From: a virus
Taxonomy: Duplodnaviria; Caudoviricetes
Length of the DNA: 52,421 nucleotides
Strand: one strand, 5' to 3'
Virus record (IMG/VR): IMGVR_UViG_3300025891_000058
Location: 1-52,421 of that record
Part shown: in pieces, positions 1-52,421 of the stretch
How the letters are laid out: each line of letters begins with the position of its first letter
How positions within the stretch are numbered: the first letter of the stretch is position 1
Made by a program: the position numbers and the translations under genes
Notes under the pieces: generated by a model
What the model saw: the letters and a program-made list of their open reading frames with translations, nothing else
The model's database searches: none
What the model was told of the DNA's origin: nothing

Positions 1-206
1 CCTCTACCTTGTATTGTTTCAGCGCTGTTTCCTGATCTACAATGAATTTAGGCCTTTTGAATAGCTTTTGTATCTGTTTATAATCCATCGATAATATTAC
101 TTCCTGCGGTGTTGCCATGGTATTTATAATTTAATTACTTGAATTGACCACTTATCTTTCCGTTATTCCATTGGAGATAATCCGTTGCTTCGGAATTAAT
201 AAAATC
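1..206. repeat. Terminal direct repeat, left copy (circular assembly overlap)
   Basis: Identical to 52216-52421 except T79 versus C52294; contains the first codons of the portal gene. Confidence 0.95.
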
Positions 207-362
207 AACTATACTAATGTCTGGTGTAAAAGATTTGTTCATCCACCCACCTCCCCAAAATGGATTATCCGGTTCTGTTGACGTGTAAAATAAATTACAA
301 ATCGTTTCGTCTTCGTTTATGACGAACTCAATTAATCTGATCGATGTTAAACAATTTGCCAT
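135..362 (-). CDS. Hypothetical protein between terL and portal
   Basis: 75-aa ORF preceded by a TATATTTG -7 box at 377-384. Confidence 0.65.
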   Translation of the reverse strand: MANCLTSIRLIEFVINEDETICNLFYTSTEPDNPFWGGGWMNKSFTPDISIVDFINSEATDYLQWNNGKISGQFK

Positions 363-390
363 AATGAAAAGTTTTTCAAATATACATATT

Positions 391-1893
391 TTAAATATAT
401 CCTGTTAATACTTTTAAATTTGCGCCAGGTTTTTCAACATTAGGGTAAAAAGTATTAGCCAGCGAATCGAAATAGTCAGTACTTCGCCCTATTCGCTTTT
501 TAATGTCTTCTTTCGGCTCTATTATTATCTTTCCTGAGCTTTGAACTAAGTATTTAATCTCAACGGCTTCCCGTGTAAATTCGTTGTTTGGAGGCAAACA
601 AGCAGTTGAATTATTGGCAGGATTAAGCCAATCACGAATAGCCCAAAATAGATAAGCCCGCATATTAGCGAACTCATGCTGTCCTGTGATATCGTGCAAA
701 TCAGCTGCACTCTCTGAAAACTTACACGAATAAGCGCGCGTTATTTTCTGCTCAATCAATCGTGAATAAACCCCTGCACCTTCCCCGATGGTATCAATAA
801 ATGCAAGTGCCTTCCAGTCTTCGCCCAAATCCAACTTTATTAATCCTGCTATCTTCATATGATCTGCTTTACCGCCTGATTGATAAGCCCTAAATGGCAA
901 TACGTAATCATCAAACCTATCGCAAAGTATTGAGCTGTCCCTACCCATACCTGCCACGTCTACGCCTATTCGCCTGTTTTTCTTTGAATATATGCCTTGT
1001 CTGGCTCTCCATCGTTCATTGGCTAATTCAATCCATCGGTAGGGAATTAATACATCTTCAGACACTTCAGGGAACATTCCGCGAACTTTAACCCGAAATA
1101 AGTCATTTGGTCTGTATGTTAATCCTTCAAACTCAAAGTCGCCTTTGCCTTCGTTTAACTCTTCGGGTCGAATTGTTTCGCACCACGTATGGACCTTATC
1201 TTTTACCCATTCATAATCGACTTGACCGGGAATAACTATTTTCTTTTGAATGACATTAGGCGCCGTTAAGTCATCTAATCTAAACGATTTCCACCGGCTT
1301 GATTTCATTGACTGAGCTGCGTAACCAATTGAATTATTTGGATTGAAGACTATAAGAATCTTTGAATTACCTTGTAAGTTACCCTCAATGGCTGAGAATG
1401 TTTCACCACTTATACCGGATGCCTCTGTTATTATAAACATGGTGTTTACAGCGTGGAACCCGGACCATGCCTCGGTATTTTTATCATCTGCCTTAAACCC
1501 TGTTAAAAACCACTCTTCCCAGTCAGTACGAATATCGTAACCAACTAAACGGCCTGGAAGTACTTTCGCTTTATTGAAAAGCCTTACTATCTCAGGGTAC
1601 ATGATATTCTTAACCTGTCTGTCTGTTGGTGCTGTTAGTGCAATTTTGGTATTGCCTGTTAGAACTCCGTTATCAAACTTTGGCGTAAGGTACATAAAGC
1701 AAAGTGCAGCAACTGCTGCGACAAAGTCTTTGCCTCTAGCTGTTCCAGATGCGACTGAGACCATTTTACATGTTTGGACTGCCCTTAGTATCTCTTGTTG
1801 CTCAGGGTCTAAATTAACCTTTAACGCGTCTTTGGCAAACTTACACCAATCGTTTTGCCACTCTAAAAATATGTTTATTTCCTCACTGCTCAT
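391..1893 (-). CDS. terL: Terminase large subunit
   Basis: Walker A-like SGTARGKD, Walker B-like FIITEASG, VFNP coupling motif, RNase H-like nuclease IGVDVAG...RSTDYFDS; adjacent to portal on the circle. Confidence 0.95.
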   Translation of the reverse strand: MSSEEINIFLEWQNDWCKFAKDALKVNLDPEQQEILRAVQTCKMVSVASGTARGKDFVAAVAALCFMYLTPKFDNGVLTGNTKIALTAPTDRQVKNIMYPEIVRLFNKAKVLPGRLVGYDIRTDWEEWFLTGFKADDKNTEAWSGFHAVNTMFIITEASGISGETFSAIEGNLQGNSKILIVFNPNNSIGYAAQSMKSSRWKSFRLDDLTAPNVIQKKIVIPGQVDYEWVKDKVHTWCETIRPEELNEGKGDFEFEGLTYRPNDLFRVKVRGMFPEVSEDVLIPYRWIELANERWRARQGIYSKKNRRIGVDVAGMGRDSSILCDRFDDYVLPFRAYQSGGKADHMKIAGLIKLDLGEDWKALAFIDTIGEGAGVYSRLIEQKITRAYSCKFSESAADLHDITGQHEFANMRAYLFWAIRDWLNPANNSTACLPPNNEFTREAVEIKYLVQSSGKIIIEPKEDIKKRIGRSTDYFDSLANTFYPNVEKPGANLKVLTGYI

Positions 1894-2470
1894 TATGTGA
1901 CTGACTTGCCCGTTTCATTAGTTCAAGAAATGGAGAGGTTATCTTTTCACCTAAAGTTGTAAGGTCGGTTCTTACTGGCAAATCATATCCAAGCATCTTT
2001 TTAATCTCAATATTCGCCTGCAATTTGCTGTAAAGTTTAATCTTAACGTACTCAACTTCTTTTGTTTCTTCATTAAAATTGATCGTTACCGTTTTCGTAT
2101 CAATGCTTTCGATACTTGCTTTTTGATCATCTGTTAACGATTCAAAGTCTTTGCGGTCAATCCATGTATTGTGAAGGTGTGCAATTGACGAAAATGCAAT
2201 CTTTGTGAATTCATTTAACACTCTTAACTTACTAACTCCGGCCTCTTCTTCAAGGTTATTTTTGATTAAGTCAATGTACTGCTTTACCTTAGGATTTCTT
2301 AATAAATTACAACCGCTAACAGCCGCCACATTATCATCTTCTATTCCGTATGCCTTCTTGTACGAACGTGTTGCATTCCAGTCAATTATATAATTATGCG
2401 CAAAGATTTTATTCTTTTCGGTTATTTCGTCTTTTAGTTCTTCGAGCGTGTATTGCTTTTGATCATCCAT
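1883..2470 (-). CDS. terS: Terminase small subunit
   Basis: YIIDWNATRSYKKAYG...LLRNPKV N-terminal HTH pattern; overlaps terL start. Confidence 0.9.
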   Translation of the reverse strand: MDDQKQYTLEELKDEITEKNKIFAHNYIIDWNATRSYKKAYGIEDDNVAAVSGCNLLRNPKVKQYIDLIKNNLEEEAGVSKLRVLNEFTKIAFSSIAHLHNTWIDRKDFESLTDDQKASIESIDTKTVTINFNEETKEVEYVKIKLYSKLQANIEIKKMLGYDLPVRTDLTTLGEKITSPFLELMKRASQSHNEQ

Positions 2471-2483
2471 AACTTAAATTTTG

Positions 2484-2556
2484 AGCCGGAAACAGGAATC
2501 GAACCCGTGACATTCTGAGTACAAAACAGACACTCTACCATCTGAGTTATTCCGGC
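2484..2556 (-). tRNA. tRNA-Thr(UGU), CCA not encoded
   Basis: Cloverleaf: acceptor GCCGGAA/TTCCGGC, D arm ACTC-AGATGGTA-GAGT, anticodon arm TCTGT-TTTGTAC-TCAGA, T arm ACGGG-TTCGATT-CCTGT, discriminator U. Confidence 0.92.
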
Positions 2557-2728
2557 AATTTTAAAAGCCTTCTCCGTTAAATCTCTTACACCCTGAGCAA
2601 GGGAAGGCTTTTTTTGATCGTCTTTTCGATCTGTCATCCACTTACCCTATGATCAGTAGGGTCAATCCTCTTGTGGCTGATTGTATTTTAAATATTTTTA
2701 TCAAACATACTTATATTTATTCAAATTG

Positions 2729-2736
2729 CAAAATTA
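2729..2736 (-). promoter_or_regulatory. Bacteroidota sigma-A -7 box upstream of tRNA and terminase genes
   Basis: TAATTTTG matches TAnnTTTG in an intergenic position. Confidence 0.6.
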
Positions 2737-2737
2737 A

Positions 2738-3049
2738 TTATTTTAGCTCGATTGGTCGCCAATGGGTAACATTAATTTTCCTATTTGTAATCTCGACATT
2801 AAATCCATGTCGCATTTTACACCCAATAGCAACTTTTCCATTTGATTGTTTAATTAAAATATCGGTTAATATTTCCGGCAACTCTTCTTCAACCGGAATC
2901 CATCGCTGTGCAAATTCAATACCGGACTTAAATGATCTTTCTACTAATTGCTTCATTCCGGATCGTGATGAAAATAAAGCATCATTTTCATTGCCTTCAT
3001 TTATCTCAAATGCTGAATATTCTTTTGCTGCTTGATTAATCGTTTTCAT
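2738..3049 (-). CDS. DUF551-like protein
   Basis: WIPVEEELPE...VTHWRPI motif; paralog of 8541-8843. Confidence 0.75.
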   Translation of the reverse strand: MKTINQAAKEYSAFEINEGNENDALFSSRSGMKQLVERSFKSGIEFAQRWIPVEEELPEILTDILIKQSNGKVAIGCKMRHGFNVEITNRKINVTHWRPIELK

Positions 3050-3052
3050 AAT

Positions 3053-3289
3053 TCAATCTTTATTAAATTGGTTTTCATTTCTGTTGCTTTTCCTGATCCG
3101 GGCAATAAATGAGCCTACTTTCCGACAATCAATCACATCTTTGTCCGGTCGCTCTCTATGTCCGCATTTCGGGCAAATCATCCAATGAGTACACATTGCA
3201 AGTTTCTTTGAGTCTTTAATTAATGGCTCTATGCAGTCAGGGCAAAGTTGCATTTTATTAAATATAATTTCGTATTGCTTTTTCAACAC
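3053..3289 (-). CDS. Zinc-ribbon protein
   Basis: CPDC...CPKC. Confidence 0.6.
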   Translation of the reverse strand: MLKKQYEIIFNKMQLCPDCIEPLIKDSKKLAMCTHWMICPKCGHRERPDKDVIDCRKVGSFIARIRKSNRNENQFNKD

Positions 3290-3743
3290 GCTTTAAGACG
3301 TTTCCATTATGGCTGCCATCTCCGGCGCAATTGGGAATATACCTAAGTAAATTTTCCCTGCATTCAATTAACGAAGTGAGTAACTCGGGTGTATTAACCG
3401 TTTTTGGCGTTTCGGTCATTTTTTTAACAATCCAGCTACAGAACTCTGTCATATCTGGTAATGTATGAGGTTGTTTTGTTTCTTTTTGCCAAGCCTTTGT
3501 TAATTGGTTCAAGATACTTAGAGGCTTAATGAATAGCCTATAAGTAAAATCTGCTTGTTCTTCGGCGTAACTATCTCTTTGTTCTTTTGTGTATGAATTG
3601 GTTATTGCAATTAATTCGCAATCCTTACCAACTACGTGCCTACCGTACCAGGTATTTGACCAAATAGATACTATTCCTTCATTGTCCTCAATGTATTTCC
3701 GCACAATGTGAATACTTCCGTCTATTTTATTTACTATTTTCAT
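3258..3743 (-). CDS. Hypothetical protein
   Basis: 161-aa ORF in a tightly packed operon. Confidence 0.7.
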   Translation of the reverse strand: MKIVNKIDGSIHIVRKYIEDNEGIVSIWSNTWYGRHVVGKDCELIAITNSYTKEQRDSYAEEQADFTYRLFIKPLSILNQLTKAWQKETKQPHTLPDMTEFCSWIVKKMTETPKTVNTPELLTSLIECRENLLRYIPNCAGDGSHNGNVLKRVEKAIRNYI

Positions 3744-3946
3744 TATGACATATTTTTTGTAAGGTTACGTAGAACCGACTTTCTAAGATCAGGAATATTT
3801 ATTTTTCCGCTTGCTTTTTTCATTATCTCGATCGCCAAATCAATAGCCAGTCCCAACTGCTTAGGATCTGGCATTTCCATGTCTTCGTCGGCTCTTCTCC
3901 ACTTGTTGTAAAGTTCGAGGATGTGAATAGCTGTTTCTGTTGTCAT
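3743..3946 (-). CDS. Hypothetical protein
   Basis: 67-aa ORF, YNKWRR...PDPKQLGLAID pattern seen in small phage proteins; abuts neighbour. Confidence 0.7.
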   Translation of the reverse strand: MTTETAIHILELYNKWRRADEDMEMPDPKQLGLAIDLAIEIMKKASGKINIPDLRKSVLRNLTKNMS

Positions 3947-3962
3947 TATATTAGTTTTATTG

Positions 3963-3987
3963 CCGTATAGGCAGGGGTGAGGGTTAA
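3963..3987 (-). repeat. CCTATACGG-core intergenic repeat, copy 1
   Basis: 25 bp identical to 45028-45052. Confidence 0.9.
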
Positions 3988-4409
3988 GATTCTTTTGTTA
4001 TAGTCAGTGCAAAGGAGTATATTTTTCCATCGGTATCGTCAAGATCATTAACGACAAATCCAACTGCCGGATTATTCCCCTCGATAGTATATTCATCTCC
4101 TTCTTTATCTGCATTTTTTTCGTCGACCCTTTTCATTGCCTTTTCATATAGTGGCAAAAACTCATCCGATACAGTAAAGAATCCCATGTTGTGGTATGAT
4201 CTCAAAATGCCATCAGATTCTCTTATTAAGACTGTATCGCTTCCGTATGCACCCGACTTCTTTCTTACCTGTATCAATCGGCCAAAATGCACACTTTTTT
4301 GACCCTGAATAGGCCCCGTTATTACCAATGATTTAAATCCTAATTCATCTACATCGTATGCGAGCTTACCCCAATGGGATGTTTCGAATTGCATTTTCTT
4401 TTCTATCAT
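3984..4409 (-). CDS. Hypothetical protein flanked on both sides by CCTRTACGG repeats
   Basis: 141-aa ORF; start and stop codons both lie inside the repeats. Confidence 0.75.
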   Translation of the reverse strand: MIEKKMQFETSHWGKLAYDVDELGFKSLVITGPIQGQKSVHFGRLIQVRKKSGAYGSDTVLIRESDGILRSYHNMGFFTVSDEFLPLYEKAMKRVDEKNADKEGDEYTIEGNNPAVGFVVNDLDDTDGKIYSFALTITKES

Positions 4410-4440
4410 AATTTCAGTTGTTTTTATCTCCCCGTACAGG
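4403..4440 (-). repeat. CCTGTACGG-core repeat with leader and start codon, copy 2
   Basis: 36 of 38 bp identical to 45919-45956. Confidence 0.9.
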
Positions 4441-4447
4441 CATGGTG

Positions 4448-4561
4448 TTATTTTGCAAAGTTAATGAATAAATATGCTGCTATTACCGTAATAGTGGCGG
4501 TGTATATTATCGCATCGTAATACCAGGCAATTACGGTTAATATTTTGATTGTACGTTTCAT
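4448..4561 (-). CDS. Small hydrophobic membrane peptide (37 aa)
   Basis: Hand translation MKRTIKILTVIAWYYDAIIYTATITVIAAYLFINFAK; ATGA overlap with upstream ORF. Confidence 0.5.
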   Translation of the reverse strand: MKRTIKILTVIAWYYDAIIYTATITVIAAYLFINFAK

Positions 4562-4809
4562 TGCTTCAGTAGTTTTAAAATTGCTTTTCTAACGTTATAT
4601 GCAAACGAATCATGTAATTCTGATTTTACATTTGGGTGAACACGTGTTGAGGCGTCTGTTATCGCTTCGTTATACATTAAATTTCCATATTCTCGCATTA
4701 AATCAACAAATTCCTGTCTGTGTTTTCCACAAAGCCACCAAAATTCACCAACCCTTTTTATTATTATTGCCTCTTCTTTGCTGTATTCTCTTTCTTTTTC
4801 TGTTCCCAT
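4558..4809 (-). CDS. Hypothetical protein
   Basis: 83-aa ORF with AAACG-ATG leader. Confidence 0.65.
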   Translation of the reverse strand: MGTEKEREYSKEEAIIIKRVGEFWWLCGKHRQEFVDLMREYGNLMYNEAITDASTRVHPNVKSELHDSFAYNVRKAILKLLKQ

Positions 4810-4861
4810 CGTTTCTAATTTGGTTCTAAATTACTAAATACAAATTAATTAATCAACTAAT

Positions 4862-5086
4862 TTAAGTATTTTTATTTTCTTCTCTGTATTGTTTTTCGCA
4901 CTCTTTAGAGCAAAATAAATCCAATTTTCCGGATCTTAAATTATTGCATCCAATATTAAAACATTTGCGCTTTTCATTTTGGGATAATTTGCGATCTTTT
5001 TTTATCGGTTCGCTTGGAATTCCACCGAATCCACCCATTGATATCATTGCCATTGCCAATAATAAGCTGTTTCCTTTTCTGTTCAT
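4862..5086 (-). CDS. Small Cys-rich putative zinc-finger protein
   Basis: CFNIGC...FCSKEC. Confidence 0.6.
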   Translation of the reverse strand: MNRKGNSLLLAMAMISMGGFGGIPSEPIKKDRKLSQNEKRKCFNIGCNNLRSGKLDLFCSKECEKQYREENKNT

Positions 5087-5087
5087 C

Positions 5088-5282
5088 TCAATTCAAGTTA
5101 ATTTTATCCCCGATCATCTCAAAATCGTATTCCTCGTACTGTTCGCCTTCGTCGCCCCACTTATCCAAATTAGAGTCATAAGCGACAAATATTACTTTGC
5201 CTTCGAATTCAACCGGATATAAACCGGATTCACGTTTTACATGGAGGGTATCGCCTGTTGATGGGTCTTTAATGTAGGTCAT
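5088..5282 (-). CDS. Hypothetical acidic protein
   Basis: 64-aa ORF, operon packing. Confidence 0.6.
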   Translation of the reverse strand: MTYIKDPSTGDTLHVKRESGLYPVEFEGKVIFVAYDSNLDKWGDEGEQYEEYDFEMIGDKINLN

Positions 5283-5293
5283 ATTAGTTCGTT

Positions 5294-6070
5294 TTATTTA
5301 TTTTTAATAAATTTACATTGTGATTCATGGTATTCGTAAAGAGACTTCATGTCTGTGCCATTCATAAATGAATAGCAATTTTCATTTTCAGACCATTCTA
5401 AATTACATTCACGATAAAATATTTTACCGCTTTTCTTTTTAAAATAATACTTTACACATCTAATCGAAAATGTCAATCTTAAATTCCATATATCGGAAGA
5501 AAAATTACCGATTGTTACGTCTTCAATTTTTACTTTAAATCCATTTTGACCATTTAAATTATGATATAATAAAGATAGCATATTTTGTTGAGACGTTTTT
5601 AGCCAATCTATTTCTGATGTTATTTCTTTTGCTTTATTGGTAAATTTAGAATTTAAACTGTAGCTACTAGTCACCATTTCTTTTTCTGTAAATTCAATTT
5701 CTTCACCGTTTTTTAAAATAAAAGTAAATCCTTTATCTATTTCAATCGTGTCGGTGTATCTATTTTGCCCGGTTACAAAAATATTACCAGATAATAAATC
5801 ATTTTGGTATTTTTCGGCAGATTCATTACTTTTTTTTTCTGCTTTAATTCTTTCGTTTACTAATTGTCTTTTACTTTCAAAATTTTCAAGCTCAAAGATA
5901 TTTTTCTGGTTATCGGGATGTATGAACGACAATGAATTTTCAAGTGTTATTTTCAATTCCTGAAAAATAGGATTTAATTTATCCTTATTTATATCATAAA
6001 ACCAAAGAGGGATTCTTAAATTTAATCCCTCATATTGATCGTCGTTAAACTTTTGTAGGTTAAGTATCAT
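5294..6070 (-). CDS. Hypothetical protein
   Basis: 258-aa very AT-rich ORF; no motif recognised. Confidence 0.75.
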   Translation of the reverse strand: MILNLQKFNDDQYEGLNLRIPLWFYDINKDKLNPIFQELKITLENSLSFIHPDNQKNIFELENFESKRQLVNERIKAEKKSNESAEKYQNDLLSGNIFVTGQNRYTDTIEIDKGFTFILKNGEEIEFTEKEMVTSSYSLNSKFTNKAKEITSEIDWLKTSQQNMLSLLYHNLNGQNGFKVKIEDVTIGNFSSDIWNLRLTFSIRCVKYYFKKKSGKIFYRECNLEWSENENCYSFMNGTDMKSLYEYHESQCKFIKNK

Positions 6071-6071
6071 T

Positions 6072-6284
6072 TTATATTATTTTATAAGTTCCTGAATTTA
6101 ATCCCGATTGAAATTGTTTAACTGAACACCAAGCCATTTTAAGATTATTGATTCCGTTACCTCCCTTAAAATTAAAACCTACATACCAACTAATTCTTGT
6201 TTCTGTCACCTTCGCAATTTCAAATATATTGCTTGTTGGGGTAAAGTTTACTTTTGTTCCTATTGTTATTTCAGTTGCTTTCAT
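6072..6284 (-). CDS. Hypothetical protein
   Basis: 70-aa ORF, first gene after the promoter and operator at 6330-6381. Confidence 0.65.
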   Translation of the reverse strand: MKATEITIGTKVNFTPTSNIFEIAKVTETRISWYVGFNFKGGNGINNLKMAWCSVKQFQSGLNSGTYKII

Positions 6285-6363
6285 TATGTTCTATTTTTAG
6301 TGATTCAGCTTCCTTGCTGTTTCATGATGTAAATATACAACGTAAATTAACCGATATAACCAA

Positions 6364-6381
6364 AGCTGTTGCATAACATGT
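6364..6381. promoter_or_regulatory. Putative phage operator, copy 1 (AGCTGTT-gcat-AACATGT)
   Basis: One of six TGTT-N4-AACA dyads upstream of promoters. Confidence 0.7.
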
Positions 6382-6552
6382 TTAACGCTCAATTTCCTCA
6401 TCTTCATATTTCGTTGTGTCAATTTCGCACGGATCGTAATACGTGTCATTCAAATCAAATTTGCCGTTCTGAATCATTCGGATTAGTTTCCAGGCGCAAA
6501 ATACAGCGATCAGAACAAATGCAATAAAATACAAATAGCTTTCGGTTTCCAT
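6382..6552 (-). CDS. Small single-pass membrane protein (56 aa)
   Basis: Hand translation METESYLYFIAFVLIAVFCAWKLIRMIQ... with acidic tail. Confidence 0.55.
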   Translation of the reverse strand: METESYLYFIAFVLIAVFCAWKLIRMIQNGKFDLNDTYYDPCEIDTTKYEDEEIER

Positions 6553-6570
6553 ATTGGTTATTTTTAAGGG

Positions 6571-6777
6571 TTAAATTCTTTGTTTTGCACCGCATCGCAC
6601 ACAAACACCATCCCGATACAAATGATCAAACCAAAGCCAGCAAAACAGCTTAAATAGCCTACAATGTTGGTTAGCGATCAACTGCATAGTTTCTGCATCC
6701 TGTGCTGTCATTTCGGCTTGGATCTCTTTCTTAAGCATCTGCTTAAATTCGTAAATCAATTCTTTTTCGTCGTTCAT
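6571..6777 (-). CDS. Hypothetical protein with C-terminal CxxC
   Basis: CWLWFDH...CVRCG; ATGA overlap. Confidence 0.6.
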   Translation of the reverse strand: MNDEKELIYEFKQMLKKEIQAEMTAQDAETMQLIANQHCRLFKLFCWLWFDHLYRDGVCVRCGAKQRI

Positions 6778-7433
6778 TTTAATAGTCGTTTTAAGTTCGA
6801 TTTATTGTGAATTGTAGTAAACTTTTGAAGTTCTTCTATTAATTGCAAAACCCTTTCTTTTGATGGCTCTGGAAGTCCATGTTTTCCTGAATCTGCTCCA
6901 ATATTAACCTGTTTGGGGTTGATTCTTCCGATCAACTCAATCATTGATCCTAAGTTAAAATCCATAATTGGCTCAATGGTTACGAAAGTTTCAAAACCAC
7001 AATCAGAAAGCATTTCCATATACTTCATTCTTTCGTATGGTTTCGGACTATTTGCCATAATTTCAGGGTAATGAATATCGCTTTCAATCGTGGTGCAGAT
7101 AACAGATTTAGGCAATTTGAAATCCATTACTCTTTTTGGATTTTTAGTCTGAAACAAATATCTATTATCAAACTTATTGCAATAGTTTAATGTTTTGGCA
7201 ATCCAATCTTCCGGTATATTTTCAGCAAACAAATCACAACTTGAACCAACGAAAATAAAGTTTTCTGAGCCTAAGTCTGTTTTAATTTCCTTTTCGTCAA
7301 ATCGTACCGGCTTTAATTTGCCCCACCGCTTCATATAACAATAACTGCAATCGTGATAACATTCACCTTTTACGGTATTCCATGTGTGAGTCACAAAGTC
7401 GTACATGTTGCCTTTTGATATATTTAGTGCCAT
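6774..7433 (-). CDS. Radical SAM protein, DUF5131 / phage Gp37-Gp68 family
   Basis: TWNTVKGECYHDCSYCY (CxxxCxxC), FVGSSCDLF, LFQTKNP, TIEPI. Confidence 0.85.
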   Translation of the reverse strand: MALNISKGNMYDFVTHTWNTVKGECYHDCSYCYMKRWGKLKPVRFDEKEIKTDLGSENFIFVGSSCDLFAENIPEDWIAKTLNYCNKFDNRYLFQTKNPKRVMDFKLPKSVICTTIESDIHYPEIMANSPKPYERMKYMEMLSDCGFETFVTIEPIMDFNLGSMIELIGRINPKQVNIGADSGKHGLPEPSKERVLQLIEELQKFTTIHNKSNLKRLLK

Positions 7434-7475
7434 ATCGTTTTTTAATTTGCTTTAAAGTTAATAATAATCAGTTAA

Positions 7476-8084
7476 TTATTTCAAATAATCGTTTAATATC
7501 TCACGGATTAATTTTGCCTGTGATATTAATACTGATGCATATAAGTGACCTTTCATATTTATTTCATTTGTCAGCTCAATTATTATTGATCTTATTTCGT
7601 CATTGTTGTACTTTTCCGGTTCGCATTTAATCTTCTCCATTTCGTCACGGGTCAATAATTCGCCAACGCTCCAAGTATCGGATTTAAACCAATGTTTTTT
7701 AACTTCCGGTATCGCTTCAGCTATCCATTTACCACCATCGTAAATAATGATTTGTTTTCTGCCGTCTGTTGCAAGTTTTGACAGTCCAATTAACTTTAGT
7801 CTACCAGACTTCATTTTGTCCATGTCGGTAGCTGTTTTGATTGTGCAACCAGAAATAAAACCGCGCTTTCTAGCTTCGCTGATTAGGTAGTTTTGCCATT
7901 GATTAACCACGTGTAATTCCATTAATCTTCGATTAAATTCATATCCGTGAAATAAATCACTTGCATACCTCGGAAGGCTCATAATAAACTCAAATTGATC
8001 TTCCGTAAATAATCTTTTTGCCTCCACTCTTTTAATCTCGTATTCCACGCCGTCAATTTTGATAATTTCAGTTTTGTTTGTCAT
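7476..8084 (-). CDS. Hypothetical protein
   Basis: 202-aa ORF. Confidence 0.7.
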   Translation of the reverse strand: MTNKTEIIKIDGVEYEIKRVEAKRLFTEDQFEFIMSLPRYASDLFHGYEFNRRLMELHVVNQWQNYLISEARKRGFISGCTIKTATDMDKMKSGRLKLIGLSKLATDGRKQIIIYDGGKWIAEAIPEVKKHWFKSDTWSVGELLTRDEMEKIKCEPEKYNNDEIRSIIIELTNEINMKGHLYASVLISQAKLIREILNDYLK

Positions 8085-8095
8085 TTTACTTTTAT

Positions 8096-8332
8096 TTAAA
8101 GTTCTGTTAATTCGTAATATGGAATATCATATTCTGTATGATTGAAATAAGCCTTAACTGATCTTTCTTTTAGGATGTTGCTGATTATTACAACATTTGC
8201 CCCGATTATATTTTTACTACCATCGGTTTGATGTCGAATTGTCGCAATACACCTATCTCCTACTTGTAATTTTTCTGCAAAATGATTGTAGGATTTTCCT
8301 TCCATGATTCTATTTAATTCGTTATAATCCAT
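8096..8332 (-). CDS. Hypothetical protein
   Basis: 78-aa ORF, operon packing. Confidence 0.6.
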   Translation of the reverse strand: MDYNELNRIMEGKSYNHFAEKLQVGDRCIATIRHQTDGSKNIIGANVVIISNILKERSVKAYFNHTEYDIPYYELTEL

Positions 8333-8346
8333 TTTATTATAGTTTT

Positions 8347-8544
8347 TTAAAATAATTTCATTGTTAGTTCTATTCTGTTTTCCTTGCTTATTTTCTTACC
8401 CTTAATGCACGCCCAAAATCTCAAAGTTGCAAAAGAATAGCGTAAAATGTTGAGGTGCCCTGCATGATATTTAAACTTTTGCTTATCCCATCGCTTTATG
8501 ATTTTTGCATTAAATCGGGATTGGGATGTGTAAAAGGTATTCAT
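8347..8544 (-). CDS. Hypothetical basic protein
   Basis: 65-aa ORF, ATGA overlap. Confidence 0.55.
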   Translation of the reverse strand: MNTFYTSQSRFNAKIIKRWDKQKFKYHAGHLNILRYSFATLRFWACIKGKKISKENRIELTMKLF

Positions 8545-8843
8545 TTGCGTTCAAGTGGTCTCCAATGGGTAACGTTAGTAAATGGCCTTGCTATTTCATT
8601 GGAATAAAATACATTATCTCTAACAAATCCACACACTTCGTATAAGTGAAATGGATGACTTCTTTTTAGTAGTACATTTATGTTTTTTTCTGGAAGCTCT
8701 TCTTCGACTGTAATCCATCGCTGTGCCTCTCTTGATCCTAATTGTGCCCAATCAATGTAGCATGTAACATCCATCCTTTTGTGAGCCGATAAACTTTGAT
8801 CTGATATATATCGACCAAATGCTACTTCTTCAATTGTTTTCAT
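8541..8843 (-). CDS. DUF551-like protein
   Basis: WITVEEELPE...VTHWRPL; paralog of 2738-3049. Confidence 0.75.
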   Translation of the reverse strand: MKTIEEVAFGRYISDQSLSAHKRMDVTCYIDWAQLGSREAQRWITVEEELPEKNINVLLKRSHPFHLYEVCGFVRDNVFYSNEIARPFTNVTHWRPLERK

Positions 8844-8846
8844 AAT

Positions 8847-9038
8847 CTAAAATTTATCACCGTTTAGTAAATCGTTTTTATTTAATTGCCTCTTTGCCTC
8901 TTTGTCGAATTCTGACCAGTAGAACGTATTGACGATTGAATCTGGAAGTAATTGAATGCAACCACAAACTCGGTTTTTATTCATGAATTTGACAAAATCA
9001 ATTAAGGCTTGGCGTTCTGATCGTTTGCGTGCGGTCAT
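8847..9038 (-). CDS. Hypothetical protein
   Basis: 63-aa ORF, ATGA overlap. Confidence 0.55.
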   Translation of the reverse strand: MTARKRSERQALIDFVKFMNKNRVCGCIQLLPDSIVNTFYWSEFDKEAKRQLNKNDLLNGDKF

Positions 9039-9253
9039 TTTGATTTAGTTAATGATAATATTCTTCCTCCAACTTCTATCTCTTCGCCTTTATTTAAGCG
9101 ATCAATAACCTCATTAACCATTTCTTCGGCGTATTCAAACATCACATTTGAAATATCATCAATATGTTTTGCATTTAACTCTCCAAGGGTAGATAGGCCG
9201 TTTGTCCTATTGTGGATTACCTTACCTAATAAATATCGTTTTGGATGATCCAT
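9035..9253 (-). CDS. Hypothetical protein
   Basis: 72-aa ORF after promoter and operator. Confidence 0.6.
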   Translation of the reverse strand: MDHPKRYLLGKVIHNRTNGLSTLGELNAKHIDDISNVMFEYAEEMVNEVIDRLNKGEEIEVGGRILSLTKSK

Positions 9254-9311
9254 TTCTTTATCGTTTTAAATTATACGTAAAAATATACCTAATATTAACA
9301 CATTCAACAAA

Positions 9312-9329
9312 AGATGTTTTTAAACATGT
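9312..9329. promoter_or_regulatory. Putative phage operator, copy 2 (AGATGTT-ttta-AACATGT)
   Basis: Dyad abutting a TTTG -33 box at 9308-9311. Confidence 0.7.
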
Positions 9330-9598
9330 TTTATCCCATTCTTTGCCATAAATTCAGCGTGAATCTGCATTAGTTCGGCTTTGGTATATGGTGGTGACTG
9401 CGTGTGTATTGCGTCGTGAAGATCGTAATTAAGCGCAATTAAGCCGTTTATATCAAGTTTGTTTTTGCCTATTCTGCCATTGATATGGTGGACGTTGACC
9501 CCTGGCGTTCCGTCGTTTTTTACTTCGCAAATAATATCTTCTTTGATCTGATAGCCAAAAAAACGCATGTAAACTTTTATGTAGTCAGGAACTGCCAT
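9320..9598 (-). CDS. HNH-like protein with degenerate Zn ligands
   Basis: CEV...VNVHHINGR...LIAL...HDAIH. Confidence 0.65.
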   Translation of the reverse strand: MAVPDYIKVYMRFFGYQIKEDIICEVKNDGTPGVNVHHINGRIGKNKLDINGLIALNYDLHDAIHTQSPPYTKAELMQIHAEFMAKNGIKHV

Positions 9599-10021
9599 TT
9601 ATTCGAGTTTTAAATATTCATCGATGATTGATTTAGCCATATCGAACCCAATCGCAAACATCGGATAATATCCTTTAGCGTTCAAAAGTCGCATGCAGTT
9701 AATTTGTTCCTGAACGTGTTCTGTGACCGCTTCGCCGTTTCGCTTATAAAGTACTTCACCTTCTTTTTTAAGTTCGATAAATAGGCCGTGAAACTCTCCA
9801 CGAGGTTCGTAGATGGAAATATCCGGGAATCCTTTATTGCTTCGTAGTTTTGAAATCTGTACCGCCTGGCCAATGGTTAATTTCATAGCACCAGCCATGT
9901 CGGAGTTGAAAATCACGGCAGGATAAGCGATTTTCAAATAATCGCAAACCATTTTTTGGAGTTCTTTCTCGCTTTGCTGTTTTAGCACTGTTTTTGCCCT
10001 GTACGTTTTCTGTTTATACAT
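9599..10021 (-). CDS. VRR-NUC family nuclease, putative Holliday junction resolvase
   Basis: SEKELQ...KGFPDISI...GLFIELK...EQ PD-(D/E)xK pattern. Confidence 0.85.
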   Translation of the reverse strand: MYKQKTYRAKTVLKQQSEKELQKMVCDYLKIAYPAVIFNSDMAGAMKLTIGQAVQISKLRSNKGFPDISIYEPRGEFHGLFIELKKEGEVLYKRNGEAVTEHVQEQINCMRLLNAKGYYPMFAIGFDMAKSIIDEYLKLE

Positions 10022-10050
10022 TTACTTGTCTTTTTACTTAATCGTTAAAT

Positions 10051-10365
10051 TTAGAGTATTTCTGTATTATTGTTGCTTAATACTTCCCCTAATTCTATCA
10101 CAAAATAAGTCACTCCCTCAACTGCTCCCCATTCCGGCCTTCCGGACCCAATCCAAATGCCTTTACATTCAACTGTAATGCGTGGACTATTTGCAGAATA
10201 TCCATTTGTAAATTGAACGTGACTAAATGGTCTAATCTCATCTAGTGGCCAATATAACAGCCTATTTTGCCAGTATGGCTTAATTTCCCGGTACTCTTCC
10301 AATTTTACGCCCGACTTAATCAAGTCGAACCATTGCTTTTTTAATGTCAGCTTTAACGTTTTCAT
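10051..10365 (-). CDS. ASCH domain protein
   Basis: LTLKKQWFDLIKSGVKLEEYREIKPYW. Confidence 0.85.
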   Translation of the reverse strand: MKTLKLTLKKQWFDLIKSGVKLEEYREIKPYWQNRLLYWPLDEIRPFSHVQFTNGYSANSPRITVECKGIWIGSGRPEWGAVEGVTYFVIELGEVLSNNNTEIL

Positions 10366-10507
10366 ATTTAATTATTAAGTTTTGTTTTTCTTTGTCCATT
10401 TCCATTATCATCTCAATCGCACCTTTTAGTATTCGCTGGTGTTCGGAAAACGACACTAATCCTGGATTGTCTCGGGTATCGCAAATTTCATCAAATGTTA
10501 TTTTCAT
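10316..10507 (-). CDS. Hypothetical protein
   Basis: 63-aa ORF with coiled-coil-like C terminus. Confidence 0.5.
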   Translation of the reverse strand: MKITFDEICDTRDNPGLVSFSEHQRILKGAIEMIMEMDKEKQNLIIKYENVKADIKKAMVRLD

Positions 10508-10545
10508 GATTAAAATAATAAAGGGTTAATTTTTGATAATTCTGT

Positions 10546-11304
10546 TTAATCAAATAGAGTTGCTTCTTTTCTGTAATTTGTAATTAATATTTCAGTCCTT
10601 CTATTTTTTAAATTTTGACGCTCACCGATAATATAAACATTCAAATTTCGCTCTTTGGCTTGTTGTAAAATGAATGTATTATCAAATTCAGACATTGCCC
10701 ATTTACATCCAGTTTTTTGAAGTGTATTAAATAATTCAATACTATTATTTTCTGTGAATGAATTACTATAATTGTCGTCTGTTCCAATATACGGAGGGTC
10801 TGAATAAATAAAACAGTTTTCAGATTCGCTTTGTATGAACTGAATGCTATTTATGAATTTATCAAATGTGAAACAACAAAATTTAACCTCGTCCATATAT
10901 TTGAATGTCGCATCAAAATACTCAGATGTTTGTCTTTTACTTTTTGTTCCAAGATCGAGCGTGCCCATTTTTCCCATCCATGTTAGATTTGATAAAAATA
11001 AGAATCTTATTGCTTTTTTAATTGGATCTAATTCTTCGTTAATTTTCCAGTAATCCAATAGTCCTGAATGTATAGGCATTAAATAAAATGCCTTCTCGAG
11101 ATCTTCTTTTTGGTTCATTAAGCACATAAAAAGATTAAAAACATCTGAGTCCAAATCATTTACAATATTATACTTTGCTTTCGGTTTATTGAAAAACATT
11201 CCACCTGCGCCAAAAAATGGCTCGATATAAATTTTATGGTCGGGGAAATAAGGAATAATCTTTTCTGCAATAGCCGACTTATTTCCAAGTCTTCTTAAAA
11301 TCAT
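10546..11304 (-). CDS. Orphan DNA adenine methyltransferase (Dam-like, D12 class)
   Basis: YIEPFFGAG motif I, NDLD, DPPY motif IV, EILITNY. Confidence 0.92.
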   Translation of the reverse strand: MILRRLGNKSAIAEKIIPYFPDHKIYIEPFFGAGGMFFNKPKAKYNIVNDLDSDVFNLFMCLMNQKEDLEKAFYLMPIHSGLLDYWKINEELDPIKKAIRFLFLSNLTWMGKMGTLDLGTKSKRQTSEYFDATFKYMDEVKFCCFTFDKFINSIQFIQSESENCFIYSDPPYIGTDDNYSNSFTENNSIELFNTLQKTGCKWAMSEFDNTFILQQAKERNLNVYIIGERQNLKNRRTEILITNYRKEATLFD

Positions 11305-11729
11305 AATAATTCAGTTTTAATTTTAGTATAGTTTTTGCGTTTCCATCCTTTTGAAATAAGATCCTTTCTTACTTTCATTGATTTTTCAATAAAGCATTTC
11401 TTACATATTTTCCCATTGATCCACCCCCTTGAAAAATACCAATTATCTTTATCGCATTTTTTAAATTCACCGCAAACCTTGCAAGGCTTTTCCCATTCCC
11501 CGTCTACAAAAATACATCCTGAATGTAGTCTTTTATGATCAAACGGTGTAACTAACTGAAGGTTACTTATGTCGTTATTTGTTTTGATCAAATCTTTATG
11601 ATGTATTTGCATTCCGAGCGGTATTTTGCCGTTATGCCTCTCCCAGTTAATGCAATGTTCAAATCTGAGCCTGCCTTCTTCGTCTTTTGCGTATCTGAAA
11701 TAACCGCTTTTTGTTTTCTTGTGCTCCAT
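11301..11729 (-). CDS. HNH endonuclease
   Basis: IHHKDLIKTNNDISNLQLV...H plus C-terminal CxxC...CxxC. Confidence 0.85.
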   Translation of the reverse strand: MEHKKTKSGYFRYAKDEEGRLRFEHCINWERHNGKIPLGMQIHHKDLIKTNNDISNLQLVTPFDHKRLHSGCIFVDGEWEKPCKVCGEFKKCDKDNWYFSRGWINGKICKKCFIEKSMKVRKDLISKGWKRKNYTKIKTELL

Positions 11730-11793
11730 AACTATTTAATAAATGGTTTATGCGTGCAATATACAAAAACCTTTTGATACTACAAAATAAAAT

Positions 11794-12009
11794 TCAATGT
11801 TTCTCATCATCCTGTAAAGTTCGATCGTCTGCCAGTAATCGCTGAAACTCATCATACATCTGCTTGTAATTGACATATGTCGGGTCCATATCCGACCAGT
11901 AAGGCGCTTGTCCGGCCTGCTTAATGAGCAATTCAATCTGACATTTGCGCCGGTTCATTCGGATATATTTGAATCCTTTATTCATATGCCACTCTCGATC
12001 ATATTTCAT
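11794..12009 (-). CDS. Hypothetical protein
   Basis: 71-aa ORF. Confidence 0.55.
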   Translation of the reverse strand: MKYDREWHMNKGFKYIRMNRRKCQIELLIKQAGQAPYWSDMDPTYVNYKQMYDEFQRLLADDRTLQDDEKH

Positions 12010-12103
12010 TTTGCTTTTTGTTTAAATATTAAAAATCTTAATTGTTCGATTAAAAGTGATATTTTTCTGTTTTTGTCTTTTACTTCTTTCGGTTCTTTCA
12101 TGA

Positions 12104-13852
12104 TTAAAATGCATTATCTAAAGGGTTTGTGTTCGATTCCTTCGGTTCGATATAATTATTCATTGGAAAATTATTTCTTTGAACCTCCGTGTAATATCTG
12201 TTTTCTGTAATTTCATATTGAAAGTCAACTTCGCCAGGTATTCCAACTAATCGCTGTTTTTTAATCTTCCCGATAATTATTTTAACGGTTTTATCTGCAT
12301 AGTCCGTTTTTCGGTACGGCCTCCATACACTCACTACATTATCTGCCTTATCTGAAAATGTACCCCCTCCTTTTATCTTGTAAATATCTGGCTGCGGGTA
12401 GTTTTCTTTTCCCATAAATTGAGGCGTATTTTGATGGGCAACCAATCCAAAACAAACATCGTTATCAATGCTAAACTTCTTTAACTTAGTCATAAACCGG
12501 CTAATATAAAGGTCTTCACGCTCTCCTTTTTCCATTAAATGATCTATGTTATTATAAGGGTCCACGGTGCAACAATTAACGCCATAACGCCGTATTAAGT
12601 ACTTAAATCGCGTTAATATCCCATCTAATTGATAATCTTCTTCTGGCAAGACAAAGTAAAAATGTTCGTTTATAAAGTTGGCTGCATCCCTGTATTCATC
12701 CTCTGACATTACATTTGAAAATCTTTTATCTGTTGATTTGCCTGTATAATTATGAATTAACTCATCAATTAATTCGCTTATAGGGTAATTTTCAGGACAA
12801 AACATTGCAAATTTCCAATCTTCATTTTCTGCTTTTTTTACCTGAAGAGCGTTCCAGAAACATGACTTACCTTCATTATTGTAGCCTGTTAAGATCGTTA
12901 CTTCACCTTGCCTCCACCGCCAATGCTTATCTAGCTTTTCAAAGTACGTTGTAGTTCCGTATCGTTTACCATTCCTAAACTCGTGCAGCATCTTATCCCA
13001 TTCCATCGCAACTGTAAATACTCCATCCAAAGGTATTTCTTTTGCGGTTTCAAGTATGTTTTTTAGCTCTTCTTTGCCGTATTTGATAAGATACTCGTTT
13101 GCATCCTTACAGTCCTTAAAATCGACTAAAAAGCAACGTTCTGCACCTATTCGCCTAATTAGCTCATTTCTTAACTGCACCCCAGCTTCATCTGAATCAA
13201 CTGCAATATACCATTTTTCAACTCTTTCGATATCGTCATAACACTGGTCAATGAAATCAAAATTCTTTGCACCGTTTGGAACCGATACGCAATTTTTTAA
13301 ACCAACCTCAATGAACGAAAGACAATCAATTTCACCTTCTACAATTATAGCATACGTTTGTTTTTCAAGTCCATTTAAATTGTAAAGTATTAATTCTGCA
13401 TTTTTAAACAGCTTAAAAGACTTTGAAGCGCCCCTATATTTGATGTTAATTAATTCCTCACCTCTGAAATAATTAAAGTTTATCGTTTCGACTTCTTTCT
13501 CGAATTGTGGCATCCATTCCACGCCGGATGTTATCTTCATTCGCCTAAGCGTAAACTGAGATATTCCACGACCCTCAAAATATTTCACAACCTTATCGCT
13601 TAAATCTGTTCCATTATGCCATTCAGGACGGGCAAAGGCTTTCTCTTTCGGCTTAAAATCTTTGAACTCATAAAACGCTTCGCCGCAATTATGGCACTTC
13701 CCTAATTTGTCGTTATGATTCCAGTTAAAACATTTGTCTTTTTGTTTTTTCCGATCTGCAGAACACGCGGGACATTGAGTTGATTCCGTTCCGTTATATT
13801 TTGCAAAATCGACTGTGTATTCCTGTCGTGTTGATTTAGCTATAATTTTCAT
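12104..13852 (-). CDS. Bifunctional primase-helicase (T7 gp4 / Twinkle-like)
   Basis: Zn finger CPAC...CHNC, TOPRIM VEGEIDCLS and DSDEAG, Walker A TGYNNEGKS, VDPYN, LVAHQ, IKGGG. Confidence 0.93.
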   Translation of the reverse strand: MKIIAKSTRQEYTVDFAKYNGTESTQCPACSADRKKQKDKCFNWNHNDKLGKCHNCGEAFYEFKDFKPKEKAFARPEWHNGTDLSDKVVKYFEGRGISQFTLRRMKITSGVEWMPQFEKEVETINFNYFRGEELINIKYRGASKSFKLFKNAELILYNLNGLEKQTYAIIVEGEIDCLSFIEVGLKNCVSVPNGAKNFDFIDQCYDDIERVEKWYIAVDSDEAGVQLRNELIRRIGAERCFLVDFKDCKDANEYLIKYGKEELKNILETAKEIPLDGVFTVAMEWDKMLHEFRNGKRYGTTTYFEKLDKHWRWRQGEVTILTGYNNEGKSCFWNALQVKKAENEDWKFAMFCPENYPISELIDELIHNYTGKSTDKRFSNVMSEDEYRDAANFINEHFYFVLPEEDYQLDGILTRFKYLIRRYGVNCCTVDPYNNIDHLMEKGEREDLYISRFMTKLKKFSIDNDVCFGLVAHQNTPQFMGKENYPQPDIYKIKGGGTFSDKADNVVSVWRPYRKTDYADKTVKIIIGKIKKQRLVGIPGEVDFQYEITENRYYTEVQRNNFPMNNYIEPKESNTNPLDNAF

Positions 13853-14568
13853 CTGTATTCAGGTTTTAGTCCGTGTGTCATGTATTCTTCTGCTGTCATT
13901 CCTTTCCCGACTACTGTCATAGGAACACGTTCAATTTTAGTATTATCTGATTCTAAATTTGTCAATTCTTGCATCCAACATTTTTGATTTATCCATGTTG
14001 ATAGATTTTTCCATTCAGGACAAAACATTTTCAACTCTTTCAGTTTTTTCTTATGAGCCTTTTCTTTATTTAGTGCAAGAAGCAACAATTCAACATCTTC
14101 ATTTTTGCATTTCTTTTGGAAGTTTTTAAATTCAACGTCTGGACCTCCTTTTGTTGATGGATATTGTTTTCTAAAAATTTCAAATTTCTCCTTTATTTCT
14201 TTAGTATTTACAACTATATTTATATCTTCATTTTCATTTTCCATATGTGAGGTCATATGACCTTCTTTTTTTGTATGCTGATTTAGTCCTAATTTATTAT
14301 TTCGTCTGCTGTCAGTAAATAACTTACGTTTGTTTTGTTCGTCCTCTAATCTAACATTATAAAACAATCCTTTATTATCCTGAATAAATTTGTCCTTTAA
14401 TGTGTCCCAGAGTTGACCTATTGTTTGACCTATCATATGTGAGGTCATATGACCACGATTAAATTGAAGCATTAATAATTCAATGTAGGCACCTTTTTCT
14501 TCAAAGGTCATTCCCATTGTGCCTCCTAGATAGTCATTTGGGTAAAATAAAAAAGCCGGATCTTTCAT
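13849..14568 (-). CDS. Replication initiator, YdaU/DUF1376-like N terminus
   Basis: PAFLFYPNDYLGGTMGMTFEEKGAYIELL; C-terminal FEIFRKQYP...STWINQKCW; directly upstream of helicase. Confidence 0.8.
   Translation of the reverse strand: MKDPAFLFYPNDYLGGTMGMTFEEKGAYIELLMLQFNRGHMTSHMIGQTIGQLWDTLKDKFIQDNKGLFYNVRLEDEQNKRKLFTDSRRNNKLGLNQHTKKEGHMTSHMENENEDINIVVNTKEIKEKFEIFRKQYPSTKGGPDVEFKNFQKKCKNEDVELLLLALNKEKAHKKKLKELKMFCPEWKNLSTWINQKCWMQELTNLESDNTKIERVPMTVVGKGMTAEEYMTHGLKPEYR
14242..14454. repeat. Iteron-like 21-bp direct repeats inside the initiator gene (putative origin)
   Basis: CATATGTGAGGTCATATGACC at 14242-14262 and 14434-14454, each containing palindrome GGTCATATGACC. Confidence 0.7.
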
Positions 14569-14924
14569 AATTTATATATATGTTTTAATATATTGTCTAA
14601 TTCTGGAGGGTTGCAAAACTGAAGCGCATTTATAATTTTAACCAAATACTCAGAACACTCAGCGTCTGTAGAAATTTTAAGTATCATTATTTTACAATCG
14701 CTTATATTCTCTGTAATTTGAGTATGGCAGCCTTCGCAAAGAGTCAATAAATCAGAATCTTCATATTCCCAAACAAATTTGTCTTTTTTGTATGGAATAG
14801 CATGATGAATATTTAGCGTAGCTTCTTTGTCCCCACATGATTGACACTGAAATTCATCTCTTTTCATTATCTCTAATCTTTTCTTTTGCCAACGGGGGTC
14901 CTTGTATTGTTCCTGATAAGTCAT
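14565..14924 (-). CDS. HNH endonuclease
   Basis: DPRWQKKRLEIMKRDEFQCQSCG...LNIHH...LLTLCEGCH. Confidence 0.88.
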   Translation of the reverse strand: MTYQEQYKDPRWQKKRLEIMKRDEFQCQSCGDKEATLNIHHAIPYKKDKFVWEYEDSDLLTLCEGCHTQITENISDCKIMILKISTDAECSEYLVKIINALQFCNPPELDNILKHIYKL

Positions 14925-14959
14925 AATTAAATGTGTAAATTTTTGATGAAAAAAATAGC

Positions 14960-15112
14960 TTATTTAAGTTTTACCAATATGGCTCCCTTTATATGTAGAG
15001 TGCTTAAATTTCCCGCCTTGATCTGCTGATTTACCCACTGAGGAGTCTTTCCAACCATTTTGGCATACTCTGTCTGTGTTGCAACATCTTGTCTTATTTC
15101 TTTTACTGGCAT
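14960..15112 (-). CDS. Small HTH DNA-binding protein, Cro/Xis-like (50 aa)
   Basis: Hand translation MPVKEIRQDVATQTEYAKMVGKTPQWVNQQIKAGNL...; HTH pattern; below the ORF-track cutoff. Confidence 0.7.
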   Translation of the reverse strand: MPVKEIRQDVATQTEYAKMVGKTPQWVNQQIKAGNLSTLHIKGAILVKLK

Positions 15113-15393
15113 TTTAAATGTTTAAATTTTTAAGGTAAAATTAACCGGAACTTTCATCCGGTCTGCCTGTCATCTCGACGGTCTATTCTTATAATATGAA
15201 CTGCAATTATAATCAATTAATTTGACAATTCAAACAAATTTTAAAAATAAATTCAGGCTGAGCGATGTAGCAATTTACCCGACTTTCACACCCAACTTAA
15301 TGTCAGTATTCGGGAACCTGAATTTAAATCGACCGTATGCAGTTCTTACGGTGTGTAGTCCGGTACATTTAAGATGTAAATATAGTAATAAAA

Positions 15394-15684
15394 TTACATT
15401 CCACCGTCTTCATCTGGGAAAGACCCGGATTTATGATCCTTTAATTCTCTTTCAACAAACTCCATAATCTCAACAAGTAATTGAGCTTTGTAAAGTCCAT
15501 CCGCAATATCGCTACATTGGCCGTAAAAGCACCCTTCTTGCCCTGGTTCCTGGATATCGAATGTCTTATGCTCGTAGTTTAGATAAAGCGTTAATTCGAC
15601 CGTATCGAGCGTAAAAGTGTACTCTGCATTTAATAGTGTTTTCATGTTAAATAAATTTAAGAATATAAGTTTCAAAATCTTCAA
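15394..15684 (-). CDS. Hypothetical protein (likely start MKTLLN near 15645)
   Basis: ORF follows the DUF1367-like gene. Confidence 0.6.
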   Translation of the reverse strand: MKILKLIFLNLFNMKTLLNAEYTFTLDTVELTLYLNYEHKTFDIQEPGQEGCFYGQCSDIADGLYKAQLLVEIMEFVERELKDHKSGSFPDEDGGM

Positions 15685-16084
15685 GTGAAATGTCTTTTAA
15701 GAACGTATTAACGATCTTTCCCGTGCAAAGGTGGTAAATCCTGTTAAACTCCACGTCGTCCATAGATTTGAAGCTAATTGACTTCGGAATCAGGATTAAC
15801 TCGCCTTTCATTGTGATATGTGCATCTACCTGACCAATTAATATCATCAACTCTTTGCGTAAATATTCAATGTTTCGAAGTTTATCGAATTCCGGTTCCT
15901 CTGGCAATAAATAAATAGTCCGGTTTAATAGCGCAAAGAATCTTCGATGGTTAGTTACGTTTCGTTCCTTCCATGTTTCAATCTCGCAATAGTCGCCATC
16001 TTTCAATTTTAACCAGTTTTTAAAATCTTCATCCGTATCGTGTGAAAGTGCGTTTTTGTCGAGTATTCTGGCGTGAAATTTCAT
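15647..16084 (-). CDS. DUF1367-like protein
   Basis: RNVTNHRRFFALL...IPKSISFKSMDDVEF. Confidence 0.75.
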   Translation of the reverse strand: MKFHARILDKNALSHDTDEDFKNWLKLKDGDYCEIETWKERNVTNHRRFFALLNRTIYLLPEEPEFDKLRNIEYLRKELMILIGQVDAHITMKGELILIPKSISFKSMDDVEFNRIYHLCTGKIVNTFLKDISLEDFETYILKFI

Positions 16085-16086
16085 TA

Positions 16087-16374
16087 TTATACGATCTTTA
16101 AGTTTTCAACTAAAAGTTTTTCGGCTTTTTTAAGTGTACTCATCCTTATACTAAAATCCTGAAAAAACAATGTTTTGTCTTTAAATGATCTGACTTTTAC
16201 GTAATCCCAGTAGAGATCATTATCATTTGAAAGTACAAATTTATGAATCACAAGCGTTATTTCTCCCGGCTCAATATTTGATCTACAAAATACAAAATTT
16301 TGCCTACAAAGATCACCACTTTTAGTTCTGTTCTTAATTGAGCATTTCGAAATTACTTTTACTTCGTTTTTCAT
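16087..16374 (-). CDS. Hypothetical protein
   Basis: 95-aa ORF. Confidence 0.6.
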   Translation of the reverse strand: MKNEVKVISKCSIKNRTKSGDLCRQNFVFCRSNIEPGEITLVIHKFVLSNDNDLYWDYVKVRSFKDKTLFFQDFSIRMSTLKKAEKLLVENLKIV

Positions 16375-16408
16375 CTGTAAATAGTTGTTTTATCGTTTAA
16401 TTTAATCG

Positions 16409-16645
16409 CTAAATAATTTGATCTTTAGTTTTTAAAATAGATTCTTTGTTTATCTCTGCATTGTAAGTATCATCTTCGCCATCATATCCTACAGATGCAC
16501 GCACATTTTCAGCACATAAAATAACCGTCTGGTCACATGCATTTTTCATTGCCTTTAAAATCGCCTTGTATAAAAACGGACTTACGAACGTATTTATTTT
16601 ATTCTCTTCATTATAAAGAATATCTTTTAGTATTATTTTATTCAT
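16409..16645 (-). CDS. Hypothetical protein
   Basis: 78-aa ORF. Confidence 0.6.
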   Translation of the reverse strand: MNKIILKDILYNEENKINTFVSPFLYKAILKAMKNACDQTVILCAENVRASVGYDGEDDTYNAEINKESILKTKDQII

Positions 16646-16800
16646 TTGTAAATTACTGTTTTACTGTTAATTTTAATTGCTTTTAGTTTAGATAAGTCCG
16701 GCGATGTTATTCCGGACTCTTTTATTCTTTGGCTGTCGTTTCCGTTTAACTTTGATAGTTTGGAATGACTGCCAGGTTGTGATTCATCATTATTTTTCAT
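16642..16800 (-). CDS. Hypothetical protein (52 aa)
   Basis: Hand translation ends PDLSKLKAIKINSKTVIYK; fills the gap exactly with ATGA overlap. Confidence 0.55.
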   Translation of the reverse strand: MKNNDESQPGSHSKLSKLNGNDSQRIKESGITSPDLSKLKAIKINSKTVIYK

Positions 16801-16802
16801 GA

Positions 16803-17156
16803 TCAAAATGGTAAAATATCTGAATCATCATTTTTATCAATCGGTTGTCGTGAATCAAATGGTGGTGGAGTATTTTTTTGTTGTCCGATTACATCGACTT
16901 TAAAAGCCATTAAATTAGTGAAATACTTCTCTTTGTATTCGCGTGAATCAATTGAGAAAGACACTTCGACCTCAGAATCAATCTGAATATTTGCCATTAT
17001 TTCAGGTTTATTAAATACCGTAAAACATGCAGATTTCGGATAATTACCGCCTTCATATTGGATTACAAAATCTTGTTTCTCCCACTCTTTCCCAGCTGCC
17101 GATGTTCCACCTGTCTTCGCTAAAATTGCTGTTACTAATCCTTTTGTTGTAAACAT
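16803..17156 (-). CDS. DUF3127 OB-fold protein, putative ssDNA-binding protein
   Basis: GKEWEKQDFVI...YPKSACF...IDSREY...; acidic SSB-like tail DDSDILPF. Confidence 0.88.
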   Translation of the reverse strand: MFTTKGLVTAILAKTGGTSAAGKEWEKQDFVIQYEGGNYPKSACFTVFNKPEIMANIQIDSEVEVSFSIDSREYKEKYFTNLMAFKVDVIGQQKNTPPPFDSRQPIDKNDDSDILPF

Positions 17157-17174
17157 TTTATTTAATTGTTAAAT

Positions 17175-17963
17175 TTATACTTCAATAAAACCATTATTGT
17201 AAAATTCGTATGAGGCATAAAATAAGTCCTCTTCCGCACACCGCCTGAACTCACTTAATGAAACAGAGAATTCGCCGAATGCTTTTTGTAGTGTTTCTTC
17301 TGATAATTTAATTACGGTCACATTACAACCGGAATCAATAAAAATAAGAAAGTATTTTTCAACTCCTGATGCGTGGGAATATATCGCGCCTTGCATATCG
17401 TAAAGCATATCAATGACGGCCCATTTGCATTTTTTAAATGAGGCGTCTGCTATTTTTTTCAGGTCTATTGCATATTCCCGCTTTCTTTTTCCGTCTATTC
17501 TGCCTGTTATTTTAAAATCATCCTGAATAAATTCAAAGTAACATTCTTTTTCAGTCAGCCCTGCCATTAAATCTTTAGTGGCAGAACATTGCATTAAATA
17601 ATCACCCATTGCCAAATAAGAATCGTAATCATCTTTTTTAATTCTTTCTTTGCCTTCGTTTAGTTTATCCTGTTCAATAACCCACTCTTTGTATTTATTG
17701 GTTGCTCGTGGATTACCGCCGCCGATTTCAAGAACCTTTGCAGAATCATCCAATACCCAATACGTGGCCATGAACTTTTCAGGTTCCAGGATTGCCATGT
17801 GAAACATTTTGCCCTGATTCATTGCCTCGGTCGTTTCCTTTTCTGTTTTGTATTTTAAAAAATGTTTTGGTGATTGTCTGAACGCTTTCAATGCTGAAAA
17901 ACTAAGACCTTTTACGCCGGTCATTATTTCAAATACCTCTTTGTTAAAATCTTCGTTTTTCAT
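17175..17963 (-). CDS. PD-(D/E)xK exonuclease (RecE / exonuclease VIII, DUF3799-like)
   Basis: LSFSALKAF..SP.HF, AM..G..FH..ILEPE, GRIDG...IDLK, YDMQGAIY. Confidence 0.85.
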   Translation of the reverse strand: MKNEDFNKEVFEIMTGVKGLSFSALKAFRQSPKHFLKYKTEKETTEAMNQGKMFHMAILEPEKFMATYWVLDDSAKVLEIGGGNPRATNKYKEWVIEQDKLNEGKERIKKDDYDSYLAMGDYLMQCSATKDLMAGLTEKECYFEFIQDDFKITGRIDGKRKREYAIDLKKIADASFKKCKWAVIDMLYDMQGAIYSHASGVEKYFLIFIDSGCNVTVIKLSEETLQKAFGEFSVSLSEFRRCAEEDLFYASYEFYNNGFIEV

Positions 17964-18084
17964 TCGGTTTGTTTTTCTGATTGTTCAATAAAATAAAGCT
18001 CGTACAAATCGGCTTGTTTTGCCATTTCAATATCAAGGCTGTCACCCCTGATATTTTTTGATTCGTGATATATTTCTTCTAATC

Positions 18085-18780
18085 TCATGGCCGTATCATT
18101 TTAACGATTTTTTCCAACTCTGATTTAAATTCCTTTTTCATACCGAACGGAGCAACGCAAAAAGCATCGTAATTACGTAATCCACTTTCGTATATTTCCG
18201 GCTCTGTTGATGATAGCCTTTCTTTCAATGTCGTAAATTGCTTTTCGGACATCCATGTTTCAATTTTGGCGGCTGTTTTTGCCTGTTCTTTCGGTTTAGC
18301 TGGCGTTTCTATGTTATCGCTGTGAGTAGTATCAGAATCGTCTATTTTTCCCGTAGGAATCAAAAATAAATAAAGCAGAGTATATTTAAGCGCATATGTT
18401 GTTGCTTTGCCTGCTGATTTATCCTGAGAATCCACACCGTGACCATATCCTTTAACTTCCATCCATTCGCCTGAAATATGGGTCAAAAGGTAAGTAGTTG
18501 TCACTTTTGTGAATATTTGCTGTTTCCTTTTGGTTCCATATTGCTGGCTGGTTTCTTCCCATTCACTTAATTGCGTGCTTTCGTCAATGTCAACTGGAAA
18601 TATTGCCAGTCCGTTTTTTGCCATTGATTCACCGATAACCTTTTTTACTTCCTGATCAGGAACACCTTTATAAGAATTCCTACCTTCACCAATAACCATA
18701 GTTTTATCAATCCCTTTTACTTCTTGCATTACTGCAATAATGGCCTTTATTAATTCGCAAATGCTTTCTGATTTGTTCAT
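18085..18780 (-). CDS. erf: ERF-family ssDNA annealing recombinase
   Basis: HISGEW...DSQDKSAGKATTYALKYTL...IPTG..DD.D. Confidence 0.88.
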   Translation of the reverse strand: MNKSESICELIKAIIAVMQEVKGIDKTMVIGEGRNSYKGVPDQEVKKVIGESMAKNGLAIFPVDIDESTQLSEWEETSQQYGTKRKQQIFTKVTTTYLLTHISGEWMEVKGYGHGVDSQDKSAGKATTYALKYTLLYLFLIPTGKIDDSDTTHSDNIETPAKPKEQAKTAAKIETWMSEKQFTTLKERLSSTEPEIYESGLRNYDAFCVAPFGMKKEFKSELEKIVKMIRP

Positions 18781-18797
18781 AGTTTTATCGTTTTTGT

Positions 18798-18920
18798 TTA
18801 TTCTGAATCTTCGTCTAAATCTGCCATTTCGGCGTCCATGTCTGCCTGTGACATTGGCTCAGGATCGTCCTGATACATTCCATCTGGACTATCATAGTCG
18901 TATCTTACATACTTACTCAT
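18798..18920 (-). CDS. Very acidic 40-aa peptide upstream of erf
   Basis: Hand translation MSKYVRYDYDSPDGMYQDDPEPMSQADMDAEMADLDEDSE; ATGA overlap with upstream gene. Confidence 0.6.
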   Translation of the reverse strand: MSKYVRYDYDSPDGMYQDDPEPMSQADMDAEMADLDEDSE

Positions 18921-19186
18921 TTTAGCATGCTTAATTTGGTTTCAATTTCCTCGTACGCCTTATTGAATTCCTCTGCGGTGCATTCTACATATTCGCTATT
19001 CATTGCAAGTGAAGACGAGCAAATGCTTAATGATGGAGTTCCGCCAACCGTTACCCACAGACATGCTCTTTCAGAAAATACCTTAGCAAAATGACATCTT
19101 ACATCAGATGTTTTGCGGTAAATTGGAAGTTCAACTTCGACTTCTTCAAATTGCGGTGTAACTTGTTTTTGAATTTTCATTATCAT
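18917..19186 (-). CDS. Hypothetical protein
   Basis: 89-aa ORF, first gene after operator copy 3. Confidence 0.65.
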   Translation of the reverse strand: MIMKIQKQVTPQFEEVEVELPIYRKTSDVRCHFAKVFSERACLWVTVGGTPSLSICSSSLAMNSEYVECTAEEFNKAYEEIETKLSMLK

Positions 19187-19239
19187 ATCGTTTTAAAAGT
19201 TTATGCAATATTACAAAATAGGTTAATAGGTTCGACCAA

Positions 19240-19257
19240 AGCTGTTAAAGAACATGT
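19240..19257. promoter_or_regulatory. Putative phage operator, copy 3 (AGCTGTT-aaag-AACATGT)
   Basis: Shares ACCAAAGCTGTT with copy 1; upstream of the recombination operon. Confidence 0.7.
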
Positions 19258-19268
19258 TTATTCAGTAT

Positions 19269-19463
19269 TTAACGGTATGACCATTCTAATACATTGCCTT
19301 TACCTACGCCAAATTGCAGGTAAACACAATTCGAATATTCAACATAGTAGGCATTACAGATAGTGCCATTTTCCAACTTCACTTTTAATGGTGTAAATTC
19401 TTTAGGCTTAGAATCCTTAAAACGTGTAAACATTATTTGGAATTTAATATTAAAAATGAACAT
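19269..19463 (-). CDS. Hypothetical protein (likely start MFTRFKD)
   Basis: Short ORF with DUF551-like features (KDSKP...VLEWSY). Confidence 0.5.
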   Translation of the reverse strand: MFIFNIKFQIMFTRFKDSKPKEFTPLKVKLENGTICNAYYVEYSNCVYLQFGVGKGNVLEWSYR

Positions 19464-19654
19464 GTATCTTCTATCGAGTAGCCTTTATTATAAAGTTTTT
19501 TGCATAACCTCTCAGAAAGCTTATAATTACTTGCTATGTATTTATTTAGCCTTTTAGCGACTTCTTTTGAGAATTCTCCATAATCAATCACTTTCCCGTC
19601 TTTAATTTGTCCATATGTATGCTTTTTCATTTTAATATCGTTTAAAAGTTTCAA
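19433..19654 (-). CDS. Hypothetical protein (likely start MKKHTY)
   Basis: AAACGAT leader. Confidence 0.55.
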   Translation of the reverse strand: MKLLNDIKMKKHTYGQIKDGKVIDYGEFSKEVAKRLNKYIASNYKLSERLCKKLYNKGYSIEDTCSFLILNSK

Positions 19655-19802
19655 TAGCCTCCCGACAGTCTATTATCGGAAGGCATTAACAAAATAGGGT
19701 GATCTGTTTAGTATTTGGTGGTACCTGAGAAAACCAGATCGAGAGAAACAATAACCAAAAGGCTAACTACACCTTGGGATTATATTTTTAAAAAGGAAGG
19801 TT

Positions 19803-20114
19803 TTATTCGCATTGCATAACAACCTTTTCAGATTCTATTTTTTGTATATTTTCGTAAGCAGAAATTATCTGTTTTTCGGTTAAATAAACCTTTATATACG
19901 TTGTTTGAAATTCACCTTGTATTGCATGAAATAACTCAACACCATCAACTATACATTTATGTTCGCATTCTTCACCGTCTTTTGCATTTGGCACATTTGG
20001 AACATATCTAAAATCTATAAATAAATCAGAGTCTTCTAAATACTTTTTCATATCGTCATTTTTTAAAGCAAAGTGCTTATGTGTTTGCGTTCGTTTAGCA
20101 TCCTGATTTGCCAT
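19803..20114 (-). CDS. Hypothetical protein
   Basis: 103-aa ORF. Confidence 0.6.
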   Translation of the reverse strand: MANQDAKRTQTHKHFALKNDDMKKYLEDSDLFIDFRYVPNVPNAKDGEECEHKCIVDGVELFHAIQGEFQTTYIKVYLTEKQIISAYENIQKIESEKVVMQCE

Positions 20115-20290
20115 ACTGTTCTATTGTGAACGTCTCTTTTATTGTGCCTTATTTTGCGATCATTTACAGCCCAGATAATGGCAAGAAACCCAATCATACA
20201 AAAAATAATTATTCCGAATCCTACGTAAGGATCACCAATTAACTCTTTCATTTTATTTGTTTTTAGATTGCTTAGAATCATCGTAAACAA
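20063..20290 (-). CDS. Small membrane protein (likely start MKELIG)
   Basis: One hydrophobic helix. Confidence 0.55.
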   Translation of the reverse strand: MFTMILSNLKTNKMKELIGDPYVGFGIIIFCMIGFLAIIWAVNDRKIRHNKRDVHNRTVWQIRMLNERKHISTLL

Positions 20291-20438
20291 GAAGTGTTGC
20301 CAAAAATAGGAGTCCTAAAATAAGGCCCGAAACAACCGTTAATGGATGGTTGCCAAATGTGATTACAGAACCAATAAATACGGTTAAGGCAAGTAGACAA
20401 ACAGCGACCGTTAATACGTCAAATTTCCTGTTATTCAT
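20253..20438 (-). CDS. Small two-TM membrane protein
   Basis: Two hydrophobic stretches. Confidence 0.65.
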   Translation of the reverse strand: MNNRKFDVLTVAVCLLALTVFIGSVITFGNHPLTVVSGLILGLLFLATLLVYDDSKQSKNK

Positions 20439-20441
20439 AGT

Positions 20442-20618
20442 CTATCGTTTTAAAGAGTTTAACATTATTTCTTTCATCTTATACATACCACCGTTTAGGA
20501 TGATGATTTTAGGGTATTCGTACATGGTGAATTTGATTTTCTTTTCACCTTTTGGAAGTGGTTTGCGTCCTGCTTTTTCGGATGATGTTCCGTCGAGTTT
20601 AATTTTTGAATAGCTCAT
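20442..20618 (-). CDS. Small basic putative DNA-binding protein (58 aa)
   Basis: Hand translation includes AGRKPLPKGEKK (AT-hook-like). Confidence 0.55.
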   Translation of the reverse strand: MSYSKIKLDGTSSEKAGRKPLPKGEKKIKFTMYEYPKIIILNGGMYKMKEIMLNSLKR

Positions 20619-20629
20619 TTTAGTTGATT

Positions 20630-20878
20630 TTATAATATATCGTATTCAGTGTAACTTTTAAGATAGTCCGAATTTTCAAACCACGCGAATAAATCTTTTT
20701 CGTTTATGACATAGTTGCCTTTATAGTCATTTATTGCACCCGTATTACGTAAAAATACTTTAGCCATTAAATTCCCTTTAGATTCAACTGATTGTTTCGC
20801 CCTTTTTCGTTTCGGAGTTGGCATGGATTTGCATACTGGACACCATTTTTTAACTCCTCCGTGATTACATTGTTCCAT
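20630..20878 (-). CDS. Hypothetical protein with N-terminal CxH...CxxC
   Basis: CNHGG...CPVC. Confidence 0.6.
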   Translation of the reverse strand: MEQCNHGGVKKWCPVCKSMPTPKRKRAKQSVESKGNLMAKVFLRNTGAINDYKGNYVINEKDLFAWFENSDYLKSYTEYDIL

Positions 20879-21221
20879 TTTGCTTATTTCTAAAATGTTT
20901 CTTAAATCGGATATATTGAGCGATAGACTGTTGATTGTGCTTTATTTCCCTTAATAGTCCATCAAAATCAAAACTGCCCTTTTGTTTGAAATTTAATGAC
21001 CCATTCAAATATCCATTAAAATAAAACAGCAAACATTCTTCGGTTGTCAATGTGATTTTAACTGTATTGGCTTCAATTCCTTTGATAACTTGATTTAATT
21101 TTGCAGAATCCGTAATTTGAGTAAAGGCGCTATCAGCTTTTACAAACTCTTCTTCAAATCGGTTTTGAGAAAAACAGTTTACCGATAATAAAACTGCTAA
21201 AAATAATAGTAAATGTTTCAT
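20865..21221 (-). CDS. Secreted protein with Sec signal peptide
   Basis: MKHLLLFLAVLLSVNCFS-Q, Bacteroidota-type cleavage before Gln. Confidence 0.7.
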   Translation of the reverse strand: MKHLLLFLAVLLSVNCFSQNRFEEEFVKADSAFTQITDSAKLNQVIKGIEANTVKITLTTEECLLFYFNGYLNGSLNFKQKGSFDFDGLLREIKHNQQSIAQYIRFKKHFRNKQNGTM

Positions 21222-21238
21222 CTTGTTTGTTTTATGAT

Positions 21239-21487
21239 TTAATTTTTATTAATCTTCTTTATTCCTATAAAACTAATCCATTCATTAAAACTCTTTTTTC
21301 CAAATAGTGGTGTATATCCATGAATCTTACAGGCCTCTTTAATAACTGATATATTCTCAACTCTTATTGGAAATCCATTATTCATAATAACATCATCCCC
21401 ACGCTCAATTTTTTCGAGTATCCTACCAAATTCCACACCATAAGTGAAAGACTGGCTTTGATCTGTAAATTTAATTAGTATATTCAT
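21239..21487 (-). CDS. Hypothetical protein preceded by a CCTATACGG repeat
   Basis: 82-aa ORF. Confidence 0.65.
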   Translation of the reverse strand: MNILIKFTDQSQSFTYGVEFGRILEKIERGDDVIMNNGFPIRVENISVIKEACKIHGYTPLFGKKSFNEWISFIGIKKINKN

Positions 21488-21496
21488 CTTCTGATA

Positions 21497-21530
21497 TTTT
21501 TCTCCCCCGTATAGGAGAGAGGTTAAATTA
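21497..21530 (-). repeat. CCTATACGG-core repeat, copy 3
   Basis: Core at 21507-21515; flanks resemble 45941-45969. Confidence 0.85.
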
Positions 21531-21538
21531 AATGTGTT

Positions 21539-21832
21539 TTAAATCTCTTGAAATTTACTTGTGCTTATTTCAATGTCTTCACTTGGATAATGAGCCTCGC
21601 CAATTTTATGAAGCAAACCGATCATTTTTTTTGCAAGTCTCTCTCCTTCTAGTGTATATATAAACGAAATTTCATCTTCATAAGTCAAATCGTCCTCCTC
21701 GACATCTCTGATTAATCCGGCATCTTTTGTGAATGTGTCCAAATAACTTTCAAGTATCTCGATACAATACTCCTCAAAATCCCCAACATCTTCAATTTTC
21801 TTTTTTGTGTTAAATTCTTTCATCTCATTCAT
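21539..21832 (-). CDS. Acidic early protein
   Basis: D/E-rich; start moved to MNEMKEF because the upstream part of the ORF overlaps the -7 box at 21855-21862. Confidence 0.65.
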   Translation of the reverse strand: MNEMKEFNTKKKIEDVGDFEEYCIEILESYLDTFTKDAGLIRDVEEDDLTYEDEISFIYTLEGERLAKKMIGLLHKIGEAHYPSEDIEISTSKFQEI

Positions 21833-21854
21833 TTTTAAGCGTAATTCAATACGA

Positions 21855-21933
21855 CAAATATAACACATTCATTAACGTATACCTAATACTTTCACATTTA
21901 TTTTCACTTTCTACCACATGTTATAAAACATGT
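21855..21933 (-). promoter_or_regulatory. Putative early promoter (TATATTTG) with operator copy 4 (ACATGTT-ataa-AACATGT, 21916-21933)
   Basis: Consensus -7 box; perfect dyad. Confidence 0.7.
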
Positions 21934-21958
21934 TTTTGTAAGTGATTGATATAAAAGC

Positions 21959-21990
21959 AAAAACCCGTAAGACTGGGAATCCTACGGGTC
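21959..21990 (-). terminator. Intrinsic terminator after the lysis module
   Basis: ACCCGTAGGA...TCTTACGGGT followed by TTTT. Confidence 0.75.
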
Positions 21991-22058
21991 TGAATTACTA
22001 AACCTAAACTAACTTAAAAACGATAATCCAAAATTAATATTTTATTTGATACTTCAAA

Positions 22059-22715
22059 CTACTTTGTGATAAAATAACCGCCCACTAATCCGGCAACCCC
22101 CCACACATACCACTTCTGATACCATGCAGTATTGTTGATCACATTGATTTGATAACCCGATGTTATTTTGGCGTTAGGATCATCTGTATAAATAGTAATC
22201 TTTGTTTCTTTTCCTTTTGTTTCGGTTATTGAATTTAATTTGACTTTGTACGAATAATTCAGATCAACTTTTTTCTCTTTAATTAGTCCGGCCAATGTCA
22301 GATAAGTATTTGTCCATTGGAAGTCTTTGGCTGGCATTTTTACGCCTGTCGAATCAATGTAAACAGTATCATGTAATATTGTGTTACCGTGTCCAGATGC
22401 CTCTAATTCGGCCTGTAATGTAGCGGTAATGTTTCGCCATTTAATGTCTTTTTGTCTTAATTCTTTAATCGTTAATCCGGTCAATTCAAGTGACTTTTTT
22501 AATACATTAGATTCAATCACAACTGAATTTAATTGAGAATAAACTTGCCCGGATTTCGTTTTGTAAACCTTAGCGCTGTCATTTGCGATCAATAATTCGA
22601 CTGACTGCAAATCGATTGTTTTATCCTTGCCTTTGATTTTGAAGTACTGGACAATGATAATAATTAACATTCCCGTGAATAGCGCGTAAATGGCGTATTT
22701 TAGATATTTGTTCAT
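22059..22715 (-). CDS. Putative spanin-like lysis protein (DUF6549-like)
   Basis: N-terminal TM, coiled coil, C-terminal WYQKWYVWGVAGLVGGY; downstream of endolysin. Confidence 0.6.
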   Translation of the reverse strand: MNKYLKYAIYALFTGMLIIIIVQYFKIKGKDKTIDLQSVELLIANDSAKVYKTKSGQVYSQLNSVVIESNVLKKSLELTGLTIKELRQKDIKWRNITATLQAELEASGHGNTILHDTVYIDSTGVKMPAKDFQWTNTYLTLAGLIKEKKVDLNYSYKVKLNSITETKGKETKITIYTDDPNAKITSGYQINVINNTAWYQKWYVWGVAGLVGGYFITK

Positions 22716-22894
22716 GATGTTGTATTTGTTGTTTTATAACCTGAATCTTCTTTTACTAAAATAATCTTGTCGGCTGTTGGAATTTCAATTCCTTTTTTAT
22801 GACATTCTCCGCGTATTAACATCCACGCCATCATGCTACTTGACGCAACTGCGTACATATTATGAATAGTATCCCTATATGTATTTTGTTTCAT
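22712..22894 (-). CDS. Hypothetical protein
   Basis: 60-aa ORF with ATGA overlaps on both sides. Confidence 0.55.
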   Translation of the reverse strand: MKQNTYRDTIHNMYAVASSSMMAWMLIRGECHKKGIEIPTADKIILVKEDSGYKTTNTTS

Positions 22895-23268
22895 GGCGCT
22901 GTTGTTTTAGTATCTGTTTTTATTGTCGTTTCTGTTGTAATTGAGCTATCTTTTATTCCGGTTTTCATTTCGGCAAACTTTTGTATTGCTTTCGGGACTA
23001 CCGTAGCGATTACTAAAATTGTGAATATATCCCAATCAATTATTTTGAGTTGAGAAATAAGCATGTTATATGACTGCTCTGTAATGCTTTTTTGCGTTAA
23101 TAGCTTTGTGAATTCCTGAAAATGTGATTCGTAATAAGTGAACGAAAAGAAAGTATAAGCGCAAAGTAACATGAAAAACAAAGTCTCTAAAAGTCTCATG
23201 AATGAATCTGTTACCGACCCATCAACTTGTAATTCCTGCCAAAATCCTGCTTTAACTGTTTTCGTCAT
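22891..23268 (-). CDS. Putative holin (two TM)
   Basis: S.MRL...TM1...TM2 PKAIQKFAE; adjacent to endolysin. Confidence 0.6.
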   Translation of the reverse strand: MTKTVKAGFWQELQVDGSVTDSFMRLLETLFFMLLCAYTFFSFTYYESHFQEFTKLLTQKSITEQSYNMLISQLKIIDWDIFTILVIATVVPKAIQKFAEMKTGIKDSSITTETTIKTDTKTTAP

Positions 23269-23310
23269 CTTCGATTCTTAATTTTTCAATCAGTTCCCTT
23301 ATTTCGTCGC

Positions 23311-23850
23311 TCATACCTTAAATTTAAAGTCTGCCAATCGATTAAGCCAGCCTTTTATGAATTTACTTTGCGAAGGATTATTTTTGACAATATTCCAATA
23401 GAATTGTTCACGTGCATTTTTGACATCCTGAAATAATCCCTTTTGATTTGATGAATTGACAGCGTTAAGCGTTTTCGGGCCCACTATCCCATCTTCGACT
23501 AATCCCAGAATTCGTTGCGGTATTTTAATGCCCCAAATGCCACTATTCAGTAACCAGTCAACAATAATACTTGCAATCGATTGATTGTTTATTTTATCTG
23601 CCTGCCATCTATCCCAGAAGTTTTCTTTGTAAAATTCAATCACCAAGTCATTCAGATCGATATTCGATTTTAAATTAGCTGGGAAATTAGATTGAGTCTT
23701 TGCTAAATCAATTATATCCCACCCAGACCAATTCGGCCAAAACTTACGGGATATTCCGCGAAAAGTTTCCAATCCCCTATCGATAGGATCGTTAACCCAT
23801 CCTCCCTCATGTATCATCATTAAATCAAAAGCCTCTTTAAATTCTGCCAT
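23311..23850 (-). CDS. Endolysin, glycoside hydrolase family 108 with peptidoglycan-binding domain
   Basis: HEGGWVNDPIDRGLETFRGI, DGIVGPKTL, FIKGWLNR. Confidence 0.93.
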   Translation of the reverse strand: MAEFKEAFDLMMIHEGGWVNDPIDRGLETFRGISRKFWPNWSGWDIIDLAKTQSNFPANLKSNIDLNDLVIEFYKENFWDRWQADKINNQSIASIIVDWLLNSGIWGIKIPQRILGLVEDGIVGPKTLNAVNSSNQKGLFQDVKNAREQFYWNIVKNNPSQSKFIKGWLNRLADFKFKV

Positions 23851-23858
23851 TTTTGTTT

Positions 23859-24170
23859 TTATTGTTCCGAATTAAATATTTTGCTACCTTTTGATGTAAG
23901 TTTAAATGAATGCAGGTTTTGATCATCTGCGTAACTGCATCCGCCTAAATTATCAATTTGATTAGATGGATAGCCATACTCCATACAGTCCAATTCAAAA
24001 TCTGCATCTACATCAAAATCAGAAATCATACTTTTATCAAATGCAGTTATTGACCCATATAGATTCACAAACCCAATATTTATTTTATTACATTTATCAG
24101 CAGCTCTTTTTAGTGCGTTAAATGCTTTTTGTTGTTCCTTATTTAAATCGTAAACCTCTGTAAAATTCAT
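23859..24170 (-). CDS. Hypothetical protein with its own -7 box (24191-24198)
   Basis: 103-aa ORF inserted in the lysis module. Confidence 0.65.
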   Translation of the reverse strand: MNFTEVYDLNKEQQKAFNALKRAADKCNKINIGFVNLYGSITAFDKSMISDFDVDADFELDCMEYGYPSNQIDNLGGCSYADDQNLHSFKLTSKGSKIFNSEQ

Positions 24171-24204
24171 CGTTTTTGTTTTTAGTTTGTCAAATATAGT
24201 AATA

Positions 24205-24387
24205 TTATTCAGTTTTTACTTCAGGTTTAAATGTTGTAGTTTTCAAATAGTCACTAATAGCCTCGATACATTCCGGCGTTAAGTGCATCCAGGTTGTCGA
24301 AAATCCGCAACCATCGCGAAACTTAACGGACGGTAGCGGATTACATGAGTGGTTGATCTTGAGTAATTGGACTGAGTAATAATCCAT
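24205..24387 (-). CDS. Hypothetical protein
   Basis: 60-aa ORF. Confidence 0.5.
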   Translation of the reverse strand: MDYYSVQLLKINHSCNPLPSVKFRDGCGFSTTWMHLTPECIEAISDYLKTTTFKPEVKTE

Positions 24388-24391
24388 TGTT

Positions 24392-24823
24392 TTAGTTTTT
24401 AAGTATGCTTTTAACCTCCTTGTCGTCTTTTATCGCCTGAATTGAATCTTGTTCTTGTATATATTCGGTATTGTCAAACACTTTTGTCTTTAGTCTCTGA
24501 ATCGCCTCCGTCCATGTTATGATCCCAACTATCCCCACCGCAACTAGAGCAGTCACAAAAACCTTCCAGTATTTTTTTATAATCATCAATTCCCCGACGT
24601 TTTTTTTTAACTCTGTCACATCGTTAGTGTTCTGACAGTTATCGCATTGGCTGGCTATTTGTGCCTTCATTATATCGATCGTAGTCCAAATATCATCAAC
24701 TTTTTCTTCAATTCGATCCTGTTGTTTTGTAAACATTCCGAATTTATCGTCAATCCCTTTCAGTAATTTGTCCAGGTAGTAACGAAAATCAGCTTCGCTC
24801 ATTTCTTCAAATTTATCATTCAT
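24392..24823 (-). CDS. Coiled-coil single-TM protein, holin/antiholin-like
   Basis: Coiled coil then KYWKVFVTALVAVGIVGIITW. Confidence 0.55.
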   Translation of the reverse strand: MNDKFEEMSEADFRYYLDKLLKGIDDKFGMFTKQQDRIEEKVDDIWTTIDIMKAQIASQCDNCQNTNDVTELKKNVGELMIIKKYWKVFVTALVAVGIVGIITWTEAIQRLKTKVFDNTEYIQEQDSIQAIKDDKEVKSILKN

Positions 24824-24891
24824 AACTCATGTTAATTCTTGCACAAACAAAACTAAGCTAAAATTTAACGAAAAGCAATTAAAAACATGAT

Positions 24892-25260
24892 TTATTTTTT
24901 AATTCGAAAACATCCGTATCGAAAATAAAGGAACGATGAAATAAATAAAAACAAAATAGTTATAAATAAGATTACCCTACAATACCAGATATATGATTCA
25001 AATAGGTTGAAGTCTATTTTAAGATTAGTGACCAATGAAACTAACGCAATGTTAATAATGAATGCTTTGTGCCAATAACAAAACCGATATCTATTTGATG
25101 TCTCCCACATGTAAAAAGGAAGGATAAAAAGCGCACAACCAAACTTACCGGATAAATGTTTCACATATTCATAGTGACCATTCAGAGCAAAAACAAACGC
25201 CAATCCCATCATTAAAGTAACGAGAATTGGCGCCCATTTTATGAAAGTTACCCACCTCAT
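24892..25260 (-). CDS. Four-TM membrane protein
   Basis: Four hydrophobic segments; translationally coupled to an upstream Pro-rich peptide. Confidence 0.7.
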   Translation of the reverse strand: MRWVTFIKWAPILVTLMMGLAFVFALNGHYEYVKHLSGKFGCALFILPFYMWETSNRYRFCYWHKAFIINIALVSLVTNLKIDFNLFESYIWYCRVILFITILFLFISSFLYFRYGCFRIKK

Positions 25261-25355
25261 GGAATAATCGGAGGCTCACCAGTTGGAGGATCTGGACTTG
25301 TCGGCCCTGGCCCTGGCTTTGGTAATTCTTTAAATAAACGATTTGTGTTTTTCAT
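25257..25355 (-). CDS. Proline-rich 32-aa peptide
   Basis: Hand translation MKNTNRLFKELPKPGPGPTSPDPPTGEPPIIP; ATGA overlap with the 4-TM gene. Confidence 0.6.
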   Translation of the reverse strand: MKNTNRLFKELPKPGPGPTSPDPPTGEPPIIP

Positions 25356-25411
25356 GTTGATTGTTTTAAAGTGAAAATTATTGTTGTTTCGGATTGTTCC
25401 TATATGTGAAC

Positions 25412-25651
25412 CTAAATCAATCCTTCGTTTTTCTGAAAATCAGGATACAAAAGTTTGATTTCTTCAATTGTTTTGCGAGGATTAGAATCGGGAATTAACC
25501 CTTCAATCTCTTGTAGGTCTACATCAGTTAAAACATTTTCAGGAATGAGAAATTTACCATCTCCAAGCGGTTGTGGATCAATCGCGCTGTACTCTCCATG
25601 TTGTCCCCTGATCCTGTTTGCTGTTGTAGTGCTTATAATTATATGCTTCAT
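25412..25651 (-). CDS. Hypothetical protein, possible fibre assembly partner
   Basis: 79-aa ORF coupled to 25648-26472. Confidence 0.6.
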   Translation of the reverse strand: MKHIIISTTTANRIRGQHGEYSAIDPQPLGDGKFLIPENVLTDVDLQEIEGLIPDSNPRKTIEEIKLLYPDFQKNEGLI

Positions 25652-26472
25652 GCTATTACTCCTTTCCCGTTAGAATCCATGTAAGATTCAATTGCGTCAG
25701 TTGTAGCGTCAGATTGAGCCTTTGTCATCCCTTTTCCTGCAAACGCAATAGAAATTTGCCGGTTATTAAATAATGTTGGCGTTCCGCTTGTAGATCGGCA
25801 AAGAATAAACCATGTCAGATTAACAACCGCAGCTGAAGTAATTAACGACTCATTAAGTGCTATTTTATTACGATAATCAATATACTTACTACTTTCCAGT
25901 CGACTTACGATATGAGTACCCAACGACGAAGATACAGCAGTAGTGCCTCCTGGTCCCGTCTGACATCGAGATTGATTTGAGCCTGAGGAATTCATCCCAA
26001 TTGTTGCACCTGTAACCCCATCACTCACCCCTATATCGTTCGATGGTATAGGGGAGTCTGTGCGCGAATAAACCCCAAAAGAGCAATGATTCTGTTTGTA
26101 ATTACTGCCAATCGAGGCATTGTAGTTGCTATTTATATAACTACTTACCCCATTTCCAATGAATCCCTCCAAGGCGGTAAAGGCAGGTGAATTAACGGCA
26201 GTTGCATCCTGCGATCTTTTGGCAAGGTTCCTAAGTGAACTTTCAGATGTTTCATTAGCCAACACATAAAAGGTATCAAAAAAATCAGATAAATTAGTAA
26301 TGCCCAATCCTGTTTTGAGATCTTTAACCAACTTATCTATTTTCTTTTTCTGTGAAGTCGAAATTGGCGTTACCAGTCCCGAAACATACGCTTTCGTTTC
26401 AGGTTGATAGTTCAACAATGGCCCTACGCGACCCACTCCCTTTATCCCCGGTATTCCTAAAATTCCTGGCAT
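25648..26472 (-). CDS. Putative virion fibre / lectin-like (concanavalin-like) protein
   Basis: S/T/G-rich beta character, FIGNGVSSYINSNY...SFGVYSRT; end of tail module. Confidence 0.55.
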   Translation of the reverse strand: MPGILGIPGIKGVGRVGPLLNYQPETKAYVSGLVTPISTSQKKKIDKLVKDLKTGLGITNLSDFFDTFYVLANETSESSLRNLAKRSQDATAVNSPAFTALEGFIGNGVSSYINSNYNASIGSNYKQNHCSFGVYSRTDSPIPSNDIGVSDGVTGATIGMNSSGSNQSRCQTGPGGTTAVSSSLGTHIVSRLESSKYIDYRNKIALNESLITSAAVVNLTWFILCRSTSGTPTLFNNRQISIAFAGKGMTKAQSDATTDAIESYMDSNGKGVIA

Positions 26473-26511
26473 GTTATGTAGGTTTTAATTTGACGTTTCA
26501 TGTTTTTATTT

Positions 26512-26543
26512 CAAAGTTAATAAATATAAATTACTTGCGCAAA
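26512..26543 (-). promoter_or_regulatory. Consensus Bacteroidota sigma-A promoter
   Basis: TTTG (26540-26543), 20-nt spacer, TAACTTTG (26512-26519). Confidence 0.75.
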
Positions 26544-26579
26544 CTTGGATTATAATTATAATCCAAGTTTGCGCAAGTA
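26532..26579. repeat. Perfect 48-bp palindrome without a loop
   Basis: TACTTGCGCAAACTTGGATTATAA/TTATAATCCAAGTTTGCGCAAGTA; all 24 pairs checked. Confidence 0.95.
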
Positions 26580-26682
26580 TATCAATGCCTTTTTCATTAT
26601 TTTCAATTCAAATTTATCTTGTGCTGACGCCATCATTTTGAGCATTTCAATTATTTTTTGCATAATTTAGTTTTTATAATTA

Positions 26683-29046
26683 CTAAGCCAAACTTTTAAC
26701 TTTTGCAAAATATGCGTCTGCCGCCTGATCATATCCCGATTTTTCAGGGTGTACGCTATCCCAATGCGTTAACTGTGTTTCGGCACTTCTCGCAGAAATA
26801 GGAAGTAATTTATAAGGCATACCATAAACTCTGTCGATCCATTGCCCTGCATTACATGCGTAAACATTCGGATATAATGCATTACCATTAAACTCACTTT
26901 CGATTAATTTCCACAGATCAATCATATTCTTTCTGAACGTCACAAAACTTGTATTTCCGAAAAAGTGAACGCTCCATCCTGTTGCATCACATCCGCTTGC
27001 AGGATAACCAATGATTATTTTTGCAGTCGGATAATCAACTATAAACTGATCAATGAAGGTTTTAATTCCAGTAATCACAACGCTGGCAGCAGTTCCATTT
27101 TTAAGGTTGTTAATCCCTATCTGATAGATCATGTAATCGACACGATCAACAGCCCCTGCCTGTCCAATGATATTTGTCTGAACATATGATTTAAAATTGT
27201 TTTTTGTTCCATCCCAAAATGGGGAATGAGAATCTAAAAACCAAGTTGTGTCATATCCCGTCATCCCTGCGTGATAATAAGGAGGGTAGTTTTTTTTGTG
27301 TCCTAACATTAAAGGTGTAAATCCAGTATTTGCAGTGCATAAATCTGTGAATTCCTTTACTATTTCCGGACCTTCGTGTTCATAATAGGGTACTCCAGGA
27401 CTAATCATCGTAGCGTCGTCGATTGTTGAGTCACCAACGAAAAGAAATTGAAGTGTTCCTGTTCCTGCCGTCACACTAACCACATTAACAGTAATTATTT
27501 TTGATTCGGTAATTACATTTCCTTTGTCGTAAACATTCAATGTGACACTTTTTGCTCCGGTCGTTGCAAAATTCATTCTGATAGCACGGTTCATTGGCCT
27601 CACTTCACTTCCCGCGATTACCGCTTCAACTCTGTATCCTGAGTGTTCATAATCCAAAATAATATTATCCAACCAGAGATTAAATTCCTTCCCTGTACTT
27701 GCTTTAATCACATTAGGAACAGAAGATAAAAAGGTAGTTGCGATACCTTGCGTTGCGGTTGATATTGGCGCGTTCGGATAAGATACGGAACAGTTTATGA
27801 ATGTAGTAATAGCAACTCCCCTATAATCTGCCCACCCATTGACTGCGATACCTTTGTTTTTAAGATCAAAAACAAGGTCTGATTCGTAAATCGAATTATT
27901 AAGAGGATCGGATGCTAAATAAGTTACATCTGATTGTGTTAGTGATTTATTCCATTTGCGAAACATCTTAACATCAAGAGCTGTGTGTAATGCATTTCCG
28001 GTATAAGAGCCTACAAGTATTTTATCAGAGGCGGTAAGCGACATATAATTTGCCGTCCCGTTTAACGCAATTTTTTGCACTCCAACATACAGATCGTAAG
28101 ATGCTAAATTCCTGACTATTGTAATTAATACTTCTTTACCTGCAAAGGCGGTAATTAAGTGAGCGTACATAGCGCCAACGTTCTCTTTTGTTACCGTCAA
28201 CTTGCCATTATATAGGCTCATATATAGCGAATTTACTCCGCATGAGAACAGCGATTGATTTGCAGTTACATTAGTTGGCAGCTTAACAAGCATCTGAAAT
28301 GTTTCGTTCGCATCCCCTGATTTAACAGCATTTAAGCAATTAACCGTTAAAATAGACGTTGTGGTATTTGTTGATACTACGCTTTCGTTATCCGCCTTAA
28401 GGTAAATATCGCCAGCAATTACTTTTTTAACGTTATTTAAAGTGGCTCCCGAATCTGCATTTACATTTACAACAACATTTCCCATTGCATCATAAACCCT
28501 GAAATAATATAAATCAATGGCTGAAAATAATCCAGAACCAGTATAGCTCCCAATAAATAGCGTTGTATCTGCTAACGCGACAGGACTCGTTATCGGATTT
28601 GAATATTTCCATACATCATCAATATACGCCTCTACTGCGGTTGCGAGTTTTTTTATTGTGAGCTTTATTTTCTGTCCGGCATATGATGAAACATTAAAAC
28701 TCCCGATAGTTGCACCTATGTTCGAATAGTAAATAAACAGTGATCCAGTATTTATTGTCACCATTATTTTATTCCCATACGAAAATAACACTTGATTTGG
28801 TGCTGTGTCAGTAGGCATTTTAAAGACCATTTCATAACTACCTAAATCGCTTCCGTTAATAGGCATTGCATTTGGGAATGAAACAAATGAATCTGATCCA
28901 TTCAGCTTTAATACTGGATCTATTATTCTTAATGTTTCATTATATAATCCCAATGAGTTTTCGTTAAATGCCTGTTCAACCTCTAACCCCGTAGACCCTA
29001 CTATTCCTAAACTTGGGTCATCAGCTGCTATTTTTAAAATGTTCAT
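26683..29046 (-). CDS. Tail fibre / receptor-binding protein with two LamG-like domains and a C-terminal SGNH/GDSL esterase
   Basis: Repeated LFIGSYTG/ILVGSYTG units; FVGDST, QIGINN, DSVHP..SGY catalytic blocks; -7 box at 29072-29079. Confidence 0.8.
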   Translation of the reverse strand: MNILKIAADDPSLGIVGSTGLEVEQAFNENSLGLYNETLRIIDPVLKLNGSDSFVSFPNAMPINGSDLGSYEMVFKMPTDTAPNQVLFSYGNKIMVTINTGSLFIYYSNIGATIGSFNVSSYAGQKIKLTIKKLATAVEAYIDDVWKYSNPITSPVALADTTLFIGSYTGSGLFSAIDLYYFRVYDAMGNVVVNVNADSGATLNNVKKVIAGDIYLKADNESVVSTNTTTSILTVNCLNAVKSGDANETFQMLVKLPTNVTANQSLFSCGVNSLYMSLYNGKLTVTKENVGAMYAHLITAFAGKEVLITIVRNLASYDLYVGVQKIALNGTANYMSLTASDKILVGSYTGNALHTALDVKMFRKWNKSLTQSDVTYLASDPLNNSIYESDLVFDLKNKGIAVNGWADYRGVAITTFINCSVSYPNAPISTATQGIATTFLSSVPNVIKASTGKEFNLWLDNIILDYEHSGYRVEAVIAGSEVRPMNRAIRMNFATTGAKSVTLNVYDKGNVITESKIITVNVVSVTAGTGTLQFLFVGDSTIDDATMISPGVPYYEHEGPEIVKEFTDLCTANTGFTPLMLGHKKNYPPYYHAGMTGYDTTWFLDSHSPFWDGTKNNFKSYVQTNIIGQAGAVDRVDYMIYQIGINNLKNGTAASVVITGIKTFIDQFIVDYPTAKIIIGYPASGCDATGWSVHFFGNTSFVTFRKNMIDLWKLIESEFNGNALYPNVYACNAGQWIDRVYGMPYKLLPISARSAETQLTHWDSVHPEKSGYDQAADAYFAKVKSLA

Positions 29047-29098
29047 ATTTAATTATATTTAGATAATCGATCAAAGTTATTCATTAATTCCATATTAT

Positions 29099-31777
29099 TT
29101 AAACTATTTTTAGTGCTGCATTCGCACCGGATCCGTCACGGTATATCGTTCCAGAACCCAATCCAGTAGGAGATGTAGGCATTGAGGACATCACACGCAA
29201 TATCGAATCAATATAAATCGTATTGAGTTGTCCGTTAAACCCCATCATTGATTCGCCTTTGCCGTTGAAAATCATAAGCGTTCTGAATCTGGTAGTACCG
29301 CCTTGATATCCAATTCGATTAATGCATACATATCCACCGTCGTCCGTATCTTCAGTTGTTTCCCATATATCGTTACCGTCAATCGATATTCCTCCCCTAA
29401 AAACAGTGTTATAATGAGATATTACAGGATGGGTAAATGATACTCCGGCAGTTGCAGCCGTGAACAATAAATTAACCCCTGAGGATGTTAGTATTATATT
29501 ATCAGCTGCAAAAATACCCGCAAATAATGCAACGTAATCTATGGCCGTTTGTGTAAGCCCAAGATAATTGTATGTAATAAATTCAATCGTTGGATTTACC
29601 CATATTTCGGCCTCTCCTGAATTTCCCGTTAACTCTATTTGATCAACTTGTGCAACTGCAACTGTTTTTGGATTTACTAAACTTGTAGTTCCAAAACTAC
29701 TGCCAATTAATGTGCTACCTGAAAAATCAACTGCCGGGTCATTTGCAGTAAAAGTAAATTCAGTAGATGATATTTTTGTAAGCGTCACCGCTCCATATCC
29801 TGCCGAATTTGCAGTTATAAAATCAGTTATTGTAATATCTGTGCTTGTATTCCAAAATATACCGTGCGTATATCCGTTGCACTCAACCATCGAACTTCCA
29901 GTTGTTATAAAGATTGTCACTTTGTCAACTCGTGCGGATGCTACGACATTCGCCTGAACATTAGTAACTATTCCGTTTAAATTACCTGGACCAGATGAAA
30001 CGCCGTCAAGTTTATCAACTCTTAGGTTTTGAATAGTCGCGTATTCTGCAAGTAACACCTCTGTTGCTATACTATTATACTGAGCGTCGAAGGGTTTCCA
30101 ATATCGTGCATTTGTAGGCAAAATACCAGTAAATGACTCCGAAGGTGCATCTATTCTGGAAATATAATAAAGGACTCCTAAGTCCGGACTATCTGCAGGA
30201 ATATCATACTTTACTATGTCAATTCTTGAAAGATTACCAAAGTATTGTTTTGCTGGGTCATAAATACCCTGGTACATTGGAACCGTTTTGATCTTCTTTT
30301 GTTGGTTAGCCTTCATTGCTGCTAACCATGCCAATTCTTCGGATGACTTATCTACATTAACAATTTCATGCTGATTGCTTATTATCGCCTTATTTAGCTG
30401 CTCTGCATAAGTATAAGGTATTTTGTCAGATATTAATAGCTTTATCCTATTTGGATCAACTAATGGCCATTCAATGCCAGATATACGTATCAATGAATTA
30501 ATTCCAAGTCCTGCATCGATAACCGTTACCCGGTCGCCGCAATTAACCGTAATAGAGTTATCCTTTATATATTTCGGGTCAATATCAGCAGTGTAAACAA
30601 CCTGAGGTACTGAGTTTTCATCTAATGCCTCTTGGGTTTTATTTTGTAATATCAACTCGTTATCATCAATATATGTCTGAGGCTGGCTAATTCCTGTCAG
30701 TGTATAGCTATCGCCGATCATTGGAATTATAGGAAAACCACCGTTATATTTTGGCAGTGTGGCACCATTTTCACGAGTTACCGGATTAAAGTAAATCCTA
30801 TGGTTTGCATTATCGTACTTCCAAATTTCAAACCCCGGTTCTATCCCGCCTAAATCACCGTCTTTAAACACTATTAGGTGTGTTTGACCATCTATAATAT
30901 AGTCATTAATATCGAAATTAAGAGTCGTATCTTCAACCCAGCTTGTTTGATTTTTAAATGTTTCATCTGTATTGAATTCGATATTTACGTCTGTCAAATA
31001 TCCTGTACGCTGTGGGAAAATAGTCTCATCTGTAAAATCACCTTCGATAACTCCGTAAATAGAAACGTTCTTTTCAAGATACAATCCATCAAAAACAAGC
31101 TGCTTTGTTCCACCCCTGTATGATTCCTGAATATTGGTAGTACCGCCAAATCCGTACATACGGGTAATTATATTCTTATCTTGTACCTGTTCACGCCTTA
31201 ATTTATAAAGTCCGTTATTTTGCCCGTATTCGAACGTAATGGCAGTATTAACTCCTATTGACTTTTTAAGATTTAAAACTTTCGCAGTAAAATCATATTC
31301 AAGACCGAATACCTGCGCTACCTGGGATAATGCACCAATACAGTAAGCACTTGAAAAATTGATAGTTTTATAAACTGTTACATCAATATCTCCTAATGTC
31401 CAACCCGGATCAATCTCATTAATATTTGCAATTATGGAGGTAGCGAATGAAAGAGCGTTACCATTCAATGGGAAATTAACCAACCCATCAGAACTCCTAA
31501 ACTTTTTCTTTCCCCAGCTTATTTCTGCTGATTCAAATGTGATATTATAACTGATTGTCTTATCGTTAATCCGCTCGTAGGTTGGCATTCTATTGATATA
31601 GAAATTTAAACTATTAATAGTAATGTAGTCGCCAATTTGCACCCCAATATCATTTTCAGCAAAAAACTCAGTAGTTATTGAATTGCCAGACATTAATTTT
31701 TTGGAATACGTAGTCTTCTCGTCTATCGGGACTGTTGCAACTATTACTGAGGCTCTATATATCGTTAACTCTGTCAT
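29099..31777 (-). CDS. Tail spike / baseplate hub (Tal-like) protein
   Basis: Prophage tail-protein pattern FEYGQNNGL...IITRMYGFGGTTNI...IFPQRTG; position after Dit. Confidence 0.8.
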   Translation of the reverse strand: MTELTIYRASVIVATVPIDEKTTYSKKLMSGNSITTEFFAENDIGVQIGDYITINSLNFYINRMPTYERINDKTISYNITFESAEISWGKKKFRSSDGLVNFPLNGNALSFATSIIANINEIDPGWTLGDIDVTVYKTINFSSAYCIGALSQVAQVFGLEYDFTAKVLNLKKSIGVNTAITFEYGQNNGLYKLRREQVQDKNIITRMYGFGGTTNIQESYRGGTKQLVFDGLYLEKNVSIYGVIEGDFTDETIFPQRTGYLTDVNIEFNTDETFKNQTSWVEDTTLNFDINDYIIDGQTHLIVFKDGDLGGIEPGFEIWKYDNANHRIYFNPVTRENGATLPKYNGGFPIIPMIGDSYTLTGISQPQTYIDDNELILQNKTQEALDENSVPQVVYTADIDPKYIKDNSITVNCGDRVTVIDAGLGINSLIRISGIEWPLVDPNRIKLLISDKIPYTYAEQLNKAIISNQHEIVNVDKSSEELAWLAAMKANQQKKIKTVPMYQGIYDPAKQYFGNLSRIDIVKYDIPADSPDLGVLYYISRIDAPSESFTGILPTNARYWKPFDAQYNSIATEVLLAEYATIQNLRVDKLDGVSSGPGNLNGIVTNVQANVVASARVDKVTIFITTGSSMVECNGYTHGIFWNTSTDITITDFITANSAGYGAVTLTKISSTEFTFTANDPAVDFSGSTLIGSSFGTTSLVNPKTVAVAQVDQIELTGNSGEAEIWVNPTIEFITYNYLGLTQTAIDYVALFAGIFAADNIILTSSGVNLLFTAATAGVSFTHPVISHYNTVFRGGISIDGNDIWETTEDTDDGGYVCINRIGYQGGTTRFRTLMIFNGKGESMMGFNGQLNTIYIDSILRVMSSMPTSPTGLGSGTIYRDGSGANAALKIV

Positions 31778-32298
31778 TATACTATTATTAAGTCAATATT
31801 AAACTTTGCAGCAATACCATTATTGTAAACTACAATATCTCCTACCTTAAACCCTTCAGTAGCAAAGCAACTAATCAAATCGTGATCTTTTAGTTTTATG
31901 GCTCGTAGTCCTTCGGTTGCAAAAAGCAGGGTTAAATTCGCAATTTTTACATTCATATCAGTTAGTGACGCCCCAATAATAAACCCATCTAATGAAAGAG
32001 TTTTATTTTTCCTTCCTGTTATCTGATATCCTTCACTGCCATATTTAGTAAAAAACTGATCCTTTAGTTCTGGCAGGTTATCAATAGCTTTTGATTCTGA
32101 AATATAAAGTCCAAAATTCAACATATCATTACCATCAATAAGGTATTCACTTATTCCTATTCCTGATAGTTCATTTCTGCTTATTGATATGTTTACAGGC
32201 AGATTAACGACAGCCTTATTGTGCAGCACAACCTTAAACTTTACCGCCCATTCAGGAACAGTAAATGTTTTAGGATATGTATTGTAAATTTCAGACAT
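31777..32298 (-). CDS. Distal tail (Dit)-like protein, C-terminal half
   Basis: EYLIDGNDMLNFGLYI parallels YLLNNIDLTTYGIL of 34543-35331; immediately precedes tail spike. Confidence 0.65.
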   Translation of the reverse strand: MSEIYNTYPKTFTVPEWAVKFKVVLHNKAVVNLPVNISISRNELSGIGISEYLIDGNDMLNFGLYISESKAIDNLPELKDQFFTKYGSEGYQITGRKNKTLSLDGFIIGASLTDMNVKIANLTLLFATEGLRAIKLKDHDLISCFATEGFKVGDIVVYNNGIAAKFNIDLIIV

Positions 32299-32312
32299 TT
32301 TAATTAAAGTGT

Positions 32313-33734
32313 TTATTTTGTTATTGCCTTATTATTTCTTGTTAAAGGTACATTATTTCTGTTTACTATCGTACCATGACCGGAATAAACTACAGTACAT
32401 GTTCCATTTGCATTGGCATACGCTTGTTTATTTGCTGACACGTCTGCAATTGCCAGATTATCTGCTGCAATTTGACTCGCAGTAGAATTGTATGTATTCG
32501 CGCTAACATTGTAAGCCACTGTCGATCCATAATAACCGACCTGGCAATCATTCCTGGTTGCTGTTCCTGACTGAATAGTATTGTAATAAGTTGTTGTACC
32601 GCTTTGATATTCATAAGCTCCTAAATCAATCGTACCAGTCCTGGCATTACCTAAATAATCGGTTGTTAATCCAGTATTGTAACCTACATTAATAGCAGGC
32701 GAAGTGGATTGTAATGCGTAATTATGATTCGCTTCATCAACGAATAGTGGGTTTGTATTGTCGTAATTGTTCGTTATTGTAAGTCCTGTCGCATTTGTCC
32801 ATACCGCATTACCACCATAACAAAGGTTTTTAGTAATTAAAATGTTTGTGTAAGTGTAGCTGACCTGTGAAACCGCTATTGCAGAACTATATTGATCTTT
32901 AAAGACATTATTGGCGATTACTGCATTGACCATTGTGCCGTAAAGGACTAAATGACCTTGTACGGTTTGGTTATAGTTCCCATTTTCGCACGTGTTATTT
33001 ATGAAGTAAAAGTTGCTTGTAGTGTAACCGCCTCCAGAATAAACCTGACAGCTAAACCCTCTTTGCATATTATAGAAAACATTATTCTGAATGTAAACGT
33101 AGTTTCCACCCTCGCAGTATATGCCGTGGTCGTGCCCCATCCAATAAACAGACGATGGTGTACATCCGCCTTCACTTGGTCCAAGCCGACCGATATCGTG
33201 GAATAAGTTTCTTTCAATGGTCAAATAGCTCGATTGATTAATATAAATAGCATCTAATCCATATGTAGTTTCGGTGCAAACTTTCCCATTTCGATCAAAT
33301 TCGCAATCTATGACATTTATATGATTTGCACCGTTTGTTATCGGAACACACATTAATTTAGTCTCAAAGAATTTAAAACCTTCAATATTAATATAGCTAA
33401 CCCCATAACAGAAAATTCCGTAATCGGTCGTTAGGTTTCCATCTATAATTGCAAGTCCTTTATTCTTTGCCTTGTATGTAATCGGACTACCTGAAGTTCC
33501 ACTATTAGCAGCGGTTAAGTAGGCAAACTGTCCAGACGTAGTTGTATAGGTACCATTTAACACAATCACTGAATCGCCTGGAACTGCAATAGATTGACCA
33601 CCTGCAATAGTTAATTTCGCCAAAAGCTCCGTAAGTCCTGAATTGCCGTTATTCCCAGTTGTCGAAACATAGATATTTTTTGAATATAGCAACGAACTTG
33701 CAAATAAAAATAAGATTAGAAGTAATTTTTTCAT
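32313..33734 (-). CDS. Signal-peptide-bearing right-handed beta-helix (polysaccharide lyase-like) protein with C-terminal DUF5977-like domain
   Basis: MKKLLLILFLFASSLLYS; IYVSTTGNNGNSG; NNVF/NNT repeats; NYALQSTSPAINVG...DLGAYE; TRNDC...QAYANANGTC. Confidence 0.8.
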   Translation of the reverse strand: MKKLLLILFLFASSLLYSKNIYVSTTGNNGNSGLTELLAKLTIAGGQSIAVPGDSVIVLNGTYTTTSGQFAYLTAANSGTSGSPITYKAKNKGLAIIDGNLTTDYGIFCYGVSYINIEGFKFFETKLMCVPITNGANHINVIDCEFDRNGKVCTETTYGLDAIYINQSSYLTIERNLFHDIGRLGPSEGGCTPSSVYWMGHDHGIYCEGGNYVYIQNNVFYNMQRGFSCQVYSGGGYTTSNFYFINNTCENGNYNQTVQGHLVLYGTMVNAVIANNVFKDQYSSAIAVSQVSYTYTNILITKNLCYGGNAVWTNATGLTITNNYDNTNPLFVDEANHNYALQSTSPAINVGYNTGLTTDYLGNARTGTIDLGAYEYQSGTTTYYNTIQSGTATRNDCQVGYYGSTVAYNVSANTYNSTASQIAADNLAIADVSANKQAYANANGTCTVVYSGHGTIVNRNNVPLTRNNKAITK

Positions 33735-33737
33735 AAA

Positions 33738-34532
33738 TTAAGGAATTAAAGTTACCCTTAAATAACTCAATGAATATACTGTGACTGTTCCGGATGTTGT
33801 CTTTAAGAATTGAACTGTTAAAGGTTGAGACGTGGTCCCAGTATAGATTATTCCCTTAATATAGATTGATCCGTATTGTCCTGATGTAGTAAGCCACCCC
33901 GAATAAGCCGTATTAAAAGTGTCTATTGTGACTGATTTAGTTGACGCGTTAGTTAGGCTTCCAAACATCGCACCGCTCATTATTGCGCCTACCCCGCTAT
34001 TATAACTCATTCCTATTCCTATTCCCGTAACATCTGCCGAAACTCCTATGCTCAAAACGACTTCAAATTCATAATTTACACCCGAATTTAACGTTTTTGA
34101 CAACCCGGTTATGTTGACTAATATTTGGCCTGTTGTATTTGCTGAACTTGTCATTATTGAATATAACGAAGATCCGCTCGCCCCGAATGCGATTGTTCCA
34201 TTTGCCTGTACTACTGGCACCTGCCCCGTAGTTCCACCAGATAAAGCTATAACTGCACTATCTCCCCTAAACACTGCTATTTTACCTGCTGTTCCTGAAA
34301 TATAATTAGTTAATGGCAGCACGGTAGTTTTACTTAAAAACTTCGATTGTGCTTGGGCACTATTGAACAGTTCGACTGGAGTAGTAAATTGTGGCGGTGT
34401 ACTCCCTGCTGCCTTAATTAGTATCTCATCTGTGGCTCCTACAGTATTTCGTTTAGTCATTCCAGAACTAAACTTTTGAGCCTGTAATGAAGCAGTAAAA
34501 AACAATAGTGCGATAAAAAGAATTGCTTTCAT
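33738..34532 (-). CDS. Signal-peptide-bearing fibre-like protein
   Basis: MKAILFIALLFFTASLQA-Q; GGTTGQVPVVQANG fibre-like linker; S/T/G-rich C-terminal beta domain. Confidence 0.75.
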   Translation of the reverse strand: MKAILFIALLFFTASLQAQKFSSGMTKRNTVGATDEILIKAAGSTPPQFTTPVELFNSAQAQSKFLSKTTVLPLTNYISGTAGKIAVFRGDSAVIALSGGTTGQVPVVQANGTIAFGASGSSLYSIMTSSANTTGQILVNITGLSKTLNSGVNYEFEVVLSIGVSADVTGIGIGMSYNSGVGAIMSGAMFGSLTNASTKSVTIDTFNTAYSGWLTTSGQYGSIYIKGIIYTGTTSQPLTVQFLKTTSGTVTVYSLSYLRVTLIP

Positions 34533-34542
34533 AATTGAATTA

Positions 34543-35331
34543 TTAAAATGTGATTAATTGACCTGAATCTGATGTTATCGGCGTACCTGAATCTGATGTT
34601 AATGTACCTAAATAACCAAACGACGTTAATATTTCTGTTGCTTTTAATTGCCCTTCGCCATTTAGATATCCTGTCATAAATGCCGGATCAAATCCGTCTG
34701 AATGTTCCATACCTGAAATAAATGTACCGTAAGTATCGTAAAAGTAAACAGAATACGCCGTACTATCTAATGAGTTTAACGTTAATTTATCAATATTTGT
34801 AAAATCAGTGAACGTCTTTGATCTTATATCTGTCGCTCTTACTTTTACTAATCCTGTCCAGTTGTCAATGGCTCCTACTTCCATTGACGTGGCAGTAACT
34901 ACCGAAATATCACCTAATGTCAATGGTGACGGTAATGTGTAAACAGTTTCCCGGAATAATAATGTAAAAGTACATCCGCTGTTTGTCATCTCAGGTGTTA
35001 TTGATTTCACGTAACCTGAAAAGCTACCATATGGAGTTGAGAATACAACTAAATCAGAAAACAGATTAACTGCTGCATAAAAAATATTCAACTTGATTAC
35101 AACCTGATCCGGAGTTCCTAAAATAATACCAGCAAATGAAAGGTCGCGCCCCTCAAAGAATATCTCGTCTGCATCGACATATGGCTGTATTGATTCAGCC
35201 CACTCATGGAAACATACGCCTGATCGCTTTGGAAGGTTGAACACTCCAGACATTGAAATATTACTTCCAGATATTTGCCCTGGAAGTATTCCGTATGTAG
35301 TCAAATCGATATTATTTAATAAATAGCTCAT
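34543..35331 (-). CDS. Distal tail (Dit)-like protein, N-terminal half with apparently foreign C terminus
   Basis: Directly after tape measure; YLLNNIDLTTYG...LPKR...EGRDL...LLFRE. Confidence 0.7.
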   Translation of the reverse strand: MSYLLNNIDLTTYGILPGQISGSNISMSGVFNLPKRSGVCFHEWAESIQPYVDADEIFFEGRDLSFAGIILGTPDQVVIKLNIFYAAVNLFSDLVVFSTPYGSFSGYVKSITPEMTNSGCTFTLLFRETVYTLPSPLTLGDISVVTATSMEVGAIDNWTGLVKVRATDIRSKTFTDFTNIDKLTLNSLDSTAYSVYFYDTYGTFISGMEHSDGFDPAFMTGYLNGEGQLKATEILTSFGYLGTLTSDSGTPITSDSGQLITF

Positions 35332-35332
35332 A

Positions 35333-38300
35333 TTAAATAGTTGCGTGATAAGTTACTTTTGTATTCCCGTTTATGGCCTTCAATTCAATGACTGCATTTT
35401 TAAGCTCTGACACTGTATCTGCCGTGTTCTTTTCGATATTGATTAGATGATCAACACCTAATTGCGAAATACTGCGAACGGCTGTTGTATCATCGGCCTG
35501 TCGTCTCATTAACCCGACAAATTCGCCCGGCGTTTCTTCGGTTATTTGACGTAAAATTGAACTTCCTGTTAATGCAGGGTTTGAAATACTAGCAGAATCA
35601 AAGATATTAAACCCAGCGTCGGCCCCGGCTTGTTTTGCGTCTGCCATTCCTTTGTTAAACTGATTAATCAATTCAGGAGACTCGTCGTAAAACTTTTGGA
35701 AATCATCTAACCATGTTTGGTCCCCAGTGACTGCATAACTGGCTACCATATTATCTTCTAATGTCTTAAATGCGCCCTCGAAGGCTTTATTAAATATCAT
35801 ATTACTCATGATATTTTCAAGTACTTTATTCACCTCTCCTTTAAATGCCATCGCTGCATCGGTCCCGTCAACGAAAGCCCCTACTAAAGCATCACGCAAT
35901 CCATTACCTAAAGACCCGGTTAATTCAGACACAACGCTTTTTAATTGTTCTGTTGCTTTATCTGCCGCGTCTTTCCAGTCGATTAAATTTTGCAGTGTCT
36001 GTTTTGTCGCTTCGGTTACTTTATTATTGGCGACTAATGTTTTAGCTAAATCAGCGTTAAACTCTCCATTTGCTTTGATCAGGTCTGGATATGTTTCCAA
36101 AAGAGGCGCAACGATATCTTTTTTCTTTTTTGCAAATAGTCCAGTAAGCGCTCCAACTACGCCTCCTACAGCCGCACCTATTACCGTACCAATCACGGGT
36201 ACAATAGAGCCAATTCCGGCGCCCAATGCTACGCCCGCGCCAATTCCACCTAAAACATTCCCTCCTGAAATAACATTCTTTTTTCCGACAATAGCCTCCG
36301 ACGAAAAGAATTTTTTTGATTCCTCCTGATATTTCTTTTGAGCATCATTGTAAGCTAATGTTGCATCATTTAATGAGCCTTCGTAGTCCTTTAAAAATAC
36401 GCTTCCGTGAATGTCTGAATTAATCCGCAACTGGTCATTTAAAAGCAGATTGTATTCCTGTTGTTGTGATATAATGTTAGCGTAATATTCATCCATTACG
36501 CGTTTATTTTCCGATACTTGGCCCGCTACTATTCCAATCAATTGAGAGGCGCCGGATATGGCTGCATTAATTGCATTATCCTTCGTCATTCCCTTTGAAG
36601 TGAACGCGCCAGCCTTTACTAAATTCCCAATATCTTCAGCTACCTTGCCAACACCCGATAACATATCTGCCAATCCTGAATTTGAATCACCTATTGACTG
36701 CGATAACTGATTTGCAGCATCTGCAACCTCATAAAAATTACCGGCTAACTGCTTTGCCTTCTCTTTCTCGCTTTCGAGTATTTTATCTATTTTTTTATTG
36801 TTTGTCTCAATGCTTTTCCTTGCATCGTCAATAGTATCTTGTTTCTTGTATTTTGTGGGGTCTTTAGTTTTTACTGTTTGACCGGAATACATATCGATAT
36901 AATCCAATTCAGCCTTACTACTGTATTTTGCCTCGAAAATAGCCAGATCGATAGTTTTTTGCTTCGCTTCGTTTATTTTTTGTAGTGCAACTAATTCAGC
37001 GGCTAAAAGTTTTAGTTTTTCGCCTGTTGCCGTTTTCATTGCTTCGAGGATTTGCTTTTCCTGGTCAACTTCTTTTTTAGTCTTCTCTTCTTTTATCCCA
37101 AGCTGATCTTTCAATCCTTTAATGACGGCCTCTTGGTCTGCAATGGCCTTTAATGGATCTTCGCCTTTTGTCTTATCGAATTGTTTTGTTTGAAGCGAAA
37201 CTAATTCCTTTTCTGCAATAACCAGGTCTCCCCTTAATTTTATACGCTGTTGTTCTGTATTTATATATTCAGGTTTCTGTTTAACTGATTCATTTACTTT
37301 TGCTGTTACATCAAAGGCATTTTTTACAGCATCAACTTGGGCGTTATAGTTGACTAATACGCTTTTAAGCGTACCGATCATATTGTTTTGAATCCATTGG
37401 CCTTTAAATAGCGGAGTTTGGGTTTTCTTCACAAACTCATCCAATTCAGCGTATGCTTTGGCTCTTTCAGTTTTATCAATTGCAAATTTTACATTGTAAA
37501 TCAATGGCTGTATTTGCATCTCAAATTTAGCGGCCTCTTCAGCTCCAAATTTATTTTTTATTTGCTCTTTCGTACCTCCGATATAATCGCTTATCGTAGT
37601 ACTGGTATTTTTACCAATTTCCGTAATGCTCTGATCTCGAATTTTAAGCTGAATATTTTCTCTGATTCCATCATTAACCGCCTGTTGTGCTATTGCTTGG
37701 TCTTTAGTTCCCAGTAGTTCACTTTGTTGCCCAGTTAAGTATGATCCATATTGGCTAATTATTGCATCTTTGGCTTTTTTCCATGCGTCTGTTCCCTCTT
37801 TTGCCAATCCCATAGCAGCAAATAATTCATCTGCCTTATCTGTTTCGTTAGATATTTCAACGTTTGATTTATTAATTGATTTTTCTAAATCTGTTTCGTA
37901 GGTTACTAATTTATAAACAGCATACGATAAAGCCGCCACTGCCATTGCTGCTAACACATACGGATTAGCCAACATTGATTTATTTAATGCCTCGTTAGTT
38001 GCAAGTCTTCGCTCTTCTACTGCCCATAATCGTGCCTCTGACAGTGTTAAAACTCCATTGCTCGACGCTGCTATTGCTGTCGATGCTGCCATTAATGTCT
38101 GCTCACGAGCTACAAGCATAACAGCTAATTTGTAAGCCCCGAATACCGTAATTAATCCGCCAAAAACTTCCCCGACTGTTTTGTAATTTGTAATTAAACT
38201 GGCAATGCCTGAAATGCCTGAATAGATTAATCCCTCGTTTGCTTTACCAATATCATTTAGCATTACCTGCCATTTATCCGTTAAGTTGGATATCTGACCA

Positions 38301-38998
38301 GTCACGGAGGCATTTTGTTTCTCCATTAGGTTGTAAAACCTTCCACCCTCACCTGACATTGACTTAAATGCAGCTTCAACTAAAGGGAAACCAATTTGCC
38401 CGGCGGTAACCATACCCTGAATCTCGTCTTTTGACTTACCCATGTTTTTAGCCAGTTCATCAACTAAAGGAATCCCAGCCATTGCAAAGTCACGCAGTTC
38501 ACGACCCTGTAATTTACCCATCACTGCAACCTGACCATAATTGATAGCCACACGTGAAATAGGAACAGATACGCCCGCCGCAACGTCTCCTAGGGCTTTC
38601 ATCGTCCCCATCACGTTTTCGGTAGCGATACCCATTGCCATTAACTGCTTTATGTTGGTAGCTACATCTGCAAGGGTAAATGGAGTTTTTGCTGCAAAGG
38701 TTACAGCTTCATTCATTAATTTGTCGGCCTTATCTTTACTGCCAAGCATGGTCTCAAAGGCTATTCCAAGCTGCTGAAATTGACCCCTGACATTGATAAC
38801 CTCCATGCCAAACTCTTTCAGCTTTCCGGCGCCAAAATAAACCGCTAATCCTGCACCTAACTTATTCATTGCGGAATCAACCCCAGATACCTGACCCTCA
38901 ACGCCTCGTGCCCATGCCCCGACCTGTTGATTTGATGCCGTTAATGCAGATTGTAATTGGGCGGTATTCAAAGTGGCTGAAAACTGTACGGCGCTCAT
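35333..38998 (-). CDS. Tape measure protein
   Basis: 1221 aa, Ala-rich helical; AFETMLGS...AAKTPF...LGDVAAG...YGQV tape-measure domain. Confidence 0.95.
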   Translation of the reverse strand: MSAVQFSATLNTAQLQSALTASNQQVGAWARGVEGQVSGVDSAMNKLGAGLAVYFGAGKLKEFGMEVINVRGQFQQLGIAFETMLGSKDKADKLMNEAVTFAAKTPFTLADVATNIKQLMAMGIATENVMGTMKALGDVAAGVSVPISRVAINYGQVAVMGKLQGRELRDFAMAGIPLVDELAKNMGKSKDEIQGMVTAGQIGFPLVEAAFKSMSGEGGRFYNLMEKQNASVTGQISNLTDKWQVMLNDIGKANEGLIYSGISGIASLITNYKTVGEVFGGLITVFGAYKLAVMLVAREQTLMAASTAIAASSNGVLTLSEARLWAVEERRLATNEALNKSMLANPYVLAAMAVAALSYAVYKLVTYETDLEKSINKSNVEISNETDKADELFAAMGLAKEGTDAWKKAKDAIISQYGSYLTGQQSELLGTKDQAIAQQAVNDGIRENIQLKIRDQSITEIGKNTSTTISDYIGGTKEQIKNKFGAEEAAKFEMQIQPLIYNVKFAIDKTERAKAYAELDEFVKKTQTPLFKGQWIQNNMIGTLKSVLVNYNAQVDAVKNAFDVTAKVNESVKQKPEYINTEQQRIKLRGDLVIAEKELVSLQTKQFDKTKGEDPLKAIADQEAVIKGLKDQLGIKEEKTKKEVDQEKQILEAMKTATGEKLKLLAAELVALQKINEAKQKTIDLAIFEAKYSSKAELDYIDMYSGQTVKTKDPTKYKKQDTIDDARKSIETNNKKIDKILESEKEKAKQLAGNFYEVADAANQLSQSIGDSNSGLADMLSGVGKVAEDIGNLVKAGAFTSKGMTKDNAINAAISGASQLIGIVAGQVSENKRVMDEYYANIISQQQEYNLLLNDQLRINSDIHGSVFLKDYEGSLNDATLAYNDAQKKYQEESKKFFSSEAIVGKKNVISGGNVLGGIGAGVALGAGIGSIVPVIGTVIGAAVGGVVGALTGLFAKKKKDIVAPLLETYPDLIKANGEFNADLAKTLVANNKVTEATKQTLQNLIDWKDAADKATEQLKSVVSELTGSLGNGLRDALVGAFVDGTDAAMAFKGEVNKVLENIMSNMIFNKAFEGAFKTLEDNMVASYAVTGDQTWLDDFQKFYDESPELINQFNKGMADAKQAGADAGFNIFDSASISNPALTGSSILRQITEETPGEFVGLMRRQADDTTAVRSISQLGVDHLINIEKNTADTVSELKNAVIELKAINGNTKVTYHATI

Positions 38999-39002
38999 AG
39001 TT

Positions 39003-39206
39003 TTATTCTTTAGTGTATTTACTCAGGAAATTACCGGCTTGTATCGGGTCTGAAATAATGGTTTTTTTCTTGCTATCATAGTAGGGAAAGTCCGCGGATT
39101 CGATTTGTGTTAATATCCAGGGCCTGTTCATAATCTCTTCATGTGAAAGTCCAAGTTTTACCCTCATCATTGCTATTTGACCCATTATCGAATCACCGCC
39201 ACGCAT
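39003..39206 (-). CDS. Tail assembly chaperone gpT part (reached by -1 frameshift)
   Basis: The -1 frame is open from the T10 run at 39266-39275 into this ORF. Confidence 0.8.
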   Translation of the reverse strand: MRGGDSIMGQIAMMRVKLGLSHEEIMNRPWILTQIESADFPYYDSKKKTIISDPIQAGNFLSKYTKE

Positions 39207-39211
39207 TCCCC

Positions 39212-39628
39212 CTACTGACTTGGTTTCTTCTTCAATAAATTCAGGCTCTTTGCCGATCCCATAATAAAAAAAAAACGTTCGGCTGATGACTGTTTGATAA
39301 CAAGCGAAAAAAGTGTTTGAATATCTTCAAGTTGTAAATCCATTATGGCATTAGTGACGATTCGCATGTGATTGGTTCCAGTTGCAATAGAGATAGATCG
39401 ACAAATAAGTTTTAATCCGTCAGCATGTTTCATTAAAGATTGAAATACTGTTTCTGACTCATCTTCAATGTCCGTTAACTGGCATATTTCACCACCTATT
39501 TGTATTAATTGCTTTGCGCTTAGCGGTTTGATAGATAATTTCCAATTAACACCTAAGTATTTAATAACAAATTGATCTTTTTCCCCAGCTATGCCAAGAA
39601 TCACATTTTTAACTTCGTTTTCCATCAT
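39212..39628 (-). CDS. Tail assembly chaperone gpG
   Basis: Between tail tube and tape measure; slippery T run (RFFF) near its end. Confidence 0.85.
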   Translation of the reverse strand: MMENEVKNVILGIAGEKDQFVIKYLGVNWKLSIKPLSAKQLIQIGGEICQLTDIEDESETVFQSLMKHADGLKLICRSISIATGTNHMRIVTNAIMDLQLEDIQTLFSLVIKQSSAERFFFIMGSAKSLNLLKKKPSQ

Positions 39629-39636
39629 TGGATTTT

Positions 39637-39670
39637 AAAAAAAGTAGCCCCATTACTGAGGCTTACTTTT
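39637..39670 (-). terminator. Intrinsic terminator after the tail tube gene
   Basis: AGTAAGCC...GGCTAC followed by T7. Confidence 0.65.
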
Positions 39671-40178
39671 ATTGTGCTTTAGAATACTCAGCGTCACCGG
39701 AAAGATCAGCAGTAAGATTAACCTTTGCTTTGATTTCCCACATGAACATCTTATCGCGTCCACCAGCCCCAATGATACGAGTCGAACAGTTAGCATTGAA
39801 GATATTCATAACGTCGCCTGAAGCGAATGTAATCTCGATAGCCTTGTTGACCTCTGTATACCCAGTCGAAGGTACGAACTTATCAAATCCACCTGCTGTC
39901 GGAGCTGTTCCACCTTTAAAGATTGCAAGCGTAGTATAAGTCATATCGTAAAACTGAGCGGTAACGGTTGTATCACCTTCCTGAGTTTTAACGGTCTTGA
40001 CTGGACTTCTACGGGTTTCAGTGAAAAAGTCGGTGTAAGTCCCTTCGGTTTCTTCGATTACTAAAGACCCTTTTACTGGATCAGGTAGTAGTGTCATGCT
40101 TCCTGATGCTGGCATTGTGTTTGTTCCTGTCGGTGTTCCGTATTTTAACGTAGTAACCGCATAAATGTATTTAGCCAT
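39669..40178 (-). CDS. Major tail tube protein
   Basis: Synteny, size, T/G-rich beta composition, terminator after the gene. Confidence 0.8.
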   Translation of the reverse strand: MAKYIYAVTTLKYGTPTGTNTMPASGSMTLLPDPVKGSLVIEETEGTYTDFFTETRRSPVKTVKTQEGDTTVTAQFYDMTYTTLAIFKGGTAPTAGGFDKFVPSTGYTEVNKAIEITFASGDVMNIFNANCSTRIIGAGGRDKMFMWEIKAKVNLTADLSGDAEYSKAQ

Positions 40179-40182
40179 TCTT

Positions 40183-40560
40183 TTAATTTATTTGTTTGAA
40201 TGAAAATTTTAAATTTGAATAATGTTCATTTTGCCCCGGTTCCCGTTCATCATACTGACCTTCGAAGTCAATTAAATATCCCGTTCCGTTTGCTTGTTTT
40301 AAGATATCCATTACACTCGATTCGCCGGCTTTAATCTTCGATGTATCCGGAGCGCCTGGTATGATATCTTTAACATGATAATTGACATTTACATGGCAAA
40401 TCTGCATCACATTGGCATCAATACCCAAAGTATTAACCACGATATATTCAGGCGGTTGTAAATTGTCCGGCTTTGTATGTGGGTACTTTGGAACAGATAT
40501 TGAAACTAAAAGCCCCATTACTGTATCAATTATTTGACTGCCTGTCTTGAATGTTGCCAT
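40183..40560 (-). CDS. Tail terminator / completion protein
   Basis: Synteny; EYIVVNTL...VNVNYHV. Confidence 0.65.
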   Translation of the reverse strand: MATFKTGSQIIDTVMGLLVSISVPKYPHTKPDNLQPPEYIVVNTLGIDANVMQICHVNVNYHVKDIIPGAPDTSKIKAGESSVMDILKQANGTGYLIDFEGQYDEREPGQNEHYSNLKFSFKQIN

Positions 40561-40997
40561 TACCTGTCGATATATTTTTGAATCTCTTTAAAATAACCTG
40601 TTAAATCAATAATACATTGGTCTGCCTGTATTGTAATCACATTATAACCCTTGCTTTCAACTGTCGAGGCGTAGTTCATCCCTGCTATTCCGATCAACTG
40701 ATACCCGTCTTTAATGTATGGCTGTATCGATTGCATGTTTAATCCCGTAAATTGAGAATCGTACTGTTCAATTATTTCGCCATCCAAAAGAATAAAGTAC
40801 TGAGTTGAGTTCCTTAGGTTTGTCGATTTATCATCATAAAAACCCTGTGGATGTCCTCCCGGCTGTTTTCTAACTGACTTAATAAACTTTAACCCTGCCA
40901 TATGAAAGGCTACAACTATTCGCTGATTGATCTTTTCGGCCTGAGCCTGTAAATCTCTCATTGAAGCTGCTGAATTCCAGTTTGATTTCAGAGCCAT
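40560..40997 (-). CDS. Neck protein (HK97 gp10-like)
   Basis: YDDKSTNLRNS...IAGMNYASTVESKGYNV. Confidence 0.75.
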   Translation of the reverse strand: MALKSNWNSAASMRDLQAQAEKINQRIVVAFHMAGLKFIKSVRKQPGGHPQGFYDDKSTNLRNSTQYFILLDGEIIEQYDSQFTGLNMQSIQPYIKDGYQLIGIAGMNYASTVESKGYNVITIQADQCIIDLTGYFKEIQKYIDR

Positions 40998-41305
40998 AAT
41001 CTACTATTTAACTGACCATTGAAAGAACGCTTAACTGAACCCTTTATTACCCCGTTTGATAAACTGCTTAAGGTGAATGTAGATCCTACTGGAATAACGG
41101 TTGTCATCAATGGAAGAAAGCAATTAAACACGTAATCAATCAATATACCGTCCTGTCCTGCCACCTTTCGCGCTTGGGTATTTACTTCTACTCTGCAATC
41201 TAAAGTATAAACAGTATTGGTTCCCGCTGTCCATTCGCCTGTTGTGGTGTTTTGTGTCGGTGTTCCAAGAACTGTTATAACTATCGAATCAGGATATTGT
41301 ACCAT
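40988..41305 (-). CDS. Head closure / head-tail adaptor
   Basis: Synteny; QYP...CRVE...GQLNSRLWL. Confidence 0.65.
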   Translation of the reverse strand: MVQYPDSIVITVLGTPTQNTTTGEWTAGTNTVYTLDCRVEVNTQARKVAGQDGILIDYVFNCFLPLMTTVIPVGSTFTLSSLSNGVIKGSVKRSFNGQLNSRLWL

Positions 41306-41306
41306 T

Positions 41307-41609
41307 TTACCAAACGTTTATAAATGTTGCTTTTGGCGACAAAGGACTAGTTAACCCATTCTTTGCAAAGATCGAATCCGCAAATTGAATAAGCAGCTTC
41401 TTTTCAGTCATACTGATCTGATAACCACCCTCGGTAATATTCGGACTTGAAACTAAAGTATAGCAAAGATCAGCGTAAACCAATTCAAGAGACTTTTTGT
41501 CAGAATAAACATCGGACGAAGTTAGTCCTCGATCCTGTAACGCTAAAATAAAAGCGTTTTCAGATAGCGGGTAGTTTAACTTTGCCTTTATTGCTTCTAA
41601 ATTTGTCAT
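41307..41609 (-). CDS. Head-tail connector (DUF6706-like)
   Basis: MTNLEAIKA...PNITEGGYQIS; first gene after capsid. Confidence 0.7.
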   Translation of the reverse strand: MTNLEAIKAKLNYPLSENAFILALQDRGLTSSDVYSDKKSLELVYADLCYTLVSSPNITEGGYQISMTEKKLLIQFADSIFAKNGLTSPLSPKATFINVW

Positions 41610-41623
41610 TGATTTAACTTTAA

Positions 41624-41641
41624 GGGAGGCGTGAACCTCCC
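41624..41641 (-). terminator. Hairpin / terminator after the capsid gene
   Basis: GGGAGG-TTCACG-CCTCCC with a short U tract. Confidence 0.55.
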
Positions 41642-41648
41642 GTTGAGA

Positions 41649-42707
41649 TTATGCCCAGGTTGTAGTACTTCCAGTGTAAAGATTGATACACTGGTTAACT
41701 TTTGGCCACGATGGGAAAACATTACATTCGCCTTTGGTGACTACTTTAACCGGGTTAAATGATTTTTGTATTGATACTAAAACATTTCCTTTCTTGGATT
41801 GAATCACGCCGTCTGGTTTCTCAATCTCTTCCGCAATTGGTCCGTTAAACATGTTACCCTGAGAAATTTCAGGAACAAAAAGAATATGCGTATCAGACCA
41901 CGGATTAGTTGGAGTTACGACTCCAGCTTTATTTTCAATGCCAATGTAAGTATCTATGATTATAATAGAAGGCAATCCACGAGCAGTAAGCAGTCTATTG
42001 ACTGAAGCTATGTCGATAGGGCTAACAACGTTATTAAGACCTGTAAACATTGCAATTAGCTCAGTTCCTGCGATGCCAAGATCATAGGCATTTTGCGACA
42101 TCAAAGCATATTGGAATTTCAATCCTAATGGCCTTCCAGCTTTTGCAACTGCTGTAAAATCAGTAACCAATTTAGCTGCGTTAGTTGCGTAAACTGCGGA
42201 AACTACTTTTTTGTTTGCATCATTCATGCCAAAATCAATCACCGTTTCATTAACGATACCCTGAGGGTTATTGGTTGTTGATAGCTGAATTTTGGTTAAG
42301 CTCATGGCCTGTAGTGCAAACCACTCTTCACGTGCATTAACTGAGTCATTTACAAAGTCGATGTCATTAAAGTAATCTTCTACGACTGCATTTTGTCCCT
42401 GTACTGCTTTTGTAATCGCATGTTCGAGTATTTCCTTTTCTGTTTTAACCCGGCTTTGTGCTGTTTTCGGGATATCGAAATACTGAGTAGCCGTCACTTT
42501 ACGTCCTGCTTCCGGCGCTTTCACATCATACGAAATAACGTGAGCCGCTACACGTGAGCCCTCGGCTCCGATAAGCGTTTTTGCATCCAATGAATTTACA
42601 TTTTTCAAAGGGAAAAAAGTAGGCCAATAAAGTGCATTATACACTCTTTTCTGTAGGTAAGAATCAACCGTCTGTTGGTTTAAACCTTCTGTAATTGCTG
42701 TTTTCAT
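41649..42707 (-). CDS. Major capsid protein (lambda gpE-like family)
   Basis: 352 aa; FFP...AAHVISYD...IPK...R.EW...QA...IDFG pattern; synteny. Confidence 0.9.
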   Translation of the reverse strand: MKTAITEGLNQQTVDSYLQKRVYNALYWPTFFPLKNVNSLDAKTLIGAEGSRVAAHVISYDVKAPEAGRKVTATQYFDIPKTAQSRVKTEKEILEHAITKAVQGQNAVVEDYFNDIDFVNDSVNAREEWFALQAMSLTKIQLSTTNNPQGIVNETVIDFGMNDANKKVVSAVYATNAAKLVTDFTAVAKAGRPLGLKFQYALMSQNAYDLGIAGTELIAMFTGLNNVVSPIDIASVNRLLTARGLPSIIIIDTYIGIENKAGVVTPTNPWSDTHILFVPEISQGNMFNGPIAEEIEKPDGVIQSKKGNVLVSIQKSFNPVKVVTKGECNVFPSWPKVNQCINLYTGSTTTWA

Positions 42708-42718
42708 AATTTAAACGA

Positions 42719-43330
42719 TTAAACGGTGAATGTTATTAGTGATGTTCCGGTACCTGATGCACCTCCGCGAAGAGCAACTTTGTAAAGTGCGTTTACCGGG
42801 AATGTAAGCGCTGATTCACGAACTGAACCCATAGTTACTACACCAACGTCTGCATTGCCGTCTCCGATCCAACAGTTATCTTTTGTAACTCCGTTTGGAG
42901 TGAATAGTAGAACTGCCGATGTTCCAGATACAGAACCTTCGCCATACTTTGTGCCCTCGGCATAAACAAGAGCCTCAGCAGTTGCAAGAGTGTCGAAACT
43001 TGCATCGGTGGTAGTAATTCCGGTAATAGCCGAACTTTTAACACCATCATTTAGAAAATCACCTACTTTAAAGTGATTGTTTTTTGGAACCTTAATAGCT
43101 TGCGCGGTCGTTCCAAGCAACGCGATAACTGATTTGCATACGTCGGCAGTCCTTGCAGCCCTGTCAATATAAACGGGTGTACCTGCCGGAAGTTCGCGCT
43201 TATCTACATTGGTATTCACTGTTAAGGAATCCAAACGCGCGGTCTTCAAACTAACACCACCGATGACTTCATCTATGATTGACTCAAAGATTACTTTCTT
43301 GCCACCGAAAGATTTTGATGTTATTGTCAT
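42719..43330 (-). CDS. Head decoration / head fibre protein
   Basis: Between scaffold and capsid; IGGVSL...LPAGTP. Confidence 0.7.
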   Translation of the reverse strand: MTITSKSFGGKKVIFESIIDEVIGGVSLKTARLDSLTVNTNVDKRELPAGTPVYIDRAARTADVCKSVIALLGTTAQAIKVPKNNHFKVGDFLNDGVKSSAITGITTTDASFDTLATAEALVYAEGTKYGEGSVSGTSAVLLFTPNGVTKDNCWIGDGNADVGVVTMGSVRESALTFPVNALYKVALRGGASGTGTSLITFTV

Positions 43331-43346
43331 TTCTTAAATTTTTAAA

Positions 43347-44000
43347 TTAAACAATTTTTTTACCCTGGATGCCTTCAGACGCTCCAGTATTACGTTTTTC
43401 GGCTATTGATGCCCCTAACGCTTCGCCTTCCTTTATTCCCGCTGCCGGTGTTTTAGGAACGCTAATAAATACGCCCTGTTCTGCCATTTCCTGTTTAAAA
43501 GCGGTATAATCGCCGTCAATAGTAGTTACAAGCGTATCAATACCATCCTCTGACTCGATGAGTAGATTACGGCCTTTTAGATATGATTCCGGGATACCCT
43601 TTTCTTTCAATTTAGCCGTAACTTTTCCGGTTAATTGAGCTGTGGTCTTCTCTTTGTCATATCCTTCGAGTTTAGTTTTTAAACTCAATGTTTCCTGATC
43701 TTGTTTTTCGCGATAGGATTTGAACCATTCCGGTTCGTTCGGGTCGGCTGGTTTTTCTGCCGGCTTTTCTGCTGGTTTGTCAGCAGGCTTTACTTTTTTT
43801 ACAGCCTCAGCGGTCACGTGGTTAATATTGCCGTCAATAGCTTGTAAAATAGGTTTTTGAAGTTCAATCGCAGCATCAATTTGGCTTTCTTCGGTCACTG
43901 TTGCTGATAGGTTGTCTGCCATAATTTGCAGAGTCTTGTCTGATATGCTCGTGGTAGCTCCACAAACAACTTTTAAAGCGGAAAAGATTTTTTCTTTCAT
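43347..44000 (-). CDS. Capsid scaffolding protein
   Basis: MKEKIFSALK start; PAEK linker, PEWF, coiled coil; promoter box at 44020-44027. Confidence 0.8.
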   Translation of the reverse strand: MKEKIFSALKVVCGATTSISDKTLQIMADNLSATVTEESQIDAAIELQKPILQAIDGNINHVTAEAVKKVKPADKPAEKPAEKPADPNEPEWFKSYREKQDQETLSLKTKLEGYDKEKTTAQLTGKVTAKLKEKGIPESYLKGRNLLIESEDGIDTLVTTIDGDYTAFKQEMAEQGVFISVPKTPAAGIKEGEALGASIAEKRNTGASEGIQGKKIV

Positions 44001-44019
44001 GTGTTTTTTAATTATTAGG

Positions 44020-44084
44020 CAAATATAATTAATTTTCACATAAAAAAATATTTTAACATTTATTTTTCATGTTATACAACATGT
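44020..44084 (-). promoter_or_regulatory. Capsid-operon promoter (TATATTTG) with operator copy 5 (TCATGTT-atac-AACATGT, 44067-44084)
   Basis: Consensus -7 box and dyad. Confidence 0.7.
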
Positions 44085-44101
44085 TTTTTAGAACAGGTCA
44101 C

Positions 44102-44130
44102 AAAAAAACCGGACAAAGTTAATTATCCGG
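44102..44130 (-). terminator. Intrinsic terminator closing the accessory island
   Basis: ACCGGATAA...TTGTCCGG followed by T7. Confidence 0.75.
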
Positions 44131-44224
44131 TCGTTTTACCTTATTGGTTGGGTTTATTTCTTAAATTTATTAATGATTCGTTTTACCTTGTCGAGTGTGC
44201 TTTATTTTGGTTTTGAAGTATTTC

Positions 44225-44626
44225 TTATCGCCCCTGATTTATTCTTTGCATATTCGATTTCGACCATTTTTCACCATCTCTTATTTTTATCTTTTTTTCA
44301 AGAATTCTCGACTCGGTCTTCATTAATTGCTTATTATAATTATAAGGATTCCTATTTTTGGAATAATCTGTAATTTTAGAATTTATGATTTCGTGCAATT
44401 CAAGGTTGGTTCCTGGTTTTTGAATTCTATGGTCCACGTGCTCACATATTATATGCAATTCCTTTAATATCTCATCATTAAACGATAATCCATCCATGCC
44501 ATAATATACCCATCTTAAATATCGAGTGTGTTTTAGGTCGAATATCTGCCTTATACTTAAATCTGCATGTTTTCCAAACCCTATCACCGACTTCCACGCC
44601 ATAGTCCTTAATCTTATTGCATCCAT
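44225..44626 (-). CDS. Protein with an FGKH...YLRW motif (ExoX C-terminal / DUF3820-like)
   Basis: IGFGKHADLSIRQI...YLRW. Confidence 0.6.
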   Translation of the reverse strand: MDAIRLRTMAWKSVIGFGKHADLSIRQIFDLKHTRYLRWVYYGMDGLSFNDEILKELHIICEHVDHRIQKPGTNLELHEIINSKITDYSKNRNPYNYNKQLMKTESRILEKKIKIRDGEKWSKSNMQRINQGR

Positions 44627-44982
44627 TTCTTAAATTTATTAATGATTCGTTTCCAAAATCTCGTAATTCGATTAACCTTGTAATATTCCAATGTGTTCAT
44701 AATCGTATCGTCAACCATTACATGTATAAAATGCCGTTCATGTGCTGAACATTTCGACTGTCCTGCCTCGATTAGCTTAAATTCAGACGTTAATCCCTCG
44801 ACGGTAAGCAATCCCTTAAGTTCGATATGATAAAAGGTATTACGCCTTAATTCGAGCCCCTGTGCACGGACAACTACTAACGAACAATTGCGGCGGTGTG
44901 TTTCTTCGTTTATCGCGTCATCTAACAGTATTTTAAACTGTTTATCGTTTAGGATATCGTTAATGTATGTAAATTGTTTCAT
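44614..44982 (-). CDS. Hypothetical protein
   Basis: 122-aa ORF. Confidence 0.65.
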   Translation of the reverse strand: MKQFTYINDILNDKQFKILLDDAINEETHRRNCSLVVVRAQGLELRRNTFYHIELKGLLTVEGLTSEFKLIEAGQSKCSAHERHFIHVMVDDTIMNTLEYYKVNRITRFWKRIINKFKKWMQ

Positions 44983-45027
44983 GTTTTAAGTTTATAAGTA
45001 TTATTCACAACATTTAAGTGTTATTCA

Positions 45028-45052
45028 CCGTATAGGCAGGGGTGAGGGTTAA
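45028..45052 (-). repeat. CCTATACGG-core repeat, copy 4
   Basis: Identical to 3963-3987. Confidence 0.9.
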
Positions 45053-45056
45053 AATT

Positions 45057-45458
45057 TTAAACACTGCAATTAATGCTTTCTAAATAACGGCACACAGTTA
45101 AGTAATCGCCGAACTCGTCGTTTAAATAACCACCCCTTCGTTTATCTAATTCGATCCCTAAATAAACATATTGGACTCTCAATTGTCCCTTTCGTTCAGA
45201 ACATGGCGAATTTTTGTATTTTTTATCACTTGACAATTCATATTTTCTCCATCCAAACTCATACATATTTAAAGGAATATTTATTCTCCTATCCTCCGAA
45301 TCTTCCAAACTCTTTAAAACAATTTCGGTATCGGTGATTTTAATTAACTCTAATTTCATTCCAATATAAGAAGCATCGCCAGAATAACCATTAGGCGGGC
45401 ATACTCTGGTGACAATACTCCCCTTCTTTATTTTTTTAATGCTTAATATTTTAATCAT
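45057..45458 (-). CDS. Hypothetical protein (inside repeat-bounded block)
   Basis: 133-aa ORF. Confidence 0.65.
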   Translation of the reverse strand: MIKILSIKKIKKGSIVTRVCPPNGYSGDASYIGMKLELIKITDTEIVLKSLEDSEDRRINIPLNMYEFGWRKYELSSDKKYKNSPCSERKGQLRVQYVYLGIELDKRRGGYLNDEFGDYLTVCRYLESINCSV

Positions 45459-45709
45459 TTTTCTTGTTCTAAATGGTTAATAAAAAGTTCTATTTCAGTT
45501 TTTAATAATTTCATTTTGGTTATAAAGTCCGATATTGAATCTTCGTCTTTTTTATGAAGTTTAATGGAATATTTACAATCAGATATTTTAATAAAAACAT
45601 CCCTGTATGTTTTGTCTGAATATTTCACGTCTCCATCAAATGTAACTACGCTGCTGGTAGAAGAAGATTTTATATCGTTTAGCCAGATTCTTTTATTATA
45701 TTGATTCAT
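45455..45709 (-). CDS. Hypothetical protein (inside repeat-bounded block)
   Basis: 84-aa ORF. Confidence 0.65.
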   Translation of the reverse strand: MNQYNKRIWLNDIKSSSTSSVVTFDGDVKYSDKTYRDVFIKISDCKYSIKLHKKDEDSISDFITKMKLLKTEIELFINHLEQEK

Positions 45710-45727
45710 CCTTTTTATGGTTTGTGG

Positions 45728-45925
45728 TTAATATTCGAATCGTTCAATATTTCCATTCAATAAATTTTCAATCCATAAACATTCACACGGCTCACAACTC
45801 AATATATTTCCCGTGTGGTCTCCTATATTGCACCTGTCAGTTTTAACATTTGAAAATGTTGTGTCTGTTTGTTCCATTTCCCCTCCACAATCAGGGCAAG
45901 TAATACCGGAATCATTTGCTATCAT
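45728..45925 (-). CDS. Zinc-ribbon protein (inside repeat-bounded block)
   Basis: CPDCGG...CEPCE. Confidence 0.65.
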   Translation of the reverse strand: MIANDSGITCPDCGGEMEQTDTTFSNVKTDRCNIGDHTGNILSCEPCECLWIENLLNGNIERFEY

Positions 45926-45969
45926 ATTTTCAGTTGTTTTTATCTCCCCGTATAGGAGAGGTTAAATTA
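45919..45969 (-). repeat. CCTATACGG-core repeat, copy 5
   Basis: Core 45948-45956; one flank matches copy 2, the other matches copy 3. Confidence 0.9.
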
Positions 45970-46191
45970 TTTCGGTGAATAATAAAGAACACTTACGCAA
46001 TTTTGTTCAACCGCTCTATCGTGGCATTTAGTTATTCCTAAATTAATCTTTTGGAGCCGGTCTTTTTCGTGCCTAAGCGACTGTTCTATTGTTTTTATTT
46101 TTTGGATAACAAAATCTCTTTCAACCAAATAAGAGTCATACGCTCGCTGTAATTCCGTGTCTCTGTTGTTAATTTTATCTTGCAAATCCAT
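45967..46191 (-). CDS. Hypothetical coiled-coil protein
   Basis: 74-aa ORF. Confidence 0.6.
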   Translation of the reverse strand: MDLQDKINNRDTELQRAYDSYLVERDFVIQKIKTIEQSLRHEKDRLQKINLGITKCHDRAVEQNCVSVLYYSPK

Positions 46192-46234
46192 CTCAATTAT
46201 TTTTAAGTGTAAATCCCAACTTTAATAATACCGT

Positions 46235-46585
46235 TTAATTTAATAATGTCATTTTAAGGTTATGTATCATTAAATGTTTTTCATCATAAAACGCACCTAC
46301 CCAAAAACCTTTTTCGTAATCGGCATTTCTTATGGCAATTTCAGGGTAGCAATTTACATACTCGACTTCTATTTGCGAATGAATAGTAGTAGTGCTGTCA
46401 ATCGATAATTCGAGTGCCATTGATTCTGTTATAAACCTATAAGCAACGTAAAGAGGAATTCCATCGACTGATTTTTGGGATGTAAAAGCCGTGTAAGTTT
46501 TACCGATAATTACTGGGTTATCGCCTATATCTTTTTTGCAACTCATTGCAAGGACAAAAATAATTACAAATAGTAAAGTTTTCAT
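46235..46585 (-). CDS. Putative surface lipoprotein
   Basis: MKTLLFVIIFVLAMS-CKKD lipobox; start reassigned to 46585. Confidence 0.75.
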   Translation of the reverse strand: MKTLLFVIIFVLAMSCKKDIGDNPVIIGKTYTAFTSQKSVDGIPLYVAYRFITESMALELSIDSTTTIHSQIEVEYVNCYPEIAIRNADYEKGFWVGAFYDEKHLMIHNLKMTLLN

Positions 46586-46636
46586 ATCATTTAAATTTTC
46601 CCCTAAAGTATATCGAATAATCATTGATTCAACAAA

Positions 46637-46654
46637 ACATGTTTTATAACATCT
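46637..46654. promoter_or_regulatory. Putative phage operator, copy 6 (ACATGTT-ttat-AACATCT)
   Basis: Dyad abutting TTTG at 46633-46636; shares TTCAACAAAA flank with copy 2. Confidence 0.7.
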
Positions 46655-46655
46655 T

Positions 46656-47717
46656 TTATTTACCTAACACTTCATTGATTATTTTGCGATTATCTCTAAA
46701 CCAATACGGTTGTTTTCCTGCTACTTTTTCAGATAGTTTATCGAACTGCGCACCGGCATATGTAATAAAATTCTTTGGCATTACGTCAATCTGATTTGAT
46801 ATTAAAGTTTCGTTATCTCCGTTTAAATATGCAACAAAGTCTTTTTCGGGCATTAACTCAGGTACTGCCGAACATAAACATTGCGAATGAAAACCTATAA
46901 ACTTGTAATACTTAGGATATAAGCCCTGCAAAACTTCGCATATCTCAACGTAATTATAATGTGGATGCGAACCCGAAAGTGAAACGCGAATACCAATCAC
47001 CATATCAAGTTGAGACCATCGAATATTATCAGATGCCAAAAAACTCATGTTCGTTTCAGATCTGGTTAACCGCATTGCATTTTTAAAACTACTGTTATAA
47101 ACTCCGGTTCCAGGCTTATTATCAATCATTGCCTGAGACGCAATTAATTTACCGTTCTTATCGCGGACCCGGCGGAACAAGGCATCAGGATTCTTTAAAT
47201 ACTGCCTAACTCTTCTACTGATCACCGATGCACTGTCGCCGTTCACAATCCCAATTCCGAGGTGGGCCTCCATCTCTGCTCTAAACTGGTCCGCTATTTT
47301 CCACACTCGGTCTGAAAGCGTTTTAGTCCCGTGTTCCCGTGCAATAAATGATTCGAGTGCTTTTGTGTTTGGCAAAAAGTAAGCCTCTCTATTTAATCCT
47401 TTAACAGCCGTTAACCCTGCAAGATATTCATTTGTGATTGCGTCGTTTTTAGCCCCTGATAACTTCCAAGCCTGAGCAATTTCATACTCATTTAAGGCAA
47501 GGCTTTTATCGTGAAAATCAGTGATTATATTTTCAATCTTGTTGTAGGTAGGCTTATTGAATTTGAAAGCCTTATTTAATCGCACGGTTGGGTCGTTTGC
47601 CATACGCGCAATATCTTTAGTAACCTTATCGAATAGCCCTAAATGCTGAGCCTGAAAGGTTGCTTGATTCGCTAAAAATCGCTTTCTATATTCTGCTGTT
47701 ATTGCGTCTGCTTTCAT
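46656..47717 (-). CDS. Head morphogenesis / minor capsid protein (SPP1 gp7, Mu gpF-like)
   Basis: LSDRVW, NAMRLTRSETN, ICEVLQGLYP...FHSQCLC. Confidence 0.88.
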   Translation of the reverse strand: MKADAITAEYRKRFLANQATFQAQHLGLFDKVTKDIARMANDPTVRLNKAFKFNKPTYNKIENIITDFHDKSLALNEYEIAQAWKLSGAKNDAITNEYLAGLTAVKGLNREAYFLPNTKALESFIAREHGTKTLSDRVWKIADQFRAEMEAHLGIGIVNGDSASVISRRVRQYLKNPDALFRRVRDKNGKLIASQAMIDNKPGTGVYNSSFKNAMRLTRSETNMSFLASDNIRWSQLDMVIGIRVSLSGSHPHYNYVEICEVLQGLYPKYYKFIGFHSQCLCSAVPELMPEKDFVAYLNGDNETLISNQIDVMPKNFITYAGAQFDKLSEKVAGKQPYWFRDNRKIINEVLGK

Positions 47718-47865
47718 CTTCTAAGTATTCTAAATATTTCAGTTTGCATTCGGCCGCCGTTCCCGTGAATAGTATTTTCCCGTCTTCTTCGTCAACAACA
47801 TCGTATTCATCTTTGCGTTCGATAAATCCTTTAATAGAGCAGTCGTGTAGTAGTATAGTTTTCAT
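47686..47865 (-). CDS. Hypothetical protein (59 aa)
   Basis: Hand translation MKTILLHDCSIKGFIERKDEYDVVDEEDGKILFTG...; ATGA overlap. Confidence 0.5.
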   Translation of the reverse strand: MKTILLHDCSIKGFIERKDEYDVVDEEDGKILFTGTAAECKLKYLEYLEDESRRNNSRI

Positions 47866-48116
47866 TCTGAATAAATTAAAATTTGTCTGTTTATTAATTT
47901 ATCAACTTCACGCATGGGTAATTGACAAATGAATGTTTCTCCACCAGCGTAAACAGTTGTCCAGTTTTTACCCATGTATAGATAAGGTGCAATTACAGAA
48001 ATACTGTAAAATATTACGTCCCTAACGTCTCCATCACTTAAGTCGTATTCAATTCCTGCATCGCTTAATTGTGATGTTTCGTCGTTATAAAAACATATTG
48101 GAAGTTTTATTCTCAT
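47862..48116 (-). CDS. Hypothetical protein
   Basis: 84-aa ORF. Confidence 0.65.
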   Translation of the reverse strand: MRIKLPICFYNDETSQLSDAGIEYDLSDGDVRDVIFYSISVIAPYLYMGKNWTTVYAGGETFICQLPMREVDKLINRQILIYSE

Positions 48117-48373
48117 TTTTGTTTATATTTTACAAACCAGTCATTTATACATGAGGTAATGCCGTTTTCATTTACCCATAAATCACATAATTCAACTGGT
48201 TTCTTTAGTCTATTTGAAATACATGAATCGCATAATACATCTTCTTTTTTTGCTATTGAAAGCCAAATATAGTCTTTTAATATCAACATATTATCGCTGA
48301 AATGGGTAAATTTAAGTCCGCAATCTTGACATATATACGTAGGTGGCTTATTTTCATGATAAATTACTGGCAT
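48113..48373 (-). CDS. Zinc-binding protein
   Basis: CQDC...IW...LCDSCISNRL. Confidence 0.65.
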   Translation of the reverse strand: MPVIYHENKPPTYICQDCGLKFTHFSDNMLILKDYIWLSIAKKEDVLCDSCISNRLKKPVELCDLWVNENGITSCINDWFVKYKQK

Positions 48374-48377
48374 GATT

Positions 48378-48953
48378 TTACCGCTTTATGATCACACAAA
48401 ATCCGTTTCCTACCTTGTCGTCTGGCTGTATCGCCTCGACTACGTTCCAATTCATGTACTGGCAAAGTTCGTAAAAGTCATCTAAATTCCAAACACTAAA
48501 ATGATCGTGCGGGTTTTGTGCTTCATCTTGTTTGATTTCGCCTGAATTACGCTTTATCAAATCTTCCAATGTTGTGCAGTCCCTTGTTTCGGTAGATATC
48601 GCTCTCCATGTTGGCGCAATGATGAAAATATAACCTCCCGGTTTAATCACCCTTAGCCACTCTTTAATCGTTGCAATAGGGTCAAAGAAATGCTCTATTA
48701 CATGTGAGCTGATTACATAGTCGTATGATTCATTTTTAAATGGTAGTTTATCACCATTCGCCACAACATCAACCGGCATTTTTTCACCGCAATACTCAAA
48801 CTCTGCCTTTTTAAATATGGTATCCATCGAGTCGGTATAATCCACGTTTAGGCAGTTAGGCAAATTGAAAGCATTGTGAGCGCTGCCGCCTATTTCGATC
48901 CCGGTTAATTTGTCCAGATATTCGTGAGCTAAATTTGAATCTTTGAATTTCAT
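48378..48953 (-). CDS. Class I SAM-dependent methyltransferase (type 11-like)
   Basis: GIEIGG, LPFKNESYDYVISSHVIEH...EWLRVIKPGG. Confidence 0.9.
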   Translation of the reverse strand: MKFKDSNLAHEYLDKLTGIEIGGSAHNAFNLPNCLNVDYTDSMDTIFKKAEFEYCGEKMPVDVVANGDKLPFKNESYDYVISSHVIEHFFDPIATIKEWLRVIKPGGYIFIIAPTWRAISTETRDCTTLEDLIKRNSGEIKQDEAQNPHDHFSVWNLDDFYELCQYMNWNVVEAIQPDDKVGNGFCVIIKR

Positions 48954-49930
48954 AATAGCGTTTTTATTAGTTCAACTCTCATTTTGTTTACCCTGCTCAA
49001 CGTTAAGCAATCCTGTATATATTCCCAACTTTTGGCATTCTCTGTTTTAATGTCAATTTGACCGGATAATACAGCGTTTAAAGCTTGGTAATATGTTTCA
49101 TTAGAATTGTACTTTAACGTGCCTGGAACATCCCAAAAGTCAGGTATAATAGAGACAGCCCCCGCATAACTCCCTTCGATAACTGAAACAATAGATTTGC
49201 ATCGATTAAATACATTGTCTTGTAAAGGGATCTGCATAACTGCCGGCTTCATTCTTTGTAAATTAGAATGATATAATATTATATCCTGTCCTTCTTTGAA
49301 TCCTTTATTTTCAGTAGTGGATAACATATAAGGCTCAAACCCCCAGAAAAGAAACTGCCAGTCCGGATGTTCTTCGGTTGCCTGGCTTATTGCCTGAGCG
49401 TATGACCAAACATCGAGTATATGTGTATCGGTTCCACGCCAAACAGCTAATTTGGATCGTTCAGACCATTGTTCACGCTTAAAAACAGAATCGTTAAAAG
49501 CATTCGGAATGACTTGAATATTGGAATTGAAAGGCAAATAAGCAGCTTTTAAATCTTCAGTAGTCACACTTACAACGTCTGCAAGATTCAGTATTCCTTT
49601 GATATTTCCCTGATTTGCTTGATTGTTGTAAATGTGATACGCTTTATTTTCGATGGGTACCGCAAATAGGTTATCGTCGTAGTCAATCCAAAGTGCAACA
49701 TTTAAGGCTTTTACATACCGGCAAAGGTCTAATGACTGTCGGGTGTATGGCCTCTGAATCATTACAATATCAAATTGAAGGATAGTGGACCAATCTAAGT
49801 CAATATCTTTCCACGATACGGAGGTGATACTTAATCCTGATTGTTTCCTCAAGTCTGCTGCAATTCCTGCCGAACGATACCAGCTACATGCATCGTTTTT
49901 GTCATACGATAAAAAAAGTATCTCAGTCAT
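48950..49930 (-). CDS. Glycosyltransferase (GT-B, GT4-like)
   Basis: WYRS...IVMIQRP...IDYDDNL...ADVVSVTT...VIPNA...WRGTDTH...PLQDNVFNRCKS..E; start reassigned to MTEILF. Confidence 0.8.
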   Translation of the reverse strand: MTEILFLSYDKNDACSWYRSAGIAADLRKQSGLSITSVSWKDIDLDWSTILQFDIVMIQRPYTRQSLDLCRYVKALNVALWIDYDDNLFAVPIENKAYHIYNNQANQGNIKGILNLADVVSVTTEDLKAAYLPFNSNIQVIPNAFNDSVFKREQWSERSKLAVWRGTDTHILDVWSYAQAISQATEEHPDWQFLFWGFEPYMLSTTENKGFKEGQDIILYHSNLQRMKPAVMQIPLQDNVFNRCKSIVSVIEGSYAGAVSIIPDFWDVPGTLKYNSNETYYQALNAVLSGQIDIKTENAKSWEYIQDCLTLSRVNKMRVELIKTLL

Positions 49931-50159
49931 TGGATTTCGGTTTAAATGCCTCTTTAATTTCAAACGGAGTCAAACTTGCGAATTGCTCCAAGTCATAAAA
50001 TAACCGTTCTGCCTTAACCTTTGCCAGTGCACCTTCCAGCCCATTCATGTACCGATGATGCGCTGACGTTCGATTGAATGACTTAACGGACTTAAACCCA
50101 AATAAGCGGGCAATATCGGCATGGCTCAACTTTGCGGCTTTGATGTTTGGATATTTCAT
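49923..50159 (-). CDS. Small HTH-like DNA-binding protein
   Basis: KLSHADIARLFGFKSVKSF. Confidence 0.6.
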   Translation of the reverse strand: MKYPNIKAAKLSHADIARLFGFKSVKSFNRTSAHHRYMNGLEGALAKVKAERLFYDLEQFASLTPFEIKEAFKPKSND

Positions 50160-50470
50160 ATGGACTTATCCCTGTAATATGTAAATTCATTCCAGCTTCT
50201 TTTCCCGGCATCTCTTATTGATAAAAATGCGCGTTCATTAACTTGCTCCAAAAAAATAAAATTTCTTTCTTCGTTATAGTCACATGAAAGCAATATATTT
50301 TTTAATCTTGCTGACATTTTAGGCAATCTGTCATTTGAATCAATCCATGTATCTATCTTTGTAAAGTCAGAAATATTTTCAATTAATGGATATTTATCCT
50401 TAATTAATAGATTAAATAATTCATTTTTATCTCTTTCGTCTAAACTGGTAAAGAATAATTGAATATTCAT
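50156..50470 (-). CDS. Protein with an RNA polymerase alpha-CTD-like (HhH) domain
   Basis: MSARLKNIL...FLSIRDAGKRSWNEF resembles alpha-CTD LSVR..NCL...LLK..NLGKKSL.EI; -7 box at 50499-50506. Confidence 0.6.
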   Translation of the reverse strand: MNIQLFFTSLDERDKNELFNLLIKDKYPLIENISDFTKIDTWIDSNDRLPKMSARLKNILLSCDYNEERNFIFLEQVNERAFLSIRDAGKRSWNEFTYYRDKSI

Positions 50471-50558
50471 TTTTATGAAATATTAGTTAAACATTCCACA
50501 AATATAATATAATACAATCAAATATACATATGATTTCCGATTTATTTTCAAAAAAAGA

Positions 50559-50870
50559 TCAACTTTGGTATTTAATCGGGTACAGCGCGATACTTCCGGC
50601 AGCGTTTAAAGTGATTGAAGCAACTGGAATGTCAAATATGATGCAGTCAATACCAGCTTTCATTGCCACATTCTGCCATGTTTTATTGGTTGTGGTGGTC
50701 CCGTCAACGTCGGTAATAGATGTCACCTGTGTGTCATCAATCCTACAAACTAGTCCATAAGCAGCGTGACCTGTTGCGAATACGTAAGGCGTTGCACCTG
50801 ATACAAAAATTGGTTCTGTGCCTAACATCATCTCCTGAAGTGTCGGCCATACTAAGTGTTCTCTTGCCAT
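50559..50870 (-). CDS. Hypothetical protein, possibly virion-associated
   Basis: 103-aa beta-rich ORF directly after portal. Confidence 0.65.
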   Translation of the reverse strand: MAREHLVWPTLQEMMLGTEPIFVSGATPYVFATGHAAYGLVCRIDDTQVTSITDVDGTTTTNKTWQNVAMKAGIDCIIFDIPVASITLNAAGSIALYPIKYQS

Positions 50871-50887
50871 TGTGTTTATTTTTTAAA

Positions 50888-52333
50888 TTATAATCCTGCG
50901 TTATTATTTTGATTATCAGTTAATATTCTGTCCATTTCTGCAACAGGATCAGAAACTAAAGGGTTTTTTTCTACACATGTTTCTGTTGACATTATGCCGC
51001 CAGTTTTTGCTACTGTCAGATTCTCGATCATTTCAGATATGTTAGCTGGCAAATAAGGTGTAATGATTGGTTTTAATGTGATTGTGGCCGCTTCTTTAGC
51101 CAGTGAAGTATCAATCAGCGCGCCTATTGCAGATTTGATGATATTAAGCCTTCTTTGCAATCCTATACCGAATGTCTCCTCTTCAACTCTGACTGCCATA
51201 TGTGCATCCAAAAACATGAGACGAAGCGCAACCCCAGAAACGTTTCCGATATCTTTCATGGCTTCGAATGATATATCAGGTGTTTGGGACATTGAATAAA
51301 TATACCGCTCGAGGTTTTCCTGCTCCAATTTAATACTTTGAGGTTCTGATGCCAGGTTAAGATAATTTGCAGTAGCTTCATTTTCAAGTTGCAAAAGCGT
51401 TCCTGTTTGGTTGTTCGTTTCAATGCTTGTCACCTTTCCGGCTACTGCAAGAATAGGCGCCCCAAACTTATCATTCATTCCTCCGTGATTGCTTGTAACC
51501 TCTTCGTGTCTGCCAATCATTGGCTGTTCGTCATTCCAAACTGGAACCGGTTGCCAGTAATACTCAATCAATAATTTTAAGGCTATGTTTGGTATTGGAT
51601 TCATAACCACTTCGACACCTGAAGCATTTAAGCCCGTTACTTCCTGGTCCAGTATCATTTTCCCGGCCACATCAACATATTTGTATTCAAACTCAGGCGT
51701 ATAGATGTCTGAATGTGCAATATCCTTTTCGCCATTGTTTAGCTTATAATCCCTTCGAAAACTTATCATATTCCCCACAGAATCAAACAAAGGGTAAAGC
51801 GTATCGCCAAGTTCAGGTGAAAGTATTTTACTGCTTAATGTGAACTTTTGCTTCGGGTCCCCGGTTGCGGTGTAATACCATATTACAGCTACTTCCATTT
51901 CTGACAACTTACGGCGGAGGATCTCTTTATTCTTATAGTCCATTTTATTGTCATTCTGAATCTTCTCGACCATCTTAACAAGGGTCTGCTCTTTTTCAGT
52001 AGGCTCACCATTAGCATAAATGGCCACGGTTTTAACCGGATCAGAAAGCATAAACCCCACACGCCGTTCTGTGATTATCTTTTGCCACGGGATGCCGACC
52101 CTAACAACTTCGACCATTACCTGAGTCTGAATTGGTTGACCGTCTGTATCTTTTCTTCCGGTATCGCGCCAAACTAACCGCTTAGGCCGTAAGGATTCAT
52201 CAAACACATCGTGACCCTCTACCTTGTATTGTTTCAGCGCTGTTTCCTGATCTACAATGAATTTAGGCCTTTTGAATAGCTTTTGTATCTGTTCATAATC
52301 CATCGATAATATTACTTCCTGCGGTGTTGCCAT
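50888..52333 (-). CDS. Portal protein (SPP1 gp6-like)
   Basis: 481 aa; QKIITERRVGF, LYPLFD, TPDISFE...SGVALRLMFLDA...GLQRR. Confidence 0.95.
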   Translation of the reverse strand: MATPQEVILSMDYEQIQKLFKRPKFIVDQETALKQYKVEGHDVFDESLRPKRLVWRDTGRKDTDGQPIQTQVMVEVVRVGIPWQKIITERRVGFMLSDPVKTVAIYANGEPTEKEQTLVKMVEKIQNDNKMDYKNKEILRRKLSEMEVAVIWYYTATGDPKQKFTLSSKILSPELGDTLYPLFDSVGNMISFRRDYKLNNGEKDIAHSDIYTPEFEYKYVDVAGKMILDQEVTGLNASGVEVVMNPIPNIALKLLIEYYWQPVPVWNDEQPMIGRHEEVTSNHGGMNDKFGAPILAVAGKVTSIETNNQTGTLLQLENEATANYLNLASEPQSIKLEQENLERYIYSMSQTPDISFEAMKDIGNVSGVALRLMFLDAHMAVRVEEETFGIGLQRRLNIIKSAIGALIDTSLAKEAATITLKPIITPYLPANISEMIENLTVAKTGGIMSTETCVEKNPLVSDPVAEMDRILTDNQNNNAGL

Positions 52334-52421
52334 GGTATTTATAATTTAATTACTTGAATTGACCACTTATCTTTCCGTTATTCCATTGGAGATAATCCGT
52401 TGCTTCGGAATTAATAAAATC
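52216..52421. repeat. Terminal direct repeat, right copy
   Basis: Matches 1-206 with one mismatch. Confidence 0.95.

What the first reader, a model, noticed from the sequence alone, without database searches (positions are those of the whole stretch)
3963..45969. Five CCTRTACGG cores with interchangeable flanks bound accessory genes: candidate gene-cassette shuffling system
Seen: a 9-bp core occurs at five gene boundaries (3963, 4432, 21507, 45028, 45948), always in the same orientation. On the minus strand the upstream halves are TTAACCCTCACCCCTG (twice), TTTAACCTCT(CT) (twice) or TAACACCATG. The downstream halves are GGAGATAAAAACAACTGAAA-nn-ATGATAG (twice), GGGAGAAAAATATCAGAAG-ATG, CAATAAAAC or TGAATAAC. 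The halves occur in different combinations. Two unrelated cargos, one gene (3984-4409) and three genes (45057-45925), have the same ends: core plus leader plus ATG at the front, and TTAACCCTCACCCCTG plus core at the back. Several copies can fold with TATAC in the loop (TCTCC/GGAGA, TGCC/GGCA). Inference: crossover in the core swaps, excises or inserts ready-to-translate cassettes, analogous to integron attC arrays but with no visible integrase. The phage ERF/RecE pair could supply homology-driven exchange.
Basis: partly seen in the sequence, partly recalled or inferred. Interest (0 to 1): 0.8.

Follow-up and report, generated by a model that had tools for sequence, protein, structure and literature searches.

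The report
Hairpin linkers flanking swappable phage genes
A small group of uncultured tailed phages joins some of its accessory genes with short conserved stop-to-start linkers built around one invariant 9-base hairpin, and related phages have swapped, lost or moved genes at these linkers, much like the known 'PeSL' cassettes of T4-type phages.

Summary
The window is a complete circular siphovirus-type genome with no integrase. Six other viral or metagenome record types carry 1-3 cores each, always on the coding strand. Each core sits in a 40-50 nt linker that runs from the upstream stop codon to the next ATG. The core forms the top of a hairpin whose arms co-vary. Six cargos with no detectable similarity occupy the same frame, La-core-Ra ... 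Lb-core. One site in G002 is a hybrid of two G003 sites that overlap only in CTG+core. One gene with its hairpin lies about 18 kb away in a relative. Genes were also exchanged without cores. The units hold no promoter or terminator consensus. Contigs of two DNA runs show no empty site, which is uninformative. Best reading: PeSL-like recombination joints that are also RNA hairpin and leader elements. An integron-like enzyme system is not supported. The core's reverse complement matches the type I-F CRISPR repeat hairpin over at most 14 of 28 nt; I treat this as probably coincidental. This scan has noted similar arrays on other DNA.

The parts
45923..45969 (-). Linker unit U1 (La-core-Ra). It runs from stop TAA of gene 45967-46191, through TTTAACCTCT, core CCTATACGG (45948-45956) and leader GGAGATAAAAACAACTGAAAAT, to the ATG of gene 45728-45925.
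   Evidence: Hairpin CTCTCC/GGGGAG, -8.6 kcal/mol. 97% over 38 nt to G003 1107-1144.
44980..45059 (-). Linker unit Lb-core-Re. It runs from the stop of gene 45057-45458, through TTAACCCTCACCCCTG, core (45028-45036) and TGAATAACACTTAAATGTTGTGAATAATACTTATAAAC..., to the ATG of gene 44614-44982.
   Evidence: 100% over 28 nt to G003 1351-1378. An Re-like right half is joined to a different left half in L044. Weak fold, -5.0 kcal/mol.
45057..45925 (-). Cargo 2, three small genes: a 65-aa CxxC zinc-ribbon-like protein (45728-45925), an 84-aa protein (45455-45709) and a 133-aa protein (45057-45458).
   Evidence: (weak Zn_ribbon hit, below cut-off). The 84-aa and 133-aa genes have homologs about 75% identical at the DNA level in G002 next to the lysis genes, with no cores.
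21485..21541 (-). Linker unit La-core-Rd. It runs from the stop of gene 21539-21868, through TTTAATTTAACCTCTCT, core (21507-21515) and GGGAGAAAAATATCAGAAG, to the ATG of gene 21239-21487.
   Evidence: Strongest window hairpin, -11.1 kcal/mol. In G003 the homologous gene (93% DNA identity) is followed by a variant hairpin TCTCCC-ATACT-GGGAGA, and similarity ends inside the hairpin.
4407..4450 (-). Linker unit Ld-core-Ra. It runs from the stop of the conserved 37-aa ORF (4448-4561), through CACCATG, core variant CCTGTACGG (4432-4440) and leader GGAGATAAAAACAACTGAAATT, to the ATG of cargo 1.
   Evidence: 42-nt repeat with 45915-45956 at 93% (family D9). Hairpin almost absent, -2.1 kcal/mol.
3984..4409 (-). 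Cargo 1, a 141-aa protein of unknown function.
   Evidence: phrog_33619, unknown function. 37 related protein clusters at E<=1e-3. Homologs in the unrelated viral contigs L046 and L047 lack cores. The syntenic slot in G004 holds a different gene without cores.
3944..3986 (-). Linker unit Lb-core-Rb. It runs from the stop of cargo 1 (the TAA inside TTAACCC), through CCCTCACCCCTG, core (3963-3971) and CAATAAAACTAATATA, to the ATG of gene 3743-3946.
   Evidence: 100% over 36 nt to G003 1355-1390, where both neighbouring genes differ. 4-bp stem TGCC/GGCA, -5.0 kcal/mol.
46192..46234 (-). Second portable leader, 'leader X' (...GGGATTTACACTTAAAAATAATTGAGATG), in front of the gene that precedes U1. 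The same leader precedes the gene upstream of U1 in G002 and G003.
   Evidence: (97% over 31 nt to G002 41526-41556). A related copy precedes window gene 21539-21868.
15647..18780 (-). Candidate recombination functions: NinB/Orf (15647-16084), RecE/exonuclease VIII-like (17175-17963) and Erf-like annealing protein (18085-18780).
   Evidence: PHROG hits: phrog_319 at 2.9e-21, phrog_412 at 2.6e-27 and phrog_155 at 9.9e-25. Their role at the units is inferred, not shown.

Best explanation
The five sites are copies of short intercistronic linker units of about 40-50 nt, each running from the stop codon of one gene to the ATG of the next. Each unit has a left arm rich in C and T, the invariant CCTATACGG, a right arm that often starts with G, and an A-rich leader. 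On the mRNA the core forms the top of a small hairpin (CC-UAUAC-GG) that is extended by 2-6 further pairs at many sites. I propose two roles. First, the unit is a shared RNA-level signal between cistrons: a hairpin followed by an unstructured A-rich leader. It most likely acts as a processing or stability element, or as a protein-binding element, and sets up translation of the next gene. This role is inferred. Second, because the same units recur beside unrelated genes, they act as short patches of identity where recombination joins otherwise unrelated DNA. That recombination is probably the phage's own Erf / RecE-like / NinB functions or host recombination. Over evolutionary time it swaps, deletes, inserts and relocates small accessory genes as ready-to-translate cassettes. 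The evolutionary exchange at or next to the units is shown by comparison with relatives. The enzyme and the RNA function are inferred. Functionally this is a promoter-less, terminator-less analogue of the PeSL cassettes of T4-type phages.
For: The core is non-random and strand-specific: 5 hits against 0.19 expected in the window. It occurs 2, 2, 3 and 3 times in G001-G004, with 0 hits to the reversed control pattern, and on the TerS strand in 4 of 4 core-bearing TerS loci.

Stereotyped anatomy: stop codon to core is 7-34 nt (12 nt at 7 of 15 sites with a called upstream ORF), and core to ATG is mostly 16-23 nt.

Helix: 78.6% of cells are paired against 39-55% when partners are slid. The covariation score is 0.377 against 0.222 for shuffles (0 of 500 reach it). 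4 of 7 pairs change on both sides, and the inner 4 pairs hold in 11 of 12 distinct rows. G.U wobbles make the sense strand the more stable one at 8 of 14 instances.

Cassette exchange: between G002, G003 and G004, similarity is limited to the units and the genes between them differ. Thirteen cargo proteins gave no pair better than E=0.067.

Hybrid junctions: 8 different left/right combinations are seen. Lb occurs with Rb, Rc and Re; Rc with Lb and Lc; Re with Lb and a further left half; Ra with La and Ld.

The G002 site at 42162 equals the left side of the G003 site at 1370 plus the right side of the G003 site at 2211, with only CTG+core shared.

Relocation: window gene 21539-21868 with its hairpin lies in the pre-terminase array of G003.

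Arrays sit at different genome positions: before TerS in the window, G002 and G003, and about 3 kb after TerS in G004.

Recombination genes are present.

The PeSL description I read in PMC2839356 (sections 13 and 16) matches the logic of stop codon, AT-rich tract, stem-loop with G-T pairs, leader and start codon flanking ORFans.
Against: Exchange is not tied to the cores. In G004 the slot of window cassette 1 holds another gene with no core, and the breakpoints lie 6 nt upstream of the left core and at the downstream ATG, so both cores lie inside the exchanged segment. Homologs of cargo 2 in G002 and of cargo 1 in L046 and L047 have no cores.

Other linkers without the core (leader X, and TAAGAATTGAAGATG in G002) also recur in front of different genes. 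Gene-boundary mosaicism is therefore general in this clade and not specific to the core.

23 of 34 window intergenic regions have hits in relatives, and many syntenic ones are 90-100% identical. Conservation alone therefore does not single the units out.

The hairpin is weak at 3 of 5 window sites, and the outer three pairs form in only about half of the rows.

The shared identity at hybrid junctions is only 12 nt, which is short for annealing-type recombination (my own knowledge).

The data set is small: 17 sites, 12 distinct, from one clade. The helix was also derived from the same sequences it was tested on.
Confidence: 0.6

Rival explanations
1. The unit is purely a regulatory RNA element. 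The hairpin and leader are a processing, stability, translational or protein-binding signal. The mosaic pattern comes from the general tendency of phage recombinants to survive only when joints fall at gene boundaries. On this view the units are carried along and do not promote exchange.
For: The arms co-vary and use sense-strand wobbles. The distance to stop and start codons is fixed. Exchanges also happen at boundaries without cores. Other conserved leaders recur too. Many intergenic regions are highly conserved in this clade.
Against: Identical halves recur in 8 different combinations. One junction is a hybrid whose two parents overlap only in CTG+core. That requires crossovers in or right beside the core and cannot arise by divergence. 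Six cargos with no detectable similarity share one frame.
Confidence: 0.22
2. Site-specific, hairpin-directed cassette recombination (attC-like). An unidentified phage or host enzyme recognises the folded or double-stranded CCTATACGG core and exchanges strands there, excising circles and inserting cassettes.
For: The 9-mer is invariant across all left and right classes, apart from one A-to-G change at 4432. Orientation is always the same. The hybrid junction maps to 12 nt. Weakly folding hybrid sites such as Ld-core-Ra look like recombination products.
Against: No integrase, transposase or Xer-type recombinase family hit appeared among the 60 distinct window proteins scanned. The smallest of the roughly 100 ORFs were not scanned. 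The hairpin has a 4-8 bp stem and lacks the paired boxes and extrahelical bases of attC (my own knowledge of attC). Cores can lie inside exchanged segments. The variant hairpin in G003 lacks the exact core. The unit was not found as a repeat in bacterial genomes: one hit that I judge to be chance, with no flanking similarity.
Confidence: 0.1
3. CRISPR-repeat mimicry. The reverse complement of the core is the loop and top of the type I-F CRISPR repeat hairpin, which is the Csy4/Cas6f site. The units could be degenerate solitary repeat units that act on host Cas proteins (Racr-like), or relics of contact with a CRISPR array.
For: The published I-F repeat is GTTCACTGCCGTATAGGCAGCTTAGAAA, and its reverse complement contains CTGCCTATACGGCAG (passages). 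Lb-core-Rb shares 14 contiguous nt with it, and the Lb, Lc and Lf classes share CTG+core. SRUs in phages are intergenic (PMC10651486, passages).
Against: Flanks beyond the hairpin top are not similar (all 24 shuffle tests p>0.14). Coverage is at most 14 of 28 nt, against the >=90% coverage and bit score >=41.1 used to define SRUs. The I-F-sense strand is antisense to every gene, and no promoter was found for it at the sites. Wobble pairs favour the other strand. The La-type units share only the 9-mer. The host, and so its CRISPR type, is unknown. The match was found after the fact through a literature search on a 9-mer.
Confidence: 0.04

Closest known systems
PeSL (promoter-early stem-loop) regulatory cassettes of T4-type phages (Arbiol et al. 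2010, PMC2839356: abstract and sections 13 and 16 read; Comeau et al. 2014, PMC4122927: abstract read)
   Same: Both are repeated intergenic blocks that run from the upstream stop codon in an AT-rich tract, through a stem-loop containing G-T pairs, to the leader and start codon of the next gene. Both flank small ORFans in variable regions. In both, related phages differ by insertions, deletions and replacements bounded by the blocks, and chimeric blocks are left behind. Homologous recombination between blocks is the proposed mechanism.
   Different: PeSLs span about 100 bp, contain a strong sigma70-type early promoter, and their stem-loops were shown to terminate transcription. Here the units are 40-50 nt with no promoter consensus of either type tested and no T-run terminator. 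They occur only 1-5 times per genome, against about 50 for PeSLs. They share one invariant 9-nt hairpin top, and the hybrid junction maps to just 12 nt. They occur in uncultured siphovirus-type genomes, including inside the head module. PeSL mini-circles were shown physically, whereas none could be looked for properly here.
Integron gene cassettes with attC sites (my own knowledge, no paper read)
   Same: Both are directional arrays of promoter-less single-gene cassettes. Each junction is a composite of a left part linked to the upstream gene and a right part linked to the downstream gene. Both have a folded imperfect-palindrome site and combinatorial junctions.
   Different: There is no IntI-type tyrosine recombinase and no attI or Pc platform. 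The hairpin is far smaller than attC and lacks its paired boxes. Cargo homologs elsewhere do not carry the site.
Solitary CRISPR repeat units / RNA anti-CRISPRs (Camara-Wilpert et al. 2023, PMC10651486: abstract and passages read)
   Same: Both are short, intergenic, phage-borne sequences with the type I-F hairpin top.
   Different: Only 9-14 of 28 nt match. They lie on the strand antisense to all genes, have no promoter, and occur in several copies flanking genes.
Conserved gene-boundary or linker sequences and 'morons' of lambdoid phages and mycobacteriophages (my own knowledge; the search listed papers that I did not read)
   Same: Mosaic joints fall at gene boundaries, and accessory genes are added between conserved genes.
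   Different: Morons carry their own promoter and terminator. Here the genes are embedded in operons and share a defined repeated hairpin linker.

Membership tests
PeSL cassettes | Repeated intergenic motif spanning the upstream stop codon, an AT-rich tract, a stem-loop, a leader and the downstream start codon | tested here: met
   the stop codon lies inside TTTAATTTAACC or TTAACCC, and core to ATG is mostly 16-23 nt.
PeSL cassettes | Contains a strong sigma70-like early promoter | tested here: not met
   Searches place no sigma70-type site on the units. One search finds 4 Bacteroidota-type promoters on the coding strand (consensus recalled), none in a unit. The only box near a site is TAACTTTG at 4463.
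PeSL cassettes | Stem-loop with G-T pairs that acts as a terminator or attenuator | tested here: inconclusive
   A stem-loop with wobbles and covariation is present. No T-run terminator pattern lies at the units. Activity is not testable here.
PeSL cassettes | Preferentially next to ORFans in variable regions | tested here: met
   most genes flanking cores have no homolog in the related genomes; no informative family; the regions differ between relatives.
PeSL cassettes | Indels and replacements between related phages bounded by the motifs, leaving chimeric motifs | tested here: met
.
PeSL cassettes | Mini-circles from recombination between neighbouring motifs | not testable with these tools
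   Only assembled contigs of two DNA runs were available, and these cannot show rare forms.
Integron / attC cassette system | Adjacent IntI-type tyrosine recombinase with attI and Pc | tested here: not met
   No recombinase family hit among the 60 distinct proteins scanned. ORFs under about 60 aa were mostly not scanned.
Integron / attC cassette system | attC architecture: two pairs of imperfect inverted boxes with extrahelical bases, about 57-141 bp (recalled) | tested here: not met
   The hairpin is a single stem of 4-8 bp with a 5-nt loop.
Integron / attC cassette system | Crossover at one fixed position in the core | tested here: inconclusive
   The hybrid junction is resolved only to the 12 shared nt CTGCCTATACGG. 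Other breakpoints lie outside the cores.
Solitary repeat unit / Racr | Near full-length similarity to a known CRISPR repeat (>=90% coverage, bit score >=41.1) | tested here: not met
   At most 14 of 28 nt are contiguous, and the flanks are not similar.
Solitary repeat unit / Racr | Transcribed in repeat sense, usually from a promoter just upstream | tested here: not met
   The repeat-sense strand is antisense to all genes, and no promoter-like site lies at the units. No RNA run holds the sequence, so expression is untested.
Solitary repeat unit / Racr | Host carries the matching CRISPR-Cas subtype | not testable with these tools
   Host unknown. The nearest cultured phages have under 30% TerL identity.

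The most novel reading that the evidence does not exclude
The invariant CCTATACGG hairpin is the actual crossover site of a dedicated, hairpin-directed gene-cassette exchange system in tailed phages. It would be a functional counterpart of integron attC sites that works without a tyrosine integrase, using an unrecognised phage or host enzyme. Its identity with the top of the type I-F CRISPR repeat hairpin might then not be accidental.
Probability: 0.1. Interest if true: 0.8.

Novelty: new variant of a known kind. Interest (0 to 1): 0.45.

Why it matters
How phages gain and shed small accessory genes without breaking their operons is only partly understood. The best-described device, the PeSL, is known from T4-type myoviruses. 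This clade of uncultured siphovirus-type phages shows a stripped-down version of the same logic: a stop-to-start linker with one invariant hairpin, no promoter and no terminator. It occurs even inside the head-gene module, and one hybrid junction is resolved to 12 bases. That suggests short shared linkers may be a general route to modular gene exchange in phages. It also gives a compact 40-50 nt element that could be tested as a portable insertion site, or as an RNA processing or translation signal, once a host is known. Because this scan has already noted many PeSL-like arrays in other phages, the main value here is as one more, unusually minimal, example.

Tried and rejected
One search found 2 DNA runs that hold the stretch, both possibly the source, and no RNA holder was listed. 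When their contigs were laid on window 3000-22500, they bridged 3963, 4432 and 21507 with no joint at a core. The three listed joints lie elsewhere, two of them with short sides of 21 nt. Contigs drop rare variants, so this says nothing either way.

No similar DNA in the cultured-phage collection. The head-morphogenesis protein found no viral relatives.

Rfam: no family at the sites at gathering threshold over the whole window, and none at E<=10 in 44900-46100 (only two hits far below their cut-offs). So no known ribozyme or cis-element explains the core. This also tested the lead from scan note e1-3293241 (trans ribozyme), with a negative result.

A census of YATAC/TGTAC-loop hairpins with at least 5 bp found no hidden population: 5, 3, 5 and 2 on the sense strand per genome, against shuffle means of 1.0-3.1.

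Host-repeat idea: one exact hit in a Rossellomorea chromosome, with similarity to the window limited to 26 nt at the motif. I judged it a chance match.

Phyletic search for a trans-acting factor was abandoned. The apparently core-less close relative G005 proved to be the G003 type with its contig broken at the array. The other core-less records are distant (TerS 46-65% identical). L041's record was not held and so was not searched.

Host inference from TerL failed: all hits are under 60% identity and the listed best ones about 26-29%.

Promoter and terminator readings of the unit were rejected. CRISPR-repeat mimicry was examined and set aside as a low-probability rival.

Supplementary files of the papers were closed. 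The SRU tables of PMC10651486, which could show whether these contigs were called as SRU carriers, were not seen.

Full report
WHAT THE WINDOW IS. The window is a complete circular phage assembly: bases 1-206 repeat at 52216-52421. It is 36% G+C, and essentially all genes lie on the minus strand. PHROG and Pfam scans of 60 distinct proteins gave the gene order. In transcription order these are portal, glycosyltransferase, methyltransferase, head-morphogenesis protein, scaffold-like protein, major head protein, tape measure, tail proteins, endolysin, Erf, RecE-like exonuclease, NinB, two HNH endonucleases, primase/helicase, DNA methyltransferase, a tRNA-Thr, and TerS and TerL. No RNA polymerase, integrase, transposase or Xer-type recombinase was hit. 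No cultured phage is close: there is no DNA match, and TerL identity is below 30% in the listed hits. The host is unknown.

THE OBSERVATION. CCTRTACGG occurs five times, all on the coding strand, against 0.19 expected. The core-plus-leader of 4432 and 45948 is a 42-nt repeat at 93%. Each site is intergenic. The upstream stop codon lies 7-23 nt before the core, and at three of the five sites it lies inside the conserved left half. The next ATG lies 16-22 nt after the core, or 45 nt at 45028. The conserved thing is therefore a whole stop-to-start linker.

RELATIVES. Exact searches for the halves in IMG/VR and in the metagenome collection found only one small clade. It comprises G001/G002 (one phage, 2 cores), G003 (also seen as L041, 3 cores), G004 (3 cores), G011 (also L038, L039 and L043, 1 core) and a 1.1-kb contig, L044 (3 cores). 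Of 24 loci with a TerS relative, 4 hold cores (from three records, G003, G004 and G011) and 20 do not. Eight further records of relatives have none. One of these, G005, is the G003 type with its contig broken at the array, so it is not informative. All cores lie on the coding strand.

HALVES RECOMBINE.
- Left halves fall into classes La (TTTAATTTAACCTCTCT), Lb (TTAACCCTCACCCCTG), Lc (..CTCTG), Ld (AATAACACCATG) and Lf (..TTATATCTG).
- Right halves fall into Ra (GGAGATAAAAACAACTGAAATT-ATG, including the variant in G011), Rb (CAATAAAACTAA..), Rc (TGGGGACAAAACAAATTT..ATG), Rd (GGGAGAAAAATATCAGAAG-ATG) and Re (TGAATAAC.. / TTAATAAC..).
- Eight combinations occur.
- Ra precedes at least six different genes. 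Lb-core-Rb sits between three different gene pairs. Rc always precedes a DUF551 gene but follows Lb in G002 and Lc in G003 and G004.

In a three-way comparison of the arrays, similarity is confined to La-core-Ra (55-70 nt, 88-96%), Lb-core (25 nt, 96-100%) and core-Rc-gene. The G002 site at 42162 matches G003 1354-1378 on its left and G003 2208-2273 on its right, and these overlap only in CTGCCTATACGG. G002 therefore lacks, or G003 and G004 gained, a cassette with the joint in or beside the core. Thirteen cargo proteins show no pair better than E=0.067. Three of the six genes that directly follow La/Ld-core-Ra are 64-65 aa CxxC...CxxC proteins, so a shared fold cannot be excluded.

RELOCATION. 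Window gene 21539-21868 is 93% identical at the DNA level to a G003 gene. In G003 that gene lies in the pre-terminase array, preceded by Lb-core-Rb, which is absent in the window. It is followed there by a variant hairpin, TCTCCC-ATACT-GGGAGA, and the similarity stops inside that hairpin. The syntenic early-region slot in the G003/G005 lineage lacks this gene. Arrays also sit at different places: before TerS in the window, G002 and G003, about 3 kb after TerS in G004, and a single unit sits before a lysis-module gene in G011.

RESULTS AGAINST A SPECIAL ROLE FOR THE CORE.
- In G004 the slot of window cassette 1 holds another gene with no core. The breakpoints are 6 nt before the left core and at the downstream ATG, so both cores lie inside the segment that differs.
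- Two genes of cargo 2 lie in G002 beside the lysis genes, with no cores. They are flanked there by a different repeated leader, and similarity runs from ATG to stop.
- Cargo 1 has 37 related protein clusters. In two unrelated viral contigs it has no core.
- A second portable leader without a core recurs in the window and in relatives.
- 23 of 34 window intergenic regions have hits in relatives, and many syntenic ones are 90-100% identical.

Exchange at gene boundaries, and conserved non-coding DNA, are thus general in this clade. The core-bearing units stand out because they recur beside different neighbours (3-7 places each).

THE HAIRPIN. Folding gives -2.1 to -11.4 kcal/mol. The sense strand is the more stable one at 8 of 14 instances, the antisense at 5, and 1 is a tie. 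On 12 distinct rows out of 17, a 7-pair helix has 78.6% of cells paired against 39-55% for slid partners. The covariation score is 0.377 against 0.222 for shuffles (0 of 500 reach it), and four pairs change on both sides. The inner four pairs hold in 11 of 12 rows and the outer three in about half. The test set is small and related, and the helix was derived from it. No Rfam family matches. No further hairpins of this kind are hidden in the genomes. The units contain no sigma70-type or Bacteroidota-type promoter consensus and no T-run terminator.

MECHANISM. What is shown: the units are conserved, directional, hairpin-containing stop-to-start linkers, and evolutionary exchange has occurred in or right beside them. 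What is inferred:
(a) The hairpin works on the mRNA, probably as a processing, stability or protein-binding signal ahead of an unstructured A-rich leader.
(b) Recombination uses the short identity of the units, with Erf, the RecE-like exonuclease and NinB as candidate agents.
The invariance of the 9-mer across otherwise different arms argues for sequence-specific recognition by some factor. That factor could be RNA-binding or DNA-binding, and this keeps a site-specific mechanism alive at about 10%.

THE CRISPR COINCIDENCE. A literature search on the 9-mer showed that its reverse complement is the loop and top of the type I-F repeat, the Csy4 hairpin (passages). Lb-core-Rb shares 14 contiguous bases with the reverse complement of the published repeat. 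The rest of the repeat is not matched: all 24 flank tests gave p>0.14. The repeat-sense strand is antisense to all genes, and the criteria for solitary repeat units are not met. I keep this as a curiosity with about 4% probability.

COMPARISON AND NOVELTY. The closest known system is the PeSL of T4-type phages. The units work like PeSLs as recombination joints around ORFans, but they fail the defining promoter feature and show no terminator pattern. I therefore file them as a new variant of that kind and not as members. They are not integron cassettes, having no integrase and no attC architecture. Earlier notes of this scan describe many PeSL-like arrays in other phages, which lowers the surprise. 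No look-alike of this particular unit was on record in the scan. As for print, the only search I ran on the motif itself is. I opened two of its ten listed hits; both, and other titles in the listing, concern the Csy4/type I-F repeat or unrelated constructs, and none that I saw concerns these phages.

Noticed in passing
window 3963-3971 and the other four cores, plus strand: The reverse complement of the core (CCGTATAGG) is the loop and top of the published type I-F CRISPR repeat, the Csy4 hairpin. The Lb-core-Rb unit shares 14 contiguous nt with the reverse complement of that repeat, but the flanks do not match.
   Followed up: yes
window 46192-46234 and 21869-21890; G002 41526-41556 (coding-strand coordinates); G003 about 900-935: A second portable leader (...CTTAAAAATGAATGAGATG) precedes unrelated genes in the window and in relatives. 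In G002 and G003 it heads the gene just upstream of the first hairpin unit, as it does at window 46192-46234.
   Followed up: partly
window 2483-2556, minus strand: A tRNA-Thr (anticodon TGT) lies between a DUF551 gene and TerS (ARAGORN and Rfam). The ORF called at 2434-2637 overlaps it and is probably spurious.
   Followed up: no
window 2738-3063 and 8533-8857: Two paralogous DUF551 genes (103 and 100 aa) share repeated DNA segments at 76-85% identity. In G002, G003 and G004 the DUF551 gene is the one that always follows the Rc-type unit.
   Followed up: partly
window 45728-45925; G004 25194-25391 (coding-strand coordinates); L044 44-238 (reverse strand): Three of the six genes that directly follow the La/Ld-core-Ra leader encode 64-65 aa CxxC...CxxC zinc-ribbon-like mini-proteins with no significant sequence similarity (best E=0.067).
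   Followed up: partly
G002 coding-strand 20620-20660 and 21310-21340: In G002 the homologs of window genes 45057-45709 are flanked on both sides by another repeated leader (TAAGAATTGAAGATG-ATG), so that genome reuses a different linker.
   Followed up: no
window 6317-6386, 9265-9334, 19193-19262, 46590-46659: A four-copy 70-nt intergenic repeat family with a TGTT-N4-AACAT dyad (repeat finder family D2).
   Followed up: no
window 50519-50552, 26512-26543, 22029-22058, 2702-2732, minus strand: Four full TTTG-N17-23-TAnnTTTG matches lie on the coding strand against one on the other strand. This hints at Bacteroidota-type promoters and therefore at the host phylum. The consensus is recalled from memory and was not tested.
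   Followed up: partly
G005 (L048-L050), contig ends: The 46.8-kb contig of the G003-type phage starts at the tRNA/TerS region and ends at the equivalent of window 6294. Its assembly therefore broke exactly at the variable array, which may reflect population heterogeneity there.
   Followed up: no

Follow-up and report, generated by a model that had tools for sequence, protein, structure and literature searches.

The Dit protein, the core ring protein of siphophage tail tips, is normally one chain. In the tailed virus analysed here it is divided between two genes, whereas most relatives carry it as a single chain. We favour, with a probability of roughly 0.55, the view that this split Dit is heritable and that a portable two-part docking domain rejoins its pieces, as sequence comparison and structural modelling suggest. 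The first gene, ORF262, holds the first Dit-like domain (dom1) and a small module (mod), the N-terminal part of which would be an incomplete beta-sandwich. The second gene, ORF173, starts with a peptide that would complete this sandwich in trans with the strands TFTVP and AVKFKVV and pair with ORF262 residues 193-198. The second Dit-like domain (dom2, in ORF173) and dom1 would then be placed together as in the single-chain relatives. We infer that the docking is physical, by strand complementation as modelled, and that both Dit halves are present in the virion.

Layout of the Tail Locus

The window is the whole stretch of viral DNA analysed, 52,421 nt long. Its tail genes lie on the minus strand in the order tape measure, ORF262, ORF264, ORF473, ORF173 and Tal. 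The four ORFs in the middle share one reading direction, with gaps of 3-14 nt. The tape measure protein (1221 aa, 35333..38998, taken from the ORF list) lies directly upstream of the split Dit and matches, at its ends, the long gene that precedes Dit in related loci. The Tal-like protein (892 aa, 29099..31777) matches Pfam Prophage_tail (4.4e-13) and phrog_19846 (5.8e-82). ORF262 and ORF173 thus sit between the tape measure and a Prophage_tail-bearing Tal, the Dit position in a siphophage tail module. The tail modules are of siphophage type, with Bacteroidota the probable hosts.

ORF262 (34543-35331, minus strand, 262 aa) has four parts. Residues 1-135 (34927..35331) form dom1, a tube/RIFT-like domain recognized by its similarity to P0001. 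Residues 136-207 (34711..34926) are the N-part of mod, recognized by profile alignment (hhalign) to a repeat of protein P0035, and residues 208-238 (34618..34710) are its conserved C-part, recognized by invariant columns and shared protein ends. The remainder, residues 239-262 and the stop (34543..34617), is a tail with a duplicated eight-residue unit. The duplication is visible as an exact repeat of 17 nt (34561 and 34585), and 24 nt at 34561 are missing from a relative in run X3. This tail is similar to those closing 293-aa single-chain Dits.

ORF173 (31777-32298, minus strand, 173 aa) begins with MSEIYNTYPKTFTVPEWAVKFKVVL. Residues 1-34 (32197..32298) are the portable peptide, a putative docking element and counterpart of the module's last strands, recognized by its identity with the start of P0036. 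Residues 35-50 (32149..32196) complete the module-like stretch, as alignments to P0035 and to single-chain Dits indicate, and lead into dom2 through a linker alignable to the one between the domains of single-chain Dits. Residues 51-173 and the stop (31777..32148) are dom2, assigned by identity with single-chain Dits. The stop of ORF173 overlaps the Tal start. PHROG matches are phrog_14220 (3.3e-6) and phrog_6305, annotated 'tail protein' (6.3e-4).

A sequence-only reading had proposed that a Dit-like gene is divided here, and its coordinates and frames are confirmed: dom1 lies in ORF262, dom2 in ORF173, and both halves are translatable. The split falls within the small module, between ...FISG and ...TFTVPE, and the join is collinear with one P0035 repeat. 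ORF262 residues 1-207, up to the Met208 codon (ATG 34710), plus the 173 aa of ORF173 give 380 aa.

The two genes in between resemble tail proteins. ORF264 (33738..34532) is fibre-like or receptor-binding-like with a signal-peptide-like N-terminus. Its residues 19-56 share 51% identity with the N-terminus of a 540-aa tail protein of L017, an unrelated phage. It has no match in Pfam, PHROG or NCBIfam, and its Atlas look-alikes, viral DUF5907/Mtd_N clusters (score 0.90), are a lead only. ORF473 (32313..33734), also with a signal-peptide-like N-terminus, is a right-handed beta-helix with a choice-of-anchor Q domain and DUF5977 (Pfam Beta_helix 9.9e-9, DUF5977 2.9e-21; NCBIfam choice_anch_Q 6.6e-11). 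Its residues 9-376 are 50% identical to the 540-aa tail-module protein of L016 and L017 (E 1e-109). Judged by these similarities, the fibre-like ORF264 and the beta-helical, depolymerase-like ORF473 are tail-accessory genes, not junk.

Most Relatives Are Single Chains

The single-chain relatives (P0001-P0004, P0006 and P0014-P0030) are 270-490 aa long. Their first ~135 aa align to ORF262 residues 1-133 (P0001 1-136: 47% identity, E 3e-38), and the stretch that follows aligns to ORF173 residues ~44-173 (46-54% identity, E 6e-46). Dom1 was found in all 14 related viral loci, each with a single-chain homologue between tape measure and Tal. Both domains share one ORF (268-538 aa, abutting Tal) in 13 of the 14; the remaining locus has a 301-aa Dit in which tblastn did not detect the second domain. 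In the 'longer' search all five full-length proteins were single chains. A sixth match, the N-terminally cut P0005, also has dom1 and dom2, separated by a further domain in frame. A search for uninterrupted homologues, as the sequence-only reading had suggested, turns up dom1-dom2 chains in 13/14 loci; a continuous dom1-module-dom2 protein appeared in none of the homologue searches.

Pfam Sipho_tail (PF05709) matches ORF173 at 14 bits (E 0.058), below the gathering cut-off of 24.2, and does not match ORF262; relatives P0025 and P0005 likewise stay below the cut-off (16.6 and 17.2 bits). An AlphaFold2 model of single-chain relative P0014, a stand-in for the window's proteins (pLDDT 65.3), retrieved the phage Mu baseplate (7.6e-4), SPP1 Dit 2x8k (1.2e-3) and the TP901-1 baseplate 4v96 (1e-2) from the PDB with Foldseek, at low TM-scores of 0.25-0.36. 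Profile searches of PDB sequences gave no match. Dom2 looks like a repeat of dom1 (hhalign P 1.5e-3), with secondary-structure elements in the same order.

Assembly, Insertion and Splicing

An 8012-nt Logan contig from run X1 spans 31744-35500 without a difference, and run X2 reproduces the whole arrangement, again with 0 differences; both runs are possibly the source sample of the record. Both the ORF262/ORF264 and the ORF264/ORF473 border are crossed by short contigs from a third study (X3), with identities of ~90-98%. Read depth is even across the region (~64). No contig in the three runs joins 34710 to 32298, the deletion junction that an excised form would leave.

Rfam gave no match across 31000-36000 at E up to 1, hence there is no group I or II intron. 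Pfam and PHROGs reveal no intein/Hint or homing-endonuclease domain in ORF262, ORF264, ORF473 or ORF173. Neither direct nor inverted repeats bracket 32298 and 34710 or the wider interval 32149-34926. The region shows no signs of a bounded, transposon-type insertion, and both internal genes are of tail type. Composition does not break either: GC3 of the inserted genes is 0.29-0.30, against 0.30 for Tal and ORF787.

The Split Is Inherited

Among the closest relatives the two pieces are separate proteins with the same termini, at ~66-71% identity. P0011, P0012 and P0013 (69-71% identity) start at the Met of ORF173 and carry its N-terminal peptide. P0008 and P0009 consist of dom1 and mod followed by a stop, with 66% identity over the queried ORF262 residues 132-262. 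This near-clade pattern is the one that the sequence-only reading had named as speaking against its own idea of a foreign insert.

Runs X1 and X2 also contain a variant at lower depth, with a loose end that, translated by hand, covers peptide residues 28-37. Three of the ten residues differ from the window, and five of the seven conserved ones use a different codon. The ORF173-type N-terminus is conserved to the same degree as dom2. As far as sequences can tell, the two-piece Dit arrangement is inherited and conserved.

A Module That Spans Two Genes

The P0035 repeat is an unnamed beta-sandwich-like module of 104 columns without a Pfam family; the profile was built from five repeats of this one protein. 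Residues 149-206 of the ORF262 family align to repeat columns 7-63 (P 3e-5; N-part alone 9e-6), and residues 10-45 of the ORF173 family to columns 71-100 (P 3e-4, 47% identity over 30 columns, in a 52-aa comparison). The 34-aa peptide alone aligns to columns 71-87 (P 3e-3). ORF262 149-206 covers the first 60% of the repeat and ORF173 10-45 the last 30%. A full match to a P0035-type repeat emerges only when both genes are combined; its peptide part is weak, and the comparison was chosen post hoc, after the similarity had been noticed. In a test with 1000 shuffles, the lowest real score was equalled or exceeded 20 times and the highest never. The six-frame scan with the P0035 repeat HMM had no ORF173 match at E below 10. 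By these modest statistics, the joined sequence appears to resemble a continuous module more closely than chance would produce.

The C-part of mod (208-238) is not similar to the P0035 repeat (P 0.88). It is the best conserved part of the module, containing 10 of the family's 23 invariant columns, and it ends the protein at the same point in P0008, P0009, P0032, P0033 and P0034. In P0032-P0034 mod closes the proteins as though it were a complete unit. Perhaps the C-part acts as a latch or cap. Two earlier proposals, namely that the last 55 aa of ORF262 are a foreign C-terminus and that ATG 34710 is the insertion junction, are not supported: residues 208-238 are conserved in all five of these proteins, and at Met208 three of five relatives have Val. 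Models of ORF262 by itself are of low quality (AlphaFold2 mean pLDDT 34); in the likewise low-quality Atlas model, residues 136-213 align to small complete beta-sandwiches (TM 0.42-0.52).

Predicted Complex of the Two Halves

Modelling the two halves as a complex was another check proposed from sequence. The ORF262-ORF173 model reaches an ipSAE of 0.65 (runs 0.67, 0.57, 0.65) against 0.00 for the best control, a score that expresses the model's own confidence in a test which halves of split genes tend to pass. Of 80 solved complexes 58 attain the ipSAE mark, as do 2 of 110 mismatched pairs; these counts are only roughly valid because our own alignments were used. Contacts agree between runs to at least 58%, and partner pLDDT is at least 60. 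Since there is no PDB sequence relative, it is unlikely that the model reflects memory of a solved complex.

Two interfaces are predicted. One places dom1 (20-59 and 100-102) against dom2 (107-171), the other ORF262 167-208 against ORF173 8-37. In the second, ORF262 strand 193-198 is paired with ORF173 strand 17-24, with expected errors of 1.1-1.6 A between 193-198 and 18-24. Residues 8-37 of ORF173, the peptide side of the predicted interface, coincide with its conserved portable block (1-34). Invariant mod residues are not enriched at the interface: 8 of 23 lie there, and the interface makes up 39 of 127 residues.

The Peptide and the Module Occur in a Second Phage Type

The first 34 residues of ORF173 recur at the start of P0036, a fibre-like protein of L017, with 25 of 34 identical (73.5%, E 1e-13). 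No similarity extends past residue 34 or upstream of the ATG, and DNA similarity between the window and L017 is limited to codons 1-34. P0036 is an intact 516-aa protein. Beyond the peptide it matches phrog_19846 positions 1058-1132 and phrog_26019 positions 515-602, and resembles the downstream part of long Tals. In L017 the 827-aa Tal corresponds to phrog_19846 positions 23-684, after which mod forms its end, at 41% identity to ORF262 135-237. One accessory gene lies between this mod-bearing Tal and the peptide-bearing P0036. Hence a conserved N-terminal peptide is common to the otherwise unrelated carriers ORF173 and P0036, each of which has a mod-bearing partner.

Six-frame HMM scans of the window and 16 loci detected mod in three of them (the window, L016, L017) and the peptide in two (the window, L017). 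L016 is of the L017 phage type and ends before the site of the peptide gene in L017. Conservation between the two phages is uneven: 73% for the peptide and only 41% for mod. These comparisons indicate that the mod-peptide pair is portable between carriers, judged on two phage types only, the one analysed here and that of L016/L017.

Alternative Explanations

Among the three options of the sequence-only reading, a tolerated split protein was the right choice. Halves from different genomes could in principle be joined in a metagenome-assembled record such as this one, and we found no other support for a chimera. Independent contigs cross both junctions without differences in two runs, a third study bridges two internal borders, and depth over the region is even at ~64, so that an assembly chimera is excluded as far as contigs can tell. 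It is highly improbable that a foreign 2.4-kb fragment recently interrupted a continuous gene of ~380 aa and is excised, spliced or bypassed. The join is collinear with an intact module, and the interdomain linker tolerates insertions, as the in-frame domain of P0005 illustrates. However, intron, intein or endonuclease, flanking repeats, GC3 shift and a 34710-32298 contig are all missing from the searches above, relatives have the same termini, Met208 is not conserved, and the C-part is present in other carriers. The idea of an excisable or spliced element is thus not borne out. Quite unlikely, too, is an exchange that brought in ORF262-ORF264-ORF473 and cut the 5' part of the resident Dit, with ORF262 as the working Dit and ORF173 a leftover. 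The donor order would be Dit, receptor-binding protein (RBP), Tal, as in L016/L017, L014 and L010, and ORF173 would be dispensable or decaying. ORF262 does end with the tail motif of complete 293-aa Dits, which ORF173 lacks; in L017 a short Dit-like protein of 211 aa closes with a comparable tail motif, and an RBP gene comes after it, ahead of Tal; and extra genes lie between Dit and Tal in L010 and L014. A decaying remnant is hard to reconcile with three intact metagenome proteins of ORF173 type that share its start, an N-terminus conserved to the level of dom2, and a divergent co-occurring strain that keeps 7 of 10 peptide residues, five with a different codon (again by hand translation). 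The same peptide heads the intact L017 protein, the complex model passes, and the overlap of the ORF173 stop with the Tal start is retained, just as single-chain relatives have it.

It is unlikely, though not implausible, that both halves are functional and mod is already complete, with the peptide docking elsewhere (on the surface or C-part of mod, on Tal or on another baseplate protein) and the likeness to P0035 coincidental. The strong conservation of residues 208-238, which end five other proteins, the resemblance of 136-213 to complete beta-sandwiches in a low-quality model, and the weak peptide-to-repeat P-values are what one would expect from a complete module. Yet the end of the repeat is matched collinearly by the peptide (P 3e-3 to 3e-4) and not by the C-part, in the modelled complex the peptide is paired with strand 193-198, where expected errors are low, and mod and peptide co-occur in both phage types. 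We therefore prefer the split Dit with a docking domain made from two genes. A bolder extension, which we consider very doubtful, sees mod and peptide as the termini of a self-healing cassette for splitting genes. Through it a block of receptor-binding genes could enter an essential tail gene, Dit here and Tal in L017; the block would bring a half-domain on its left side and the strands that complete it on its right, and the interrupted protein would re-form non-covalently. Host-range genes could in this way be gained inside core structural genes while the core genes are kept.

Comparison With Known Systems and Implications

In evolved Dits the extra module sits inside the C-terminal domain. 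The evolved Dits of lactococcal and streptococcal siphophages resemble ours in lying between tape measure and Tal and in bearing an extra module of beta-sandwich type, as part of an adhesion device. They are single polypeptides, whereas here the module follows dom1 and is divided between two genes, with two genes between them. Our second domain looks like a repeat of the first and not like a galectin-type domain. Carbohydrate-binding modules (CBMs) are reported in evolved Dit and Tal proteins (PMC7533335). The phage's own single-chain relatives (P0014, P0025, L001-L013) share domain order, 45-54% identity, position and Tal-start overlap, but are without mod, peptide and intervening genes; their extra domains are C-terminal or in the linker (P0005), always in frame.

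For the dual-RBP Klebsiella podophages KP32, K11 and KP34, PMC13352976 describes a branching domain in one tail protein to which a short conserved N-terminal peptide of another docks, the pair being movable between carriers. A short conserved N-terminal peptide is also what we see, although here the partner domain is predicted from sequence and model. No sequence relationship to the Klebsiella pair was seen; our pair looks like one split fold, and it would join halves of core proteins (Dit, Tal) and not only a second RBP to a first. In chaperone-usher pili an incomplete beta-sandwich is completed by the N-terminal strand of the next subunit. This donor-strand complementation is the same mechanism as proposed here, in a different biological system and without homology, and in our case it is a prediction only. 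Neither a split Dit nor strand complementation in a phage baseplate turned up in our searches of open-access full text.

The conserved two-gene Dit shows that the tail hub tolerates division. If docking is true, the module and peptide (~105 + 34 residues) would be a natural compact tether that phages reuse to join tail proteins. This would bear on the shuffling of tail modules for host range and on phage engineering with docking peptides (cf. PMC13352976). The phage also offers a virus tail in which protein complementation through strand donation can be tested.

A tandem-domain Dit encoded in two genes

The window is a complete virus record of 52,421 bp (CheckV completeness 100%) with nearly all of its genes on the minus strand. 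On this strand the tail module starts with the tape measure gene (35333-38998). Directly after it comes ORF262 (34543-35331; ORFs are named by their length in amino acids), which holds a first Dit-like domain (dom1, residues 1-135) and a module (residues 136-238). ORF264 (33738-34532) and ORF473 (32313-33734) follow. Then comes ORF173 (31777-32298), where a second Dit-like domain (dom2, residues 51-173) stands behind an N-terminal peptide of 34 residues. The Tal-like ORF892 (29099-31777; Prophage_tail, 4.4e-13) and ORF787 (26683-29046) are next. Gaps between the tail-module genes are 3-14 nt, and the ORF173 stop overlaps the Tal start. Scans for promoters and terminators give no excess over shuffles. 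In a phage GenBank collection, the DNA of 31000-36000 has no match, ORF173 has no tblastn match, and ORF262 has a single partial match (residues 1-109, 37% identity) in an unannotated record.

The sequence-only reading took ORF262 and ORF173 for one Dit (distal tail protein) of about 380 aa, split at ATG 34710 and ATG 32298 by a foreign insert of 2,412 bp. Its coordinates and peptide strings are all correct when checked against the window's ORFs. Pfam Sipho_tail matches ORF173 only weakly, at E 0.058, and does not match ORF262. We assign both to the Dit-like proteins by their relatives, not by Pfam.

A search for longer ORF173 homologues finds six proteins of 332-490 aa, five of them full-length. 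In these five, the first ~135 residues resemble ORF262 1-133 (47% identity, E 3e-38) and the directly adjoining domain resembles ORF173 44-173 (46% identity, E 6e-46). The sixth, P0005, has its N-terminus cut off and contains both Dit domains. Homologues of near length add more single-chain forms (270-295 aa). One ORF of 268-538 aa holds both domains in 13 of 14 related viral loci; at the remaining locus the Dit is 301 aa long, and tblastn missed its second domain. In loci with a short-form Dit, the Dit stop overlaps the start of Tal, the tail protein encoded downstream. When the single-chain relative P0014 is modelled with AlphaFold2 (mean pLDDT 65.3), one succession of secondary-structure elements appears two times over. 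In the PDB this model is closest to chains from baseplates and Dits (phage Mu baseplate, 7.6e-4; SPP1 Dit, 1.2e-3), with low TM-scores of ~0.3. A PDB sequence search with the Dit profile returns no match. The repeat in the model, its structural matches and the single-chain relatives together indicate a family of tandem-domain Dits. In the window, this tandem-domain Dit is divided between two genes.

The division is common to relatives of both halves. P0011, P0012 and P0013 (69-71% identity) start at the Met of ORF173 with its N-terminal sequence. P0008 and P0009 (66% identity over the query, ORF262 132-262) consist of dom1 and the module and then stop.

P0005, a relative with both Dit domains, carries a domain of ~150 residues in frame between them (weak Lcl_C match, E 0.076), which shares its sequence type with the extensions at the C-terminus of P0002-P0004. 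Thus, the interdomain linker is a tolerated insertion site. At locus L010 (5575-7194) the Dit ORF is 538 aa long and has a C-terminal extension with 40% identity to ORF274, a separate protein in the window (25648-26472). What is part of Dit in one phage is therefore a free-standing domain in another. Locus L014 is another relative with extra genes at the Dit-Tal junction, where it has a fibre-like gene of 301 aa (5461-6366). Its product ends in a stretch resembling the chaperone domains that tail fibres carry at their C-terminus.

The module and the peptide

Searched exhaustively with HMMER, ORF262 131-262 yields five proteins. Four of them end with the stretch that runs through the proposed junction (...FISG-M-EHSDGFDP...LKATEIL), conserved and protein-terminal: P0008, which is dom1 plus module; the 133-aa P0032; P0033, with a shortened dom1 and the module; and the Tal-like P0034. 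P0009, found in a separate search, has the same end. Hence, the fragment is not private to the window phage, and the idea of a new, foreign C terminus of 55 aa does not hold. In the module family, 10 of the 23 invariant columns lie within ORF262 208-238. In place of Met208, three of the five relatives have Val, so ATG 34710 does not mark the break and entry at an ATG has to be given up. AlphaFold2 of ORF262 alone (6-row alignment) is unusable, with a mean pLDDT of 34. We rejected the module as a diverged or decayed dom2; MAFFT aligned it so, but hhalign gives P 0.45 against dom2 and 0.31 against dom1.

In the C-terminal tail of ORF262, beyond the module, an exact 17-nt repeat with 24-nt spacing (34561-34601) doubles a unit of 8 residues, and in a relative from sequencing run X3 24 nt, one unit, are absent at 34561. 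Similar tails also end 293-aa single-chain Dits and a 211-aa Dit-like protein of locus L017.

The fifth HMMER match, P0035, consists of five repeats of ~105 residues and matches ORF262 only to residue ~208. Beyond that point its repeat has strands resembling the start of ORF173. In profile comparisons, ORF262 149-206 falls on columns 7-63 of the repeat (P 3e-5; with just the N-terminal part of the module, 136-207, P 9e-6). Residues 10-45, at the N-terminus of the ORF173 family, fall on columns 71-100 (P 3e-4; 30 columns with 47% identity). For the 34-residue peptide by itself P is 3e-3, and for ORF262's own continuation 0.88. In a shuffle test the lowest real score was reached by 20 of 1000 shuffles and the highest by none of 1000. 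These statistics are modest: they concern the repeats of one protein, and we had noticed the similarity before making the comparison. At this modest level, the resemblance of the joined sequence to a continuous module stands, as ORF262 149-206 and ORF173 10-45 are collinear with the repeat. A PDB sequence search with P0035 returns no match. ORF173 1-45 as a remnant of the last dom1 hairpin, a place to which BLAST drifted, was rejected (real score of a canonical-Dit HMM reached by 642 of 1000 shuffles; hhalign P 0.2).

We modelled the complex of ORF262 and ORF173, each entered as our own alignment. The ipSAE is 0.65 (runs 0.67, 0.57 and 0.65) against 0.00 for the best control. Among solved complexes 58 of 80 reach this mark, among mismatched pairs 2 of 110, and it has to be read knowing that split-gene halves often pass such tests and that the alignments were our own. 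At least 58% of contacts agree between runs, and the partner pLDDT is at least 60. One predicted interface joins dom1 20-59 and 100-102 with dom2 107-171. The other joins ORF262 167-208 with ORF173 8-37; here strands 193-198 and 18-24 pair, and the expected errors are 1.1-1.6 A. The model supports binding between ORF262 and ORF173 as a prediction.

The same parts in a second phage type

Scans with the module alignment find one viral locus (L016) and one metagenome locus (L017), both of the same, unrelated phage type, and no match in genome contigs. The peptide alignment has no match in viral contigs or genome contigs. When the window and 16 loci were scanned in six frames with HMMs, three of these sequences (the window, L016 and L017) carried the module and two (the window and L017) the peptide; the L016 sequence stops short of the place of the L017 peptide gene.

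In this phage type the gene order starts with a short Dit-like protein of 211 aa and a beta-helix protein of 540 aa. A Tal of 827 aa with the module at its end comes next, then the SGNH fibre-type protein P0037, and then P0036 (516 aa) with the peptide at its start. The L017 Tal covers phrog_19846 positions 23-684 before its terminal module, which is 41% identical to ORF262 135-237. The first 34 residues of P0036 share 73.5% identity with ORF173 1-34 (E 1e-13). After the peptide, P0036 matches downstream parts of long Tals (phrog_19846 1058-1132 and phrog_26019 515-602); BLASTP against the window's Tal gives nothing significant. DNA similarity between the window and L017 is confined to the 34 peptide codons, with many differences at third positions. 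L017 7835-13415 reads as Tal core and module, one fibre-type gene, and a peptide-headed protein that continues like distal long Tals. Judged by sequence, the L017 Tal seems to be divided as the window's Dit is. Hence, the same pattern occurs twice: a protein that is a single chain elsewhere is encoded in two parts. In both cases the module closes the upstream part, the peptide opens the downstream part, and the two parts are separated by accessory tail genes.

The N-termini of P0037 (L017 10318-10491) and ORF787 (window 28900-29046) share a motif of ~60 residues (43% identity). Beyond it their middle parts differ, and both end SGNH/GDSL-like. The motif may be another portable attachment element.

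As for the window's intervening genes, ORF473 has Beta_helix, choice-of-anchor Q and DUF5977 domains, and ORF264 resembles viral fibre/RBP clusters (Atlas, a lead only). Pattern scans of viral contigs with both proteins are blank. L016 nevertheless contains an ORF473 relative (50% identity), so these blanks are misses of the method. The 540-aa beta-helix protein is 50% identical to ORF473 9-376, and its N-terminus 51% identical to ORF264 19-56. Residues 1-18 of ORF264 (34478-34532) and of ORF473 (33681-33734) resemble a signal peptide: they begin Lys-rich, go on to a hydrophobic run and finish with small residues. The L017 540-aa relative has no such leader, and its homology starts right after the window leaders. 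Both window proteins may be missing from virions. If exported rather than virion-bound, such fibre and depolymerase proteins would be unusual for a tail operon.

Alternative explanations

An assembly chimera would combine halves from different genomes. A Logan contig of 8012 nt from run X1 shows no difference across 31744-35500, and X2 contigs repeat the arrangement; X1 and X2 may be the source sample. Short contigs of X3, from a third study, span the ORF262/ORF264 and ORF264/ORF473 borders at ~90-98% identity. We give this explanation almost no weight. A recent excisable or spliced insert is very improbable too. In runs X1, X2 and X3 no contig joins 34710 to 32298, and searches for intron-like RNA, for intein, endonuclease or transposase domains, for repeats bracketing the insert and for a GC3 shift all came back empty. 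At two other contig joints (32685 to 33375, 32746 to 32877) the shorter side measures 21-35 nt; both lie in high-depth contigs that show 8-9 differences per ~50 nt, and we took them as other organisms. The joint 32187 to 32268, also with a short side of 21-35 nt, is no deletion and belongs to a divergent strain. X1 and X2 contain a second strain (31919-32297) at about a quarter of the depth, ~89% identical over dom2. Its peptide codons 11-37 are too divergent to align, and codons 1-10 match again. Translated by hand, a loose contig end of this strain gives peptide residues 28-37, of which 7 of 10 are as in the window, 5 of these 7 with a different codon.

Two further explanations were weighed. 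The module, whose conserved end closes several proteins, could be complete, with the peptide docking elsewhere; set beside the collinear P0035 repeat and the predicted strand pairing, we consider this unlikely. That ORF173 is a relic seems slightly less probable again, with relatives that keep its start and a peptide recurring in L017.

A proposed two-part docking domain

We read module and peptide as a portable two-part docking domain, on computational evidence from two phage types. The upstream protein would contribute an incomplete sandwich and a conserved C-terminal piece (in ORF262, residues 208-238), and the downstream protein would donate the missing strands. In the window phage, the pair would keep the two Dit domains together.

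By function, the closest known systems are evolved Dits with CBMs (PMC7533335) and the branching domain and docking peptide of Klebsiella podophages (PMC13352976). In open-access text we found neither a split Dit nor strand complementation in phage baseplates.

The split may go back to the interruption of a Dit that already bore the module, much as first imagined. Similarity to the whole repeat end, up to column 100, is kept only in the ORF173 lineage. If the split did begin by interruption, the event is old, and its products have since been conserved and reused.
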